Assembly (NCBI GenBank): GCA_964187785.1
Contig: OZ076409.1
Location: 868,001-932,000, forward strand
Origin: Amphiscolops sp. MND2022
Taxonomy: Eukaryota
Length of the DNA stretch: 64,000 nucleotides
Direction of reading: 5' to 3'
Both the position numbers and the translations under genes were made by a program. Below the pieces are notes generated by a model. It saw only the letters and a list, made by a program, of their open reading frames with translations. It did no database searches and was not told where the DNA came from. This document shows, piece by piece, positions 1 through 64,000 of this stretch. How positions within the stretch are numbered: position 1 is the first letter of the stretch; the number at the start of each line of letters is the position of its first letter.

Positions 1-439
1 CATGCCAAAATTGCTCTAGGGTCTCTCCTTCTAATTGTTTGCGGTTGAAGAATTTGTGTCTATCCATAAGTCTGTTTCGCTTCTTGTGGAAGGCATCTTG
101 GCATTCTTTTAGCAGTTCGTCTAAGTTCATGGTTTCTATATCCATGTTGGGTTTTCTGTCCAAAAGCGTTTTCCTTGCCGCCTCCTCGAGCGCAGTGTAA
201 AGGAAACTAACTGCCTTTTTCTGAGCTATTTGTTCTTCTGACCCGCCCATCAGCTCTTTTCTTCTGGCATTTGTTGAGGCATCTCTGGTCAGTTCGTCCG
301 GGGAGATTGAGGACTTTGCCATTAATGTGGCCTCGAAAAGCTCGATCCATCGGCTCCACTCATAAACTCTCTCTGCTGATGCATCTTGCCAAAATACGGG
401 TATGCCCGAAACAGGCTGATTTTCGGCTCGCAGCGCCAT
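1..439 (-). CDS. gag: Ty3/gypsy (Mag/K02A2.6-like) Gag N-terminal part, open to the window edge
   Basis: Manual translation from the minus-strand ATG at 439 gives MALRAENQPVSGIPVFWQDASAERVYEWSRWIELFEATL...RNRLMDRHKFFNRKQLEGETLEQFWH with no stop. W-x2-W-x3-F and R-x2-F-x2-R-x-Q-x2-GE-x4-F are typical retrotransposon capsid motifs. Absent from the ORF track because no stop lies in the window. Confidence 0.8.
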   Translation of the reverse strand, partial: MALRAENQPVSGIPVFWQDASAERVYEWSRWIELFEATLMAKSSISPDELTRDASTNARRKELMGGSEEQIAQKKAVSFLYTALEEAARKTLLDRKPNMDIETMNLDELLKECQDAFHKKRNRLMDRHKFFNRKQLEGETLEQFWH

Positions 440-672
440 GTAATCGCGTGGTCTAAGCTTTGTTAAAAAGAGTATTCAGTGGTAACTATCTTGTGTATTG
501 TTTCAGACCATATGGTGATGTTGAATCTTTTGGTTGAACAAATTGTTCAACGGAGCAGGTATTTTGTCAACACAATGGTTGCTCTTTTATGATCGCTACC
601 ACACTGACGGTGCTTCGTTTGGGCAACACTGACTGCACGTTTCAGTATCCAATCGATGCCAAATCAAGACTG

Positions 673-1132
673 GGACCATGTCATCTTCCCCCCCCCCCAG
701 GTACACCTTGTTGGGAATCCCCCCAACACGAAAGCACATTTTGTTCTTGATTAAAAATATTTAACTAATAAGAGAATATTATATGAATGTATACACTTAG
801 AGGATTGTCTCTGCAACTGTTTGGACACTTCAGGTAAACAATTATCATAATTTTTGGCTATTACTGTCCAAAATAGCAGAAATTCACGTTTGGAACAAGC
901 TAAAATCGTATAAAAAGGCCCTTATTTCAGCGCAAATTTTAACCGCTATAAAATCTAATGAGCATCTTTTAACTGACAGTCAATGTAATGGATAGGATTA
1001 TGTCGACATCAATTATTTTATTGGACCAAAATTTCAACGCAAACTATGTCGACATAATGGTATTTGAACCTTCTGTCTTATTCCCCACCCACCGCAGTTT
1101 TTTCTGTGGGGGGGGCATAGATGACATGGTCC
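673..1132. mobile_element. GG-ended MITE with 8-bp TSD (family D, Merlin-like)
   Basis: TIRs GGACCATGTCATCT...AGATGACATGGTCC; TSD CAAGACTG at 665-672 and 1133-1140. Superfamily inferred from GG ends plus 8-bp TSD. Confidence 0.85.
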
Positions 1133-1392
1133 CAAGACTGCTATAGAACGGCCAAAGTGTGGATTTGGTGAACAAGTTTAGCCTTCCCGTAAAAAATGCT
1201 TCAAGTTCAATTGAGTGAAACTTTTTGCGATGTATGCGACGGCAGTTAATCTAGATCCTCATCGTGTTAAAACGGGTACAGGGAATTATATTTCTGTCAT
1301 TTGTAATGCGCTGCAACAGTAGCATGCAGGGGTGCTGTGTTTAGTGTGTAAACGCTGATGTTATATATTTTTACGTACATTTTTTACGTAAC

Positions 1393-1455
1393 CTACGGGG
1401 AATCGAACCCACGACCTAACAATCGGAAAGCTAGCGCGTATCCTACTTGGCCAAA
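1393..1455 (-). pseudogene. tRNA-derived sequence (SINE head or tRNA pseudogene)
   Basis: Minus strand has an A-box-like TGGCCAAGTAGG and a B-box/T-arm GGGTTCGATTCCC; acceptor stem not convincing. Confidence 0.55.
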
Positions 1456-1507
1456 CTTTCTTGAGAACTGTCAAATTTTGTTTGTTTTTAATCTTCTCGT
1501 TTAACAG

Positions 1508-1704
1508 TGGCAGGCAGGAGTGTTTAGTGTGTTTAGTGTGTACACGCTGCTGTTGATCACGGTGGACAGATTCGTGAGTGTGAAGTGGCCCTTCGAGCGG
1601 AGGGTGAGGCAGCTGCCGGTGTGGGTGTGGAGTGGCACCATCTTCACCCTCGCCTCCCTCTCCGCCACGCCCTACACCGCCATCACCAAACTGGAGCCCC
1701 TCAT
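1508..1704 (+). CDS. Class A GPCR exon A (end of TM3 with DRF, ICL2, TM4)
   Basis: Polypyrimidine acceptor ...tctcgtttaacag|; WQAGVFSVFSVYTLLLITVDRFVSVKWPF...VWVWSGTIFTLASLSATPY; donor gtgagt at 1705 (phase 2); GC-rich against an AT-rich background. Confidence 0.9.
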
Positions 1705-1801
1705 GTGAGTAGCAGTACAATATACACTATGCACTATACACTATACACTGCACATTTTTCGGCCCCCCCATACACTATACCCCCATACACTATAACCCCT
1801 A

Positions 1802-3378
1802 CCCGGGTTGACCCTCTTACCAGCATCTTGGCTGTCTTGGCAAGATCTTGCCAAATTCTTACTACATTTTGGCAACCATGGAACCCATGGCAAGATTCTT
1901 ATCAAGATCTTACTAAGATTATACATTATTCCAAGATCGTATCTTATCACGATGGACAAAATTCTAAGATTATTAAAAACCCCTTACCTTCGGTACAAGC
2001 AGCCGAGACTCTATCTAAAGGCTAATTTCACCCAAAAACGACTTTTTCTACTCACTCGTTTTCATAATCAAAATGTTTCAACCCGCTGAAATAAATTTAC
2101 ATGCATAAATGTGCGAAAAATTACGATCACGTATTCTGGCTTCCGAAATTCTGATGAAAACCCTAATAACTCCTCACCTGCTCAAGACTGAAAAATGCGA
2201 ATGTCCCTAGTTGAGACTGCTGGAACTTTTTACATGCTGCAGGCCTGCATGCAGGGCAATGTTTTATAAAACCTAGAAAATTCAGTAAGTTTCCGGTGGT
2301 AAATCTTGTAGAATTACACTGCATTTTCCACTACTGCAATTAAATTTGAAAATATTTCCCAATTCTTTTAAGGACACGATCACGTTGTATTCACACATTG
2401 ATTTCTCGAATACTCATCTGATTTAATCACCGTTTCTCAACAAGTGCGCTGAAGATGACGCTAGTTTGTTGTTTACATTTTGATTGAGGTTAATTTGCAT
2501 TAAAATGGCGGCAAATTGTTAACGTCTCAGGTACATTTAAAATTAATACTGATTCATATTGAAACTTGCAGAACTTCACAGCTTGAAATTGCCGCCAAAA
2601 CTTTGATGATTCTTTAAAGCAGCTTAATAAAAGTTGGTGATAGCAGGGAAATATTTTCGCATTAAAGTTTCCCTAAGATTTTTAGAAAATCATAATAAAA
2701 GTTGCTGGCAACATTAAAGTACATATAAAAAGTTCAAGCATGTTCAACAAGGGGTACCAAATGGAAGCTCATTTTGGAGACTTTTGAAAACTTGTGACGT
2801 ATCACTCCTGTCGAATCCCGACACGGAGAAAAATGCTCTTAAACGTCCAGAGCCACTATCGGAAAGCTACACAAGGAAATATTAGAAATCCGGAAATTTT
2901 GTTTCAAAATCATATCACCAGCTTTCTTTGAGTTTGTTTCAGCAGTCTTATTACTGTTGGAAACGGCGGTCATTGCCACTGCTGGGTAATGATTCGGCTT
3001 GAAGCTTTTCTGACGCCGTTATTGACAACGGTTTTGCTGTTGATAGAACAATTTAATCAGTGCCTCCCTAAATATACAGCATAAGCACTCTTCAATGAAA
3101 TGTTATACCTTGGTAACAGAAAATTGTCATGTCTAACAATGTAAATCTGCATGGATGTATATTTTTATTGACTTCCTTTCAGATCTTTTTTGCCCAAATA
3201 GGATTTTACAATAAAATTTTTCTTGGGAACATGGCTCATGGCTCTCTTGATAAGGTCTTACCATGAGATCTTGCAATTCTTGGCAATATCTTGGCAAGAT
3301 CTTAGCTAAGATTTTTCCAAGATCTTGACAAGATCTTGCCAAGATCTTACTAAGATATCCATGGAGGGTCGACCCGAG
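1802..3378. mobile_element. Non-autonomous TIR element (family A), TA flanks, with family B nested inside
   Basis: TIR CCCGGGTTGACCCTC...GAGGGTCGACCCGAG flanked by TA; subterminal CAAGATCTT repeats; second copy at 20316-22012, partial copy near 45314-45465. Confidence 0.8.
2205..2753. mobile_element. MITE family B (CCC...GGG TIRs) nested in family A
   Basis: TIR CCCTAGTTGAGACTGC/GCATGTTCAACAAGGG. The family A copy at ~20710 shows the empty site (gcgaatgtaccaa). Confidence 0.8.
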
Positions 3379-3471
3379 TATACACTACCCCTATGCACCA
3401 TTCAGCCCTATCGATGAACCATATTCGGTACTCCTGCGGTCCCTACAAAATTTATGCAGCCGGCCTGAAAG

Positions 3472-3776
3472 CTCCTGACTAAGTGTGGTCCCTAGCAAAT
3501 TTAGAAGAGCCAACGTAAAGCAAACATTAGTAGTTCAAAATATGGTGACTATTCATCTGTATGACTTATAGCCAAATATGTATGGAACTTGATTTGAAGA
3601 GGTTAGCATATTTGTTCGCCAAGTAGCAACATTGAGGCGAGGCATGGCCATATGGCACGTCGCTCCGCTTCGCTTCGCTCCTGCATTTAGGGAACAAGGG
3701 GTATGTGAACATAGCTGACGACGTTATAATAATAATAATTCCGTCAAAATATGCAGGGACCACACTTAGTAAGGAG
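3472..3776. mobile_element. Small TIR element (MITE)
   Basis: CTCCTGACTAAGTGTGGTCCCT ... AGGGACCACACTTAGTAAGGAG inverted ends; internal segment shared with 5140-5220 and 22700-22770. Confidence 0.65.
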
Positions 3777-4914
3777 TACGCTATCTACTATGTATATACC
3801 CTACTCTATGTATATGACTAATATGTAGAACGACAATTGCAGCAAGTTTTGTTCAGTAACTCCCTCAAATGTAAAAGTATAAAACGACTCAGTCAACATT
3901 TCTAATAGAAGGTTAAAATTTCTTTTCAGAAGCTACTCTTTATATTTAGTCAGCGCGTTTCGTTGGAAAAAAACCACTGTAGTAATGACTTTTTTAAAAC
4001 AAAAATTCTGGTTTTTCCGATGTTTGCAGTTGAAAAAACTGTTTTCGAGTCTCAAGGGTAGCCACCCTTTTGAGTGCTTTTCCACTGTGTGATAACTGAA
4101 AATTTTCACAATAGTTCTCTCTTGAATAATAAGCGGAGCGCCGACTTGGGCTGTTCCCGGCTGGTTGTAATCTTTGCAGGGACAAACACGCATTGGATTC
4201 CAATGGCAACTTCAATTCATTTTATGGCCATATTAGAGTCCCCATTCTGTGATGGCCATAATGATTCAGCCGGTCACTGGGAACAATTTTTCCCTTTCAG
4301 CCGACAGTCTCATTATTGAGTATAATTACGCCACAGCACAGAACCACTTGGGATTCAAGCGGGGTTTCATTGCATCGCAAAATGAATACAAAATACGAAA
4401 ACAAAAGTCGCACTTTTTCAGTGTGGTCATCTATTTCAGTGTGACCGCTAAAATGAAGTCGAAATAATTCAAAATACTTTCATACATGCAAATTTAGAAT
4501 AGAATTATTGCTTTTTTTCGAATGTATTGGAGGAGGATTTAGCTCTTTTCTACCAGGAAATTTGTGATTTTCCAAAATCGTTTTATCAAAATTCGCTGAC
4601 TATTCCTTTTTCGCTGGCGTTTCCATTTTTCTCTGGAATATTTGTCGACTTTAACAGATGGATCCGACCACGGATTCTCACTGAATAATTGTCATGGAAG
4701 TTTAAAAAGCTAGATTACATTTAAAGAACTTTTCATCAATGGCATTTGTCCTGATGATCAATAAATAGTTTGAGATATGATCAGAAAAGAGGAAGGTTCC
4801 AAACATTATTATCCACAGAATTGGAAGGTTTTGGGCAGCAGTGACTTTAGCTGTTCGATAAATTAACTGAATGGGAATATAGATGAAATATCATGCCTTG
4901 ACTTTCATTCACTC

Positions 4915-5851
4915 CCCTAGTTGAGACTGCTTGAACTTTTTACATGCTGCAGACCTGCATGCAGGGTAATTTTTTTAAAAAGCTAGAAATATCAGTGAGG
5001 GGGACTGTTCAATTCGTCGAACATTCAATTCGTCGAACACGTATTACTTTAGCGAGCAATATATGACGTAATGGAATGAATTGATTTCGGCCAATCAAAT
5101 TCGAGCATTCAAAATTACGATAACGTAGTCAGATATGTTCACATACCTCTAGTGCCCTAAATGCAGGAGCGAAGCGAAGCGGAGCGACGTGCCATATGGC
5201 CATGCCTCAATATTGCTACTTGGCGAAGGGAGCGAAGCGACCGAGCCATACAACAAATATGCTAATCGCTACAAAATATAACCAAATGAAATCAATCGCT
5301 GATATGGAATTCTTTCGACGCATTGAATAGCTTTTCATTTTTCGACGATTTGAATGTTCGACGAATTGAATAGGCACCATCAGTGAGCATCCGTTGGTAA
5401 ATCTTGTAGAATTACACTGCATTCTCCACTACTGCAATTAAATTTGAAAATATTTCCCTTTTCTTTACGGACATGATCACGTTGTATTCACACATTAATT
5501 TCTCAAGTACTCGTCTGATTTAATCACCGCTTCTCAAACAGGACGCTGAAGATGACGCTAGTTTGTTGTTTACATTGTCAATGAAGTTAATTTGCATTGA
5601 ATTGGCGGCAAAATTGTTAACGTCTCAGGTGCATTTAAAATTAGAACTGATGCATAATGTAACTTGCAGAACTTCACGGCTTGAAATTGCCGCCAAAACT
5701 TTGATGATACTTTGAAGCAGTTTGATAAAAGTTGATGACAACAGGGAAATAATAACGCATTAAAGTTTCCGTAAGAGATTTGGAAAATCTTTGGAAAAGT
5801 TGCTGGCAACTTTAAAGAACATATAAAAAGTTCAAGCAAGTTCAACAAGGG
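4915..5851. mobile_element. MITE family B copy interrupted by family C
   Basis: Same TIRs and body as 2205-2753. Confidence 0.8.
5000..5378. mobile_element. GG-ended MITE (family C) with 9-bp TSD
   Basis: TIR GGGGACTGTTCAATTCGTCGAACA / TGTTCGACGAATTGAATAGGCACC; TSD ATCAGTGAG on both sides; related copy ~22561-22928. Confidence 0.8.
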
Positions 5852-6120
5852 TCTGAACGGTTGCGAAATTACGTTTTATCTGTTAAGCCTCTCTGTCTAA
5901 AGGAGCGACCAATCACAATTGAGAATTCAACTCGCTTCGACTAGTAATTTTTCTGCCTGCCTTGTAATTGTGCGCTCATACTAGTTTATCATTTTTACCT
6001 ATCACCGAGGTTTCGAAGCTTGTATTGAAGTTTTATTTCAGTCGACGTTTTCGAAGAGAGTAACACTTTTTGGTACAGAGGTTAATCGGTTTAGTAGGAA
6101 GCCAGTAGGTTCGAGTCTCT

Positions 6121-6578
6121 GGACCATGTCATCTATTCCCCCCAGGTACACCTTGTTGGAAATTACCCCCCCCCCCCAACACGAAAGCACATTTTGTTCT
6201 TGAATAAAAATATTTCACAAATAAAAATGTTAGATGAAAGTATATACTTAAAGGACTGTCTCTACAACTGTTTGGACACTTCAGGGAAAAAAATTACCAT
6301 AATTTTTTAAATATTATTGTCCAAAATAGCAGAAATTAACGTTTGAAACGAGCTAAAATCGTATAAAAAGTCCCCTATTTCAGCGTAAATTTTATCCGCT
6401 ATAAAATCTAATGAGCAACTTTTAACTGACTGTCAATGTAATATAGCATTATGTCGTCATCAATTATTTTAATGGACCAAAATACCAACGCAATCAATGT
6501 CGACATAATGGTATTTGAACCTTCTCTCTTATTTCCCCCCTGCCGCAGTTTGGGGGGGGGGAATAGATGACCTGGTCC
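6121..6578. mobile_element. MITE family D copy
   Basis: TIRs as in 673-1132; TSD GAGTCTCT/GAGTATCT. Confidence 0.85.
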
Positions 6579-7014
6579 GAGTATCTGCTTCATTCAGAAA
6601 TTTCGTGCTCTTCTGACGCAACATACAAAACCGGACGAGACTTAAGGGCCCCTTTCGATTTTTATTCGGCTTTGTGAGACTTTTCGAAAATGTTTCAATG
6701 TCTCCAAATGAAAATTGGGAGCAATGAATATTGGGCGCTGTGGAATTTGATCAGAAAGACTTCTGGAAATCTGTAGTCGCGCAAATATTAACACTGTACA
6801 GTAGTGATTCTAAAAGAAGCAACATAGCACGCGGAAAGAAAGCAACTAAACAAATACCATTGGCTGATCAAGGTCTCACGCGCTCATTTCATTGGTCGAG
6901 AGCGATTTCCAAAAGATAATTTTTTAGTTTTTTTGAATTTTTGACCCACTTACAATTTTCTGATTTCGAATTAATTTTGACAGAACAATTCTCCCAAATA
7001 TTTCAAATCTGACA

Positions 7015-8753
7015 TGTCGCAGGCTGCCGCCTGTGATGGCACTCTAATAACGACCTCAGCTGGCAGTCAGGAGATTATACCCGGAACCCTACCCACGTTT
7101 TAAACAGGCTTATGTTAAACTCTAAAACTTACTCTCGATGTTTATGTTTGCTTAGAACAGCTACATTTTTCATTATGATACAGTGTGTATTAGTCTGTTA
7201 ATAATACATTAGACAAATGAAGTTGCAAGTTGTAAAATAACAATGCTCAATGTAAATTATAGTTCAACGCAAGCTACTAAACAGCTTAAAGGAAACGAGT
7301 TCGAGTGTATGTAGCTTTCAGTCCGAAAGCGTCACTTGAGCCTAATGTACCAACCAATCATATTCGAGTATTTCATGATGCTATGCTGCTTTAATCAATT
7401 GGCCGGATACGGCCGTTTGTCTTAATGGTGCATTAATTAGTTGGAATACTAGGCAGATGGCCGGATTAGGGTTTTCTTTGGTCATTGTTGCAACTTATTG
7501 TATTAATAATGTTGTAGTGCTCAATAGTCATGTAAGCTCTCTACTTACACCTGAAGTTAATAAATAGTGCCTTTACGTTCTTTGAAACAAACAGTACCCC
7601 CATACCAACCCGATTATTAGTACCAATCTTTTGGACTAACTAGGCTATTCGCTCTGAATGAATTAAAATCCAATGGCCGATTTAGGACATGTTGTGTTTT
7701 GTTTCGTGATTTACGCTAAAGCTACTCGTTTGTTGCAACGGCCGACATTCGTAGTCACGTGGCAGCATTCCGTGATGAACATTCCTTAGATAGTTGTGTT
7801 ATGTTATTTGTTTGATGTTTGTTGCCGATGATACTCAACTATGATGACGTATAGTAATATCGTTGATGTTTTCAAATGGAAAGATATAATCTCGTGACCC
7901 TAACAAGTATGAATTCCTAGAGTTCTTTGATAAGGTGCTAACCGCCTCATTTTAACCGTTGTTGTGCCCTAACTTTGTGACTTAAGGAATTTGTAAATTG
8001 CGGGTATTATATCAAAATATGTAAATTCCATTCTCTCGGAAGTATATATACCTACCCGTTCCGAGAGGTGGACACTTTTTGCCTTTATGATACTCAAACT
8101 TAGTTTGTTCCGCGTTTATAGATTGCAAACCTAGACCACCAAAAAACTATTCAACCTCGAGTTCTTAATGCCTACTACGAGAAGACAAAAGAAGGCTAGA
8201 AAGTCAAGAGGAATAGAAATGCTATCTGACATAGAAAACCTCGACATTATGTTAGCGGAAAACCATTTCGGTAGAAATGGGAGAGATGAAAGTGTTAGCA
8301 GTAATTTTGGCAGAAGGCCTGGTAGTACATCTGCAGACGAATTAGAGAATAATGGTGAGAATAGAAACTAAGCCACAAGAGACTTAGGTCCTGATAACAA
8401 TGCTGATTATGGCCAGATTTCAACTGGAGGTAATTCTAGTGCTGAGATTAACAAGTTGTCTAGTGAGTTGAACTCGAGATTGTCGAGGGAGTTTGATGAT
8501 ATGATGTGTAGTGTCAATTCCCAGATTCAAAGGGCGATCAGTGATGCAATCAGCAATCAGATATTGCCCCACATCCAGTCCGCCTTAAGTGCCGGATCGG
8601 GACACTCGACTCAGAGTAGATGGAACGTTCCGTCCGAGAGACCGGAAGTATATTCCGAAGGACTGCAAAACAGTAACCCTAAGGACAGTTCAACTAGTAA
8701 GCCTAATTGTAATCGCCAAAATGATGGCGTAGTAGAGTCTAACGCTTACGACA
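7015..8753 (+). repeat. 5' LTR of element 1 (1739 bp)
   Basis: TGTCGCAGGC...GCTTACGACA imperfect inverted ends; about 25 differences from the 3' copy by eye (~98.5% identity). Confidence 0.9.
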
Positions 8754-9880
8754 TGGTGACAGGAGACAACGAATCTCCAAACCAAATTCCTGAGTTTCTC
8801 ACAGGACGCATTCTATCACGAAACCACCTCGATCAGTCCTACGAGGACATCAACCTAGACACGACGATCTCAGCACAAGGAAGACCCGCCACGGTTGTTG
8901 AACATGATCCAATTACCAGACTGGCAGACGTCTTGACGAACATGCAGAATCGACCGGCAGCCCAACAACTCACCATACGCCCGGTCAACTCAAATACCAT
9001 GACCTTTGATGGCAAAAGTGAGAAATTCGAACTGTTCGAAGATCTGTTCCATACCATGATCAAGATGCAGCCAGAAATGACCGAACAGATGAAAATTAAC
9101 CATTTTCATTCGCTCCTGAGGAAAAATGCTCTTCAGACGTTCAGAAATATTAACTCGACCAACCGACAGACTCTCGAAGACGTCTTAGTCATTTTTCGAC
9201 GGAAATACGTCAAACCCGAGTCACAAGCGACTGCTAAACATAAGTGGCACCGCTTGGTCTTTGATCCCAATACGTTGAAGCTACCGGATTTCCTTGAGGA
9301 ACTCAATCAAGGGGCAGAAAAAGCATTTGGCGACCATGCACAAAAAATGATTGACAGTCTATTGTACGCAAAGCTGCCTCCAAAGCTCAAGCGATCAGTC
9401 AACATGGCCAGATTAGAAAATGGCTCATACGACGAAATAGTTGCTCATTTGGAGAGGGAATTAGAGCTTAACGCCCTCGAGGAGTCAGACGACCTACCAA
9501 TGGCAACAATGACTTCCTCATCTTCTAAGACTAAAACCCCTCTTTCCACTGGGCAAATGTCGGACATAACTTGCAATTATTGCAAGGAAAAGGGCCACAT
9601 GGTCAAAGACTGTGAAAAACTCAAAAAGAAGAAAGAGAAAGACGCCCAACAAGGCAAATCGACAGAGAAGAAAACGTACCCCAAATGCGGGACTTGTGGC
9701 AAGAAAAACCATCCAGAGGAGAGATGTTGGCAGGGAGCAGGTGCTCACTTGAAACCCAAACGTACCAGGCCTGAAGACTCTTCAGACACTGACCCTGACT
9801 CTAAGGCACCTAAAGCTCATAACAAAACAATGTCCTCCAATACCCAATCCTCATCAAACAAAGATGAGTCAAAAAACTAA
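8168..9880 (+). pseudogene. gag: Gag of element 1 (~570 aa) with a premature TAA at 8369
   Basis: ORFs 8168-8371 and 8456-9880 are in the same frame, and the 3' LTR has TCA at the stop position. Capsid-like region (FDGKSEKFELFEDLF) and two CX2CX4HX4C knuckles (CNYCKEKGHMVKDC, CGTCGKKNHPEERC). Confidence 0.9.
8754..8765 (+). promoter_or_regulatory. Putative primer-binding site of element 1
   Basis: TGGTGACAGGAG immediately follows the LTR end; resembles Leu-tRNA-type PBS sequences, but the tRNA is not verified. Confidence 0.6.
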
Positions 9881-12800
9881 CTTCGCCACGACTCCAATAC
9901 AACCAACTAATATCCGTCCGTCAATATATCAGGTCGGATCCTCCAACAAAAACTTTCCATGAATATCAACAACAATTGATGGGTTACCCCTCTGTTGTCT
10001 GGCAGCAACAGATGGAGAAGGCCATCGTTATTACCTATAATAATACCCATCTGTTCCAAAAACCAATTCCTGTTTGGGATCCTGACTACACAACCACCTT
10101 TACAACCCGATTCAGGCCCATTCCCTTGATCGATGATTACAATCCAACGTACATCGACCCAGATTACGGCAGAGATCCCTATTGGGACATTGAGATTTAC
10201 AACCAGGACCTACTACAATTCCAATACGTCCTGGATGATATAGCCCATTACCAAACCACAATCCATGAAAATCCCCCGATAACCCACAACAAGAAAACCA
10301 GAGCACTAATCGAAAACTGGCAAATGAATGATGGTACTAACCATCCAGTATTCCCGAACCCTTTGGGAACCGAAACTAACGAAGCCAGTACAGAACCAAT
10401 TCCACAATCACTACTGGACGAGAAACAATTCCAAAATATCCTCATTACCAAAGAGGGTGAACCAGACTGTATACCACTTTCGACCAGTATCAACCTTAAA
10501 TGCAAAAAGCGAAAGTTGTACTTCCCGATGGACTTTGGGGAATTAACCATAGACGGCCTAATTGACACTGGAGCACTTTCCAGTGCAATCCCTGAAATGG
10601 ACCTCCGGAAAATCCGACTTCTATCACCACAATCAGTTATCCGAGAAGGTCCGCCTCCGAACTTTCAAATAATGGTCGCAAATGGCCAATTGGAAACTCC
10701 CAAGAGTACCATAGAGCTCAGATTTGAGGTTGGCGACATTGAGTTCCATGAAATCTTCATAGTAATGGAGAACCTAACGGGACCGATCATTGGACTAATG
10801 TTCCTTCAACGAAATCATACAGTACTGGACATGAGACAAGGAATTTTGAATTTCCCGTTCTTTTCAATGCAGCTCAAAACAGCTGACCATAAATACTCAA
10901 ACGTACTTGAACCAATCCTCAACCCTGCTGAAATAACTATTCCGCCAAATGACAGAGTCCTAATTCGGACTAATTCCTTACTATATCCTGAAAATGCTGT
11001 CACTGGGATTTTGCAACCGAGCGACCTTCTACATGAAGAAGGCGACATCACATTCTGCCCAGCCCTAGTCACTTTGAATAATGGCAGTATAGCAATACCT
11101 GTGAATATTTTCACGGACCACCCTTATAAACTAAAAAAGGAACTTCATATAGCCAATTTCTCAGTAATGACGCCAGAACAAATGAAATACGTCAAACCGA
11201 TAGACCCGGCATCAACCTGGCACCTTTTGCAGAATGACCAGGAGCAAGCAGCCCATTATATCAGCAGCCTCATCAAGACCAATAGAAATCCACAAAACTC
11301 CGAAAATTATTGGTTCCCAACTCCAGAGAATCCTGGAAATCCTGAGGAACACACACCTATACAAAAACGAATCCTACGCGAGTTGCAGGCCCTGCAGGAC
11401 CTGGAGACACTCGACCCCACTACAGATGCAGAATCGCGTGCAAAATTCTTAGAAAACTTTGATTGGAAAGATTCCACCCTTACTCCTGAAGAGAAGGAAA
11501 AGATTGAGGAACTGTTAGTAGAATTCCATGACATCTTTGCACGACACCAATTTGATATAGGCATGAACGAGGAATTCAAGGTGAAACTAACGCCTAAAGA
11601 CGATTCCCCAGCCTATAGCCAAAGCCTACCAGCTCCTATCAATCTAAAAGAGGACATCCTAGTTGAATTAGCCATGCTACACAAATATGGCATAATAACT
11701 ACACTCCCATTTTCGGAATACGCGAGTCCAATATTTGCACAAAAGAAGCCGAATGGGAAACTCCGACTCTTGGTTGACTTGAGAAAAATCAACAACCTCA
11801 TCTCGGATGATTATATCAACAATAATCACCCCGTCAGTACACTAGTTGATGCTTCCCAACACTTGGCAGGCAAAAAACTGTTCTGTAAATTAGACTGTTC
11901 GCAGGCATACCACTGCCTACCAATGGCCGACCAACGCTCAATCGAAATGTTGGCTTTCAATTTTGCCAGTCGCACATTCGCTTACAGACGATTAGCACAA
12001 GGCCTTAGTCGGTCACTATCCGCATTCTCAAGTTTCATGAGAGAATACCTTGACAAAGTTATTAAAGCGGATCAATGTGCCCAATATGTGGACGATATCG
12101 GCATCGCAGCCAATGATGTTGATCACCTCATGACGAACCTGAGAGCTACGTTCAAATGCATTCAGGAAGCAGGCCTTAAGTTAACAATGCACAAATGTCA
12201 CTTCGGTGCAAAAGAAATTGATTTTCTCGGACGAACAATTACCCCACAAGGCGTCAAACCCCAGAAACAGAACGTGCAAAACTTTCTGGAAAAGACCAAA
12301 TTCTCGAAGTCGAAAAAGGCTCTACAACGATATTTGGGATTCCTAAACTACTACAGGAATTATGTCCCAAGACTCTCCGAACGCCTTGCTCCATTCTACA
12401 AGATGCTGAAAAGTGACTAAAAAGTCCTAGTATCGAAAGAATTAGTCCAGCAATTCGAAGAAATCAACAAAGCACTAGACAAATGTTGCGACTTGGCCCT
12501 ACAGCAACCCATTCCGAACAAGCAAATAGCACTAATGACTGATGCAAGTTTTGGTGCAGCCGGGTACGCGGTCCTAATTGAAGACGACCCAAGCCAGAAA
12601 TTCACATCACTCAGAAAATCGTATGCACCGGTCGCATATGGATCAAAAACTTTCACCCCAGCACAGATCAAAATGTCAATTTATGCTAAAGAATTTCTTG
12701 CAATTTATTTTGCATTCGAAGAATTCGGACATATCTTTTGGGGTGCGCCGAAACCGGTCATCATCCTTACGGACAACAAAGCTGTAACACGATTTTTCCA

Positions 12801-13794
12801 AACGAAAATAATACCCCCAGCACTGTGGAACGCATGTGACTATGTTATTCAGTTCAATTTTGCCATAGCGCACATCCCGGGGGCACAAAATACAGATGCC
12901 GACTATTTGTCCCGATTGGAAGCAGATCCGAAGGACAAATTGGTGATGAAAATTCGCGAAGATATACAAACACTACCAATTGAAATCAATGTCCAATCTG
13001 CAGGAGTGTCGCAAGAGGAACAAATCTTCTACGCCAATGACGACGATGAGACAGAAGAACAGTTGTGGGCAAGAAAAGAAGCAATCAGGAAAAATCCAAT
13101 AACTGATGAGCCCACTGTTACTATACAAACTCTGTCAACAAATTTAGTCAAGCAACACCCCGATATACAAGCCCGATTGAGGAAGACGAACCAGATCATT
13201 ATCGAGCAATCCAAAGATGCAGTACTACAACAATTGAAAGCAAAACTGCTTCATGAGGATTATTCAGAAAATCTGCACCAGGATGCCCGATACAGACATT
13301 ACGCAAACAACCTGGAACGAATTGTACTTAAGGACGAAATCCTGACAAGGCAATACTTTGATGAAATAGGGAACGTTAAATACCATCAAATTCTGCTCCC
13401 GCAACATTTACTCCAGGAATTACTTCAGTCTCTTCATGGGACAGCACACAAACACCCTGGGATTTCAAAAATGCTGCAGGAAGTTCGACAGAGGTATTAT
13501 TACCCTAGCATGGCTTAGTACGTCAAAAAGTGGGTAGAAGGGTGCGAACAGTGTGCCAGAGACAAGAGAGTCCCTAACGCAACGATCACACCTGAGCTAC
13601 TCAACTTGCCCGAATGGGACCTTGGACCTGAAGACGCCATGCAAATCGACCTATTGCCGAATCTTCCCCCAAGTGGAGGATACGAGAATGTCCTAACAGC
13701 AATCGACGTATTTTCCAGATATTTGTTCGCATATCCTCTCACGGACTCGTCAGCAATCAATGTAGCAACAGCGATCATTGACATCATAACCAAA
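9871..13794 (+). pseudogene. pol: Pol of element 1 (PR-RT-RNaseH-partial IN); stops at 12418 and 13516; truncated in the integrase core
   Basis: LIDTGA protease (~10564), YVDD RT (~12085), TDAS RNase H, HHCC zinc finger (HGTAHKH...CEQC), QIDL first catalytic Asp; one frame with two in-frame stops. Confidence 0.92.
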
Positions 13795-15517
13795 CCTGTG
13801 ATGGCACTCTAATAACGACCTCAGCTGGCAGTCAGGAGATTATACCCGGAACCCTACCCACGTTTTAAACAGGTTTATGTTAAACTCTAAAACTTACTCT
13901 CGATGTTTATGTTTGCTTAGAACAGCTACATTTTTCATTATGATACAGTGTGTATTAGTCTGTTAATAATACATTAGACAAGTGAAGTTGCAAGTTGTAA
14001 AATAACAATGCTCATTGTAAATTATAGTTCAACGCAAGCTACTAAACAGCTTAAAGGAAACGAGTTCGAGTGTATGTAGCTTTCAGTCCGAAAGCGTCAC
14101 TTGAGCCTAATGTACCAACCAATCATATTCGAGTATTTCATGATGCTATGCTGCTTTAATCAATTGGCCGGATATGGCCGTTTGTCTTAATGGTGCATTA
14201 ATTAGTTGGAATACTAGGCAGATGGCCGGATTAGGCTTTTCTTTGGTCATTGTTGCAACTTATTGTATTAATAATGTTGTAGTGCTCAATAGTCATGTAA
14301 GCTCTCTATTTACAACTGAAGTTAATAATTAGTGCCTTTACGTTCTTTGAAACAAATAGTACCCCCATACCAACCCGATTATTAGTACCAATCTTTTGGA
14401 CTAATTAGGCTATTCGCTCTGATTGAATTAAAGTCCAATGGCCGATTTAGGACATGTTGTGTTTTGTTTCGTGATTTACGCTAAAGCTACTCGTTTGTTG
14501 CAACGGCCGACATTCGTAGGCACGTGGCAGCATTCCGTGATGAACATTCCTTAGATAGTTGTGTTATGTTATTTGTTTGATGTTTGTTGCCGATGATACT
14601 CAACTATGATGACGTATAGTAATATCGTTGATGTTTTCAAATGGAAAGATATAATCTCGTGACCCTAACAAGTATGAATTCCTAGAGTTCTTTGATAAGG
14701 TGCTAACCACCTCATTTTAACCGTTGTTGTGCCCTAACTTTGTGACTTAAGGAATTTGTAAATTGCGGGTATTATATCAAAATATGTAAATTCCATTCTC
14801 TCGGAAGTATATATACCAACCGTTCCGAGAGGTGGACACTTTTTGCCTTTATGATACTCAAACTTAGTTTGTTCCGCTTTTATAGATTGCAAACCTAGAC
14901 CACCAATAAACTATTCAACCTCGAGTTCTTAATGCCTACTACGAGAAGACAAAAGAAGGCTAGAAAGTCAAGAGGAATAGAAATGCTATCTGACATAGAA
15001 AACCTCGACATTATGTTAGGGGAAAACCATTTCGGTAGAAATGGGAGAGATGAAAGTGTTAGCAGTAATTTTGGCAGAAGGCCTGGTAGTACATCTGCAG
15101 ACGAATTAGAGAATAATGGTGAGAATAGAAACTCAGCCACAAGAGACTTAGGTCCTGATAACAATGCCGATTATGGCCAGATTTCAACTGGAGGTAATTC
15201 TAGTTCTGAGATTAACAAGTTGTCTAGTGAGTTGAACTCGAGATTGTCGAGGGAGTTAGATGATATGATGTGTAGTGTCAATTCCCAGATTCAAAGGGCG
15301 ATTAGTGATGCAATCAGCAATCAGATATTGCCCCAGATCCAGTCCGCCTTAAGTGCCGGATCGGGACACTCGACTCAGAGTAGATGGAACGTTCCGTCCG
15401 AGAGACCGGAAGTATATTCCGAAGGACTGCAAAACAGTAACCCTAAGGACAGTTCAACTAGTAAGCCTAATTGTAATCGCCAAAATGATGGCGTAGTAGA
15501 GTCTAACGCTTACGACA
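13795..15517 (+). repeat. 3' LTR of element 1 (lacks its first ~15 nt)
   Basis: Matches 7030-8753; joined directly to the integrase core. Confidence 0.9.
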
Positions 15518-16116
15518 TGACAATATACTTTTTTCTCGAGAATATTCTAAATTGTTTTAGTATGAGCTTGTTTTAAGTAGATAAACTTCAAAATCATATC
15601 TTGGTACATGTATTTTTGAAAAAGTCTCATTTTACAGCGTATTTTTCTACCGTTTTGGGATGATTTCTAAATCAAAACATATCAAGGGCTTCAGTTAAAT
15701 CAGGGGAGTTGATTGCACATAAATTTCTCTAACATTTCAAGCAAAAGTTGACTAAAAGTGGGAAAAACCTCAATTTTGACGTAAATTTGGTTTAAAATGG
15801 CCTATTGTAACTTCTACAATTTTCATCGCATAACCTCAAATAAACATATTTGTAGACTAGATAAAAATCTAAGAAACTTTCAATTTTGTCATTTTTCAAA
15901 AATTGCTGCTGTTCTATAGATGTTCGATTTTGAGATTTTTGGCTTTTGCTGCTTTTAGAAATATCACTACTGTAGTTTGTTAATTAAAAGCAACAAAATG
16001 TGTAGCGGAGTAATCTGTTTGCTCGTGTAACTTCAGCAAATGTTCTCCTCCCAATTGCGAAAAGGCGTATTTGAGAATAGAATTTTTACTGCCCACTTTT
16101 CGTGAATGCTACCATG

Positions 16117-16713
16117 AAACAAGACGGGAACGTCTAAAGTCGGCGCTTTATCTAAGGCTCAAAAAAGCGCTAAGTTTTTAAACTTGTAAAAGGGGGACCC
16201 TTTGGGCTTTTTGAAACTTCAGTTTGCTGCAAATTATCAAAAAACTTGAAGGGGGGACCCTTTGGCGACAAAGAAAAATTTGAAAAAAATTCAAAAAAAA
16301 ACGAAAAATGAGAATTTTGAAAGTCTCACAGTGCCGAAAAACTAGAAAAGGGGGACCCTTTGGGCTTTTTGAAACTTCAGTTGGCTGCAAAATATCAAAA
16401 AACTTGAAGGGGGGACCGTTTGGCGACAAAAGAAAATTCGAAAAAAAAGTCGCACAGTGCCGAAAAAAATTCAAAGGGGGGACGCTGTAGTCCCGTCCGG
16501 TTTTGTATCTTACGTTAAAAATTGAGTACACGAAAGGGGGGACCCTTTGCAGTAACTCAGATGTGATTCCGCTTGCCGGTTCAGTACTTTTAGTAGTTCT
16601 GTAAAAAGTGTCCACTACGCATACATTCTGTGGTCTGACGAAAAAAAAAAGAAAAAAAAACTTGCCACTGTAATAGTCGGGCTCATTTTCTTCTAAAATG
16701 CGCCGACTAAAAA
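16117..16713 (-). mobile_element. Helentron/DINE-1-like non-autonomous element (family E)
   Basis: On the minus strand it starts TTTTTAGTCGGCGC with a nearby inverted partner and ends with subTIR GCGCCGACTT, a GACG-TTCC-CGTC hairpin and TTGTTT; internal AAAGGGGGACCC tandem repeats; no TSD. Confidence 0.7.
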
Positions 16714-17021
16714 TGAAAGACCAGACTTAAAATATCTGCAAAGGCGAAATTGTAATACATACAAAAAGAATGTTCTTCTATACACAAAGAAAGGCTTAGA
16801 TTGTCTACCCATATGAAACTGATGTCATATTCTTCAGTTACACCATATGAAGTATTTCAATTACGCGTGCGAAGCAGTTTCCAAAGCCTTTTCTTTTGCT
16901 TTAACTGTATCTGAGTTTTTGTCTTGGTTTTTGTCACTTTGAAACCACAGCTTCAAGCCCGCCATTGCTTGACCATTTGGCTGCAAATATGGAATATGGT
17001 ACCATAGTCAATGGGGAAATT

Positions 17022-17024
<3 letters not shown>

Positions 17025-17063
<39 letters not shown>

Positions 17064-17076
17064 CTTCTCTCTCTCC

Positions 17077-17145
<69 letters not shown>
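17025..17145. repeat. (CT)n microsatellite
   Basis: Direct inspection. Confidence 0.98.
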
Positions 17146-17148
<3 letters not shown>

Positions 17149-17660
17149 TCGCACTCTTCAAGCTTGTTTGTGGTTGAGGGGCTAACATCATTTTTTAAAG
17201 CAGCACATGGAGATTGAATTTTAAATTGATCCAAACTTGGCTCAGAACCGGTTTGACCTTTTGCCTGTTGTTTAGCGGTTGATGGATAACGTTTTTTTGT
17301 CCTGTAAAACTATCGCAACGCGCAGTGAAATGCTGCCAGGATTTTCCTAGCTACAGTTTAAGATTTTTCCCTGCGTGAAGTATGAATGTTTTATGTTTAG
17401 TTAAAAAAGTACCCTGCATGCAGGCCTGTAGCATGGAAAAAATCCCGTCAGTTTCGACTAGTGTCCTCATCGCAGTTTTAAATCTCGTGTCGTTCATGAG
17501 AATTTTAAAAAAAGCACTAAAGAGTGATAAATAACGTAACAAATTGACTGACTCAATGTTACAACCAGAAAACAATAGTTTCATTTGGAAGTTAAATTGG
17601 CCCTAATCTCAGAAACATTCTTTTGTTTTGAATAGAATGACTTTTTCCTCTAAGAAGCTG

Positions 17661-18162
17661 CCCCTGTTGAAATTGCTTGAACTTTTTGCGTGTTGTTCAA
17701 CGTTGCCAACAACTTTTATCATGATTCTCTAAAACTCTTTTGGAAGCATTCATTCGAACACTTTTCCGTGTTCTGATTGACTTTTATTAAGCTGTTTCAA
17801 AGACGCATCCTAAATTTAGCGGCAATTTTAAGCTTCCAGGTTTCATTAAATAGCACTTCTGTTTATAAATGCAACTAAGATGTTATCAACGTTACCGTCA
17901 TTCTAATTCGAATTGACTTTATTCACAATGGAAACTGGAAACTAGCGTCTTCTTCAGTGTGCAATTCGAGAAGCGGTAATCATATCAGTTGAGTAGTTGA
18001 GAAATCAAAGCGTGGAAAGAACGTGATTGTGTCGGTAACAAAATGGGAGTCATTTTCGATTTCATTTCCGCGGGAAAACTACTGATTTTTTTAGGTTTTG
18101 AGCAAATTTACCCGGCATGCAGGCCTGCAGCATGTAAAAAGTTCTAGCAGTCTCAACAAGGG
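17661..18162. mobile_element. MITE family B, diverged inverted copy
   Basis: CCCCTGTTGAAATTGCTTGAAC...GCAGTCTCAACAAGGG. Confidence 0.7.
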
Positions 18163-18663
18163 TGGGAATTTCATCCAAATGCTTCTTTTCTTTCACTTCA
18201 TCCTTCACTCAAATTCGCTTCACGCTCTACGGTACCCTTCAGTCCCTTTAGACTGACTGCATAGACAATGCAATGTACTCTGTAAACAGAAAAGATGAGA
18301 CATGTATCACCAAAAAAAGGCACCATCGAATAAAAGGCACCACAGTTTACTTGATGTTTTGGCACCGAGAGATTTATTGGAAAAGCCGCGATCATACGTT
18401 TTCCTCATTCTGCTTGAACTTCGTGTAACATTTTTGTTGTGGGTTGTTTCGGTAAATTGTTTTTTAGCATTCCAGATGTTATTATAAACATGTTTGTTGA
18501 AAAAAATTACTCAAACAAGTTATATAAAATTTTCTTATAAAAAAGATATAATGTCATCTTGGACAAACATTTTTCACTTCGAATTCAGATAGTTGTTCGT
18601 ATAACTGAACGAGCTCCAACATGGACGAAAAAAAAGAACGATCTCAAATCTGATTGGACGTTG

Positions 18664-19017
18664 AACAAGATGGGAAGGTGTGAAGTCGGCGCCATATCTA
18701 AGGCTCAAAAAGCGGAGATTTGAAATATGTGTAGGACGTTTCCATGAAAAACTCCTAATTTCGGACCTCCGCCTCCTCGTTACAAAACGCAAAATAGTTC
18801 GGATATTACGAGCTCGGACTTCAATAAAATCGAAGGGGGGACCTTTTGAAGATAATTTTTTTGAAAAGAAATCCCACAGGAAGAAATCTTAGATGCGTTT
18901 CCCAGGTATTCGTATAGTTGAACAAACTGAACAAAAAGTTCGTCGCTTCGAGTCTGTCTCAAAAAACGAGTGACTCTAATAGTGGGCTCTTTTATTAATA
19001 ACAGCGCCGACTAAAAA
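18664..19017 (-). mobile_element. Family E (Helentron-like) short copy
   Basis: AAGTCGGCGCCATATCTAAGGCTC and GCGCCGACTAAAAA ends. Confidence 0.65.
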
Positions 19018-19080
19018 TCTAACTACCTCCTTGGCTTTCATTTACTCTGACTTTACTCTGGTTGCAAAGTTTTAAAATTA

Positions 19081-19749
19081 TGTATGAGCCTTTGGTGAGA
19101 GATGAAAGTTTTGAATGGTTCCGTGCAAGGACACATATGACTTCTAATCCTCATGGTCGTGAATGGGATCCCATAGAATTGTTTCAAGAGTTAGAACTTC
19201 AATCAAGTGAGCATGATAACCAAAAGAAACAACTATTCACAGAGATCACCACACAATTGATGATTCGTATGAAATTCGCTTCACGCTGCGTTCAATAGTA
19301 TGCTTTGAAAATGAAACTATTAAAACTGTCATCATTCAGAGCTTACTGTTGAACGGAGAGGACCAGTCCTAATTAAAAATTTGATTCGGTTCTGCTATAA
19401 ATTAATTCTGCATTATTGCTGTTCGGTTTTACAACCAACCATCTTGCATTCAATGTAGTTAATGTTTTCGATGATGTAGTCAATCTTTTGAAAAACGAAA
19501 ACGATTGAGACATTCATCATCGGCACGAACTTTCGTTCCAGTATGAGGCGAAAGTTAGTTTTATCATCAAATGGGTGTTGATTTATATGACTAGTTGTTT
19601 CTTTTGGTTATCATGCTCACTTGATTGAAGTTCTAACTCTTGAAACGATTCTATGGGATCCCATTCACGGCCATTAAGATTGGAAGTCACATGGGTCCAT
19701 GCACGGAAGCATAAAAAGTGTTCAGCTCTCATGAAAGGTCCATCCATAC
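19081..19749. mobile_element. Foldback/MITE with ~155-bp inverted arms
   Basis: 19081-19235 is the imperfect reverse complement of 19592-19749. Confidence 0.7.
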
Positions 19750-20315
19750 TGTTGAAGTCTATAGAAAAATTGAAGCACCATCTTAACCAGAGTTAATTTA
19801 AACGTTACCATTTTAGCATCGAACTAGCCACTTTACTAGTGTGTGACCACGAGTAGCCTAAAAAAATTGATTGTCATGCAAAAAATACCCCACAAAACGG
19901 TATCGAATTGAAATTTTAAAAATAATTACAATTAAAGATGAAACAAGCTAAGTTCAACTACAAACTTATTTGCTGAAAAGTTAAGTGCGGGAAAAATGTT
20001 TGGGCTCTTTGTAACAATTTACCAGCTGTGTCCATGGCTGTTCAAAAAGTAATTGGGAAAACAGTCAATTATTTCAGAGACCTCAGTAAATTATTCGAGT
20101 TTTACACAACAAGCTAACCAGTTAGTTAGTTGGGAAATTGAACTTAATTGCACAATATTGAGTCATTGTAGGTTTGAACGCCGCGACGGTTTCCTCAAGA
20201 GTCAATCGTATGCACGTTCCGAAAACGATCATTAAGCTTAATAAGCAACTGACTCTCCAAACTATCGGGAAGTAAACTTTGCTGATAATCGGGAAAGGTT
20301 TATCCAGCAGAACTG

Positions 20316-22012
20316 CCCGGGTTGACCCTCTTACTAGCCTTTTGGCTGTCTTGGCAAGATCTTACCAAATTCTTACTACATATTGGTGACCATGGAACCC
20401 ATGGCAAGATTCCTAATAAGATCTTACTAAGAGGATACATTGTTCCAAGATCGTAACTTGTCACGATGGACAAAATTCTAAAATTGTAAAAATCACTATA
20501 CCTGGTACAAGCAGCCGAGACTCTTTCTAAAGGCTCATTCCACCGCGCAAGGACTATTTCTATTCGTTTTCATAATCAAAATCCTTCAACCCGCTGAAAT
20601 AAATTTGCATGCAAAAATGTGCGAAAAATTACGATAATGTATTCTGGCTTCCGAAATTCTGACCGGAATCCTAATAACTCCTCACCTGCTAAAGACTGAA
20701 AAATGCGAATGTACCAAGTGGAAGCTCATTTTGGGGGCTTTTGAAAACTTGTAACGTATCACTCCTGTCGATTCCAGAGACGGAGAAAAATGCTCTCCAA
20801 CGTCCAGAGCCACTATCTGAAAGCTACACAGGAAACACAGAAAATTTTTTGTTAATTCATATCTCCGTCTTTCTTCGAGCCTGTTTCAGCAGCAGTATTA
20901 CTGCTGGAAACGGTGGTCATTGTCCCGGTTTGTTTTTTGACGCCGTTGTTGGCGACACTTTTGCAATTAATAGACCAATTGTAACGTCCGGCTAGCGGCG
21001 CACATCTAGGAAGAGGGACAAGGCCTAGGGTGCTTAAACAGGAGACCGTTGTCTTACTACACTCCTAAACACTAGTTTTTGATCCCAAAATGGTCTCCAT
21101 GGGGGACTTTTCTAACGTCTAAGGAGGCTCCTCTAGTTAGAGCTCCGAGGCGACGTGCCGGCACTCTCAAAGTCCGGACACGCCCCACAAGCCTGTAAAA
21201 ACAAATCCTAAGGTTTTTAGCGCGTTCCCGCCATCTCCTACATACCTCCGAGGTCCAAAAAGATGTTTATCCGAAAAATGTCATTTCGACAGTTATGGAC
21301 ATGAAATGCTGACCTAGAAGGTCAGGCATGGGGGAAATAACAAAGTGCATTATAAATTAACAAATTAAAGGGGGATAAGCCCCAAGTGAGAATACAGTTA
21401 CTGTTTGTAGATTTTCGGGGATCCAGTCATGCCATTCTAGAACAGTTCTGCTTTCTCTCCCAGAGGGATGGCATAGCACCGGGTAGCGTTCGTCGTATTC
21501 TGCACCATGTGAATCTTCATGTCAACAGTCGTTTTGCTTCCTTTCTTTATCATCTCCTGTTGTTCTTCCTGTTCGCGTGTTCTTTTTTTTCATTTTTGGG
21601 TTTCAACGACCTGCCAGGTCGGCCATTTTGATTCGCACATTTTCTGGTTCTTGATCGAATTTTTCATCGAAAATTTGGTGTTGACTGGTGGACGTTACAA
21701 ATTAAATCAGTGCATCCCTAAATAATCAGAATATGGACTCTTCAATCAAATTTTATACCATTGCTAACAGAAAATTTTAATGTCTAACAATATAAATCTG
21801 CAGAAATGTTGATTTTTGTTGACTTCCTTTCAGATTTTTTTCTTGCCAAATAGGATTTTACAATAAAAATTTTCTTGGGAACATGGTTCTCTTGATAAGA
21901 TCTTACCAAGACATCTTGCAATTCTTGGCAATATCTTGGCTAGATCATAGCCAAGATTTTTCCAAGATCTTGGCAAGATCTTACTAAGATATCCATGGAG
22001 GGTCGACCCGAC
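20316..22012. mobile_element. Family A copy interrupted by a solo LTR
   Basis: Colinear with 1802-3378 minus the family B insert. Confidence 0.8.
20980..21699. mobile_element. Probable solo LTR (720 bp)
   Basis: TGTAACGTCC...GGACGTTACA ends; absent from the homologous site near 3050; AAT/AATT duplication at the flanks. Confidence 0.7.
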
Positions 22013-23048
22013 TTATGATTGGAACTAGTTGAACACATTGAAACTGAATCTCATTCTTTTTTCGATCAGATTTTCTGAAAACTCTATCTGTTTTCATAAC
22101 TTATTTACTTTCATAACTTATTATTTACTTTCTAACAGCAAAACAATAAAAAAATTCTGTTAAAAAAATATTGATTTTACACTCCTGAGCCGCGCCGGTC
22201 CATACGTGAAAACAGTAACATATCGTTGCATATCAATCCAATCAATGACCCCTTAAATGTCAGTCGCCTATCGACAAGCACTAGGAGCACCCTAAAAGGG
22301 TTGGACACACACTTCCTACAAATTACAGACTCGTGATCTCAGTGTTGTGACTTACCAAGACTAATCAAATTGCTTCGACCAGTGCCTTTCTTCTCAACGA
22401 TTTACGTTCCGCAATTACACAATCGAACATCTTCAGTAGCACCAGATTGCCTAAAATACACTATGTGCGACAATATATTCGTTTAGCACAGACATGACGT
22501 TATATTGAAAAGATGAAAAAGGAACAACACCATTGTGCATGAAGGCCAATCGCGCAGACGGGGACTGTTCAATTCGTCGAACACGTATTATTTTAGCGAG
22601 CATGGTATGACGTAATGGAATGAATTGATTTCGGCCAATCAAAATTGATTCGCGCATTCAAAATTACGACAACGTAGTCAGCTATGTTCACATTCTTCTA
22701 GTGCCCTAAATGCAGGAGCGAAGCGAATCAGAGCGACGTGCCATATGGCCATGTCTCAATGTTGCTACTTGGCGAAGGTAGCGAGGCGATCGAGCCATAC
22801 AACAAATATGCTAATCGCCACAAAATATAACCAAATGAAAATAATCGCTGATATGGAATTCTTTCGACTCATTGAATAGCTTTTCATTTTTCGACGATTT
22901 GAATGTTCGACGAACTGAAGTTGCACCCGCGCAGACAAACACAACGTCAACCGTTTTGCCAAAGAATTTCGTACAGTAAATCAATTTCAAAGGAGTTGTT
23001 AGGTCAAGCTCATGCCAATTGCGATTTTCATCACCTAATTGCATTTAA

Positions 23049-24133
23049 GGACCATGTCGTCTATCGCCCCCCAAACTGCGGCGGGAGGGAATAAGACAGA
23101 AGGTTCAAATATCATTATGTCGACATCGTTTGCGTTGAAATTTTGGTCCAATAAAATAATTGATGTCGACATAATCCTATCCATTACATTGACTGTCAGT
23201 TGAAAGATGCTCATTAGATTTTATAGCGGAAAAAATGAAAAAATTTGAATTGAAATAGGGGCATTTTAATACGATTTTACCTTGTTTCAAACGTGAATTT
23301 CTGCCATTTTGGACGATAATATCAAAAATTATGGTATTTTTTTAAACCTGAAGTGTAAGTATATACATTCATATAATATTCTCTTATTAGTGAAATATTT
23401 CACTAATAAGAGAATAATATATGAATGTATATACTTACACTTCAAGTAAAATGTAAACAAGACGGGAACGTCTAAAGTCGGCGCCATATCTAAGGCTCAA
23501 AAAGCGCAAAAGATTTTTTTTGGAAAAAAATTGAAATTTTTGAAAAATTTTTTTCTTTCAAAAAAGTCGCATAGTGCCGAAAAATGTAAAAGGGGGACCC
23601 TTCTGGATTTATTAACATACATTCCGTTGCAAAATATCAAAAAACTCGAAGGGGGGACCCTTTGGGGACAAAAAAAATTTTCGAGAAAAGAGTCGCACAG
23701 TTCCGAAAAAAACTCAAAGGGGGGACCCTATTGTCACGTCCTGTTTTGTATCCTACGATAAAAATGGACTTACTGAAAGGGGGGACCCTTTGCACTATCT
23801 CAAATGTGCTGCCAGTATTTTAGTAGTACTATATTTAGTAGTTGAACGTTAATTTTAACGTTCGTCGCTTCGAGTCTGTCTTAAATAAAAAAAAAGAAAA
23901 AAAACGAGTGACTGTAATAGTCGGGCTCTTTTCTTAAGAAAAGCGCCGACTAAAAAATACCATACTTTTTTGATATTATTGTCCAAAATAGCAGAAGTTC
24001 ACGAAAGCACATCTTGTTCTTGAATTATTTTTATTCAAGAACAAAATGTGCTTTCGTGTGTGTGTGTGGGGGGTGGGGGGGGTTTGAATTCCCAACAAGA
24101 AGTACATGGGGGGGGGAATAGATGACATGGTCC
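23049..24133. mobile_element. MITE family D copy with a nested family E element (~23455-23956)
   Basis: TIRs present; perfect TSD GCATTTAA. Confidence 0.85.
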
Positions 24134-24649
24134 GCATTTAATTTTTCATCACTCAACTTTTGAACAGCTCTGGCTGTATCGATAGTTCCTTGAGAAAAAG
24201 CTTCTCAAAGTGAAAGTTCAGTACGAACTTTCCATATGTTCTGTACAGTTGCTAGCAACATTGCCATCTTCTAGAACGTTTCCGGAAAGGTTGATACGAA
24301 ATATTTCGAGTACTGTATTCGAGTTTTACTCACATGACACTTTTATGCCCAAGGGCTGGAACGTTTCATCTGAATGCAGGCCTGAATGCAAGGTGAATTT
24401 TTGAAATTTTTTAATGAAGTAAGTAAGTTTCTGGCAGCAAATCTTGTGATCCTAAATTACTGCAATTTGCTTCTAAATCCCATATCGTTACAGACACGAT
24501 CACGGTGTTTCCATATTTTGACTTCTCACCTACGCATCTGATGTAGCCATTACTTCTGAAAAGGCAAGCTAAAGATGACGATACTTTCCAGTTTATAACA
24601 TGACCCAACATTGCTTTAAAATGGCATGATACTACCTTAGCTGCATCCA

Positions 24650-25307
24650 ACAAGACGGGAACGTCTGAAGTCGGCGCTATATCCAAGGCTCAAAAAGCGC
24701 AAAACATTTTTTTTGAAAAATACTTTACATTTTCGAATTTTTTTCTTTCGGAAAATGTGGCACAGTGCCGAAAAATGTAAAAGGGGGACCCTTTGGGGTT
24801 TATTAACATAAATTCAGTTGCAAAATATCAAAAAACTCAAAGGGGGGACCCTTTGGGAACATTTAAAAATTTTCGAAAAAAAGTCGCACAGTGCGGAAAA
24901 AATCTAAAGGGGGGACCCTTTAGGCACGTCCGGTTTTGTGGGTTTCCTTGAATAAGTAAAAAGGGGGTCGCTCTACACTCACCCGGTTTTGTAGGTTACG
25001 TTTAAAAAGTAAAAAACCAAAGGGGGGACTCTATGGAGTCAAAAAATATTTTCGAAGAAAGTCGCACAGTGCCGAAAAAATCCAAAGGGGGGACCCTTTA
25101 GTCCCGTCCGGTTTTGTAGGTTACGTTAAAAAGTAAAAAAACAAAGGGGGACCCGTTGGAATAACTTAGATGCGTTTCCCGGGTATTTGTTTAGTTTCTT
25201 TAGTTGAACGTTAACGTTCGTCGCTTCGAGTCTGTCTTTAAAAAAAAAGAAAAAAACGAGTGACAGTAATAGTCGGGCTCTTTCATTGATAAAAGCGCCT
25301 ACTAAAA
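24650..25307 (-). mobile_element. Family E (Helentron-like) copy
   Basis: Same termini and GGGGACCC repeats. Confidence 0.7.
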
Positions 25308-25314
25308 GTAGAAC

Positions 25315-25726
25315 TGTGATGCCATGATGCATGTCCTCAAAGATTTTATAAATCTGAAATACTCTGAACTCTTAACCGAAGAAATTAGTAAATCTAATTG
25401 AATCTAGAAACTAATTATTCTAGAAGAAACTTCATTTAATAGATCCTGTATCAAACTTCCCTGCTTCATCCTGTTGCTGTCACATTATTAATTGATGTAA
25501 CCTACCCTAGCTAATAGAATATATCTACTTGGAGAAATTGAGAATTCTTCCTAGCAATCAGTCTTCTTCCAGCACTTCAAGAACTGAGATCTCAGAAATA
25601 GATTGTACTCTGAACTAGCTAGCTATAAGATAAAAGATAAGACGACTCTGCTGTTAAAATCTTAGACTTCTTATGTCAATTCTAACTTGTATAAAAGAAA
25701 CAACCACCAAACTTTTTAACAGCTCA
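25315..25726 (+). repeat. 5' LTR of element 2
   Basis: Identical to 43004-43415 except ctAat/ctCat. Confidence 0.97.
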
Positions 25727-25728
25727 AT

Positions 25729-25745
25729 TGGTGCGACCACGAAAA
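25729..25745 (+). promoter_or_regulatory. Putative primer-binding site of element 2
   Basis: TGGTGCGACCACGAAAA begins 2 nt after the LTR; cognate tRNA not assigned. Confidence 0.65.
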
Positions 25746-25879
25746 TTCTTCTTTCTCTCCCATTTATTTCACACATCTACAATTGTTGTACACCTTTCCT
25801 CAACTTTCTCATTCGATATCTCTTTGTTCGACACACAGTCTCTCCACCTCTCAACATTGCAAGCCGTTATTAACTTCAA

Positions 25880-26184
25880 CGTTGCAACCAATTTCTACTT
25901 GAAATTGATCCGTGTTGCTATGGTTCTGACTGCGTTCATCAACGTAATTCCTGTCAGTCATACTTTTTGGTTCTGACTACGTTTCTTCACGTAATTCCTG
26001 TCAGTTAAATTTTTCGTTCCAACCACCTCTGAGTGAATTCGTGTTGGCTTTTTTCTTCTATCTTTCTTTCGTTCCAACCGCAGACGTGCGATACGTGTTG
26101 GCCCTTCTACAGTGCTATCCAGCGATTCCTGCTAGTAAAAATCTCTTTGGTTCTAGCCGCTTGGATCAACTTTAAAGTTGGCAC
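25880..26184 (+). ncRNA. Array of six covarying structured RNA motifs in the element 2 leader
   Basis: Units S-GTT-[P1 5 bp]-[P2 hairpin]-ATN-C-S'-T-[P1'] at 25880, 25922, 25969, 26015 and 26070, plus a permuted unit at 26117-26166; compensatory changes in P1, P2 and S:S'. Confidence 0.75.
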
Positions 26185-26424
26185 ACCTATATAACGCATC
26201 TTTTTCCATAACATCATTATAATACTTTTCTTATTCTCTCTTCTATACTACAAACCACATACAAAACTCCTTTAAAACTCTCTTACGGATCCAAATACAT
26301 AACAATTAAGATATATAACACATATATCACACCTCTCTTTACATTACTTTCATTTTTCATACACCTATATACAACAAAATTTTGTATAACTTCTTTGACA
26401 CACTCTTATAGAACTTTATTGTAC

Positions 26425-26547
26425 ATGCCGCCTTCAGTAGACATTGTAGTCAAACTCATTGTCTGCTTTTGATTCTTTGTTGCTATCGTTGCCGGTCTTG
26501 CACTTTTTCTAGACAAATTTTTAATTTCATTCATACCAAAATTTTAA
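26425..26547 (+). pseudogene. 40-codon hydrophobic uORF with an in-frame TGA
   Basis: MPPSVDIVVKLIVCF*FFVAIVAGLALFLDKFLISFIPKF. Confidence 0.35.
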
Positions 26548-26566
26548 AGTACAACCTTTTCCTTCT

Positions 26567-26806
26567 ATGTTAACAAGTATAGTACTACCTCTTTTTGGAC
26601 TACTTAGTATATACCACACTTTCAAAATACTTATCCAATATATACAAAACCCACTTCTTCTTTTCATAAGTATTGTACTTACTATTTTCATACAAGTTAT
26701 TTTCATAGATCAAATTTTACCATATAATTCACAATTCAATACAAAATATCTTCTTTTCCGATACATCTATCCTTTATGGCAATCCTATTGTACTAATCAA
26801 ACCTAA
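26567..26806 (+). CDS. 79-aa small membrane protein upstream of gag
   Basis: ATG start, two hydrophobic stretches, stop 9 nt before the gag ATG. Confidence 0.45.
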   Translation: MLTSIVLPLFGLLSIYHTFKILIQYIQNPLLLFISIVLTIFIQVIFIDQILPYNSQFNTKYLLFRYIYPLWQSYCTNQT

Positions 26807-26815
26807 TATCATATA

Positions 26816-29800
26816 ATGCTCCCCACTCCATTTACAGTCTCTAATGATAAAAGACAAAATCGATCTCTTATACAATATGTAACACCTTTTCTACAAAATA
26901 TTATCTTTCAGTACACTAACCCACTTCCATTTGAAACAGAACCCCATATATTACACACTATTCCATTAATACGAGAACATTGTGATTCCTACTTATATTA
27001 TATCCAATATAAAACACTTGACATAACACCATCACAAACTCCTTTCCAAGTTATTTTTAACCCTGTTAAAGGAATAAACTCTGGAACATTTTATAGAACT
27101 ATACACCCACAGAATATTACACTTTCTATACAAGATGTTTTTCGCACATACATGCAAAAACTCATTGAATTCAATGAACACCAAGACATACCACCTTATC
27201 GTCCTTCTCATTTACAAGAACTTAATCACTTATCTGAATATTTCGAGGTCCCTGATCTTGACACAAAAGTTCAAAGACATGGTAACCCTCATTATTGGCT
27301 ACAACGAGATATATTACAAATAAAGAACTTCGAGTTCAAATTCTTTACCAAAATTACCCTTACAGATGACACTATACCTCAAGTCAAAATTTTTACACAT
27401 TTCTTATTAAAATTCTTTAGATTTAACTACCAATTACTTTGGGAACAGAAAGACCAAAACGCTTATACTAACTTCCCAAAAGCATTAACAGATATAGAAC
27501 TCTTACCATACATCATAGACAATAAAAACAAACACTCACATTACATAGATCTTACTTCATTAAATGTTACACATTTTGAACAAATAAACCTAGATCACAA
27601 CTTTGTACTTGAACATTCTGAAACGTCAGATAGTAGACCTTATATTACATCTGATACTTTACATCAAACAACTCTTCAAACACAAACCTTTAATGTTGAA
27701 CCTCCATATATAAGACAACAATCAGAACAATCAGAACAAGAATCTATAACACAAGAAACACTTGTTCATCTTTTTCAAAATCCTGATTCTCCTCAAGAAC
27801 AATCACCCCAGCCACCACAATCACAAATCTTTGATACGCGACAACCAAATCCGTCTGAAACACATACACTTCCCAATACATCAGAACTTTCTGACGAAAC
27901 AGTACAAAATCCACAAAGTTTTACAATAACTGAGGACTCCAATCTTATAACAATTCCTACCCACAATATCCTCCAACGGACTACAAATCAGAATCAAGAC
28001 AACCCTTCAAATGTCATCACCGACAATACTTCTGTTTTATCCCCATATAATACTAATATTACACAACCCTCTCAGACACAAATACTACCTCCTCGAAATT
28101 ATGATCCACCCCCTATTCCTTCCCAATTTTCAGCTCAAATAAATACTCATGTCTCTCCTCAACCAAGTTCATCAAATACACACTCTATTACACAGAACAA
28201 TAATACAGTACATTTTCAAACACCAACTCCACCTTCATCTTCTGAAATACAAACTTCTACTTATACTCCAGCTCAAACTAACCCAGTACAAACTACACAG
28301 CCTACTTTAAATATTAACACAATTCATTCTAACCCGCCCTCTAACTATACTACAGCCAGTCATCTGTCTCGACCTCCATTACAACCTATATTAACTGACC
28401 CATTATCATACAATCTTACCAGCACCAATCTAAGTCATACCCAACAATCTCAAATAAACTATAACACACACAACCAATTAAACACTCTTTCTTCCCAGCA
28501 TACATCCAATACAATCCCTCCTACATTACAAACCTCTCACTTTCAAATATCAAATCCTCCTTCAACAACAATTAGAACTAACCCTCACTTTCATAATACT
28601 TCAATTATACCTTCAACTAATATTTCAAACCATCCTACGTATAATACAACACCTCCATCTACTATGTCTCATAACACTATGTCACATCCAACATATATTA
28701 ACTCTTCTACTTCTATATCAGAACCCATTAAACCTTTTGATGGACTCGATCACAACTATACACCTGAAGAATATTTACAACATATTGAGTCACGTGTTAC
28801 ATTCTCTTTAGGTTTACAACCTACCGCAGAACATGAATATAAATTTTGGCACGCTCGTCGCATGGCTTTCATACAATGCTCTTTAACAGGTACAGCACTA
28901 AGCTGGTACATCCGTTTAAACGACACTTATAAACATGATTGGCACGCTTTTGTACAAGCTTTCAAAAAACAATTTTCCTCACAAAAGAACGCTTATTATG
29001 CTCAAGTTGAAGCCCTTAACTTAACAAAGAAAGATAATGAAACAGTACGTCATTTTGCACTCAAAGTCCAACAACTGGTTGAAAAAGGCTGGTGTAATGA
29101 GAATGCATCTACTATAAACCTTAAATGTAATGAAATCTTTACAAAAGGACTTCCAAAAACCCTTAAAGATTTTGCAAACAAAAGACAAGTAAAACACACC
29201 TCTACTGTTCTAGAACCTTCGATTCCTTTTCATACTTTGGTAAAACTTGTTGACGCTGAAGATATTGCAAACGACAAAATTAGAACACATGATCTTGCAC
29301 TTGAAATAAACAATATTACAAAACAATTGAACACTCGAACCTTAGATCACCCATCTCAAGAACAACTTATGTATACACAACCCAAAGACCCAAATAACAA
29401 AAATAAACCTGCATATAAAAAATATTGCTCCTACTGTCATAGAACAAATCACTCCATTTCTGCTTGTTTCAAAAAACAACGAGATGATCAAGATAAACGA
29501 GAAGCATATGCTCGATCAAAATCTCCACAAAAATCATTCGTTCAGTACTTTCGTTCCCCTTCAAATGACAAAACAAAACACTATGATAATCGATATCGAA
29601 GTCGAAGTACTTCACGAGACAACTCTTATAACCAAAAATATTCACAAGATCGATACCGTTCTACATCTCGAGATAGAGACCGATTTCGTTATGATAAAAG
29701 TACTACTCCTCCACATTACTCCAGATCAAGATATGACACATATAAACGTGATTCTCGATCTTACCGTTCTCCTTACAGATCTTCTTATAGATCTCCATAT

Positions 29801-30085
29801 AGACAAAATTCTCGTCCTAGATACAGATCACGCTCTTATTCAAGAGATGACAAATTTAACAAATACACAAATTCATATAGACCACCTTCTAGACCAAGAA
29901 ACTCTCGATTTTCCAGATCCAGATCACATTCCAATTCCAGAAATAAAATCAATATAATACAACAACAGGAACAAACTGATCCTATCAAATTTGAGGTACA
30001 CATGTATCACCCAACAGCAATGGCAAATGCTGTCACATCACAAGTTGGTTTTATACTCTATATGTACACACCCCATCAAGTATAG
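26816..30085 (+). CDS. gag: Gag of element 2 (~1080 aa): N-terminal extension, S/T/P/Q/N-rich linker, capsid, CCHC knuckle, RS-rich tail
   Basis: IKPFDG...SLTGTALSWY...FKKQF capsid motifs; CSYCHRTNHSISAC at 29426-29467. Confidence 0.9.
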   Translation: MLPTPFTVSNDKRQNRSLIQYVTPFLQNIIFQYTNPLPFETEPHILHTIPLIREHCDSYLYYIQYKTLDITPSQTPFQVIFNPVKGINSGTFYRTIHPQNITLSIQDVFRTYMQKLIEFNEHQDIPPYRPSHLQELNHLSEYFEVPDLDTKVQRHGNPHYWLQRDILQIKNFEFKFFTKITLTDDTIPQVKIFTHFLLKFFRFNYQLLWEQKDQNAYTNFPKALTDIELLPYIIDNKNKHSHYIDLTSLNVTHFEQINLDHNFVLEHSETSDSRPYITSDTLHQTTLQTQTFNVEPPYIRQQSEQSEQESITQETLVHLFQNPDSPQEQSPQPPQSQIFDTRQPNPSETHTLPNTSELSDETVQNPQSFTITEDSNLITIPTHNILQRTTNQNQDNPSNVITDNTSVLSPYNTNITQPSQTQILPPRNYDPPPIPSQFSAQINTHVSPQPSSSNTHSITQNNNTVHFQTPTPPSSSEIQTSTYTPAQTNPVQTTQPTLNINTIHSNPPSNYTTASHLSRPPLQPILTDPLSYNLTSTNLSHTQQSQINYNTHNQLNTLSSQHTSNTIPPTLQTSHFQISNPPSTTIRTNPHFHNTSIIPSTNISNHPTYNTTPPSTMSHNTMSHPTYINSSTSISEPIKPFDGLDHNYTPEEYLQHIESRVTFSLGLQPTAEHEYKFWHARRMAFIQCSLTGTALSWYIRLNDTYKHDWHAFVQAFKKQFSSQKNAYYAQVEALNLTKKDNETVRHFALKVQQLVEKGWCNENASTINLKCNEIFTKGLPKTLKDFANKRQVKHTSTVLEPSIPFHTLVKLVDAEDIANDKIRTHDLALEINNITKQLNTRTLDHPSQEQLMYTQPKDPNNKNKPAYKKYCSYCHRTNHSISACFKKQRDDQDKREAYARSKSPQKSFVQYFRSPSNDKTKHYDNRYRSRSTSRDNSYNQKYSQDRYRSTSRDRDRFRYDKSTTPPHYSRSRYDTYKRDSRSYRSPYRSSYRSPYRQNSRPRYRSRSYSRDDKFNKYTNSYRPPSRPRNSRFSRSRSHSNSRNKINIIQQQEQTDPIKFEVHMYHPTAMANAVTSQVGFILYMYTPHQV

Positions 30086-33000
30086 TACAAAGAGACAACC
30101 CATCTAGACTAGAAATTGCATTCCTTCTAGATAGCGGTGCTTCTATTTCTGTACTCAATTATCCAACATATATAACTCTTACAAAACTTCTCGATATCAG
30201 ACCAAATCACACCTCTGATGTTGGACCAACTAGAAATTCCAAAACACTAACTGTTGCAAACCAAACTGAAGTTCCTATTTTACATTACGCAAATATCATT
30301 CTGAACACCACTATTGACGAAAACTCTCGATACTTTTCAGTACCCTTCGCAGTAGCTTATATTAAATACAATATCCTTGGTACACCATTCTTCGAAGACA
30401 ATATACAAAACATAAACATACAAGACTTTACACTCGAATTTAAATACCAATCAAAAACACACCCAAATTATGCAAAATTTACAACACTTCTATCTAAAGA
30501 TTATCCATACTTCTCTTACATTTATAGAATTAACTCAAAAACTCAAATACGTTTAAAACCCAAATCTTCCAAAATTGCACACTTTCCTATCCAAAATTAT
30601 CATAATCTTCATTTTACAACTACACCACAAAACCACTTCTTTCCTTCAGTACCTCATACCTATTTTGCTACCAAATTCCGTACAACTTTCAATTTTATTG
30701 AAGTTTTTACAGACGACAAGCCAGACATATGTGCAACTATTATTCAAAACACTTCAAAACATATTGCAACGCTACCTACAGGACATATTGGCTACATCGA
30801 AGTTCCAATTACTAATGAAAGACCTAAATTCTTCCAAGTTAACGACATTAATACTTTAATACCAAATGTTACTCATACTTATCATCCTGATATTACCGAA
30901 CCACTTCCACAAACCAATTATATTGTACAATATGATGATCCTACAACCCCTCCTCCACAATTCTCTTTACATCAAATTTATATGACAAATGACAACATTC
31001 CACACCAAACTTCTTCCCTATATAACGTTCAACCTACTTCTCATACCTCAGAAAAACGCATTTTCCCTTCTCTTCCATATACTTCTGAAAATCTGAAATT
31101 TATTAACAAATTTAACTTTCAATTTTCCGACCTTACAGATTCAGAATACATTACTCTTTGCAATATGCTCCTCAAATATAAAACATGTTATGCAACTCAT
31201 AAAAACGATGTTGGAAAAATTTCAACACCCTTTCGTATCCGACTTAAACCAAATGCTCAACTTATGACACAACGTCCTTCCAAAGTCCCTATTCATTATC
31301 GAGACAAATTAAATGCACTTCTCAAAGAACTTGAAAAATATAACATTATTAAACAAATTGGTTCTTCTCCTCAAGACAAACCCGTTTATGGCACAACTTA
31401 TTTAAATCCTCTTATTATAATCCCCAAGGGAGATACAATAAAATGTGTATTAGACGCTCGACATCTTAATTCCAATACAGAACAGTCTGATGAATCTTGG
31501 CCTATTGAACCTCTTGCTCCACAACTAGCACGCGCAAACAAAAAGTACAAATCTGCTATTGACCTTATGTATGCCTATGCACATACAGCTCTTGACGAAG
31601 ATACTATAAAACTTACTAGCTTCTCTTCAGGAGACAAACTTTTCGCTTTCATACGAGGCTTTTATGGTCTCAAAGGACTACCAAATTTCTTTACAAAACA
31701 AATGTCTACTTTCTTTAAAACTCTTATAGAACAAGGTTTCGCTCTTGTCTACATTGACGATATATTACTTTTATCCGACTCTAAAGAACATATGTTTCAA
31801 CTCATAGAACAATTACACATTATCAGTACAAAAAATAATCTTAAACTAGCCCCTGAAAAATCCTTTTTCATGCTCCTCAATGTCAAATTCCTTGGACATG
31901 AAATTGGTTACAATACAATTAAACCAATTCATTCAAAAATTGCAGCTATTCATAAGATCCCTTCTCCAACTGGCAAAGTTGCCCTAATGAGTTTCATTGG
32001 CGCACTCAATTTTTACACTAAATTTATTGAAAAACTACATATTAACCTCAAACCGTTTTACGATCTTTTACATGAAAACACTCCTTGGAAATGGACAGAC
32101 GAACACGAAAGTCTATTTCAAAAACTTAAAATGTCTCTCACTTCTGAAACAGAATTAACAATACCGAATACGAAACATCCATTTTTCATTACAGTTGACG
32201 CTTCCCTTATTGGATTAGGCGCTGTCTTATTCCAGTTAAATGAACAAAACAAAATGAAAGTCATATCGTACAACTCTCGTATACTTAGCCCACAAGAACA
32301 AAAACTCTCCACACTTGATAGAGAACTCCTTGGTATAGTACACGCACTTCAAATCTATGAATTTCTTATCATAGGTTCTCCACATCCAATACACATTTTC
32401 ACTGATCACAAACCTTTATTACATTGTTTTACAAAGAAAGGTAATCTCAGCCCCCGTTTCTATAGAGCTCAAATGCAATTGACAAAATTTTCAAAACTCA
32501 AAATAATTCACACCCCTGGAAAAAATCTCTCTGTTGCCGATATGTTGAGTCGCTCATTCACAAAAGCTGAATTACAACTTAACCAATTAAAACATAAACA
32601 CCTCCCACCACAAATCGATTTTGCACTTTTACAAGATAACACTCTTAAACCTGTACATTACTTAATAAAACACGAAGAAATTTTACCCCATCAAAAACAT
32701 GACTCCCATCCAATTCTTGCTGATTATGGTACAGATCAATTCTCTATTCGTATCAATGATAAAGGAAATGACATTATTGTAAAACCCTTACACTCTTTCT
32801 CATTCAAATCTGTAACTCCTTTTCAAACCAAATTTAAGACACCTACAAAAAAGAACAACAAAACCCTTCATCAACAATCTCTCTTACTTAATGATACTGA
32901 CGTTACAAGTGACGACGAAGATCATATTTACACCAGAATTCCAAAATCTGACTCTTCCTTCTCACAAGATACTACATTACAAACAGAAAATTATTCTACT

Positions 33001-35010
33001 CTTAAACAACCAAGTTACAACACCTCACAGAAATCAATTTCTGCAATAAATGTACAACCAAATTTACCATCTCTCACACACTGTCAACAAATTATACCTT
33101 TTTATGATACATCTTTCTTTAAGTACAAAAACTATTTTCAAGGTTTCTTCCTCCCCGATGATTACTCATTAGACATAAAAACTCTTCAACAACAACAATC
33201 TCAAGATCCGGTTCTCAGAACTGTTTATTCTTGGTTACTAAACAATGAAAAACCCGAATTTATAACACCTCTTATCACTGGTACTCCATTTCTACATGTA
33301 TATTACAAAAGATTTTCACAACTTTTCATTGATGAATCCACTAATCTTATTAGTCTGTACATTACAAACCCCACTGTTAATAACCAATCCTCTACTCCAA
33401 ATTTTGTACAAGATACTATTCGCATATGCCTACCTTTTCGACTATTTAAAACTGTCTTTAACAAACTTCATGAACATTCTCACACTGGTATGAAAATCAC
33501 CTACAATACATTCAAACAATGTTACTATATCCCATTCCTTGAAAAATGGCTTTCCTTTTTCATACATGACTGTATTGAATGTCAACGTAATAAACACTTC
33601 AATATGAAAATTCAAACTGCTCCTACACAATCATTTTCAGAACATGCTCCATCTTTCAACCATAGAATCTCAATGGACACTAAAGGACCTATTAATCCTC
33701 CTTCTCATAATAAATCCTATATACATGTAATAATTGACGCTTTTAGTCACTTTGTTGTTACAGTACCCATCAAATCAAACAACGCAAAGACTGCTATCAA
33801 AACTCTCCTACACCATTGGATTATTAAATTTGGACCACCCATATACCTTGTCACTGATCGTGGATCAGAATATGTTAACAAAGAAATGGCACATCTTTGT
33901 ACACTTATGGGAATTCGTCATTCTCCTAGAACAGCTTATTCTCCTTGGACAAATGGCCTTGTTGAAGTACAAAACAGAAATCTTGGTACTCATCTTCGAA
34001 TGTTCCTACATGACACACCTAAAGATTGGGCATTTCAAGTCCATATGTACGCTTATGCACATAATTCACAACCACTTTCAGAACTCAATGTTTCACCTCA
34101 CGAAATTGTTTTCCATACTAGACCCAGAATACCCCTCACATTTGATTTAAACCTTAATCGAGATACCTCCAAGACATGTATTTCACGTTATTGTTCTCAA
34201 CTCCCTGAACACTCTCACTATGATAAATCAGACTTAAACCCATTCTTCTATAAAACACTCTCAAAACCCATTCCCCAATGGTTTCTCGCTGTAGAAACTG
34301 CTATGTTACAAATTTACTCTACAGTCTACGAAAACACTCTACGAAAAATTAACTCACACGCATACATTACAAAAACTTACCACGAAGGTAAACCCCTTCC
34401 CATTGATACCTTTGTTTTAAAACGCAATTTTACACATGTTCACTTTTCAGACAAACTCAAACCCCTTCGGATTGGACCATATAAAATTCTTGACAGACTA
34501 TCAGACGTCACATATGCATTACTTGCACAAGATGGCTCTATAGTACACGTTCATAGAAATCATTTAATCCCATATTACCCTAAAGAACCACTCTTGTATC
34601 CACATTTGCGTAATTTTATGCGCTTTTCAGACACAACTCAAAACCAAATTCCACAAATTACCAGATATGCAAACAGTGATTCTTCCCCGTTTAACTCTGA
34701 TGAATCTTTGTCTGAAGAAGATTCTCAAACATTTATGACACCACCATCATTTAGTACATCCAATCAAAATACACCATCTATAACATCCAATGACAAGTCT
34801 TTACCTTCCTCAACCAATGACAACTCCTTATATAAACATATAATTAATACCCCTCACACTAATGTCCCTAGTGACAGATCGAGACACCCTTCTAACAACC
34901 AAACAACTTCACTTCCTCCTCTAATTGACAGAACCACAAAAACCACTTATAAACTGCGACAACAACCCAAATTAGATTATAGACTTTTTATTACACCTTC
35001 CCAACTGTAA
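29995..35010 (+). CDS. pol: Pol of element 2 (PR-RT-RNaseH-IN-GPY/F), in the -1 frame relative to gag
   Basis: Frame is stop-free from 29995 (manual translation): FLLDSGAS at ~30130, NILG, YIDD (~31750), TVDAS, HEHSH..CIEC, D-D-E (MDTKG/TDRG/LVE), RIGPYKI. Confidence 0.95.
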   Translation, partial: GTHVSPNSNGKCCHITSWFYTLYVHTPSSIVQRDNPSRLEIAFLLDSGASISVLNYPTYITLTKLLDIRPNHTSDVGPTRNSKTLTVANQTEVPILHYANIILNTTIDENSRYFSVPFAVAYIKYNILGTPFFEDNIQNINIQDFTLEFKYQSKTHPNYAKFTTLLSKDYPYFSYIYRINSKTQIRLKPKSSKIAHFPIQNYHNLHFTTTPQNHFFPSVPHTYFATKFRTTFNFIEVFTDDKPDICATIIQNTSKHIATLPTGHIGYIEVPITNERPKFFQVNDINTLIPNVTHTYHPDITEPLPQTNYIVQYDDPTTPPPQFSLHQIYMTNDNIPHQTSSLYNVQPTSHTSEKRIFPSLPYTSENLKFINKFNFQFSDLTDSEYITLCNMLLKYKTCYATHKNDVGKISTPFRIRLKPNAQLMTQRPSKVPIHYRDKLNALLKELEKYNIIKQIGSSPQDKPVYGTTYLNPLIIIPKGDTIKCVLDARHLNSNTEQSDESWPIEPLAPQLARANKKYKSAIDLMYAYAHTALDEDTIKLTSFSSGDKLFAFIRGFYGLKGLPNFFTKQMSTFFKTLIEQGFALVYIDDILLLSDSKEHMFQLIEQLHIISTKNNLKLAPEKSFFMLLNVKFLGHEIGYNTIKPIHSKIAAIHKIPSPTGKVALMSFIGALNFYTKFIEKLHINLKPFYDLLHENTPWKWTDEHESLFQKLKMSLTSETELTIPNTKHPFFITVDASLIGLGAVLFQLNEQNKMKVISYNSRILSPQEQKLSTLDRELLGIVHALQIYEFLIIGSPHPIHIFTDHKPLLHCFTKKGNLSPRFYRAQMQLTKFSKLKIIHTPGKNLSVADMLSRSFTKAELQLNQLKHKHLPPQIDFALLQDNTLKPVHYLIKHEEILPHQKHDSHPILADYGTDQFSIRINDKGNDIIVKPLHSFSFKSVTPFQTKFKTPTKKNNKTLHQQSLLLNDTDVTSDDEDHIYTRIPKSDSSFSQDTTLQTENYSTLKQPSYNTSQKSISAINVQPNLPSLTHCQQIIPFYDTSFFKYKNYFQGFFLPDDYSLDIKTLQQQQSQDPVLRTVYSWLLNNEKPEFITPLITGTPFLHVYYKRFSQLFIDESTNLISLYITNPTVNNQSSTPNFVQDTIRICLPFRLFKTVFNKLHEHSHTGMKITYNTFKQCYYIPFLEKWLSFFIHDCIECQRNKHFNMKIQTAPTQSFSEHAPSFNHRISMDTKGPINPPSHNKSYIHVIIDAFSHFVVTVPIKSNNAKTAIKTLLHHWIIKFGPPIYLVTDRGSEYVNKEMAHLCTLMGIRHSPRTAYSPWTNGLVEVQNRNLGTHLRMFLHDTPKDWAFQVHMYAYAHNSQPLSELNVSPHEIVFHTRPRIPLTFDLNLNRDTSKTCISRYCSQLPEHSHYDKSDLNPFFYKTLSKPIPQWFLAVETAMLQIYSTVYENTLRKINSHAYITKTYHEGKPLPIDTFVLKRNFTHVHFSDKLKPLRIGPYKILDRLSDVTYALLAQDGSIVHVHRNHLIPYYPKEPLLYPHLRNFMRFSDTTQNQIPQITRYANSDSSPFNSDESLSEEDSQTFMTPPSFSTSNQNTPSITSNDKSLPSSTNDNSLYKHIINTPHTNVPSDRSRHPSNNQTTSLPPLIDRTTKTTYKLRQQPKLDYRLFITPSQL

Positions 35011-35111
35011 TCTGGTCATTCTCCCTGTTGGCTTACTCAAACCTAGTCACTCTGGTTGAATGAATGTTGAATAAATGAAATAAAACCCATAACAAGTTAT
35101 CTTAAAGATAA

Positions 35112-36368
35112 CCTGTTGAAAACACTTCAACAATCCTGGATCCTCCCTCTGATATCTCTCCATCAGCTCCAAGTATTCCTTCTACACCTGAATCTTCAGT
35201 ATCAAACAGCATAAACTCTAGTAATGTAACTCCTACTACTCCTTCTAAAAGACCCAGATCATACATCTCTGAAACCTCTTCTTCTTCACTTCTTCACAGA
35301 CCACCTATAACCGAAATTCCTATAAACACTCGTCCCCAACAAACTCCTATTAACACTCCTATTATACACATACCAAACCCTGAAAGTGTTGAACAATACG
35401 TAACATACAAACACCCTACAGCTATCAAAACTGTTAGACTCCAACCTCAACTTAATCTAGTACAAATTCCTGATACTGAATATACGAAACTACCTCCATT
35501 AAAATTACCTTCAGAACTTAGCACTACAGAACTTAGTACTACTTCTTCAAAACTTTATCCACCCTTAAAACCTCTTCGAAAACCCTCTACATCACTCTCA
35601 AATCTCTTAGACAATAATACTTCTGACTACGCTCCATCACAAGACACAAGCTCATTTTTTGTACCCAGACATAGATATAATCTTCGTGATCTTCCTTCAC
35701 GTAGACTTAGTACAGACACTTCCACACTCAATTTTTCCGCTCTTTCTAGCAATTCTGCATTACGACTTGTAAGACAACACGCTCAACCATTGTCCTCTGA
35801 CCCATCATCTTCAGAACTCTTTCAATCTCCTTATTTTACTTCCGGTTTTGAAACCGCTTCATTACTCTCATCTAATCCACAAACTGCATTCCTATCAGGA
35901 GATCTTTTTTCACAAGTAGTAATCCCTACTCCTGTTCCTGCACATATTAGACTACCTGAATACTATACTGCAGAACATTCTAGACCTCCAACCCCAAATT
36001 TTGCTGATTATCCACTTCGAGTCGATGGTATAACTATCTACGACCCACAAAACGATCCTCGATTTCCAATTCTCGCAGAACGTTTTATTAATAACAACGA
36101 TCTCTTATCTCATAAACGTAAAGAAACAGAACTAAAACGTCTCCAGACACCAAATTTAGAACTTAAATTTGAAGTCAAAGTCAAATTTCAAGGATTAAAT
36201 CCTCATCCAATATTTCACGTTTCTAAAATAGAACATAAAACCTCTCCTGCTCCTTTTGAAGTAGTACATATTGAATTTGAACGCGATCTTAATATACCCA
36301 CTATCACATATGGCAATATTGTCTTCTGTAACCCATACTCTGGTCTCAAATATAAGACATCCTTTTAA
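35112..36368 (+). CDS. Met-less ~418-codon open frame (P/S/T-rich N-part, globular C-part), unknown product
   Basis: Stop-free from 35112 to 36368; the ORF track shows only the part after TTG 35790; codon style matches gag and pol. Confidence 0.6.
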   Translation, partial: PVENTSTILDPPSDISPSAPSIPSTPESSVSNSINSSNVTPTTPSKRPRSYISETSSSSLLHRPPITEIPINTRPQQTPINTPIIHIPNPESVEQYVTYKHPTAIKTVRLQPQLNLVQIPDTEYTKLPPLKLPSELSTTELSTTSSKLYPPLKPLRKPSTSLSNLLDNNTSDYAPSQDTSSFFVPRHRYNLRDLPSRRLSTDTSTLNFSALSSNSALRLVRQHAQPLSSDPSSSELFQSPYFTSGFETASLLSSNPQTAFLSGDLFSQVVIPTPVPAHIRLPEYYTAEHSRPPTPNFADYPLRVDGITIYDPQNDPRFPILAERFINNNDLLSHKRKETELKRLQTPNLELKFEVKVKFQGLNPHPIFHVSKIEHKTSPAPFEVVHIEFERDLNIPTITYGNIVFCNPYSGLKYKTSF

Positions 36369-39014
36369 ATCCTACACAACCTCTTATCTAACACCTATAA
36401 TTCTTCTCTTACATTTATTTAAATCTACCTTTTCCATACCTATAGTACTCCCTGATACAGAAAACTATCTTCCATCGGATGACCCGAATATTACAAATCT
36501 CATGGTTTCTCATTATGACTGTGCAAAACAACACAATCTCAGACAATTTAATCTACTTAATGTAAAACAATGCACTGAAGCTCCTTCTGACATTAAACAT
36601 GCAAGTGTTAAAGCCCGTGTATATGTCCGCGCAAAAGCTAAACGTATCAAAGCTTTCAAATGTGTTGCTTATGCAAAGAAAGAAAGGAAAATATGCTTTC
36701 AAGGATCTGTCAAATACCGTCGTGTTGATCGTACAGTATGGAATCATAATACATTACCGCTTCCTGTTACTCTTGATCCGGTAGAATGTAAAAACATTAT
36801 AAGACATTTAAATGGTACAAATGATAAAATATTGAACAACCTTAACTACAACAAAACATTTACACTCTTAGAAGATCATTACTTTCAAGAACGTTTAGAA
36901 CAATATCAAACTCCTTTCACTGTATATCAATTGAACAAAATGTATACAGGTACATTTACATTCATGCCTGCTGATAAAAACTGGATATATGACCCTACAA
37001 AAAACCCTTATCATAACTGTCCTGCTCATCATCAATTCGAAGTCAACTTAGTTAGTTGGCGACTAGAAGTTTCCGAAATAGAACTTACATATGATGACAC
37101 ATCAAATGACATGATAATTGACATACATTACCCTGCTATTTTGCAGACGGCTTCTGTAAACCCACTACAAAAAATCCTTTTACTCTTGTTTGGTTTAATG
37201 ATGATTACTGTCTAATTTTTACCCTACAAGACTTTATTGGACGTATGACTAAAATTGAAGATAGATATTGGATTGAAACAGACTCTTTTGTACATTCTCC
37301 ACATCCAGTAAAATCTCAAACTGCTTCTGGCATAAAAGGTACAGAACATCCTTATGTTCATGCCCCTCATACACAACATCCAAATAACCCAAGTCTTTCA
37401 AGATTTGAAGTTTTTCCTACAGCACAAACCTTTTGTGGTAAACCAGACCCTCTCTATTCTACACAATACTCAGACCTTTTTGTTACATACACTGATGGTT
37501 TTAATATGCATACAGGACAACCTAATCCTCATTCCATAATTGATGAGTATATCTCTGGTAAAATAGTATTGGACACTTCAAATAACAAATTTGTATTCCC
37601 TGCATTAAATGTATCAAACAATTTCGCTACCATTGATTATGATGCACATATAAACACCAAAATTGACTACACTATTAATCATGTTTTTCGATCAATGATA
37701 GTACAAGAACTAAATACTCTTCATACAATATGTGAACTAGAACGAAATCAACTCCTTACAATACTCGCAATGTCAGTACAAAATCCTCAACTTGCTGGTT
37801 TCCTTCTAACTGGTAATAGAAGTAACTTCTTATACGTTGAAGGCTCAACCGCCTGGCTTTATGACTGTCCTCATTTTTTATCTCCTTTATACAAAGCAGA
37901 TAGATGTTTTGACCGTATACCCATACATTTTAAAGATACCTTAATGTACGTTGATCCTATTACAAGACAAACTTATGATTATGCTACACCAATTACATGC
38001 GATAATAATCCGCGTAACATTATTGAACTAGACCCTGATTCAGATGATCAAGACTTTTACATTCTTGGACCTGAACCTATCAAACGTAAACCTCCACTAA
38101 TGTTTACTCCCTCACAAATCAAAACTACAATACGCCCTAATACTTTTACAGCCCAAGATGCTGGTATATATTCAAATGCAGAACTTGATCAATTTTGGAA
38201 CCGTATTTTATTTTCTAAACACTCTGATTCTACACTCCAATTGCTAGGTAAAGCTCTTAGTTATTCATTCATTTCATCTAATACTCCAAACTACGATGCA
38301 GATTCCCCTCAAGACTCTGGTAATCCTTACAATACATTACGAATAGGACTACATGATAAACTCTTGAACTTAACCCCTCTTTTCACACCTACATGGTTCT
38401 CTGATGTTTTTATTGCACTTTTTGGATACCCTTGTTACATTCTTACACAATGTGGCATATACTTTTCTACATTTCTTTTTATACAAGCTACTCTTACACT
38501 TATTGTTAAACTTTACAAAACAATATCTATTAAATATAATCTAAAAAATAATATTACTTTACTTAGTTCTATTGCACATGGTTTTTTTAATGTTCTTACA
38601 GCACGAATGGTCAGTGACCTACATGAGGCTCAAAACAAAAAACCCAAAAGTACACTTTCCAAATCCAAATCTTTAGATAACTTTATTGACACTTCTCCCA
38701 ATTTAATTAACCATTCTACAGATGTTACTTCCCCTCCACCTTTTTATACTAAACGATCTAACAAAATTCAATTTCCTAAATTTAACTATTTTCCGAAACG
38801 ACACCACAATTCTCACCATAAAACGACTCCACTTCCTTTCTCTTCTGTCCAACATCCCCCACTTCCTAATTATACTCATAAAAACTTTCACTCGAATGAC
38901 AATCTAACTACTCAACATGACACTTTAATTAACAATTCTGTCACTTCTACTACGGATACACCAATTAAAATCTATTCACGAATAAACTATCCTTTTCCTC
39001 CTCCATCTTCTTGA
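36310..39014 (+). pseudogene. env: Env: class III (chuvirus/herpes gB-type) fusion glycoprotein, ~900 aa, frameshifted at ~37121
   Basis: Signal-like LTPIILLLHLF; VSHYDC; LPCYFADGFC...TLVW (read in the second frame from 37122); FCG..LYSTQY; INTKIDY; ICELER..LAMSVQNP..G; CFDRIPI..YVDPITR..PITC; C-terminal TM and tail. Confidence 0.8.
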
Positions 39015-39263
39015 ACTCTCTCCCAGTTCTTCTGTAACTCTCTTCCAGAACACTCGCCTGCTATTTCTTCACAATTGCTACTCCTCCACCACTTGAAACT
39101 CTTGCAGAAATTCATCTTCCTCAATCTAATAATACTTCTCTCATAATAACCATCTTCAAAAACTCTTCAACTAAAGTTGACAAATCCACTCGTTAGTGTA
39201 ATTTATAGTACTTTAACTTTAAAGTGCTAAGGCCTCTTGGAATAGATAACACTGTGACTGTTG

Positions 39264-40607
39264 ATGCTTTCTCAAACAATGACACAAGCACAAATTGACC
39301 TACAAACACAGCTTGAACAAGCAACCCCAACAGATCTTATAACAAGACCTCTTTCTAATGATTCTCCTGTTCTCTATATTGATACTTCTGAAAAAACACC
39401 TCCAACTTTTCTTGAACCAATGGAACACACAAAAGTTGAAAATGAAAATCCAAAACCTACTCCCCCACAAGATGATACTGATCATACACAATCGACACCA
39501 CCTCCTCCGAAAAAACGATATGAAATAATGAAAGATCCAATCTTTCTTTCATCACCAATATATCCTCCTTCAATACCTTCAAAAATTTCACTTTGCACGA
39601 ATCGCGATGATCATTTGATCTCAATTCTTTCCACTGATGATTTCATCTTTAAAGCACAACTAACTTCTCTATATATGCATCCTAAGGACTACTCATTTCG
39701 CTTATATGACAAAAATCAAGACTTCTTCACATCCATTGCTTCCAAAATAATGGGTCCATACCAATATTGGCTCGAGAATGGAGTTAAAATTTTCTCTCTC
39801 CAATTCAATTTTCTTAGACCTTCTATCTACGATCTCAAAACGGATGAATCTGATCCATCCTTTCTCTCTATAGCACAGAAAGCTTCTCATCATCAGACAT
39901 ATACTAAATTTCTACAATACACGAAACCACAAAATTATATTTTTGTCAATTACAAATATACATCACCGTTCACAATGACAAATATGTACACTCTCGACCA
40001 CTCCTGTATAACAGGCTATCTTCGGAACTATGACCCTATAAAGCAATACTTCTGTTTGCTTCCATATAACAATACTTCACGTCCACTTATCGTACCTCAA
40101 GAATATCTCATACATTACGATGATTTTTTGTTGCCTTGCAACATCCCTACTCAAATTGCAAAACCTCTTACTGTTATTAAACACCTCGTTTCTTCTCCAC
40201 TTGACGATAAAGATAGAACATACTATACAGCACTCTACAAACAAACGTATTCCTACAATGAACTCCTCTTTATATCTGCCAAAACTATCTCTTTCATGGT
40301 ACAAGCTGAACAAAAAACTGAACATAAATCACACACTTCACCCATCAAAAACACCCATGACAAACTTTCCTCTGTATTAAACAATCGAACACTTCGAGAC
40401 ATAACAAATTTACTGGAACCCTATAAACGAAACTCTTCTGAAACACCTATCACAACACTCACACATATACTCCACTGCTATGACAGAACACACAAACTCC
40501 TTCAGACACTCGATTTAGATTCTCAACGCATCACTCAATCATCCCAAGCAATTCAATCTGCTTTGGAAACTATAACTACTCTTTTTAATTCAACTAATCT
40601 TCATTAA
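39264..40607 (+). CDS. Orphan accessory ORF (~447 aa) of element 2
   Basis: Long intact ORF inside the LTR boundaries; no recognised family. Confidence 0.75.
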   Translation: MLSQTMTQAQIDLQTQLEQATPTDLITRPLSNDSPVLYIDTSEKTPPTFLEPMEHTKVENENPKPTPPQDDTDHTQSTPPPPKKRYEIMKDPIFLSSPIYPPSIPSKISLCTNRDDHLISILSTDDFIFKAQLTSLYMHPKDYSFRLYDKNQDFFTSIASKIMGPYQYWLENGVKIFSLQFNFLRPSIYDLKTDESDPSFLSIAQKASHHQTYTKFLQYTKPQNYIFVNYKYTSPFTMTNMYTLDHSCITGYLRNYDPIKQYFCLLPYNNTSRPLIVPQEYLIHYDDFLLPCNIPTQIAKPLTVIKHLVSSPLDDKDRTYYTALYKQTYSYNELLFISAKTISFMVQAEQKTEHKSHTSPIKNTHDKLSSVLNNRTLRDITNLLEPYKRNSSETPITTLTHILHCYDRTHKLLQTLDLDSQRITQSSQAIQSALETITTLFNSTNLH

Positions 40608-41016
40608 ACTTCTCTACAGGTAATATAAAGTTTTAAATTTTCTTCTCTGGTACATTCTATGGTACAGCTGTGGCACATTTTACAAGGTATTTTCATTTTT
40701 ATTTAACGAAAATCCTTACTTTTGAATGAAATCTCAGGACTGTTTTTTAAGTACACTAATTTTTCCTACAGTACATGTCAAAAACTAACTATTTTTTACT
40801 CAAAACACTACAATACAAGACATACAAGACAATATAAAATAACACTACATATGGTACATTATAGCACCCATTTTTGTTGTACATCTTTGACTTGATATTG
40901 TCATTCTTCTTACACTTCCTTTGTTTTAGAAACATCCATTCTTCCTTCTCCTTCATCCAAATTCTTTCAGAACATCCCAACTTCTCTTTCTTCGTATTCT
41001 TCAAACTCTCGTCATA

Positions 41017-41469
41017 ATGGCTCCAAATGCTGAAACAAACGACATTCTAACAATGACTTCAGAATTTTCGAAAGTGCATAGTCTCAAAGCCGCCATATTT
41101 CATACCATGGCCTTCAAACTCTCGCTTGAGATTCACAAAAACAAAATTACGCCAAAATGCCTCATCGCTTTCTTAAAAGTACTCTACAACGTCACGCAAA
41201 TAAAGAAAAAGAAAATCACTTTCGAGCAATATTCGCGAATCCATCTTCAAGGACCTAAAATTGCCATTTGTGAAACGGCATCTAATGTTGTTTTCGTCCT
41301 CAATTCATCTTTCACGTCAAAGGATCAGTACTTTCGTACTGCTATCCAAGAAGCTACAGATGCTTTTAATAATATGTTACAAGATTTCGGGTATACTCAA
41401 CAACTAGAACTTTATGACCCGATACAACATCAACCTCATCCTCCATCGCAAAACTCTCTCTTTCAATAA
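41017..41469 (+). CDS. Orphan accessory ORF (150 aa) of element 2
   Basis: ATG in a good context (ataATGG), protein-like composition. Confidence 0.6.
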   Translation: MAPNAETNDILTMTSEFSKVHSLKAAIFHTMAFKLSLEIHKNKITPKCLIAFLKVLYNVTQIKKKKITFEQYSRIHLQGPKIAICETASNVVFVLNSSFTSKDQYFRTAIQEATDAFNNMLQDFGYTQQLELYDPIQHQPHPPSQNSLFQ

Positions 41470-41691
41470 TCTCTAACACAAACTTCTACTTACTTCTATT
41501 TCACTCTTTGACTACATTTCGTCTCCAAATCCTTCATCTTCTTTCGATGATGCTTCGAAATGTGGTTGATGATTACTTCCAAGAACTCCTACACATGCTG
41601 AAACTCTTCACTTCACCCACCCACGATGGTCAACAACATCCATCTACACTTTGGGTTCATCGACGTTACCAAAAATTGTCCTCGTCATCGT

Positions 41692-41880
41692 TCTTCACAC
41701 TTCAAATGCTGACTTCGTGACTGGTCTTCTTCACACCACAATTGCTGACTTTGTGAACTGGTCTTCTTCACACCACAATTGCTGACTTTGTGAACTGGTC
41801 TTCTACACACCTCAATTGCTGACTTTGAGAACTGGTCTTCTTCACACCTCAACTGCTGACTTCGTGAACTGGTCTTCATA
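41692..41880 (+). repeat. Tandem repeat, ~5 x 37 bp, in the element 2 3' UTR
   Basis: Unit TCTTCTTCACACCACAATTGCTGACTTTGTGAACTGG. Confidence 0.9.
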
Positions 41881-43003
41881 CTTCAATGGCCGATACAAAT
41901 TTCAAACTGAACTGTATAATCACTTATAATCAATATAACCTGTAACCCATTTTAATCCAACAATAATATAGACTAGTGCTATATACTCGTATCTAAATTT
42001 TAGTGCTATATAATCTCATCTAATCGTAGTATACTAGTGCTATATACTCCTATCTAATCTTTCGCGTTATATAATCTTAATCTTATATAACCATTGTATA
42101 ATTAAACCCCATTAACCATAATCCTTCCCAAATTCTACCCATAATTATTCTTGTAACCACAATATTATTTACTTCCATTGTATTGTGTATAGAACTTTAA
42201 CATTATCTTACATAATTATCCACTTCAAAATACATTTTAATCCCCGTCTTTTTACAGAACACAAGTCCTACTTACAGCACAAGAAATTTTCTAAGATTTT
42301 TGGACAAAAATTTTTTCTTTTACAAAACATGTTCTACAACTTTTCTTTAACCCTCAAAAGCATTCCCAAAAAATTTTCCAAAATTTTCTTTCGACCTCTT
42401 GAAAATTGTCACTTGTAAAAAATGTCACTTCTAGTTTTCAAATGTTTGAAACTTGAAATAGCCAAAGTTTTTTTTCAACTCTTGCTTCTGCTCTACTCTT
42501 CACTTTTGTTGAAAATGAACTCTCACTTCAACCTTGACTTTTCAAAACTTCTTCACTTTTGGTTCACATACCCGCCAATGTTGGTTCACAACTCATTGAC
42601 AACTCAACGCTTTAATTCTTCAACTTGAAAAGTTTTCAATGCTGACTAACTCATGTTGATGAAACAAACTTTTTCAACAAGCCGATGGCTGATACGTACG
42701 AAAAAGAAACATGAAAGAATAAATAGTTGTCAACAATAACTTCAAAGAACTTGTCAGTCAAAGAAACTGAAAGAATTTGAACCTGTTTGAACCTTTTTGC
42801 ACCAATTGAATCGTCTATGACGTAAAGAAGTCAAATCGTCTTAGGTTGTTCTCACTCCTTAAGTATGGTACTCTACAAAACGAAACTCATGCAACTTTAG
42901 CACAACACATATGAAACAAACCCATGCATATAACAAAAACTTCTAGAACTCCTCAAACTCAAAAGTGCATATATGTAATTTTATTTTTAAATTCCCGGTT
43001 GAT

Positions 43004-43415
43004 TGTGATGCCATGATGCATGTCCTCAAAGATTTTATAAATCTGAAATACTCTGAACTCTTAACCGAAGAAATTAGTAAATCTAATTGAATCTAGAAAC
43101 TAATTATTCTAGAAGAAACTTCATTTAATAGATCCTGTATCAAACTTCCCTGCTTCATCCTGTTGCTGTCACATTATTAATTGATGTAACCTACCCTAGC
43201 TCATAGAATATATCTACTTGGAGAAATTGAGAATTCTTCCTAGCAATCAGTCTTCTTCCAGCACTTCAAGAACTGAGATCTCAGAAATAGATTGTACTCT
43301 GAACTAGCTAGCTATAAGATAAAAGATAAGACGACTCTGCTGTTAAAATCTTAGACTTCTTATGTCAATTCTAACTTGTATAAAAGAAACAACCACCAAA
43401 CTTTTTAACAGCTCA
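43004..43415 (+). repeat. 3' LTR of element 2
   Basis: 411/412 identical to the 5' LTR. Confidence 0.97.
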
Positions 43416-44212
43416 GAACTGCATAACAAGATTGTACACCTGTAAAACTTCCAGGCTTCGAATTCACCGCCAAATTTTAGAATCGTTTTTCAGTTTGATA
43501 AAATTTGTTTACAGCAGGGACGCGAGAGCGCAAACAAGTTCAAAAAAAGTCGTAGGAAACGTAGTTGATGATCTCCAAAAACGCTAGTTTGCTTTTGGTA
43601 AAAACAGTTGAAAACGTCTTCAAGAAACTCAATCTGTTGTGATGATATTCAACATGAACTAATCGTCTTGCTATGTTTTAGAAAGAAAGCACAAGAATCG
43701 ATGAAAGCGGAGTTGTTCAGAAAGAGTCAAAACAAAAGACATAAAACGATACAAGAAATGTCCTTCATTTTGATTTCATCAAATGTCCTGTGAATCAATA
43801 GAAAGTACTCAAAAGTCGGCGCCTGCTTGAGCATCAAACAGAGCGACTTGAATGAAATAATTAAATTCTTGATATCCCTTCAAAATATCGCCGCACATCA
43901 TGGAAAGATATTGACAGGCAAGCTTGGCTCGAATAATTTCACTACTTGGAAACATTTGAAGGAACTTTTTGTGAACTGAAAGAAAACTCAAAGAATCATG
44001 TCATCTGTTGAAGCTTTGTTATTCAAAGAGTGTTTGTGTACTTTTTTGACGTGTACGTTAGGCGTAATGCAAATATTTTTTGAACTTTCAAAAACTAATA
44101 CAAGTTGTCCTTCCAAAAATGAAAAAATCTGCAGCAATATTTTCATAACTATAGTTAATCAGTTCCAGTGCTGGCTCGACTGATATGAAGAAATATTATA
44201 ACAAATAGAAAG

Positions 44213-44628
44213 ATGTCATCTATTTCCCCCAGGTACACTTTGTTGGGAATTTTCTCCCCAACACGAAAGCACATTTTGTTCTTGAATAAAAATATTTCAC
44301 TGATAAGAGAATATTATATGAATGTATATACTTAGAGAATTGTCTCTACAACTGTTTGGGCACTTCAGGTAAAAAATTATCATAATTTTTTTGCTATTAC
44401 TGTCCAAAATAGCAGAAACTCACGTTTGGAACAAGCTAAAATCGTGTAAAAAAGCCCTTATTTCAGCGCAAAAAAACGCTATAAAATTTAATGAGCATCT
44501 TTTAACTGACACTAATGTAATGGATAGGATTATGTCGACACCAATTATTCTATTGGACCAAACTTTTAACGCGAACGATGTCGACATAATGGTATTTGAA
44601 CCTTCTGTATTATTTCCCCCGCCGCACT
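44213..44628. mobile_element. MITE family D, truncated copy
   Basis: Colinear with 678-1098. Confidence 0.75.
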
Positions 44629-44670
44629 TTTGTTTATGAAACTGAATTTTGCGCGTAAAACAGTATCTTG

Positions 44671-45233
44671 AAACAAGCCGGGAACGGCCCAAGTCGGTGC
44701 CATATCTATGGCTCAAAAATGACAAAATGACTTCAATTTGTCAAGTATTCTCTTCTACAGTACCCGCGTGAGGAAAAAATTGAAAAAAACCTATTTTTTT
44801 GATATTTTTTTCGAATTTTTTTTGGTCTCCGGTAAGTCGCATAGTGCCGAAAAATGTAAAAGGGGGCCTATTGCAAAATAGGAAAAAATGAAGGGGGACC
44901 ATTTGGAGACATTAAAAAAATTGCGAAAAAAAGTGTCACAAAGCCGAAAAAACCTGCACAAAAAGTTTTGGTCAAGGTTGGACTCGAACCCACGTCCTTC
45001 TGCTTGGCAGACCTCAAAAAAGCCATAACCTCTATGCCAAGAGCCAGTAGAAGTTACAAGTGTGGCAGTTAGTGGATCATGAAAATTGTAAAAAGTGGAC
45101 TATTCAGAGTGAGATCGTCAGCACTATGGGATCCATGGCTGCCAAGATGTAGTAAGAATTTAGCTGAGCTGAAAAAAACTACCCACTGTAATAGTCGGGC
45201 TTTTTTTCTTAAGGAAAAGGCGCCGACTAAAAA
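44671..45233 (-). mobile_element. Family E (Helentron-like) copy with a tRNA-like insert
   Basis: Family termini; minus-strand GTGGGTTCGAGTCCCAACCTTGACCA near 44969-44995. Confidence 0.65.
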
Positions 45234-46084
45234 CAAGTCCGAGAGATGAACTATTTCCCGTTTATGAAATATAGGGTTACAGGACGAATGCTACTGGAAT
45301 TGTTTTGCAACTACCCGGGTTGACCCTCTTACTAGCATCTTGGCTGTCTTGGCAAGATCTTGCCAAATTCTTACTGCATCTTGGCAGCCATGGATCTCGT
45401 AGTAAGATTCTTACTAAGATCTTACCAAGATGTATCATCATTCCAAGATCGAATCTTACTAAGATTGAAAAAGCTCTAAGATTTCAAAATTTCGATGAAG
45501 AGTGCTGCAAATAGCTACATTCGTATAATAATTCTTTTGTCGGGTCTTTACGCAATTTCTCAGCCTGGACCTTGATTTCATGTAAAGATTCAAATTCTCT
45601 GTGAATCCAAACCTTATTCCAGTGGTTTTAGATCTTACAACGGTGAAATGAGAACCCACTCACAAGGTTTTTAAAGAAATTTTTATGGTTTCGCAGCCAT
45701 AGCTTATAATGTCTACTTTCTTTCGACGTTTGCTGTTAATTTGAATTACGGGGCTATGAGCAGTTAACTATGAAACCATTAGTCGGCATTTACCGTTGGA
45801 TCCTTCTGTAGAATGTTCACGACCTATTTACTGGGCACATTTAAAACTACTTTGCCAAACTCCAGCAAACTTTGTTGTTTTCATAATTCACTAAATATTC
45901 TCAGTGCTCACACAGTAGTACGCTGTAGCAACCAATTAGAAGTAATTAGCTCAGGAATATTTTTTATATCTGTGAAAGAAAATGTCCTAGTAGCATTTTG
46001 CATGTAGTAGGAAATGTCATTTTAGCAAATTGCTCACTGGTAAATGTCTTCCTAGTAGCAAATGTCTTAGTAACAAATTGCTTA

Positions 46085-46865
46085 CTCTAATCGAGAATGC
46101 TTGAACTTTTTGCCTGCTGCAGGGAAACATGCAGGCTAATTTTTTTTCAATACATGGAAAGTTCAGAGAGGATGGAAAAATTTTGAAGGATTACGATGCA
46201 GCTTCCACAATTTCAATTAAAACTGAAAACATTTCCACTTCTTCATCGTCACGATCATTTTAGTTTCACGCTTAAGTTTCTCAAGTAAGTACCTTATGTA
46301 ATTACCGTTAGTCAAATAGCTCGCTGATTATGCACCACTTTGAAACTTATGGTGTGATCTTTATAATATATAAATGTGAACTTTATAATATAAATTTTAT
46401 TTGCATTGAAATCGCCGTAAATTTGACGAGGTTTCAGCTGCTTCAAAATTATAAGAGCTTCCGAATGAAACCCTCAAAACAGCGCGGCTCCGAAATGCCT
46501 CCAACTTCAGGATGCATCTTATAAGCAGCTTGGGGAAATTAAATTGAATCAGTGAAGTTTTAGTGCATCATTACTGTGCCAAAAGTGGGTTAACACACTT
46601 TTGTGCTATTAAGTCACCGAAATCCACTGACATACTTTTAAACATGTATTTCACTGATTTTCATTGGATTCCGCTGTTGCCTGTTTTGGATTCCACTAAC
46701 ATATCTAGCTAATGTACAAAAATGTGTGCACCGAAATCCACTGCTTTTCACTGCCAACCGATTGAACCAATGATGAAAGTTTGCTTGAGAATTTGTTTAA
46801 ATCATGAAAAATTAGTTTGGGAACCGACAAAAACTTAAGAAAAGATCAAGCAGTTTCAACCAGGG
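46085..46865. mobile_element. MITE family B, diverged copy with an internal insertion
   Basis: TGCTTGAACTTTTT...CTGCAGG start, CAAGCAGTTTCAACCAGGG end. Confidence 0.55.
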
Positions 46866-48913
46866 CTAATTCGAACCTTAGATTTTGAATAAATTCCAAG
46901 GTCAAAATACAACCAAATGACCTCATAGTGTCGAAACTTGTATCGGAATCGAGACCAATGCTATTTTTTATTTATTAGGTTGGAAAGAACACGTAGTATT
47001 ACGTAATGACAGAGGAGCTGCGTTTCTGAGAGAGTAAAATTTTCGTATGCCAACTAATTTTTACCGTTCTCATTCTGTCAGGACTTCCAGTCGTTTTTTA
47101 AAATGTATTTTCAACTCGGTCGACGTGACAAAACAGTTTTACATATTTACAAAGTTCTTCTGATAGTTGGCACAGTTTTTGAAGGTTAACTTTTTATGCA
47201 GGAGGCTGTTTGGATTCCAGAAACAGAAAAGAGCAGCCCATTGACTAATTGCACTCGAAAATTTTGAGCTACCTAAAGTGTACATGTAGAAAGATAACCA
47301 CAGTATTCTGTGTCAGTTATGGATATGGTAATAGATGAAGCGCAATTGTGTGTGTGTGTTCATTTTCAATTCCGATTTTTTCTCAATTAAATTTCTCAAG
47401 CACTTGACAGAAGTTAGATGGCAGAATTACTTCTACTTGCCGTTTCAATCTTTATGTACTCTTGTACATTGTTGCATTTTTGATTGGCTGCGTAGGTTTT
47501 GCTGGACTGGTACACTTAATTGGACTGGCAGATCCTGACAGATCCTGACAGATTTTCCTTTTTAGGACTGCTCGCACTGTTAGCTCCCCTTACTCTCTTA
47601 TATGCACCTGTCGTCACGTGAATAGATTTAGCATCCGAACTTAATACAGCCTGTCTGTCTCAAAACTCTGTTCTGTATTTTTTTTTTGGGGGGGGGATGA
47701 CGCGATGGCAGTCTTTCAAGGTCCTTCGTATGTCAGATATCCGAAATTATTATATCCTCTTTTTCCCAAGTAGAGTCTTTTCTCGGCTATTGGAATCAAT
47801 GCTACTAGATGGCTGACAAAAAACTGAACACATAAGAACTTCGCTTATTTAACAATATAGGCCTGTGTTTAATCAGATGTCAAACGTTTTCTGAGTTCTA
47901 TTTGTCAATCATTTGAAATAAAAATTGTTTTTGGCAGTCACTTTGAATAAGTTGTCAGTTTGAACGATTGACAGCAGCGTTCAAAGTTGCTTCGAAATGT
48001 TTGTTGGCAAATATTTGAAAGTTTGAAAGCTCGATAAGAGTTATGCTTTCCAATTTTTTTTGGCTCACCTAGTACGTAATCATTGTCAAGATGAACAAAA
48101 AAATTTTCTAATATTTGTCAACAAAAATTCGAAACGACTTTGAAAGGTGCAATCCATCTTGTCAATCATTCGAATTCTTCAAAGCAAAAGAACTTTTACA
48201 CATCAAAACTCAGAAGGAAATGGCTGATAAAAACGTCTTCAAAGTCGTATTATGTTTAAACAAGTCAATCAAAATCTTTCAATTCTTCAGCAAGTTATTT
48301 AGAATGAAGCTTTCGTTACGTAATCACATCTTCAACTAAAGATAGTTCGAACTAAAGAATTTGGTCTTTTCATCATAAGTAAAAGTACATCGATTAAAAT
48401 TGTCTGTAGCTGAACCTGCTGGACTGGTTTTTTGTAGGTTCCTGGCTTAATTTTCCATAATGTTTTAATACTACTTGCGAAAACTTCAATGTCTTGATAT
48501 GTTCTTGTTTTAATTGACATTTTTGAAAGCCTCCTCCAAAAATTTAAACTTCTTAACCCTCCCTTGGCTGAGGTGCAGGGGAAAAAATCAAACGATAACG
48601 GTAAGTGCGATTACATGGTTCAATCAATTAGCGAAACCCTTGAATTGAAAGACGAAATGAAACAGCTCAAAGCAACATTTCCACACAAGAAAGTTCTGAA
48701 GTGACTTCTATTCTTTAAAAACAAATCACATTTGGCTATAATAATCTATTAGCTACCAACACAAATGTGTGTCAACTGAAATGCATAAATGGGGGAGACT
48801 AATACTAGTTCACACGTTAGTTTATTTGAGCTTGTTGAACCACATTGGTATCTTCTGATCATGTGGCCTCTAATGGCCAACGACGAGACAGTCACGTAAC
48901 GAAAAAAAAAGTA

Positions 48914-49367
48914 AAAACAAGCCGGTAACGGCATAAGTCGGCGCCATATCTAGGGCTCAAAAATAGCAAAAGGACTTCAAAGTGTCCAGTATTATCTTTC
49001 ACAATCCCCGAAAACCCAAAAGTTGAAACGAATTGGCGCGATAAAGGAGGGACCCTTTCGGATTTTTTAACACACATTTTTGTAAAACATCCAAAATTGA
49101 AGGGGGTCCCTTTGGGGATTTTTTGTTTCAAAAAAGCCTCACAATGCCGAAAATAACTGAAAGGGGGACCCTTTTGTCTCGCCCGGTATTGTATGTTACG
49201 CGAAAAAAGGAAAAACCTTTTTGGTTCAGTTCGCTAGGCCAAATGATTCAATTTGGGACCATAAAATTTTGTAGAACTTTCAAGAACTATTTTGGTCAGT
49301 TCGTGTGCATTGAAAAAAAAGTCACTATAAAAGTCGCGTTTCACTTCACGAAGCGCCGACCAAAAAG
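48914..49367 (-). mobile_element. Family E (Helentron-like) copy
   Basis: AAACAAGCCGG..AAGTCGGCGCC start, GCGCCGACCAAAAA end. Confidence 0.65.
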
Positions 49368-49559
49368 GTAAACGTGTTCTACAGAAATGAGCCGATTTGT
49401 GTCACCAGAATACGTCTTGCAAAATGCTGAAACCGCATCGTTGATAACTATAGCGGTATGAAACGAATTCCTCCTAGTTCCAAGCTGTTATGTTCCTGCA
49501 GCGTTTATCGCTCATACCCACAGCGGATAGGCTCCCATCTGTGTTTGCCCAAAAATGCA

Positions 49560-50125
49560 ATTTTTAGTCGGCGCTTTTCGTAGAAAACGCAGACTGTATA
49601 TAGCACTAGCTTTTATCAAGACCAACGAAGTGACAGATTTTTTATTTTCCGCCCATATTTCATATGGGAAAGGAAAATATTTAAATCAAACGGGTTTTTT
49701 TTTTTTTTTTACAAAATTTGCCAAGATTTTATTTATATTTAAATTTAAGGGTGTTACCCATAGAATTCAACCGACATAAATTTAGCTTCGTGCGATATGT
49801 ATTTGTAGAGATTTTTGAAGTTTTTTTAAAAAATGACGAAAATGACGAAAATGACCCCTTAATGACAAAATGACCCCTTAATGACAAAATGACCCCGAAA
49901 ATGACAAAAATTCCCAAATTTCTCATTTTTAAACATTTTTATGCAATTTTTGCCATTTTTTGAGACACCGCGAATTAGAAAAATGGACAAGATGAATCGA
50001 AGCTTTCTTTTCTTCGAACTTCTCAGCGTTTTTATAGTGCATTAGTTATTCTTGAGCCTCAAATTTATGTAGTTGTAGAACAGTTCGGGGCGGAAAATAT
50101 CCCGCTCCTCAGCGGGCGTCTTGTT
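49560..50125 (+). mobile_element. Helentron-like element related to family E, with AAATGAC tandem repeats
   Basis: TTTTTAGTCGGCGC start; CCCGCT-CCTC-AGCGGG hairpin followed by CGTCTTGTT. Confidence 0.55.
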
Positions 50126-51774
50126 AAGCTTTATAAGCTGGCTTCCACTAACTGCCACACTAAACTGCTACTGCTACTTGCACTTGGCATAGAGGTTAAT
50201 TAGGATTTTTTGAGGTCTGCCAAGCGGAAAGACGTTGGTCTGAGTCTCGCATTTGACCAAAATTTTTTTGTGCATGTTATTTCGGCTTTTGAGATTTTTT
50301 TTCCGCAAATTTTTTTAATGTCTCCAAAGGGTCCACCCTTCAATTTTTGTCTATTTTGCAACAGAATGGATGTTCAAAAAATCCCAAAGGGTCCCCCCTT
50401 CTACATTTTTCGGCACTGTGCGACTTATCGGAGACTTCAAAAGAAATTTCGAAAAAAAATTGGGAATTTTTTTGGGATTTCGAAACTTTTCGTGAGTTTC
50501 CAATGAAAAAACGGACATTCTTAAGTTTGAATTTGTGCAAATGCACATAATCATTTGCAGTATCATTTTGTTTAGTTTTCATTTGCGTAAAACTTGGTTT
50601 CCGTTCAAGGATTTTGTTTCAATCCGTAGTTGCAGCATTTTCCTCATTGCTCTTTCATTTTGTTCCAGAACATGGATCTCTTTCACCATGTCCCCCCCCA
50701 CTATATCATTCGTTACACTATGTCCCCCCTGGAGAAAAAGAATGTTTGTGGCTCATTTATATTCATCTCCTATTGGCTAATTTCTCATGCTATCCTGTTT
50801 ATCAATTGAACTCGTCATAACTAACGACACTTTTTATTGGTTCATATTATCAAAATACCCACTCAGCCAATCAGAAGCAGTGTTAGATAAAAGCAGATCT
50901 GCGCTATTAGAATGGGCAATACATGTATTCAATAGCGTTTCACTATGTCGCCCCCCTTTTTTTGCTGTAGGGGGGGGGAGTGAAAGAGATCCCAGAACAT
51001 TTTATTCGAGAACATATTACAGGAGGGGAAAATCAGAGCACAAAGTGTGGTTTGAAATGGTCTTGCTTTGAAATATGAACTAAAAGAAAGTATGCTTTGC
51101 ACTTTTTCGGAACCATGAGAATGACTGAATCAATTAGCAGTCATTCTCTTATGAGAGAAAGTCACATTCAACTTCCGCCAGTTTGCCTTGTGACAGTGGG
51201 TTCCGTTAAGTTGACAGCCAATCAGTTTGGTAAAATCAGAGTTTCAATCAAAAGACTCAACTGAGGCAGCTTCCGATCAGAGGGAAGTAAAACTGCAGTG
51301 CATTTAACTTACTTTTCCCTCATTCAATGTACCCCCACCTCTTCATAATTCCCCGTTGTTCTTCCAGTTGAATTTGCAACCTTGAATTTGAATTTCACCA
51401 AATGTGCGAACTATTCATTTGCGGGATTTTCTTGTCAAAAAGCATCCGTTTTGAGGATTAACTCGAAAACCTTTGAGAGCAGGGATTGGAAATTGCTTTG
51501 GGGTTAAAACGGATGAGGGCGAAGAAAATTGACATCCGACTTCAGTTAAAAGTAATTTTCCCCCTCGATGATTATCCTGCTTGAAATGTTAGTGAGAAGA
51601 AATTGAAATACAGCCTCTGGGGAAAGAGAGGCTATGAACCATAAATAGCGCATCTCATTACAACAAAACTCGTGCTTCTTTGGGCTGAAAGTATCATAAA
51701 CTACCTGTAGTTCATCTGTATTCGTCACAAAATGCATAGTATAATGATGGTACAGAGATTATGATAGTCTCAGG

Positions 51775-52228
51775 CAGGGGTGTGAAATATTGTATTTAAA
51801 TATATTTTTCAAAAAAAAAATAAATATATTGTTTGATTCAATTTCAGCAATAAATATTGTATTTATTGTCCTGCAATATTTTAGAAAAACAATAGATTTT
51901 GAAATATTTTATTGGGCAGAGAAACATTTATTTACAAGACAAACATCCCAATGTTGTTTATTTGTATAAAGACTACTTTCTCGAAATTAGCGAACAGCTT
52001 AGTGAATTTCTCCCTTGATAGTCTTTCACTTCTAGTCCGTTTAAAATGCATATTATATGAAATTTTATTTGTAATTTGCAATAATTTTTTTGCGCAATAT
52101 ATTGTAGAGCTCTGATAATATTTGCCTTATTTCAATAAATATATTGTAATTTTGCTGCAACCAAATAAATATATTAATTGTATTTAATTGCAATATATTG
52201 CAATACAATATAAATTTTTACACCTCTG
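51775..52228. mobile_element. hAT-type MITE
   Basis: CAGGGGTGTGAAA...TTTACACCTCTG; 8-bp TSD GTCTCAGG. Confidence 0.85.
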
Positions 52229-52696
52229 GTCTCAGGACACTGGTGGAAGCTCAATAATTGAATTAATCAGAAAACGAATTTTGAAAAGTTGGAGTTTGAC
52301 GGTCAACGATCAAATAATCTAATTAATGTTCAGGTCAAATATTCAAGATCAAAATTGAAGCTTGTGCGTACATACTTGTTAAATTTTGTGCTTTAACAGC
52401 TTGATTGAACTGTAAAGAACAGCCATCGTGTTTGGCTGGTATTTTTGAGTCAGTGGAAATTAACATTTGATTGTATTGCCTAGAATCAGTCTCCCCGAAA
52501 AAGATGAGAAATGAGGTTGTTTTTATTAGAGTGAAAAGTCACGTTCATGTGCCAGCATACATTGTCCTCTGCTAGGTATAGTCAAGGTACGCCTATGTCC
52601 GTGCCTGTCTGTTGGTGCTTTTTTACTTCTGTGAGAAAACAAGTTGAAGGTGTGATAAACATGAGTCACATCCTCACATTGTACTAAGTGAACCAT

Positions 52697-53096
52697 AAAC
52701 AAGACAAGAACGTCTAAAGTCGGCGCCAAATCTGAGGCTAAAAAAGCGCGAAACATTTTTTTGGAAAAAAAACTTGAAATTTTTGAAATTTTTTCTTTCA
52801 AAAAAGTCGCATAGTGCCGAAAAATGTAAAAGGGGGACCCTTCTGGATATATTAATATACATTCCGTTGCAAAATATAAGAAAACTCGAAGGGGGGACCC
52901 TTTAGGCACGTTCGGTTTTGTAGGTTTCCTTGAAAAAGTAAAAATTGAAAGGGGGACCCTTTGGACTAAGTTTGCTTTGGCGGGACTTGGCCTTAGGTGT
53001 TTTCAGGATTGTTACTAAAAAGTGGACCGATCAGTGTGAGGATTGTAGTCTGAAAAAAGCAGTCACTGCTTAAAAGGATAAAGCGCCGACTAAAAA
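52697..53096 (-). mobile_element. Family E (Helentron-like) copy
   Basis: Same termini and internal repeats. Confidence 0.7.
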
Positions 53097-53469
53097 CGCA
53101 ACGCATAGACATTTTCGGGCTCTCAGAGTCTCAAATATTTGCCCACTAATGTTTCAAAACAACTCTGAACAATGCACTTCAGCTTGTCAGTCATTCATTT
53201 TGACAACTTTTCTGTGAGAGCCAATGAACTTTTACACATCCTAAGTGTGAACGAAGTGACTGGTAAAGACGTCTAGACTTTTTCAGAAGGCTCAGATCAT
53301 TCCTTGTTGAAGACTTGATTACCTGATGAGAGGATAAGATTCTCAGTGTCTTCTTCACAAATATTACGATTTTGAAGGGTTAATATTTTGTGCGTTCCGT
53401 TTTTTTTGGTTCACCTAATTCATATTTCCGTGTGCAGTTATTCAGAGTGCATTTATGCGGAGTAAATCA

Positions 53470-53676
53470 GGCTCTTTTCTGTTAATCCCCCCCACCGATT
53501 TAATCCCCCCCCAGTTAAGCGGTCAAGTGAAATTATCATTGAATTAATAGTAACAACCAATCAAATTGCAGTGTTATAACTCTAACTGCAACTGAAACTC
53601 ATCGCTGATACTGGGGGGGTCTGAGGGAATCAAAATTTTCGCGCTTAGGGTGGGGGGTGTTTAACAGAAAAGAACC
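53470..53676. mobile_element. Small GG-ended MITE with 8-bp TSD
   Basis: GGCTCTTTTCTGTTAA...TTAACAGAAAAGAACC; TSD GTAAATCA. Confidence 0.8.
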
Positions 53677-54581
53677 GTAAATCAGCTACAAGACGGACTT
53701 GAAATTGTGTGCAGTCAAGCAGATGTTTCATTTACACTGTCAAATGTTAGCATATTTGAACTATTGATGTTCTATAAGAATCATTTTAGGTACTGCAATT
53801 AGGCAGGAGAGAGATCAAATCTAACCAGTAGCGAAGTTTTTCCATCTTTTAAATTTGAACTATTTTAATACTAATATCCGATATGACGTAATGTACGATG
53901 AAAACTACGCTATATCCAAACTATTGCAATTTGGAAATCCTAAATGCATTTTTGGATGAACATGTTCTAAGATCTGAAGAGGTTTTAGCTGGCATTAGTT
54001 CTTCATGTTTCTTCTTTGAACAATTTTGGCTGAAAGGCGCTCGATTCTTTCTGAAAGGGGTCTGTTAAGAGCCTAACAAAAATACAGCAGTGCCAATGCA
54101 CTTCTTACTGGTACTTTTCGACCATGTTTTGCTGATCAGAGGTCTAACAGCCACTTTTTGAAACTAACTTAGACATACTCTTGGATAAATTTTCACTAAT
54201 ATCAGGCTCGGCAGCCTGACCTATTACAAAATTTTTCAGTCCTAAGTTGAGGCTAGAACCTTGATTCAAACTTGATCTTTTGAGTTAGTTGGTTCGGGGT
54301 TTGAATTTGAACCTAGAGCTTATGCTCGCCGTTTTTTGACGCCGTAGTACCCAAAGGATTCCAATCTTATTTCACAACTGAATATTTTGCTTTTCAAACT
54401 GATTTATACTGACCACACAAAACGTTTTTAGAGTACTTTCTAAGCCTAACCCAAAATGAGTTTGGTGGAATTTCATGCCGGAAAATGACCCGGTTTATGG
54501 CTATTTCTCGCTGGATTCTCCTGAAGTTATTGAGTAGAGTGTGGAATGTACCAACTGAGTGAGTAGTATGTTGTGTTGCAG

Positions 54582-54723
54582 CAACGAGTGCACGGGGGAG
54601 GAGTACCGGGTGCTGTGCTATGGCAACTTGCAGCACCAGCTGATGTGCGACGCCTTCGTGCTCGTCACCAGCTACCTCGTGCCCCTCTTCGCAATGCTCT
54701 ACATGTACGCACACATCGCACAG
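54582..54723 (+). CDS. Class A GPCR exon B (ECL2 with Cys, TM5)
   Basis: Acceptor ttgtgttgcag| in phase 2, matching exon A; NECTGEEYRVLCYG...AFVLVTSYLVPLFAMLYMYAHIAQ; donor gtacta (phase 0). Confidence 0.88.
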
Positions 54724-54741
54724 GTACTACACTGTACACTA

Positions 54742-55287
54742 CCCAAGTTGAAACTGCAGGAATTTATTACATACTGCAAGCCTGCATACAGGGAAATTTT
54801 TTATAAAAGCTGGAAAATTCAGTGAATTTCGGGTGGTAAATTATATACAATTGCACTACATTTTTAACTATTGCAATTATATTTGAAAATGAATTCCACA
54901 TCATTACCGACACGATCACTTTGTATTTACACTTTGTTTTCTCAACTGCTCATCTGATGTGATCCCTGCTTCTCAAGTAGCACGCTAAACATGGCGCTAA
55001 TTTGCAGTTTATTACGCGACTGAAGTTATTTTGCATTAATTTAGCGGTAAAACGGATAGCAATTGATTATTTACCTTTAGAATTGTAACTGCCGCTTAAT
55101 GAAACCTGCAAAACTTCAATGCTTAAAATTGCCGCCATAGCTTTGATGAATCATCCAAGCAGCTTGATAAAAGTTAAATACAACAGGGAAATATTTTAGC
55201 TTGAAAGTTTTTTTAGAAATCATTGTATATAAAAGTTGCTGGCAGAATTAAAGCACATGTAAAATTTTCAAGCAGTTTCAACAAGGG
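54742..55287. mobile_element. MITE family B copy with TA TSD
   Basis: TA|CCCAAGTTGAAACTGC...GCAGTTTCAACAAGGG|TA. Confidence 0.8.
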
Positions 55288-56167
55288 TAGACTGCAGACT
55301 ATCGTAATGATATCATCAAAAACAACATAACCCAAATCTCAAAATAGAACGTCTCTGAAACAGCAGTGATTTTTGAAAATAATTAAAGTTTTTTAGACCT
55401 TTCTCTTGTTACAAATATCTTCGTTTGAATATTATACGATAAAAATTATAAATGTTACGATAGGCTGTTTCTTGCCAAATTCGTGGCAAAAATTGAGATT
55501 TTTTCTCACTTTTGGTCTACTTATGCTCAAAATTTTTGAAACATTCAATTCTCAAATTCTCAATGGATCCTCTGATTTTACTAAAGCCTCTGACATAAGA
55601 CTCGATAAGCTGTAAACTTATGCTTTTTCCAAATTACTTGTATCAAGATACGATTTAGACTATAGACTGACTGTACATGCATGCAACTATCACATGTGTC
55701 TGATCCAGGGACTCCGTAAAAATATATTATTTCCACTGTAACTTGAATAACAAACCTAAATTAGATTATCCTGGAACTCTCAGAATTTTTCATTGACTGA
55801 TAAGAACAATTCAGTTTCCAGGTGCATTGGTGTTTGTTGATTGTGTCTTGACTACCGAATATTGGGCTTGGCTCGGCTGAATAAACGTTCACAGAAATAT
55901 GCTTACTTTGAGTTTTGCTAAATTATTTTAAATATGTGAAACAAATTATTTCGCTAAACTTTACCTGAGAATAAATTTTTTTTCGTGATGAAAAGTAAAT
56001 AATTTATGGCCATTATGTCTAAAAATTATTCTTTTCGAAGTCTCTCGTCTGATCAACTATTGAATATTAACAGCTTTGGACTTTTGTAAGGAATGCTCAC
56101 CCAAACTTTAGCTTTGTTTAGAGCCACCTAAAGGTCGACGGCATGTCCTTAAAATGGTCCCATAAAC

Positions 56168-56627
56168 CAGAGGTGTGACAGCCATAGCGATAGCGGTAGC
56201 GGTAGCGTTAGCGACAATTCGCCATGAATTAGTGATAGCGATAGTTAGCGACAAATTAAAGCGTTTGCGAACATTTTTGTTCGCTAAAAGAATTTAAAAT
56301 TAACTAATGTAATAATTTAATGCGAATAACTTGACACATCATATTGGCTGTGGCTTGGCTTTCATTTTCTGTCGAACGGTTACTCAGTGTGCCCGGCAAT
56401 GTGCAGTACGCAAGGCGAACTAGATTTTGCCCAAATTTTTCTCAAAATTTGTTATTTGTAAATTACCATTCTGAAATTTTTGAATGAATATCTTGAAAAT
56501 CAGATTTTTTAAATGAGCGATAGCGTTAGCGATAGCGGCACCCAAAATAGCGGTCTTAGCGATTAGCGACAGCCCAAAGTTGAGACGATCGCGAACAGCG
56601 GTTTTGGGGGCCGCTGTCACACCTCTG
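56168..56627. mobile_element. hAT-type MITE with TAGCGA subterminal repeats
   Basis: CAGAGGTGTGACAGC...GCTGTCACACCTCTG; 8-bp TSD CCATAAAC. Confidence 0.88.
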
Positions 56628-56766
56628 CCATAAACCGTAGGAAACATATGAAACTCATTTTTAAAAACTTAATATTTTTGAACCAAGTGTTTTGAAAACC
56701 TGTTACACTTTTAGTTCAGTGTCGACAAACAATCGTTAATATTGACTGATGCTACCTGCTTCATAG

Positions 56767-56936
56767 GAGTTGTCGTCACGTGACCGAAGACTGGCCCAGA
56801 GAGGCATCTGGACAGAATTAGCAGCAGCAGCCAATCAGAACGCGACCACTCCTGTCCAATCATCGAACACCACGAAGCAGGCTGAGAAAGCGCCCAAGAA
56901 CGAAAACGGTTGCAAGAATACAGGCATCTTGTTTCA
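56767..56936 (+). CDS. Class A GPCR exon C (start of ICL3)
   Basis: Acceptor tttcatag| in phase 0 gives HIAQ|ELSSRDRRL...; donor gtatgt in phase 2. Confidence 0.65.
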
Positions 56937-59900
56937 GTATGTTACTTCGAAGTAACAGCCTTCGGTGCTTCGTAGGTTCAAAACGGTTTCAATTGGCCGG
57001 CCATCACTTAAAAGTATTTGGTATCAAATGCACTATTTCAATCAAAATGAAAATTGGTTTCAAAGTTTTTATCATACTGAAAGTAATTTCAAGGTGCAAA
57101 AGTCGTCTTGTTGGTAGCATCATGTATGTAAACAACCTGCACGACTAGCGGATACTCCAAACCAAAAACCTTTAGATCCCTTCTGCAATCGTGACTGTGA
57201 CATCCCATGCGCTTCTTGGTGACTGTAGCTATAAATATTCTCTCTCATGACTCTAATCCAAATTTTCTGTTCATGACAAATTAGGGTTTGCCGTTTAGAA
57301 CATTGCCGGTTGTGCAGCTAAACTTTCTACTGTTTACAACGGCCTTTTTCCCCGTGAGCACGCATTTTTTATGTTTTCAATAGGAAATAGGCCAAAAATT
57401 TCAAGCATAAAATATACGTAAAGAAAAACAAAATTTCGGTTTCTCCTACGTAATAAATATTCCCGAGTTGATTCAAGTAAAGGATAAAATGATAGCGGGG
57501 GGAAATACGCATTAGGTGGATTTCAAATCATTAAATACTGTATCTTATAGTTCAAAGTATTCCGTTGCTTTTTTGTTTTCAAACATTTGAGTTTCGTAAG
57601 AATCATAGTTTTTCCAAAGGATTTCTGGGCATCTTGCTCCGGTCTTTGTTTTGTTTGGCATATTTGCTTCGTTATTATTATCCAACACAGTGAAGTCCGA
57701 TATATTTTTATATTTTCACTCGCTTTTTTGCTGCCATGGGCGACTGTTCTGACCAATCCGGAACAAAGATTTACCATTTTTGACTGCCGTTTTCAGGAGG
57801 CGGAAATTTCGCCATAATAGCAAATCCAGCAATTTCGTCGTCAGAAATATCGTCGTAATTTTTAAAACTTTGTTTTCGAAACTTTTTCCCAAAATCATAA
57901 TCAAAAGTAGTCTTTGATAGAAATAATTGCACAATTAACGATAATTATGAAGATAATTATAATGGATAATGGTAATAATAGATAAGGTAAAATGCGGCAA
58001 CGTTTTATAGAATGTAATTATAGACGACGAAATTTTCTGACTTTTTGACTGTATTGAAATCTGTGCAAAGCGCAAAGCGCAAAGCATTTCGGAAAACGCA
58101 CTTACTTCTTTCGTCACCACTGTTTGACGCAATTCCGCGGTTGGTCATTAGCGTAATTAGCTTACAGGTATCAAAAAAGACGCTTTCTGCTTAACTTTTC
58201 ATTCTGTTCTCCGATTTTTTATTCTGAATTTTTTGTCCGAGTCGATTTGTTTTTTCAAATTCGTGTGCATTTCTCGGTAATTAGTATATTAGATTTTCAC
58301 GGTTGCTATGCTGGCTTTCTTTTAAAAGTATTCTTTTACCCAGTCCTCTACATCTTTGTCGATTGTACACCATCAGTTGTTTCGTTTATATTTTTTGGTT
58401 ACACGTTTTCTGAGTGTTGGAACAAGTTTTCTGACAACATATGATGGATTTGCAATGTTATCTGGTTACACGATACAATATTTCAGTTGCACATACTCTA
58501 TAGAAAATTTAGGTTGGAGAGAAAGTCTCGAGAATCTAACTTTATCAGAAAATAAATGATTTCGGTGAGTAAGTTCGACTCTTTCTATCGTGTGTGGGAA
58601 TCTTTCAGGTTGCTCAAGTTATTCGGCTCCCTTGAATTGACTACGATGGTTGAAGTAATATTCGAGTTACTTTTTATAAAGAAATCCAAATCTGGTTCTT
58701 CATTAATCACAATATAACAACTATACGCGATTCAACAAACTGTGCGAAAGCGCAAAACGCAAGTTGGGAATTACTAAAAGCTCAATCTCTAGCGCACGGT
58801 GCTAGCGACGATCCAGTTTTTTATGCGAAGCCACGTTTCTTGCCCCGTCTCGAAGCTCATCTTGATTGTAGCTCTCCAAATCGGTTGTCTCTATTCAATT
58901 CTCCTTCAATTCCGCCTAAGTTTTGTTTACTCATCGCACGTGTTTTGGGTGGTCTCATCACTACCTTCTATCATACTTGACATTTGCTTTCATATTTACT
59001 ATTCCTTTTATGGCAAAGCGAACACCATTAGCTGTACCTCAAATAAATATTCCTAGCCGCTAATGTCAAATAATCCAGCAACTTGTCTGAGGTTCCTATT
59101 CCATCAACACAGTCCAAGATATATCTAGTGTCAAGCGAGTTGTTCAATGAACTTCAATTACATGGTTTACATGTTTCCTACGTGTAAGGGGTGCTTCTCC
59201 ATCATTCTAACTGCGATGCATCTCGAACCATGTCGCCTGGCAGAAATGCAAAAATTGTCACGCAGAAACGCTGATTTACATGTTTTCAGATACGTTTTCC
59301 TCTGTATCCAGGGGTCACGCTCTGAGATGACCTTGAGGTTTGTTCGTGAACATGAAGTTATTTGTGCTCATCCAATGATGTCGCTACATGCCAAGTTATT
59401 TGGTTTTAGGGTCAATGGTTCCCGAGTTACATGATCGTAAGTTTACTTAAGGTGCTAACAAATGCGTTCTAATTCTCATTAGTATTCGACTACACTCGTT
59501 ATTGCGGTTCGTTTGAGGTATTACAAGCCAAGGTCAAATGTCCTTTTTCTACAGAGTCCGCGAGTCCGGTCGCGCGTGCCTTAAGCAAACATAACTCCGC
59601 GCGCCGTGGGCCAATTAATGTATCTTTATTGTTTTACTAGGTTTGGTAGGTGAACATCTTAGGAAAGTTTTTGGTGCTCGGGTCAACTGGTGGCCATTTA
59701 CGTAACCACCGGGGTTTTCTCATACAGGGTCCATGCTCCTTATACGCGCGTCACAGGGTTCCGAAAATACACGCAATTGATTGAATTTCCTATGGGCTAT
59801 GATTTCTCTATATTATATGAACTATCCCGTGCTTCGACGACAACGAATCCGTAGGGGGTCGACCTTCGTCACTTCGGTTGCTACTTGCCCAGGACTGGGG

Positions 59901-60592
59901 AAGGTAACAGGTCGGGTGCCCCGAGTCGAAAGTTGAGTTGAAACCTTTAGTATATGCATGCCAAAATTCAGCAAGATCGGACAAGTGGTTCTCAAAAAAG
60001 AGGGCACAAAAAAACTCGTAGTAAAATTCACTCGGAGGCTTCAATTCTCTCTTAGTCGATTCCAACAATTTTATTACTGACGTCACTTCTAGTTTATGTT
60101 TAAGTGTTGAAAACTATCGTCTACTAAATAAACACCAGATTTGCCTAATATGCATTTAAAAAACACGCAATAATCAACGTTTTCAGCTGCTTTTACTAAC
60201 CTGACGGTGTAGAAAGGTGACAAAAATAGTTTTGTCTATCGTTTGGTCCTCGCGCAAAACAATTGAATTTTTATCAAGACGCCAAAATTCAAAATTTCCA
60301 CATACTCATCATGTGTATGAACTGTATGATTGAAACTGCTCTGCTTTGAAAACTGAGTGTGTTTTTTCGACTTGAAATTCTGCAAAAAGCAACAAGCATC
60401 TAAGATGACAAGCATATATACGTTACTAATGCAAATATAGCCGTTGTGTTTGTAGCAATCGTATTTGAATGTCACCCCATTTCAAATGTCAAATGTCAAC
60501 TTGTCGATTTCAAATGTCACCTCATATCTGAGAAGTGGAAGCACTCACTTAATTCTATATAAAACGAAGTAAACTTCAAGTCTTTAAAATAG

Positions 60593-60815
60593 CAAGGTGC
60601 CTTTTCCCATGCAAGGCGGGAAAAGGGAAGAAGAGAAGCAGAAGAAGGGAGTGGGAGGAGGAGGAGGAGGAGGTGGAAGAGGCTCTGTGGAAGGGGGCGG
60701 AGACAAAGGCAAGCATGAAAAGGGAGAGGAGGGAGTGTCCAACAAGAGCAGGAGCAGTGTGGGCGAGGATTCTCAAATGAGTCATCAGGGCACCCTCAGT
60801 GCCAAGTCCAAGAAC
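60593..60815 (+). CDS. Class A GPCR exon D (G/K/E/S-rich ICL3)
   Basis: Acceptor aaatag| in phase 2, matching exon C; purine-rich open frame; donor AAC|gtaagt. Confidence 0.65.
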
Positions 60816-61044
60816 GTAAGTATGTCTCTCTCCCCGCAAACAGAACGAAGGTTGTTCACACTTTGCTAACCTTACCCTAGGTTGAAAAAATCACATTTTC
60901 CAGCAAAATTGTAAGCAGTAAGATTTGCGAATTTCAGCTGAAAATGGTACAAAATTTTACGAAAGTCTTGCCAAACTTGCATTGTTCGAGTTGAAGAACT
61001 ATTGAGCAAAGTTGATACCCGCCTATTGATCAGCAAAAAATATG

Positions 61045-63126
61045 TGTCATGCTCGGAAGCATGAATAGAACGGACGACTACTACCAGTCGTCACAAACTC
61101 AGAAACTCAAATATTTATGTAATCAATTTTCATGAAAATATTAGAAGAAGGACAAGACGACTGGCTTAGCCGGTCGCCAAGTATATCAATATTTTCATGC
61201 AAACCAATACAATTAATATTCTTTTTGATGAAGCATCGATTTCTACAATTTAGTAGTTTTAGTATCTATTACTATAAAAGCATCCAAATACACAACAACG
61301 ACGATTGCCGTTGGTCATCAATTGTACTTGAAGCATCGCTTAGTTTACAATTAGAGAACATTGTTCATATTGTCAAATTACAGTAACCGTGGTTACAAGT
61401 TGCAATAATTCAGTGTTATTACCACAATGCAGTGCAAACCGATTACTAATTACTCAAACTAGTGTGTAGCAGGTGCAAATGAACATTTGTGTGCATGTAC
61501 ATGTTGGTTTTTGACAAATTTAACGTGCAGTTGTAATTGCGCTATAAATAACACCTGATGTAACGACCAATCATAAAGCAGATAACTAACGACGCATAAT
61601 TAGGAATGACTACTGCAAAAGGTACGAGTGAAATTCAGTACGATTTTTGGATTGCAACACGTACAGATGCTCTCAGTCTTCATCTTCGATTTCAAAACAA
61701 TTACACTACTATACCTAAACAATTCCCTTCAAAAGCATCTTTGTTTCATCAATTCAATAATTCAATCTTTAAACCCAGATAACTTTCCAAATCGTGATGA
61801 CCAGAGCTCATAGTGCTAGCAACAACCAAGCTAACCTTACTAATATGGATGAATGTAGCGATAAAGACAGTGACATCAGTTTGCCTGGATTTAGTTCGCA
61901 AAACTTAAATGTCAGAAACAATGATCAACAAATGATTGATTGTGAGAGAGGTCATGAAAAGGTTCGAATCGAGCAACGACTCAATGACATAAACCGACAA
62001 AGAGAAGAACTTACTTCCTAAGTACGAACTTTCATCAAGAAAACAGCCTCTAGTAGTAGAGAAGAAATCACTCCATTTATCAACGGTTGAGAACGCCAAG
62101 TCATTCTCTTCTCTACTACTAGAAGCTGCTTTCTCGGTATGAGTTCGTACTAAGGATGTAAGTTCTTCTATTTGTCAGTTCAAGTCATTGAAGCGTTGCT
62201 CGATTCGAACCTTTTCATGATCTCTCTCACAATCAATCATTTGTTGATCATTGTTTCTGGCAATTAAGTTTTGCGAATCCAGGCAAACTGATGTCACCGA
62301 CTTTATCGCTATATTCATCCATATTAGTAAAATTAGCTTGGTTGTTGCTAGCACTATGAGCTCTGGTGATCACGATTTGGAAAGTTATCTGAGTTTAAAT
62401 ATTGAAATATTGAATTGATGAAACAAAGATGGTTTTGAAGGAAAGTGTTTATGTATAGTAGTGTAACTGTTTTGAAATCAAAGATGAATACTGAGAACGT
62501 CTGTACGTGTTGCAATCCAAAAATCGTACTGAATTTCATTCGTACCTTTTGCGGTACTCACTCCTAATTATGCTTCGTTAGTTATCTGCTTTATGATTGG
62601 TCGTTACATCAGGTGTTAATAACAGCGCAATTACAACTGCACGTTAAAGTTGTCAATAACCAACATATACATGCACATATATGTTTATTTGCGCCTGCTA
62701 CAAACTAATTTGAGTAATTAGTTATCGATTTGCACTGCATTGTGGTAATAACACTAAATTATTGCAACTTCTAACCACGGTTGAGGTAATTTTACAATGA
62801 TGAACGATTTTTTCTAAATGTATACTAAGCGACGCTTCAAGTACAATTGATGACCAACGACAATAGTCGTTGTTTTGTATTTCGATGCTTTCACAGTAAT
62901 GAGTATTAAAACTACTCAATTGTAGAATTCGATGTTTCTTGACAAAAAATATGAACTGTGTTGGTTTTCATGAAACTGTTTGAATACTTGGCGACCGGTT
63001 AAGCCAGTCGTCTTGTCCTTCTTCTAATTGTTCCATGAATATTGATGAAATAAATGGTTGAGTTTTTGAGTTTGTGACGAGTGGAGGTAGTAGTCGTTCG
63101 TTCTATTCATGCTTTCGGGCATGACA
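61045..63126. repeat. ~2.08 kb imperfect palindrome of two LTR-like ~1.03 kb arms
   Basis: 61045-~62072 is the diverged reverse complement of ~62099-63126; ends TGTCATG...CATGACA. Confidence 0.9.
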
Positions 63127-64000
63127 TAATGGGAGTGATAAATGGTACCATTTCGATACTCTCAACCTCAGGTTTACGCAACAAACGAACGGGCCTTATC
63201 TATCCCTCTCATAACCGTTTCTACTCAAACCCTTTCCTCTCAAAAACAGCTGAAAGAAGAAAACTCCATTATAGTCGAACACCTACACAGAACTTTCTAT
63301 TACACCTGTCTTCAGTGGCTAAAAATTCACATCAGTCATTTTGTAATAATTGAGGAAAAATTCTAGAGATGTTGAAAAATAAGAATTTACATGGAAAAGC
63401 ACGAGATTTAGTGCCATCGATGGATCTATAGTATTCGCAGCAGCCTTACTTTGCTGAGAATAAAAACCTTTTCTGTTCAATTGCACTTTCCAGTGTTGAC
63501 TCTGCGGGCTGTAGAAAACAACAAAAAGCAGCAATTAATACAGTTGAGAGCTTAAAGTTTGCAACAGTAGTCCGCTGGATGATCAAAGCACCAATTCCCT
63601 CTTCGCACAGACCATTATAAAGTGTTGGAAAATTACTTCCTTCAACTTGAACTTTATTTTCTGTGAGCGTCTGGTGTGGAAATTGAATACGTTAACACCA
63701 ACAGCAGTTCTTACCACTTAGCTTGGACTCGTTTGCTTTTAACTTTCCTCTAATTGCTCAAAATTTCGAACTTCTGAAGTTTTTTGAAGCTCCAATTTTG
63801 CTACCTTTAAAGGAATGCATATGTGTTAATGTTTTCCTTATGCATAGTTATAACCACAGTCTTTATTCAATCGAAATTTGTTATGTATTTACATGCCGCG
63901 GGCCTGCGGCCAATGTGTATTGCTTATTTCGAAAAAAAATAGAAAATTCAGAGACCTTGCTGTGAAAGATCTTGTAAAACTTCCCTGCATCTTGGAAAAT

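Follow-up and report, generated by a model that had tools for sequence, protein, structure and literature searches.

The window, i.e. the 64,000-nucleotide stretch of Amphiscolops sp. MND2022 contig OZ076409.1 that was analysed, contains an 18-kb LTR element at positions 25315-43415 with a pol domain order of the Ty3/gypsy type. All large ORFs of the element lie on the plus strand, in the order given in a preliminary description of this DNA. The features are as follows (window coordinates):

25311..25314, no strand: left TSD, GAAC; the identical 4 bases flank both LTRs, with the right copy at 43416-43419
25315..25726, plus strand: 5' LTR, 412 bp, TG..CA, 411/412 identical to the 3' LTR
25727..26566, plus strand: leader, containing a 47-nt direct repeat at 25921-26014
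25729..25739, plus strand: PBS, complementary to the 3' end of tRNA-Met(CAT) plus CCA
26567..26806, plus strand: TM79, a 79-aa ORF with two hydrophobic helices, stopping 10 nt 5' of the gag ATG
26816..30085, plus strand: gag part of gag-pol in the window frame (Retrotrans_gag PF03732, 1.5e-8)
29995..35010, plus strand: pol part, with protease, RT, RNase H and integrase
35112..36368, plus strand: ORFx, a 418-codon Met-less frame that overlaps the env start
36310..37215, plus strand: N-terminal part of env, a 301-aa ORF with start codon, hydrophobic signal-like segment and ectodomain start
37122..39014, plus strand: C-terminal part of env, 589 aa, with ectodomain core, membrane anchor and a tail of ~150 aa
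39264..40607, plus strand: ORF447, with proline-rich basic N-terminus, mixed middle and long C-terminal helices
41017..41469, plus strand: ORF150, a small accessory gene, open in 10/10 sister copies
41470..43003, plus strand: 3' UTR, bearing tandemly repeated 37-nt units (41683-41904) and a pair of 61-nt repeats (41969-42077)
43004..43415, plus strand: 3' LTR, 412 bp, one mismatch to the 5' LTR on LTR comparison

The 412-bp LTRs with a single mismatch, the 4-bp TSD and the PBS reported earlier were all recovered. The PBS begins 3 nt past the LTR and pairs over 11/11 nt with tRNA-Met(CAT) plus CCA, the tRNA gene (L045) having been found by ARAGORN in the same genome. TG..CA LTRs, a short TSD, a tRNA PBS, a CCHC gag and the PR-RT-RH-IN order are features of Metaviridae, and the element is, as judged by its domain set and anatomy, of the Ty3/gypsy (Metaviridae) type. 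The leader, which had been called structured, indeed folded better than shuffled sequences, but only modestly so (MFE z of -2.18); it contains a 505-nt ATG-free stretch (25920-26425). The 3' UTR was repeat-containing as described, and repeat-length indels were seen in it among sister copies. No purine-rich tract was found immediately 5' of the 3' LTR.

Of 2528 candidates in a genome search with the LTR, 40 were scored, and at least 41 matches had 99-100% identity. Among the matches listed, 13 LTR pairs were spaced by 17.37-17.73 kb, the window's own pair included. The element lies well outside what chance would produce. Ten sister copies were fetched, so that 11 copies with that of the window were examined, and all ten aligned across the entire internal region at 97-99.5% identity. 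A divergent subfamily, described from one copy and 67-80% identical, had the identical gene order and a G content of about 10%. Its ORF447 was found at 90 loci with 98-99% identity, scored of 8651 candidates, and 88 of these 90 were without stop. Clusters of env comprised 1758, 603, 1585 and 424 member sequences. A deep lineage kept the same gene order at protein identities of 63% for pol, 36% for the Met-less ORFx, 44-57% for env and 42% for ORF447; of the extra ORFs, all except ORF150 were also found in this lineage, whose protein identity is 36-57%. The plan of the family is LTR, tRNA-Met PBS, leader, TM79, gag-pol, ORFx, env, ORF447, ORF150, repeat-bearing 3' UTR and LTR.

Gag carries a CX2CX4HX4C knuckle, a long Q/S/T/P/N-rich middle and a PPHY motif, as read in the sequence; no credible Pfam match to its N part was obtained at E up to 5. 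In the pol frame, DSGA was located at residue 46, RVT_1 at 513-637 (with YIDD at 586), RNase H at 700-832, Integrase_H2C2 at 1149-1201 and rve at 1222-1317. The Pfam search of pol returned Ty3/gypsy-type families only (RT_RNaseH, rve, Integrase_H2C2) and no BEL/Pao family. The separate Gag and Pol ORFs of the preliminary description turned out to be private to the window copy. An extra base after 30039 was present in 9/9 sisters covering the site and joined gag and pol into a single frame, the longest open one being 2691 codons; the additional base was also present in one contig from run X1, whose contigs were of low depth and unrecorded kind and were 90-99% alike. In the family, gag-pol is a single frame of some 2760 codons, and the split in the window is its own 1-nt deletion.

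A private deletion was found in env as well. The 9/9 sisters covering the site had 4 more bases near 37116-37119, giving a single env frame of ~900 codons. The 589-aa ORF previously taken for Env is thus only the C-terminal two thirds, and the 301-aa ORF, split off by the 4-nt deletion, is the N-terminal part. The N part covered positions 25-137 of the Pfam profile PF24664 (Monjiviricetes fusion glycoprotein), which we take to include chuvirus proteins, and the C part matched it at 3.1e-19; for P0002, a naturally full-length env of a sister, the values were 3.6e-23 and 81.8 bits (cut-off 27). No F-type envelope family was matched in Pfam, env matching PF24664 only. A PDB search with a single env sequence gave only two chance-level condensin matches (E 0.11-0.12), and that with the profile gave 0; in IMG/VR, scanning with alignments of env and of ORF447 yielded no confirmed relative. 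Pfam membership, together with a statement on a Chuviridae-like glycoprotein in the available part of PMC13524379, predicts that Env may have a class III (gB-like) fold, the type with a five-domain ectodomain and fusion loops.

The near-identity of the LTRs and the multi-copy LTR matches at 99-100% bear out the earlier view that the element is young. Fully open copies were 0/11, with gag-pol open in 0/9, env in 1/10 and ORF447 in 5/10, although some 1-nt frameshifts could be assembly errors. Present-day activity is indicated solely by the near-identity of copies, none of the 11 being fully open. Because both gag-pol and env are split by private deletions, the window copy is not a candidate for the infectious element that had been thought possible. 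It is a recently inserted, already defective member of a very abundant Ty3/gypsy endogenous retrovirus family. On the whole, the earlier observation was partly confirmed and its interpretation partly supported.

At least four accessory ORFs had been claimed, and TM79, ORFx, ORF447 and ORF150 were all found to be conserved and under purifying selection. TM79 was open in 9/9 sisters; its counterpart in the divergent subfamily is 78 aa long, lies at the same place and is 39% identical (E of 1e-18), despite the lack of any blastn DNA alignment to that subfamily over 26207-26876. The other small ORFs of the leader, which had been grouped with it as TM ORFs, were not conserved: that at 26212-26472 had 40-nt and other indels in 7/9 sisters, and that at 25695-25976 showed no sign of constraint. 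ORF447 was present in all three lineages, with 277 homologues and, when a profile was used, 581 representatives. The ORF150 protein was 66% identical in the divergent subfamily, where the DNA was 67% identical; it had no match in the deep lineage, in which an unrelated 313-codon frame occupies that place. No credible Pfam match was found for TM79, ORF447 or ORF150 at E up to 5. ORF447 had no usable ESM Atlas match, its PDB sequence search with a profile gave 0, and its AF2 model had a pLDDT of 33. An origin of ORF447 and ORF150 as an N/VP4 block captured from a chuvirus-like genome was considered and found no support, since there was no Pfam match and the secondary structure was modelled as an alpha/beta mixture whose C-terminus is coiled.

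Genomic copies were collected and dN/dS was calculated per ORF, as had been proposed, and all family genes of this multi-copy, cross-lineage colinear LTR retroelement were under purifying selection. Within the subfamily, on variants common to at least two sisters, dN/dS was 0.08 for pol, 0.25 and 0.08 for the N and C parts of gag, 0.12 for ORFx, 0.15 for the C part of env, 0.05 for ORF447, 0.04 for ORF150 and 0.27 for TM79; control ORFs in the UTR and leader gave 0.95, or zero synonymous changes. Between subfamilies, where dS exceeded 1, the values were 0.08 for pol, 0.08-0.11 for env, 0.14 for ORFx and 0.12 for ORF447. That the extra ORFs are chance frames or unrelated insertions in one copy, and the 18 kb a nesting artefact, is extremely unlikely, even though no extra ORF had a Pfam, PDB or structural match and codon statistics are unusual in G-poor sequence. 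The ORFs, among them the 447-aa and 150-aa ORFs of the preliminary description, were colinear in 10/10 sisters, in the 67-80% identical subfamily and mostly in the deep lineage, which shows that they are not nested insertions missing from sister copies. Their dN/dS of 0.04-0.14 compares with ~1 in control frames, and there were hundreds of homologues, one of them, from another source, 44-50% identical to anything in this genome. Colinearity, dN/dS and homologues together refute this explanation.

The Met-less ORF reported earlier, ORFx, is a real gene, open in 10/10 sisters with the dN/dS values given above. It lacked an in-frame AUG in all five lineages looked at, and in all lineages it ended within the env start region. 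A candidate CUG start at 35136-35138 has A at -3 and G at +4; the CUG and both context bases were kept in 5/5 lineages, while the codon before varied (I, N, T, T, I). The number of ATGs in any frame across ORFx was 2, 3 and 1 in three lineages, compared with codon-shuffle means of 6.7, 8.4 and 7.7, and the observed count was reached in 106, 86 and 6 of 5000 shuffles, respectively. The same codon-shuffle test showed no ATG depletion in the other ORFs of the element. ORFx carries PSAP and YPxL motifs. Its AF2 model (pLDDT 41.6) had no confident structure in the first 300 residues and a small C-terminal alpha+beta domain at pLDDT 50-68. Nothing credible was found in Pfam at E up to 5, Foldseek of the model against PDB and BFVD gave 0 matches at E up to 0.001, and the C-terminus scored 0.82 or less in the ESM Atlas. 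Our weakest guess, from the two motifs and a mostly unconfident structure, is that ORFx might help particle release.

The scarcity of ATGs in ORFx and the conserved CUG suggest that ORFx and env share one mRNA by leaky scanning. The element would replicate via a full-length RNA serving as genome and gag-pol mRNA, and the genes downstream of pol would be expressed from one or more subgenomic RNAs. Translation of ORFx would start at the conserved in-frame CUG in its strong context, while most ribosomes would scan past it, through ~1.2 kb nearly free of ATG in all three frames, to the AUG of env, located within the 3' end of ORFx. A single mRNA could then yield little ORFx and much Env, like ORF I-III of rice tungro bacilliform virus. 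It should be noted that the CUG lies in a conserved Leu-Asp, so that protein constraint alone could preserve it. Moreover, three tiny ATG-started ORFs (35060-35085) lie just 5' of the CUG in the window's subfamily and would complicate simple scanning to the ORFx CUG and env.

Two other routes to ORFx expression were weighed. The start codon might be supplied by splicing, in which a donor in TM79, the leader or the start of gag would be linked with an acceptor located 3' of the pol stop and 5' of ORFx, with Env made from a second splice or by reinitiation. The env mRNAs of Drosophila gypsy and avian retroviruses gain their start codon in this way, a Met-less first ORF after pol is the expected product, and each of the three lineages read has a pyrimidine tract and then a YAG a short way 3' of the pol stop. 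The accessory protein CERV of Cer1, which also counts in favour, comes from a spliced mRNA according to the available part of PMC10309623. However, an in-frame stop (35109-35111) separates the candidate acceptor at 35046 from ORFx in the window, and splicing alone leaves the all-frame ATG avoidance unexplained. The only genomic copy in which TM79 (codon 10) is joined to ORFx, L035, has a CCTC..TG microhomology at the joint without GT-AG; it was rejected as a spliced retrocopy, and because of this junction it looks like a template-switch deletion. We consider splicing rather unlikely as the source of the ORFx start.

Less probable still, and in our view quite doubtful, is that ORFx is no separate gene but an N-terminal extension of Env, produced either through splicing or through a +1 frameshift where the two frames overlap by 59 nt. 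It would form a long cytoplasmic leader before an internal signal-anchor, broadly comparable to the leader peptide of foamy-virus Env. ORFx lacks its own start codon and in every lineage terminates within the region where env begins, and in the divergent database proteins P0226 and P0210 it continues into env. But these two are single copies among 250 matches (18 aligned), the frames differ and env has its own ATG in 10/10 sisters and three other lineages, and such an extension would not require ATG avoidance across ORFx. As ORFx is in frame with the pol tail in another divergent single copy (P0163) and with env in P0226 and P0210, it might be translated as part of an extended neighbouring protein.

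The sense strand of the element contains 10.1% G, compared with 18.9% in the flanks, and third-codon G is 1.2-14%; in the deep lineage, G is 8.4%. The proteins of the element contain only 0.7-2.9% Gly. The singleton spectrum, taken with the window as reference and mixing selected and neutral changes, was asymmetric, with T>C at 2.59 and A>G at 1.31 per kb of source base, and A>C at 1.21 and T>G at 0.33. The equilibrium of this spectrum (A 33, C 23, G 13.5, T 31) is near the observed composition. A strand-asymmetric substitution bias would thus keep sense-strand G scarce, and its source would have to be the part of the cycle spent as RNA or cDNA. Taken as a whole, a defective copy of a family with the above gene plan, expression of ORFx and Env from one mRNA by leaky scanning, and a replication-phase bias make up what is probably the best explanation.

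The preliminary description assigned the ORF combination to no named family, but the base plan is already on record. Chary & Hayashi (eLife 2026, PMC13524379; available part) described 1512 gag-pol-env Ty3/gypsy elements with non-F envelopes in non-insect animals. The present element matches these env-carrying elements because its Env belongs to PF24664. It shares with the 'ancient errantiviruses' with HSV/gB-type ENV, as far as the accessible text of that paper goes, gag-pol-env, a Ty3/gypsy pol, a non-F envelope, LTRs, a tRNA PBS and many near-identical copies per genome. It differs from them in its length of ~18 kb, single gag-pol frame of ~2760 codons, four further conserved genes and ~10% G. 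ORFs like TM79, ORFx, ORF447 and ORF150 are not treated in the available text, where 'additional ORF' is a general remark and part of a reference title. The PBS 12-mer was not in the supplementary tables, which were checked for the 12-mer alone, so the family may be listed there. As judged from sequence, what appears new is the accessory gene set, the sense strand with 10% G and the ATG-poor ORFx with a conserved CUG.

Among other systems, the insect errantiviruses (gypsy, ZAM, Idefix) have an F-type (baculovirus F/paramyxovirus F-like) envelope, whereas that of the present element is PF24664. Mosquito BEL/Pao elements likewise combine a retroelement with a negative-strand RNA virus-type glycoprotein, which is Chuviridae-like (Dezordi et al. 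2020, PMC7642597, in the portion available); this glycoprotein also adjoins gypsy POL and is structurally like gB (PMC13524379, same limited text). Here, however, pol is of the Ty3/gypsy type. Complex retroviruses (lenti-, delta- and spumaviruses) and large foamy-like fish ERVs also have accessory genes 3' of pol and env and a strongly skewed composition, but the present element has another RT lineage (Metaviridae-type domain set), another envelope class and accessory proteins unrelated to any known ones. In the complex genera of Retroviridae, accessory genes have demonstrated regulatory roles and are expressed from multiply spliced RNAs. Bicistronic env mRNAs (vpu/env, rev/env) are known in complex retroviruses, and in rice tungro bacilliform virus and badnaviruses (Caulimoviridae) a non-AUG first ORF is followed by ~0.9-1.2 kb free of AUG, whereby the next ORFs are reached (PMC5902531, accessible sections). 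ORFx/env would show that signature, as a working analogy; Caulimoviridae are plant pararetroviruses without LTR integration in which the mechanism was shown experimentally, whereas here it is deduced from sequence. Burro (planarians), Ogre (plants), bdelloid rotifer elements and Cer1/CERV are also Ty3/gypsy-type with >10 kb or extra downstream ORFs (PMC6431247, PMC5408684 and PMC10309623, each in part). In Burro, from the same partial sources, env is in frame inside the polyprotein, unlike here. None of the BIR, BCL2, MATH, dUTPase, GDSL or DEDDy domains of giant or ORF-capturing elements was found, and no similarity to CERV was detected in Pfam and database searches.

Env-carrying Ty3/gypsy elements have so far been treated as three-gene elements, and in this family at least three or four more genes are maintained by selection no weaker than that on env. 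Further accessory genes are the hallmark that divides 'complex' from 'simple' vertebrate retroviruses. Should the extra proteins turn out to function in RNA export, in budding or against the host, such functions would have had an independent origin outside Retroviridae, and the proteins would also be handles on the soma-germline movement of these elements. It is possible, and proposed here tentatively, that the family is a deep, host-wide enveloped Ty3/gypsy lineage that became 'complex' independently, with fixed lineage-specific genes (a small membrane protein 5' of gag, a largely unstructured Met-less protein with late-domain-like motifs 5' of env, and a 450-550-aa protein 3' of env), a CUG/leaky-scanning ORFx-Env mRNA, and a replication-phase bias to ~10% G that reshaped all its proteins. 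With ORFx/env, leaky scanning of the viral kind can be put to the test in an animal retroelement, and the G-poor genome of the element is a natural experiment showing to what extent protein composition can be shifted by a mutation bias linked to replication. The family appears to form a sizeable share of the 1.07-Gb genome and therefore matters for the annotation of that genome.

The window copy, an LTR element at 25315–43415, is a real, young but defective member of a family of enveloped Ty3/gypsy endogenous retroviruses that is very abundant and has conserved accessory genes. Direct repeats of 412 bp with TG..CA ends and a single mismatch enclose the element, and the 4-bp word GAAC immediately adjoins the outer side of each LTR. 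An 11-nt primer-site word was found at 25729–25739, three bases after the 5′ LTR; it pairs with the 3′ terminus, CCA included, of a tRNA-Met(CAT) whose gene was located in the same genome with ARAGORN. The young age, near-identical LTRs, target-site duplication and primer-binding site reported in the preliminary description were thus confirmed. All inter-LTR frames of at least 150 codons were on the + strand. The primer-matching tRNA-Met(CAT) gene was located at one locus (L045, 25–97, – strand) and at several others with the same 3′ end (TTCGAGCCTCAC...); the search gave six identical matches, and variants were grouped on contigs C12 and C6.

The LTR was searched against the 1.07-Gb assembly containing the window (1929 contigs), and at least 41 matches at 99–100% identity were obtained (40 scored of 2528 first-look candidates). 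Among the matches listed, at least 13 LTR pairs, including that of the window, were spaced 17.37–17.73 kb apart, and other spacings were 16.4, 19.4 and 3.4 kb. Ten near-identical sister copies were fetched, nine complete and one limited to its 3′ half. All 10 aligned to the window copy over everything fetched, with 97.0–99.5% identity in long blocks, indicating that the ORFs downstream of pol belong to the element and are not nested insertions, the objection raised in advance in the preliminary description. Over 17.3 kb, 37 substitutions (0.21%) were private to the window copy, which fits the LTR divergence of 1 in 412.

The gag product contained a Retrotrans_gag domain (1.5e-8), a CX2CX4HX4C knuckle read in the sequence, and a PPHY word. 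In pol, the protease (DSGA), RVT_1 (YIDD), RNase H, Integrase_H2C2 and rve domains followed the Ty3/gypsy order. Both env pieces of the window matched the Pfam family PF24664 'Monjiviricetes_fusion' (profile positions 25–137 and 289–509), and a natural full-length env of a sister matched it at 3.6e-23 with 81.8 bits (cut-off 27). The env sequence exhibited a hydrophobic segment after the start, a membrane anchor near residue 720–755 and a tail of ∼150 residues; its comparison with solved structures gave no match with either a single sequence or a 22-sequence profile. A distant env protein (P0448) was 36–38% identical to many open env frames of 690–820 codons in the host genome, a pattern like that of the ORF447 relative P0255 described below.

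Compared with the window copy, all nine sisters covering the site had one more base after 30039, which was also seen in a contig of sequencing run X1, and gag and pol formed a single frame there, the longest open stretch among sisters being 2691 codons. Likewise, four more bases near 37116–37119 were present in 9/9 sisters covering that site, where both env pieces formed one frame. The family plan therefore comprises one gag-pol frame of ∼2760 codons and an env of ∼900 codons, and the window copy, lacking these bases, is broken in both. The architecture previously assigned to the element was largely right, except that the gag/pol and env splits are private to the window copy, and its description as possibly infectious does not hold for this copy. 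The sisters were also damaged: gag-pol was open end to end in none of nine, env across the full 913-codon frame in one of 10, and ORF447 (one of the accessory ORFs downstream of env) in five of 10. ORFx, a Met-less frame overlapping the env start, and ORF150, the second accessory ORF downstream of env, were open in all 10, and TM79, a two-helix membrane ORF of 79 aa, in 9/9. No copy among the 11 (window copy plus sisters) had every frame open, although some of the single-base frameshifts could be assembly errors.

The ORF order was unchanged in all 10 sisters. In a subfamily with 67–80% DNA identity, gag was preceded by a membrane ORF of 78 aa and joined to pol in a single frame, of which at least 2378 codons were open. 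After pol came a Met-less ORFx of 420 codons that overlapped the env ATG, then env and homologues of ORF447 (473 aa) and ORF150. The TM79 of this subfamily was 39% identical (E 1e-18), with no DNA aligned by blastn over that region, and its ORF150 was 66% identical. The deep lineage L048 (G000:C8:58168200-58177700) showed the pol end, a Met-less ORFx of 478 codons (36% identity), env (44–57%) and ORF447 (42%); at the ORF150 position (8527–9465 of this locus) there was a 313-codon frame with undetectable similarity to ORF150, so that the last accessory gene seems exchangeable. Selection within the window's subfamily was estimated using only variants common to at least two sisters.

Within-subfamily dN/dS of the element's genes.
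TM79 (26567–26806): 0.27 (3 non-synonymous, 3 synonymous)
gag, C part: 0.08
pol: 0.08
ORFx (35112–36368): 0.12
env, C part: 0.15
ORF447 (39264–40607): 0.05
ORF150 (41017–41469): 0.04

Three frames from the UTR and leader served as controls: one gave a dN/dS of 0.95, and the others had 7 and 4 non-synonymous versus 0 synonymous changes. Between subfamilies, where synonymous sites were near saturation (dS 1.1–1.6), the values were 0.08 for pol, 0.14 for ORFx, 0.08–0.11 for env and 0.12 for ORF447, and ORF150 showed a pN of 0.25 versus a pS of 0.86. The shared order in 10/10 sisters and the 67–80% subfamily, with dN/dS well below the controls, demonstrated that the extra ORFs claimed in addition to env are genes.

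None of the extra ORFs matched a Pfam family at E up to 5; the ORF447 profile found no PDB sequence, and neither ORF447 nor the ORFx C-terminus gave a usable Atlas match. For ORF447, 277 word-index homologues and 581 profile representatives were obtained, none of them named; likewise, none of the 250 homologues of ORFx was named. The ORF447 relative P0255 was only 44–50% identical to anything scored in the host genome, implying that it may come from another organism; a search with it yielded many further open ORF447-like frames of 376–601 codons in the host genome, 92 of the 94 scored being stop-free. In ORF447, the start codon is preceded by a 347-nt ATG-free stretch. AlphaFold2 models from within-family alignments reached a pLDDT of 33 for ORF447 and 41.6 for ORFx, in which only a small alpha+beta domain (residues 300–418) stood at 50–68, and Foldseek gave no match for the ORFx model at E up to 0.001. 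The ORFx sequence was mostly Ser/Thr/Pro-rich, modelled without confident structure, and carried a basic KRPRSY word. PSAP occurred in two of three lineages and YPxL in all three, at positions that may not correspond; the chance of such words at ORFx-like composition was roughly estimated as 0.06 and 0.2, respectively. We take these words to resemble retroviral late-domain motifs, and with low confidence ORFx might be a candidate particle-release helper.

ORFx had no Met codon in the window copy and in 7/10 sisters, and was also Met-less in a ∼82% subfamily (3/3 intact loci read), the 67–80% subfamily and the deep lineage. In three lineages, 2, 3 and 1 ATGs in any frame were observed in the ORFx region versus codon-shuffle means of 6.7, 8.4 and 7.7, and these counts were reached in 106, 86 and 6 of 5000 shuffles; by the same test, no ATG depletion was found in gag, pol, env, ORF447 or ORF150. 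Inside ORFx, ahead of the env start codon, lay the element's longest stretch free of ATG (801 nt). Nine codons into the ORFx frame, a CTG was flanked by A at –3 and G at +4. In rice tungro bacilliform virus, a non-AUG start followed by ∼900 nt without AUG lets ribosomes reach downstream ORFs, and primate lentiviruses use bicistronic rev/env and vpu/env mRNAs (PMC5902531). As read from the sequence, ORFx/env shares the signature of the former, with a candidate non-AUG start and an AUG-poor stretch. From this likeness, the Met-less frame, the ATG depletion and the kept CTG-G, we infer that ORFx may initiate at CUG on a subgenomic RNA that would carry ORFx and env together, and that leaky scanning past ORFx would take ribosomes to the env AUG at 36310.

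The CTG-G was identical in five lineages while the preceding codon varied (ATC, AAT, ACC, ACG, ATC), and it stood out because third-position G in ORFx was only 1.2%; nevertheless, it encodes a conserved Leu-Asp and could have been retained through protein constraint. Two further observations weigh against the proposed CUG initiation and leaky scanning: three tiny ATG-started ORFs at 35060–35085 in the window's subfamily, and single divergent copies in which ORFx is in frame with the pol tail (protein P0163) or with env (P0226 and P0210). In a ∼80% subfamily copy (L035, G000:C13:9111245-9115474), gag-pol was absent altogether, and the leader and first 10 TM79 codons ran directly into ORFx, so that the joined frame encodes a product of 410 aa (P0134); an additional, partial LTR lay ahead of the 5′ LTR of this copy. 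Its reading as a spliced retrocopy was rejected in favor of a deletion, because the junction showed CCTC..TG microhomology without GT-AG.

The element was G-poor, with 10.1% G versus 18.9% in the remainder of the window, and the composition shifted sharply at the LTRs. Of the eight 2-kb windows wholly inside the element, seven had a GC skew between –0.27 and –0.50, and the one containing the 3′ LTR had –0.19; in the adjoining flanks the skew was near 0. G amounted to 8.4–10.1% in all three lineages (∼10% in the 67–80% subfamily, 8.4% in L048), third-codon G to 1.2–6.9% in five ORFs and 14% in ORF150, and Gly to 0.7–2.9% of residues. The substitution spectrum, in changes per kb of source base, was calculated from differences to the window that occurred in exactly one sister. 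G>A and C>T were equal (3.65), and asymmetry was observed for T>C versus A>G (2.59 and 1.31), A>C versus T>G (1.21 and 0.33) and C>A versus G>T (1.40 and 0.81). Because mutation of integrated DNA should be strand-symmetric, this asymmetry implicates replication, in its RNA or cDNA phase. The equilibrium of the rate matrix (A 33.4, C 22.5, G 13.5, T 30.6), a crude estimate with the window as reference and selected changes still included, was close to the observed 34.4, 24.2, 10.1 and 31.3.

A recent survey across animal phyla described 1512 Ty3/gypsy elements that carry an env of F or gB type, most having several near-identical copies, and noted that a Chuviridae-like glycoprotein of mosquito BEL/Pao elements also adjoins gypsy POL genes (Chary & Hayashi, eLife 2026, PMC13524379). 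The base plan of the present family is therefore of an already known kind. Extra ORFs of this kind are untreated in the main text of that survey, where 'accessory' occurs 0 times and 'additional ORF' twice, in a general remark and a reference title; its supplementary tables were searched for the primer-site word only, which they did not contain. For LTR elements, the capture of ORFs downstream of pol or env has been recorded, and Burro, Ogre and 17-kb foamy-like fish ERVs have been described (Arkhipova & Yushenova, PMC6431247); none of the domains listed there for ORF-capturing LTR elements was found in the window's element. Cer1 of C. elegans uses a spliced mRNA to make the accessory protein CERV (PMC10309623), and bdelloid elements carry varied ORF3s (PMC5408684). 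No relevant paper on retrotransposons with strand asymmetry and G depletion was among those listed in a literature search. The features that look new are the conserved set of four accessory genes, the translation signature of ORFx/env and the extreme strand bias.

A second, unrelated LTR-retroelement remnant was found at 8372–13518 (+), with three consecutive frames containing DUF1759, aspartic protease, RVT_1, RNase H and the start of an integrase zinc domain; its sense strand was A-rich (AT skew about +0.2), unlike the G-poor main element. Repeats with a AAAGGGGGGACCCTTT-like core (families D3–D6), 126–178 nt apart, lay on either side of the insertion at 24746–25150 and 44825–44876, and the element seems to have inserted into a repeat array or another repeat. 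Among the matches listed, the window's subfamily was clustered, with six LTRs (three pairs) within 200 kb at G000:C11:45.76-45.96 Mb and seven LTRs on the 136-kb contig G000:C940. A 3.4-kb derivative (L027, G000:C7:1829168-1833170) consisted of an LTR, the leader and a gag cut off at the counterpart of window 27822, followed directly by the other LTR, and at G000:C10:26362992-26363647 a whole LTR was directly followed by a 244-bp LTR piece. The copy number of a 37-nt tandem repeat in the 3′ UTR (41683–41904) varied, with indels of 33–40 nt in 8/10 sisters.

Follow-up and report, generated by a model that had tools for sequence, protein, structure and literature searches.

We show here that the leader of an env-bearing LTR retroelement of Amphiscolops sp. 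MND2022 carries a tandem row of five small RNA units, each 32–39 nt long, followed by a sixth unit in circularly permuted form, and that the predicted fold architecture of the units is real and was kept by compensatory base changes as the subfamilies of the element diverged. In our preferred reading, the row would be a packaging signal, a multivalent platform specific to the family and bound by the Gag of the element itself. Both parts of this reading, that Gag is the ligand and that the array serves packaging, are inferred from sequence comparisons, and we put its probability at roughly 0.4. To our knowledge, almost nothing is known about the choice of RNA for packaging in invertebrate env-bearing Ty3/gypsy-like retroelements.

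The host of the array is an intact, 18.1-kb Ty3/gypsy-like LTR element with an env-like gene, at 25315–43415 of the window (the whole stretch of 64,000 nucleotides that was analysed, to which all positions refer; Table 1). The same genome encodes a tRNA-Met(CAU) that matches the primer-binding site (PBS); its gene accounts for 4 of the 18 pattern matches. Over its first 260 residues, Gag is 40% identical to the Gag of a sister family in the same genome, described below, which indicates that the long gag frame is translated from the ATG at 26816. The closest named relative of the Pol protein is from a cestode, at 33% identity. On the + strand, the internal region as a whole has a GC skew of about −0.45 and 10% G, a strong depletion of this base. 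A first look at the host genome, 1.07 Gb in size, gave 2746 candidate copies of the leader sequence, and the 40 of these candidates that were scored are 98–100% identical. Some pairs of arrays lie 1.3–3.6 kb apart and were considered as short non-autonomous derivatives with a retained array, but they turned out to be copies that had been rearranged or truncated. Towards its 3′ end, the element has 37-nt repeats, which show no excess of structure (z +0.90).

Table 1. Positions of the retroelement features and of the structured leader region in the window. MFE, minimum free energy; ORF, open reading frame.
Feature	Position	Strand	Basis or remark
Target-site duplication GAAC, 4 bp	25311–25314, partner 43416–43419	+	Direct sequence reading
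5′ LTR, 412 bp, TG...CA	25315–25726	+	411/412 bases same as 43004–43415
PBS TGGTGCGACCA	25729–25739	+	Complementary to tRNA-Met(CAU) 3′ end
U1: C-GUU-GCAAC-[CAAUUUC/GAAAUUG]-AUCCGU-GUUGC	25880–25918	+	MFE fold; model match, E 4e-7
U2: G-GUU-CUGAC-[UGCGUU/AACGUA]-AUUCCU-GUCAG, with G25932·U25945	25922–25957	+	MFE fold; model match
U3: G-GUU-CUGAC-[UACGU/ACGUA]-AUUCCU-GUCAG	25969–26004	+	MFE fold; model match
U4: C-GUU-CCAAC-[CAC/GUG]-AAUUCGU-GUUGG	26015–26047	+	MFE fold; model match
U5: C-GUU-CCAAC-[CGCA/UGCG]-AUACGU-GUUGG	26070–26101	+	MFE fold; model match
Conserved terminal domain	26112–26184	+	RNAalifold, 12 lineages: 18 pairs, 2 changed on both sides
Terminal domain, closing helix GUGC/GCAC	within 26112–26184	+	
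Terminal domain, helix AUCCAGCG with CGCUUGGAU, one bulged U	26117–26124 with 26158–26166	+	
Terminal domain, 5′ bulge AUUCCU, 6 nt	26125–26130	+	
Terminal domain, hairpin GCUAG/CUAGC	26131–26135 with 26153–26157	+	Loop end GGUU, 26149–26152
Terminal domain, second hairpin CAAC..GUUG	26167–26180	+	Read by eye
gag ORF, ATG at 26816, Retrotrans_gag domain	26816–30085	+	ORF and domain match
Gag CCHC zinc knuckle CSYCHRTNHSISAC, then Arg/Ser-rich basic tail	29426–29467	+	
pol, Ty3/gypsy type: RT, RNase H, integrase	29995–35010	+	
env-like ORF	37122–39014	+	Pfam Monjiviricetes_fusion (viral fusion glycoprotein family), E 3.1e-19
3′ LTR, 412 bp	43004–43415	+	Pair of 5′ LTR, 411/412 identical

An earlier note on this DNA had described five tandem units that differ in sequence and share one architecture, and its positions and sequences are all confirmed from the sequence, as is the G·U pair that it saw in U2. 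The MFE fold of the + strand is the same in 5/5 units: an unpaired SGUU, a 5-bp helix P1, a hairpin P2 of 3–7 bp stacked directly on P1, and a bulge of 6–7 nt on the 3′ side only, reading A-W-N-C-S-U. Folded as the − strand, U1 and U3 alone mirror this structure, and U2, U4 and U5 fold otherwise. The P2 sequences are unrelated among the units, yet a hairpin is present in every one; U2 and U3 are recent duplicates, with 85% matches at a 47-nt period. Compared with shuffled sequences, three of the five units are clearly more stable (z of −2.68, −1.98, −2.09, +0.38 and −0.28 for U1 to U5), and the 246-nt array as a whole has no excess of stability (z −0.40; −0.42 on the other strand). A loose descriptor that asks for GTT, a 5-bp P1, a P2 of at least 3 bp and the bulge is unspecific and matches the window 37 times on the + strand and 90 times on the − strand. 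Folding energy is thus unremarkable, and the case for the units rests on their common architecture and on covariation.

To what extent is the architecture kept in relatives of the element? An older subfamily, with copies 86–95% identical, carries six units, and the CUGAC type accounts for three. More distant subfamilies were found in the genome with a degenerate pattern from which the usual P1 sequences had been left out; 11 of these arrays were taken (L061–L071), with 5–7 units each, while a would-be twelfth, L072, was discarded as a chance pattern match in unrelated sequence. The diverged arrays contain new versions of P1, namely UCAAC/GUUGA, ACAAC/GUUGU and AUGAC/GUCAU, and their versions of P2 include CAC/GUG, CACC/GGUG, CACU/AGUG, CGCA/UGCG and UACG/CGUA. 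A covariance model of eight base pairs was built from 33 of 37 distinct units preselected as intact, leaving out two units that deviate in G-U-U and two near-duplicates. With filters off and on both strands of the 64-kb window, the model found U1 to U5 only, at E-values of 3.6e-9 to 4e-7 for what are training sequences, and the next-best match had an E-value of 0.64. Over loci L001, L031 and L061–L071, its matches at E ≤ 0.05, among them damaged units, number 71, of which 63 are distinct; these represent the window and 12 diverged loci of one genome.

In the 63 distinct units, 92.7% of the pairing cells are complementary, versus 25.8–47.0% when the partners are slid against each other, in an alignment that was fitted to the model and in which P2 lies one column off in some units whose bulge has 7 nt (three to six of them). 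For covariation, the score is 0.491; slid partners give at most 0.095, and 0 of 500 shuffles reach 0.491; the units are paralogues, mostly from decaying insertions of a single genome, so that the independent covariation events are far fewer than the cell counts. The first pair of P1 is CG in 45 units, UA in 7, GC in 4 and AU in 2, and unpaired in 5; the second is CG in 32, UA in 25 and UG in 4; the third is AU in 37 and GC in 24. The fourth and fifth, A-U and C-G, are almost invariant. One pair of P2 is A-U in 31 units, G·U in 13 and G-C in 7. Across the eight stem pairs, 24 G·U cells stand against 11 A·C cells, which favours the + strand, i.e. the genomic RNA, over the − strand. The earlier note had claimed that P1 and P2 vary with compensation and that the + strand is preferred; both claims hold in this larger set.

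The unpaired bases of the unit are better conserved than its stem sequences. On the 5′ side, G2 is kept in 61 of the 63 distinct units and U3 and U4 in 62 each; in the bulge, the first-base A is kept in 58, the C in 61 and the last-base U in 62. Near-invariant unpaired bases of this kind are typical of a protein-recognition or tertiary motif. The near-identical copies carry little information, and what they carry agrees with constraint: among 31 of them, all five array polymorphisms with a minor allele in at least three copies lie in loops or spacers, which make up 71 of the 222 array positions (chance of five out of five, 0.32^5 or about 0.003), and in two contigs of the same family from one other run, the differences are confined to the spacers or to sequence upstream of the array.

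These observations bear on two explanations that do not involve a functional RNA. A neutral tandem duplication of a hairpin-forming segment, with no function of its own, could account for the duplication of U2 and U3, for a unit number that drifts among subfamilies and for the ordinary folding energy. We nevertheless regard it as very improbable, because pairing outlasts sequence change in lineages with strongly diverged leaders, the unpaired bases are nearly invariant, shared polymorphisms avoid the stems, and the sister family maintains an array that is analogous but built of another module. Alternatively, the repeats might act as DNA, lined up as sites for transcription factors or as enhancer or insulator sites. 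Drosophila gypsy carries an array of Su(Hw) binding sites in its 5′ UTR, likewise tandem repeats just 3′ of the PBS in an env-bearing Ty3/gypsy element, and a unit number of 5 to 7 among subfamilies and the conserved short core words GTT and CGT/CCT-GT would also suit such sites. The gypsy array, however, acts as DNA through one conserved word per repeat, whereas the repeats studied here have compensated base pairing. A duplex DNA site needs no paired halves, and the stems here change and stay complementary, the unrelated P2 sequences all form hairpins, and G·U cells outnumber A·C cells; a DNA-site array therefore seems very unlikely to us.

The structured region extends to 26184, beyond the end given in the earlier note, and its last part is a conserved terminal domain that holds a circularly permuted unit. 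The AUUCCU bulge followed by GCUAG corresponds to the 3′ half of a unit, and GGUU followed by CUAGC to its 5′ half; the two helices, the bulge and GGUU are kept, and the loop closes the opposite end. The array thus consists of five units and one permuted sixth. In the second hairpin of the domain, compensatory changes between lineages can be seen by eye, for example CAACUC/GAGUUG. That the motif letters are nearly unchanged in a permuted connectivity is an argument for their importance as a unit of recognition or of three-dimensional structure, and it also speaks against any mechanism that requires a free 5′ tail entering the unit.

Does the unit contain a pseudoknot? The 5′ dinucleotide and a dinucleotide of the bulge are CG and CG in U1, U4 and U5 and GG and CC in U2 and U3, from which the earlier note had derived a 2-bp pseudoknot supported by covariation in five units. 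The pattern itself stands: among the 63 distinct units, column 1 with column 56 is CG in 35, GC in 21 and otherwise in 7, so that it is complementary in 56/63. The two states, however, are the only ones and match the unit class exactly, CG/CG with NNAAC and GG/CC with CUGAC, so that the covariation amounts to one evolutionary event rather than five, and the 2-bp pseudoknot is unproven. State changes within a class were sought genome-wide by pattern, with reversed patterns as controls. In YCAAC units, the compensated GG..CC gave 4 matches (control 6), 1 of which is unit-like, versus 19 matches (control 4) for the one-sided GG..CG and 61 (control 3) for the one-sided CG..CC, 31 of the latter from an unrelated repeat. 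In CUGAC units, the compensated CG..CG had 0 matches (control 0) and the one-sided CG..CC had 13 (control 1). The one compensated YCAAC copy exceeds what random decay would predict and is at most weakly positive evidence for the pairing, as a single copy. Geometrically, an H-type pairing could be possible, with UU crossing the 5-bp deep groove and one U the 2-bp shallow groove, although two pseudoknot pairs alone would need tertiary or protein support.

Another explanation is that each unit is a compact pseudoknot that blocks 5′–3′ exonuclease, as exonuclease-resistant RNAs (xrRNAs) do, or a self-cleaving ribozyme, either of which would yield 5′-shortened RNAs. A pairing between 5′ tail and bulge across a short helix, probably feasible sterically and complementary in most units, would resemble H-type pseudoknots and xrRNAs, and the exonuclease-resistant RNAs of flaviviruses likewise occur in tandem. 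Unlike in xrRNAs, the proposed pairing spans only 2 bp, and the array lies in a 5′ leader, not in a 3′ UTR. Against this explanation stand also the single, class-confounded covariation event, the near absence of class-switched compensated units, and the permuted terminal unit, which keeps the motif without an entering 5′ tail. A cut or stall in the leader would, moreover, lose the R-U5-PBS region that is required for reverse transcription. No xrRNA or ribozyme family of Rfam matches the array at E ≤ 10 or the six diverged arrays searched at E ≤ 1, and we consider the explanation highly improbable.

This comparison with Rfam was made more generally. A search of Rfam 15 over both strands of 25000–27000 at E ≤ 10 returned just two chance matches to snoRNA models, both outside the array, and six diverged arrays gave 0 matches at E ≤ 1. 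The earlier note, which had found no likeness to hammerhead, HDV, twister or pistol ribozymes and had proposed that the retroelement leader contains a folded RNA module as yet undescribed, is borne out in both respects, as no other Rfam family, hatchet and the riboswitch pseudoknots included, matches the array at E ≤ 10 either. Full-text searches of the literature found no description of such a tandem leader array, and the main text of a paper on env-bearing Ty3/gypsy elements in metazoans (PMC13524379) uses the words "tandem", "UTR" and "packaging" 0 times. We therefore regard the unit as a new RNA motif of a general kind that is known, the cis-acting structured leader element.

A likeness to the tRNA T-arm had also been suggested for the unit. 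The T-arm is a 5-bp stem that closes a 7-nt loop reading U-U-C-R-A-N-N, and the unit likewise has G-U-U and A-N-N-C between two complementary bases, such that S-G-U-U...A-N-N-C-S′ reads like a T-arm into which a segment has been inserted. In addition, GUUCCAACC of the CCAAC units fits the word GUUCNANNC, and the T-loop region of the primer tRNA reads GTTCGAGCC. The likeness does not hold up in structure: at most two pairs (S1-S′ and G2-C) could form in place of the 5-bp stem, and there is no 7-nt loop. P1 and P2 of the units occupy the place of one loop base, R57, and the equivalent of A58 follows directly after P2, five base pairs away, a chain geometry that would be unfit for a T-loop. The word GUUCNANNC fits the CCAAC units only and fails in GCAAC, CUGAC and UCAAC units, and ARAGORN finds no tRNA-like gene in the 64-kb window. 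Related proposals are that the units aid the placement of the tRNA-Met primer or RNA dimerisation. Pairing between the units and the T-arm is impossible, as the two sequences are alike, not complementary; for dimerisation, GUUGCAAC in U1 is an 8-nt palindrome, which was rejected as a dimer site because it is missing in older lineages, where the first unit is CCAAC or a variant of it. T-arm mimicry and the roles in priming or dimerisation all appear to us hardly credible.

Two other families were compared with the window's element. The Pol protein of the sister family is 61% identical to that of the window's element, and the two families share the same 11-nt PBS word. About 70 nt past its PBS, the sister leader contains four tandem units of the form (U)GUAC-U-AAUCAC..GUGAUU-hairpin b-GUAC(A), with the plan GUAC-UA-hairpin a-U-hairpin b-GUAC around a three-way junction. 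This fold is obtained in two of the four units (z −1.41 and −3.20); the other two had been cut before the 3′ GUAC and consequently show only two hairpins. Hairpin b covaries (CGAC/GUCG, CAGC/GCUG, CAGU/ACUG), and the pattern has 1095 matches in the genome, in rows of 3–8, versus 0 for the control. The covariance model of the first module finds nothing in the sister array (best E 0.72), and Rfam at E ≤ 10 gives 4 chance-level matches there, all far under the gathering scores. Visual comparison shows the words CAC..GUGAUUCG in both modules and a resemblance of GUUCCAACCAC to GUACUAAUCAC; the modules may be of common ancestry. A third family, with a Pol about 36% identical, a 19-nt PBS for the same tRNA and 18–20% G, thus not G-poor, has no tandem array in its 1-kb leader, which shows that tandem leader arrays are not generally required.

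It is above all this exchange of modules, in a sister family that shares host and primer tRNA, that points to Gag and packaging; a different module at the same place is what would be expected if the ligand co-evolves with the element. The position of the array between PBS and gag, the many sites, the invariant unpaired bases, G among them in an RNA that is otherwise poor in it, and the zinc-knuckle Gag point in the same direction. However, family-specific modules would also fit a fast-evolving factor other than Gag, encoded by the host or the element. The main rival to the Gag reading is a platform for host RNA-binding proteins that serves nuclear export, cap-independent or uORF-controlled translation, localisation or stabilisation of the RNA, which we think rather doubtful. 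Such a platform would explain the same structural facts, and several properties of the leader would suit it: its length of 1.09 kb from PBS to gag ATG, four upstream ATGs after the PBS, of which the one at 25920 immediately precedes U2 and, by our own reading of the sequences, recurs across most lineages, and array spacers rich in pyrimidines. On the other hand, a conserved host factor should keep one motif, whereas the module of the sister family differs and the third family has none. The constitutive transport element of simple retroviruses, which mediates nuclear export, sits near the 3′ end, at variance with the location of the array.

How would a packaging signal of this kind work? According to the Gag reading, each module would be one putative binding site for the element's own Gag, through its CCHC knuckle and Arg/Ser tail, while the helices would fix the geometry of the conserved unpaired bases, including rare G residues. 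Several Gag molecules could then line up along the unspliced RNA and initiate its uptake into particles. Inspection by eye of the region from PBS to array found no convincing splice donor there. Retroviral packaging signals lie between the PBS and gag, and the array is found in this interval, starting 141 nt 3′ of the PBS. It further resembles the retroviral psi in comprising several stem-loops that expose conserved unpaired bases, G among them, and in belonging to an element whose Gag has a CCHC knuckle. What would set it apart is that a single small module, its bulge sequence fixed, is repeated regularly in tandem, and that the element is Ty3/gypsy-like; furthermore, no dimer-initiation hairpin was identified in its leader, and binding by Gag is putative here. 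In terms of multivalency, the HIV-1 leader binds about two dozen copies of NC, according to PMC7395439.

Packaging signals made of repeated motifs are also familiar from alphaviruses and coronaviruses, where they often lie within coding regions. The array has the corresponding composition of several small stem-loops with a conserved unpaired element, as five units and one permuted. According to PMC8206606, packaging signals of many single-stranded RNA viruses are short repeated structured motifs. Those of positive-strand RNA viruses are thought to bind capsid protein co-operatively. The array is like the latter in its short structured repeats and conserved unpaired element, and unlike them in virus class and location, with no likeness in sequence or structure.

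A more far-reaching form of the Gag reading, which we consider unlikely, is that the unit is a new, compact and permutation-tolerant fold, and that rows of such units may form a family "address code" read by the family's own Gag, with sister families having swapped modules. In the unit, the 5′ S-G and the bulge C-S would form pairs that span P1, with the invariant U-U placed in the P1 groove; between the families, a pseudoknotted hairpin and a three-way junction would have been exchanged, with the row and its position retained. If true, co-resident retroelements would be kept from packaging each other's RNA.

Irrespective of the ligand, the array offers a small, repeated module of 32–39 nt that is backed by covariation, with a natural permutation and a swap in a sister family as built-in controls. 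If Gag binds, it could become a simple system for multivalent RNA recognition and for packaging specificity between co-resident elements; if Gag does not bind, the module remains new as a structured RNA motif, present about six times per element in a family with thousands of candidate copies in this genome. The strong G depletion of the element's RNA makes the structured island easily delimited. Between 25880 and 26184, the island has a G content of 17.7%, compared with 6.4–10% in the remaining RNA of the window's element, and the rest of the leader is G-poor and weakly structured. The array of the sister family is a G island as well, at 15% versus 3.5–7% in the surrounding sequence.

The sister family, a retroelement family of the same genome with 61% Pol identity to the 18.1-kb env-bearing Ty3/gypsy-like element and the same primer-binding site, carries at the equivalent leader position a tandem module that is unlike U1-U5, the five tandem P1/P2 RNA units of the element (locus L073, positions 1441-1658, contig 10 of the Amphiscolops sp. 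MND2022 genome). This module is a three-way junction made of a GUAC closing stem and two hairpins, the first AAUCAC/GUGAUU and the second one covarying. Its pattern was matched 1095 times in the genome versus 0 times in the control, and the pattern search of the genome shows the modules arranged in rows of 3-8.

The internal region of the element is strongly depleted in G throughout (about 10% on the + strand, window 26000-43000), and most 2-kb bins have a GC skew of -0.27 to -0.50. G is likewise scarce in the sister family, at 3.5-7%; the third, more distant family, which uses the same primer tRNA, shows no such depletion (18-20% G).

Further features of the element and of the neighbouring sequence

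Feature	Window position	Location	Details
Upstream frame	25920-25976	ATG immediately 5' of U2; through U2 into U3	18 codons
Additional long open frames	35112-37215 and 39258-41469	Between pol and 3' LTR	418, 316, 449 and 179 aa
Tandem 37-nt repeats	41683-41904	Near 3' end of internal region	Five to six repeats
Second Ty3/gypsy-like element	7400-14600		Unrelated to the 18.1-kb element; direct repeats 6765 bp apart
Satellite-like repeats	23450-25310 and 44800-49230	Both flanks of the 18.1-kb element	

The ATG of the upstream frame is found again at the equivalent spot in most diverged lineages, with a frame of differing length. The additional long open frames have no Pfam family or merely a weak fusion-glycoprotein match, and the tandem 37-nt repeats show no excess of folding energy (z +0.90).

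The satellite-like repeats, which include the words AAAGGGGGGACCC and GTCGCACAGTGCCGAAAAA, place the 18.1-kb element within a repeat-rich stretch. The gag of the second element has a CCHC knuckle, and this element also encodes protease, RT, RNase H and integrase; its leader has no unit-like motif.

The primer-tRNA pattern search also brought up, by chance, a roughly 70-nt dispersed repeat that lies elsewhere in the same genome, beyond the window (for instance on contig 2 near 38538724), and accounts for 7 of the 18 matches. With CUGAUGAG and GAAA enclosed by complementary ends, it resembles a hammerhead ribozyme repeat.

Follow-up and report, generated by a model that had tools for sequence, protein, structure and literature searches.

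The 64-kb stretch of DNA analysed here, referred to as the window, contains on its plus strand (25315–43415) an intact, env-carrying LTR element of 18.1 kb that belongs to the Ty3/gypsy type and has a Metaviridae-type gene order. All features by which a Ty3/gypsy element with env is recognised were found, namely an LTR pair, a primer-binding site (PBS), gag, pol with RT, RNase H, and integrase in this order, and an env-like ORF; all of them lie on the plus strand. The 5' LTR (25315–25726) is 412 bp long, starts with TG and ends with CA, and differs from the 3' LTR (43004–43415) at one of 412 positions, and a 4-bp target duplication (GAAC) is present on both flanks of the element. The PBS (TGG..., 25729–25742) starts two bases past the 5' LTR. 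It is followed by the gag ORF (26816–30085), which encodes 1089 amino acids with a Retrotrans_gag domain, one CCHC knuckle, and an Arg/Ser-rich tail, and by the pol ORF (30982–35010). The env-like region (36271–39014) consists of two ORFs that match the Pfam profile Monjiviricetes_fusion, the second (37245–39014) with an E value of 2.5e-19 and 69.1 bits at a cut-off of 27, and the first (36271–37215) with an E value of 7.9e-4, which is under the Pfam cut-off. The two matches cover profile positions 25–137 (front) and 289–509 (middle), and the split between the ORFs may be a real break or an intron. Further ORFs besides gag, pol, and the env-like pair are present in the element.

Within the host assembly of 1.07 Gb, thousands of candidates for the element were counted, of which the best 40 are 98–100% identical; judged from sequence, the element is a young, very abundant, env-carrying retroelement of the Ty3/gypsy type. 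Its interior (25727–43003) is composed on the plus strand of 34.4% A, 31.2% T, 10.0% G, and 24.4% C, corresponding to a GC skew of about -0.45. Since G makes up only 10% of this strand, little structure is expected in the element RNA apart from a few islands that contain G, among them the hairpin row described below. Near the 3' end of the element (41683–41904), a 37-nt unit with a possible TCACA/TGTGA stem is repeated in tandem five to six times, each copy containing the word CTGAC that also forms a helix strand in some of the leader hairpins (P1a of class A, see below). Repeats with a GGGGGGACCCTTT core flank the element on both sides (24746–25150 and 44825–44876), from which it follows that the element was inserted into another repeat. 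A second, unrelated retroelement occupies 8456–13518 in three ORFs (DUF1759 with a zinc knuckle, aspartyl protease, RT, RNase H, and an integrase zinc domain), and it contains no match to the hairpin-unit model R1 introduced below.

The leader between the PBS and the gag ATG at 26816 is 1089 nt long and harbours a hairpin array at 25880–26184. Five of its units, U1 to U5, follow a standard design on the plus strand, consisting of a 5' flank (C/G)GTT, the 5' strand (P1a) of a 5-bp helix P1, a P2 hairpin of 3–7 bp, a six-base bulge AT-N-C-(G/C)-T, and the 3' strand of P1 (P1b). P2 stacks directly on P1 at the 5' strand, and on the 3' strand the two helices are separated by the bulge. Two classes can be distinguished: class A units (U2 and U3) combine the flank GGTT and the P1 CTGAC/GTCAG with the bulge ATTCCT, and class B units (U1, U4, and U5) combine CGTT and CCAAC/GTTGG (GCAAC/GTTGC in U1) with a bulge AT-N-CGT. 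U1 (25880–25918) has the bulge ATCCGT and a 7-bp P2, and its bulged hairpin is the minimum-energy structure with a z-score of -3.6. U2 (25922–25957) and U3 (25969–26004) both have a z-score of -1.5, and U3 is a recent duplicate of U2 (83% direct repeat). U4 (26015–26047; z +0.4) is a weak unit with a 3-bp P2 and a 7-nt bulge. In U5 (26070–26101; z -0.3), the P2 CGCA/TGCG is closed by a GACG tetraloop. The units follow each other with a regular period of 42–50 nt and are separated by pyrimidine-rich linkers. G occurs 5–13 times per 50 nt within the array as against 0–4 times over the following 250 nt.

The array ends with a sixth unit, U6, which is part of a three-way junction at 26112–26184 of the plus strand that comprises an outer helix P0, the permuted unit itself, and a side hairpin H. 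P0 is formed by GTGC (26112–26115) and GCAC (26181–26184), and a T (26116) separates GTGC from the permuted unit (26117–26166). The latter contains, in this order, the 3' strand of P2 (P2b; ATCCAGCG, 26117–26124), the bulge ATTCCT (26125–26130), P1b (GCTAG, 26131–26135), a loop of 13 nt that closes P1 (26136–26148), the 5' flank GGTT (26149–26152), P1a (CTAGC, 26153–26157), and the 5' strand of P2 (P2a; CGCTTGGAT, with one bulged T, 26158–26166). Hairpin H (CAACT/AGTTG) follows at 26167–26180; in the main family it is perfectly palindromic over its 14 nt, and in diverged sister copies it is mostly asymmetric and longer-stemmed, with a TTT loop. U6 is thus made of the unit's own parts, with the strand open at P2 and closed at P1. 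An earlier, sequence-only reading had listed these parts and taken them for a circularly permuted copy of the motif, and upon re-reading, the sequence was found to be as described. The statement that U6 has the same elements as the other units holds for GGTT, ATTCCT, a 5-bp P1, and P2, but its P1 mixes class A and class B pairs and has a G-C at a pair that is A-T in nearly all standard units.

Folding supported this architecture. The minimum-energy fold predicted by RNAfold for 26100–26196 is exactly the proposed three-way junction, and U6 alone (26116–26176) adopts the same fold with a z-score of -2.3. For each of the six units folded singly, the expected bulged hairpin was the minimum-energy structure. 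The junction as a whole has a z-score of -1.16, with 26 of 200 shuffles folding as well, and the whole array reaches -1.28 in a minimum-energy fold that uses pairing between U2 and U3. Thermodynamic predictions thus lend modest support to units, junction, and array. A strict descriptor was also applied, for which AT.C.T, a 5-bp Watson–Crick P1 with GTT in front of it, and at least 4 bp in P2 were required. On the plus strand of the 64-kb window, it matched four standard units (U1, U2, U3, and U5) and two permuted arrangements, one being U6 and the other the junction between U2 and U3; zero matches were obtained on the minus strand of the window and in 200 dinucleotide shuffles. U4 fails the descriptor because of its 7-nt bulge and 3-bp P2. 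The observation of a permuted sixth copy is confirmed.

A covariance model of the standard unit (model R1) was built from 24 units and gave 104 matches in 151,580 bases comprising the window and the sister loci, every one within a leader array. In the 64-kb window it recovered only U2 (42.8 bits), U3 (44.3 bits), U4 (28.4 bits), and U5, and U1 was unreported at E<=1. Among 99 distinct units, hardly any variation is seen in GTT, in the bulge, and in most of P1; position 4 of P1a is A in 99 of 99 units, and position 2 of P1b is T in 97 of 99. The sequence of P2 varies from unit to unit with complementarity kept, and the pair P2a4–P2b1 covaries independently of class (AT 23, TA 20, GC 20). The arrays of the sister copies, in each of which three to seven standard units were detected, share a layout: a class B unit with a long P2 comes first, a class A unit stands 42 nt further on, class B units follow every 45–48 nt, and the last standard unit, with an ATACGT bulge, precedes the U6 domain. 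The GACG loop of U5 (CGCA-GACG-TGCG, 26079–26090) is kept in 13 rows, all of which represent the last standard unit of sister copies, whereas the loops of other units vary.

Diverged relatives of the element were sought in the same genome with the 14-mer of the PBS carrying a different base six positions upstream. This altered context gave 37 genome matches, compared with one for a reversed control, and 30 of them were fetched as loci. The leaders of the sister loci are 65–77% identical to that of the window. Alignments typically run from the PBS to query position 519–541 (window 26185–26207), which is just beyond the U6 domain, and resume only near the start of gag; the hairpin block is therefore the sole conserved part of the leader after the PBS across sister families. 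By BLAST, a U6 domain could be aligned in 17 of the 30 loci (one of them, L046, is a copy of the main family), giving 18 copies. A covariance model of the U6 domain (model R2) added two damaged domains, one with a deletion (L059) and one with many non-pairs (L037), and had no match at E<=1 in the remaining 11 of 30 loci. One locus (L032) carries two leader copies in opposite orientation that are 94% (near the main family) and 80% (diverged) identical over the U6 domain. Three sister copies (L034, L035, and L036) lie within 17 kb on the same strand, a few kb apart; such proximity points to local tandem duplication, and they do not count as independent in pair statistics. A copy without U2–U6 (L043) was considered as evidence on whether these units are needed and was set aside because it is decayed and its gag frame is truncated. 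When metagenomes were scanned with the core of the permuted unit, four loci were returned; they lie in unrelated sequence, look like chance hits, and contain no match to model R1.

The resulting U6 alignment contains 19 rows from one genome, that is, the window and 18 sister copies from 17 loci, several of which are non-independent or decayed (including the local duplicates L034 and L035). Standard pairs are formed in 92.2% of its 474 pair cells, as against 22.6–39.9% in six slid controls in which partner columns were shifted by 1–3. In P2, 93.4% of cells pair, and three pairs have changed on both sides, namely 28–68 (AU 9, GC 6, GU 3), 29–67 (AU 10, GC 8), and 31–65 (GC 15, AU 1, GU 1). The inner P2 pairs are A-U/G-C in one group of copies and G-C/A-U in another, with G-U intermediates, and the junction-proximal pair forms a series G-C, A.C, A-U. 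As read from these sequences, the compensatory changes probably represent two or three events, not many. P1 (GCTAG/CTAGC) pairs in 94.7% of cells with hardly any change in its sequence; its closing loop is variable in sequence and about 7 to 13 nt long, yet GGTT immediately 5' of P1a is kept in 16 of 19 rows. RNAalifold recovered P1 and the side hairpin from the 19-row alignment and missed P2 and P0. Mismatches of the G-T type (17) are about as frequent as those of the A-C type (16), and wobble pairs therefore do not identify the folded strand. The 30 top copies of the same family are too similar for covariation and have 34 variable sites, of which nine fall within the 205 of 331 positions that are structural (helix, flank, or bulge; binomial p 3e-5); among the variable sites common to at least two of these near-identical copies, one of 10 is structural.

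Taken together, the structure of U6 and its permutation are very probably real and selected. Because the pairing of P2 is kept with compensatory changes in diverged sisters, selection appears to act on the pairing and not on a DNA word. The suggestion that a single-stranded fold is selected is in this respect borne out by the pair cells and by P2 changed on both sides, and the permuted pairings, which could have been lost in sister copies, are retained at a leader identity of 65–77%.

U6 is a copy of the bulged hairpin whose strands are joined via P1 and not via P2, and a three-way junction anchors it behind a row of four to seven standard units, at their 3' side. This structured block occupies the leader from the PBS to where the homology between sister families breaks off. 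Such a permuted unit would be generated if a junction were captured that consists of one tandem unit's 3' half, the linker, and the 5' half of its neighbour, after which the helices of U6 would diverge with their pairing maintained. U2 and U3 share P1 and have nearly the same P2, and a permuted unit can therefore form across their junction, from the 3' half of U2 over the linker to U3's 5' half; this junction satisfies the permuted descriptor and folds accordingly. The permuted model R2 gave weak matches of 15–23 bits at standard-unit junctions in five sister loci. Capture of a junction between two tandem units is thus the probable origin of U6 and would be the simplest route to it. As the P1 of U6 differs at a pair that is invariant in the standard units, U6 may bind a different partner from that of the standard units.

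With respect to function, the row is tentatively read as a multivalent Gag-recognition domain of the genomic RNA that would act in packaging and perhaps in dimerisation, a reading based on position and analogy to which a probability of roughly 0.4 is assigned. It is suggested by the position between PBS and gag, by the fact that the array is the only conserved G-containing block of the leader, by the periodic multivalent design, and by the GACG loop. As is typical of packaging signals, a structured cis element (25880–26184) that is conserved in sister families lies between PBS and gag. GACG tetraloops contribute to packaging and dimer stability in alpha- and gammaretroviruses, according to the available text of PMC516450. 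Gag, with its CCHC knuckle and Arg/Ser-rich tail, would recognise the row multivalently, leading to packaging of the genomic RNA, and recognition would involve the sequence-conserved GTT, bulge, and P1, with P2 as a mere spacer helix. Dimerisation could be coupled to packaging through the conserved GACG loop of U5. A splice-donor scan of the leader by a simple consensus score gave no strong or convincing donor, the best score being 7 of 9 at 25944 and 25991, which correspond to the border of P2b and bulge in U2 and U3. Contigs of run X1 on the element (of unknown kind, with low depth, and mostly 95–99% alike) revealed no joint in the leader, a result to which no weight is given. Candidate counts, which are not copy numbers, are alike for leader (2763), pol (2668), env (2915), and LTR (2528), and they contain no sign of leader-only non-autonomous derivatives, which would be an expected hint of a cis role in packaging.

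Other functions have been weighed against this reading. The row might be an array for a host factor, in which each hairpin binds a cellular RNA-binding protein for CTE-like nuclear export, stability, or localisation, and in which the permuted copy shows the same helix–bulge–helix site from the other end. The lobes of the CTE, as far as described in the available part of PMC4330390, relate to each other as the standard units do to U6, and many regularly spaced copies suit avidity for any protein. However, the CTE is one long hairpin located close to the genome's 3' end, and separate hairpins in a 5' leader without a match to any Rfam family make such a host-factor role unlikely. It is similarly doubtful, although compatible with packaging, that the row primarily is a dimerisation element or conformational switch that refolds in a shifted register or pairs between two RNAs, with U6 fixed in the shifted state. 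P1, and often also the first pairs of P2, are common to neighbouring units, many alternative 'permuted' pairings of adjacent standard units were found by the scanner in the window and the sister loci, and inter-unit pairing of U2 and U3 enters the minimum-energy fold of the whole array; moreover, GACG loops such as the conserved one of U5 contribute to retroviral dimers (PMC516450, available text), and hairpin H is palindromic in the main family. The complementarity of P2 within units is nevertheless kept where neighbours differ (U1 and U5), which favours the standard register, and the palindrome is lost in sister families. Control of translation by an IRES-like or scanning-modulating structure for gag could make use of a long leader with pyrimidine-rich linkers between units and four upstream ATGs (25920, 26425, 26567, and 26776); the array, however, ends about 630 nt upstream of the gag ATG, and the stretch between them is unconserved among sister families, so that this role seems distinctly unlikely.

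The sequence-only reading had inferred selection on an RNA tertiary fold. Spelled out, each unit would be compactly folded, (C/G)G of the flank and C(G/C) of the bulge would form a 2-bp pseudoknot, and the intrinsic activity would be self-cleavage or ligand binding. The underlying GG:CC rule stands insofar as a pair between flank position 1 and position 5 of the bulge is possible in 85 of 97 distinct units (C-G 56, G-C 22, T-G 6, G-T 1); likewise, 37 of the 38 cells for the two pseudoknot pairs in the U6 alignment show CG or UG, and by reasoning, a TT linker over a 5-bp helix would be geometrically plausible for an H-type pseudoknot. The rule is, however, wholly linked to the P1 class and amounts to at most one event: class B units with GG/CC and class A units with CG/CG do not occur, and the mutual information of flank position 1 is equally high with P1 columns. 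The analogy to hammerhead and twister ribozymes was not upheld, as no Rfam 15 family matched at gathering score in the window and no ribozyme or riboswitch matched 25700–26300 at E values up to 10, and five to eight self-cleaving units in a leader would be expected to destroy the template RNA. A catalytic or ligand-binding fold is hence regarded as very unlikely. Somewhat less remote, albeit improbable, is that the unit is an undescribed modular RNA tertiary motif, a naturally permutable mini H-type pseudoknot that serves as a tandem scaffold for capsid assembly; a hairpin of 33–37 nt would then carry its 5' GTT tail along P1, the preceding two bases would pair with the bulge, and tandem units would nucleate capsid assembly on the genomic RNA. 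At the DNA level, a regular short-period repeat with P1, GTT, and bulge conserved as sequence might constitute a row of protein-binding sites in the 5' UTR, in a place corresponding to the 12 sites of the Su(Hw) insulator of Drosophila gypsy (PMC2374998, available text). Yet P2 changes freely and stays self-complementary in the units and in U6, which is needless for a duplex-DNA site, the permuted order preserves RNA geometry and not linear DNA order, and the Su(Hw) consensus word YRYTGCATAYYY does not occur in the window, where chance would give 0.49 matches, so that such a row is most improbable here. The absence of any function, with neutral tandem duplications and U6 as a leftover of unequal recombination, could be argued from the recent duplication of U2 and U3 and from the varying unit number among sister copies (three to seven detected). 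It is strongly disfavoured, since pairing is kept across families with leaders only 65–77% identical, variable sites avoid structural positions, and the block is the sole part of the leader that is conserved after the PBS. Two likenesses noted by eye, one of six bases between bulge/P1b of class B and the presumed 3' end of the primer tRNA and the other between class B GTTCCAACC and a pseudouridine-synthase target word, were rejected as misfits to the conserved hairpin.

Compared with vertebrate retroviruses, the cis-acting RNA signals of Ty3/gypsy-type elements and of invertebrate-style endogenous retroviruses are, to our knowledge, almost unknown. In a limited search of the literature on env-carrying gypsy-type elements and on packaging stem-loops of retrotransposon leaders, no such array was found to be described. 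A survey of env-carrying gypsy-type elements (PMC13524379) makes no mention of packaging, stem-loop, UTR, or leader in its main text as available, and the PBS 12-mer is absent in either orientation from seven supplementary files of this errantivirus survey. The array is a cis-RNA of a retroelement leader in which an unusual module recurs periodically and one copy is naturally permuted. It offers a repetitive and phylogenetically supported RNA module in which evolution has already sorted conserved parts (GTT, bulge, and P1) from free ones (P2, loops, and linkers), which makes a direct test of the RNA choice of the element's Gag easy. Models R1 and R2 can be used on related genomes.

Several known systems share single traits with the array. 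In alfalfa mosaic virus, 3' hairpins flanked by AUGC bind coat protein, as do MS2-type hairpins, and conserved unpaired bases are used for recognition by the capsid protein. The leader array resembles such rows in its repeated small hairpins with variable stems and conserved unpaired bases; virus class, motifs, and location differ, and we know of no permuted copy in them. With retroviral Psi/dimer-linkage regions, it shares the location between PBS and gag, the presence of several stem-loops, and a conserved GACG tetraloop, here in the unit beside U6 (PMC516450, available text). In contrast to Psi, the array consists of periodic, near-identical bulged hairpins and a permuted copy, with no sequence homology and no Rfam match. 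The CTE of type-D retroviruses is a two-fold symmetric stem-loop with a protein site in each lobe, one lobe being closed by a loop and the other holding the 5' and 3' ends, and it likewise presents one protein-binding motif in two connectivities (PMC4330390, available part). Unlike in the CTE, the copies of opposite connectivity do not lie in one extended hairpin; the array has separate hairpins in a 5' leader, and U6 is one of the arms that meet in a three-way junction. In Drosophila gypsy, also an env-carrying Ty3/gypsy element, the 5' UTR contains 12 protein-binding sites of the Su(Hw) insulator in 340 bp and is thus comparable as a tandem array of short conserved elements (PMC2374998, available text). 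That array repeats a duplex-DNA word without hairpin complementarity, whereas complementarity is conserved here. Naturally permuted ribozymes are known from the hammerhead types I–III and from twister. Like them, U6 and the standard units have the same helices and unpaired elements in different strand connectivity, but no catalytic core was recognised, no covariance model matched at an E value of 10, and tandem copies lie in the template. That permutation marks ribozyme folds, as the sequence-only reading had assumed, does not hold in general, as a helix–bulge–helix protein site can be closed at either end, for which the CTE lobes, as depicted in the available part of PMC4330390, provide a parallel. 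Permutation of connectivity is hence not exclusive to ribozymes; capture of a junction between tandem repeats would also give rise to it in a module that most likely binds protein.
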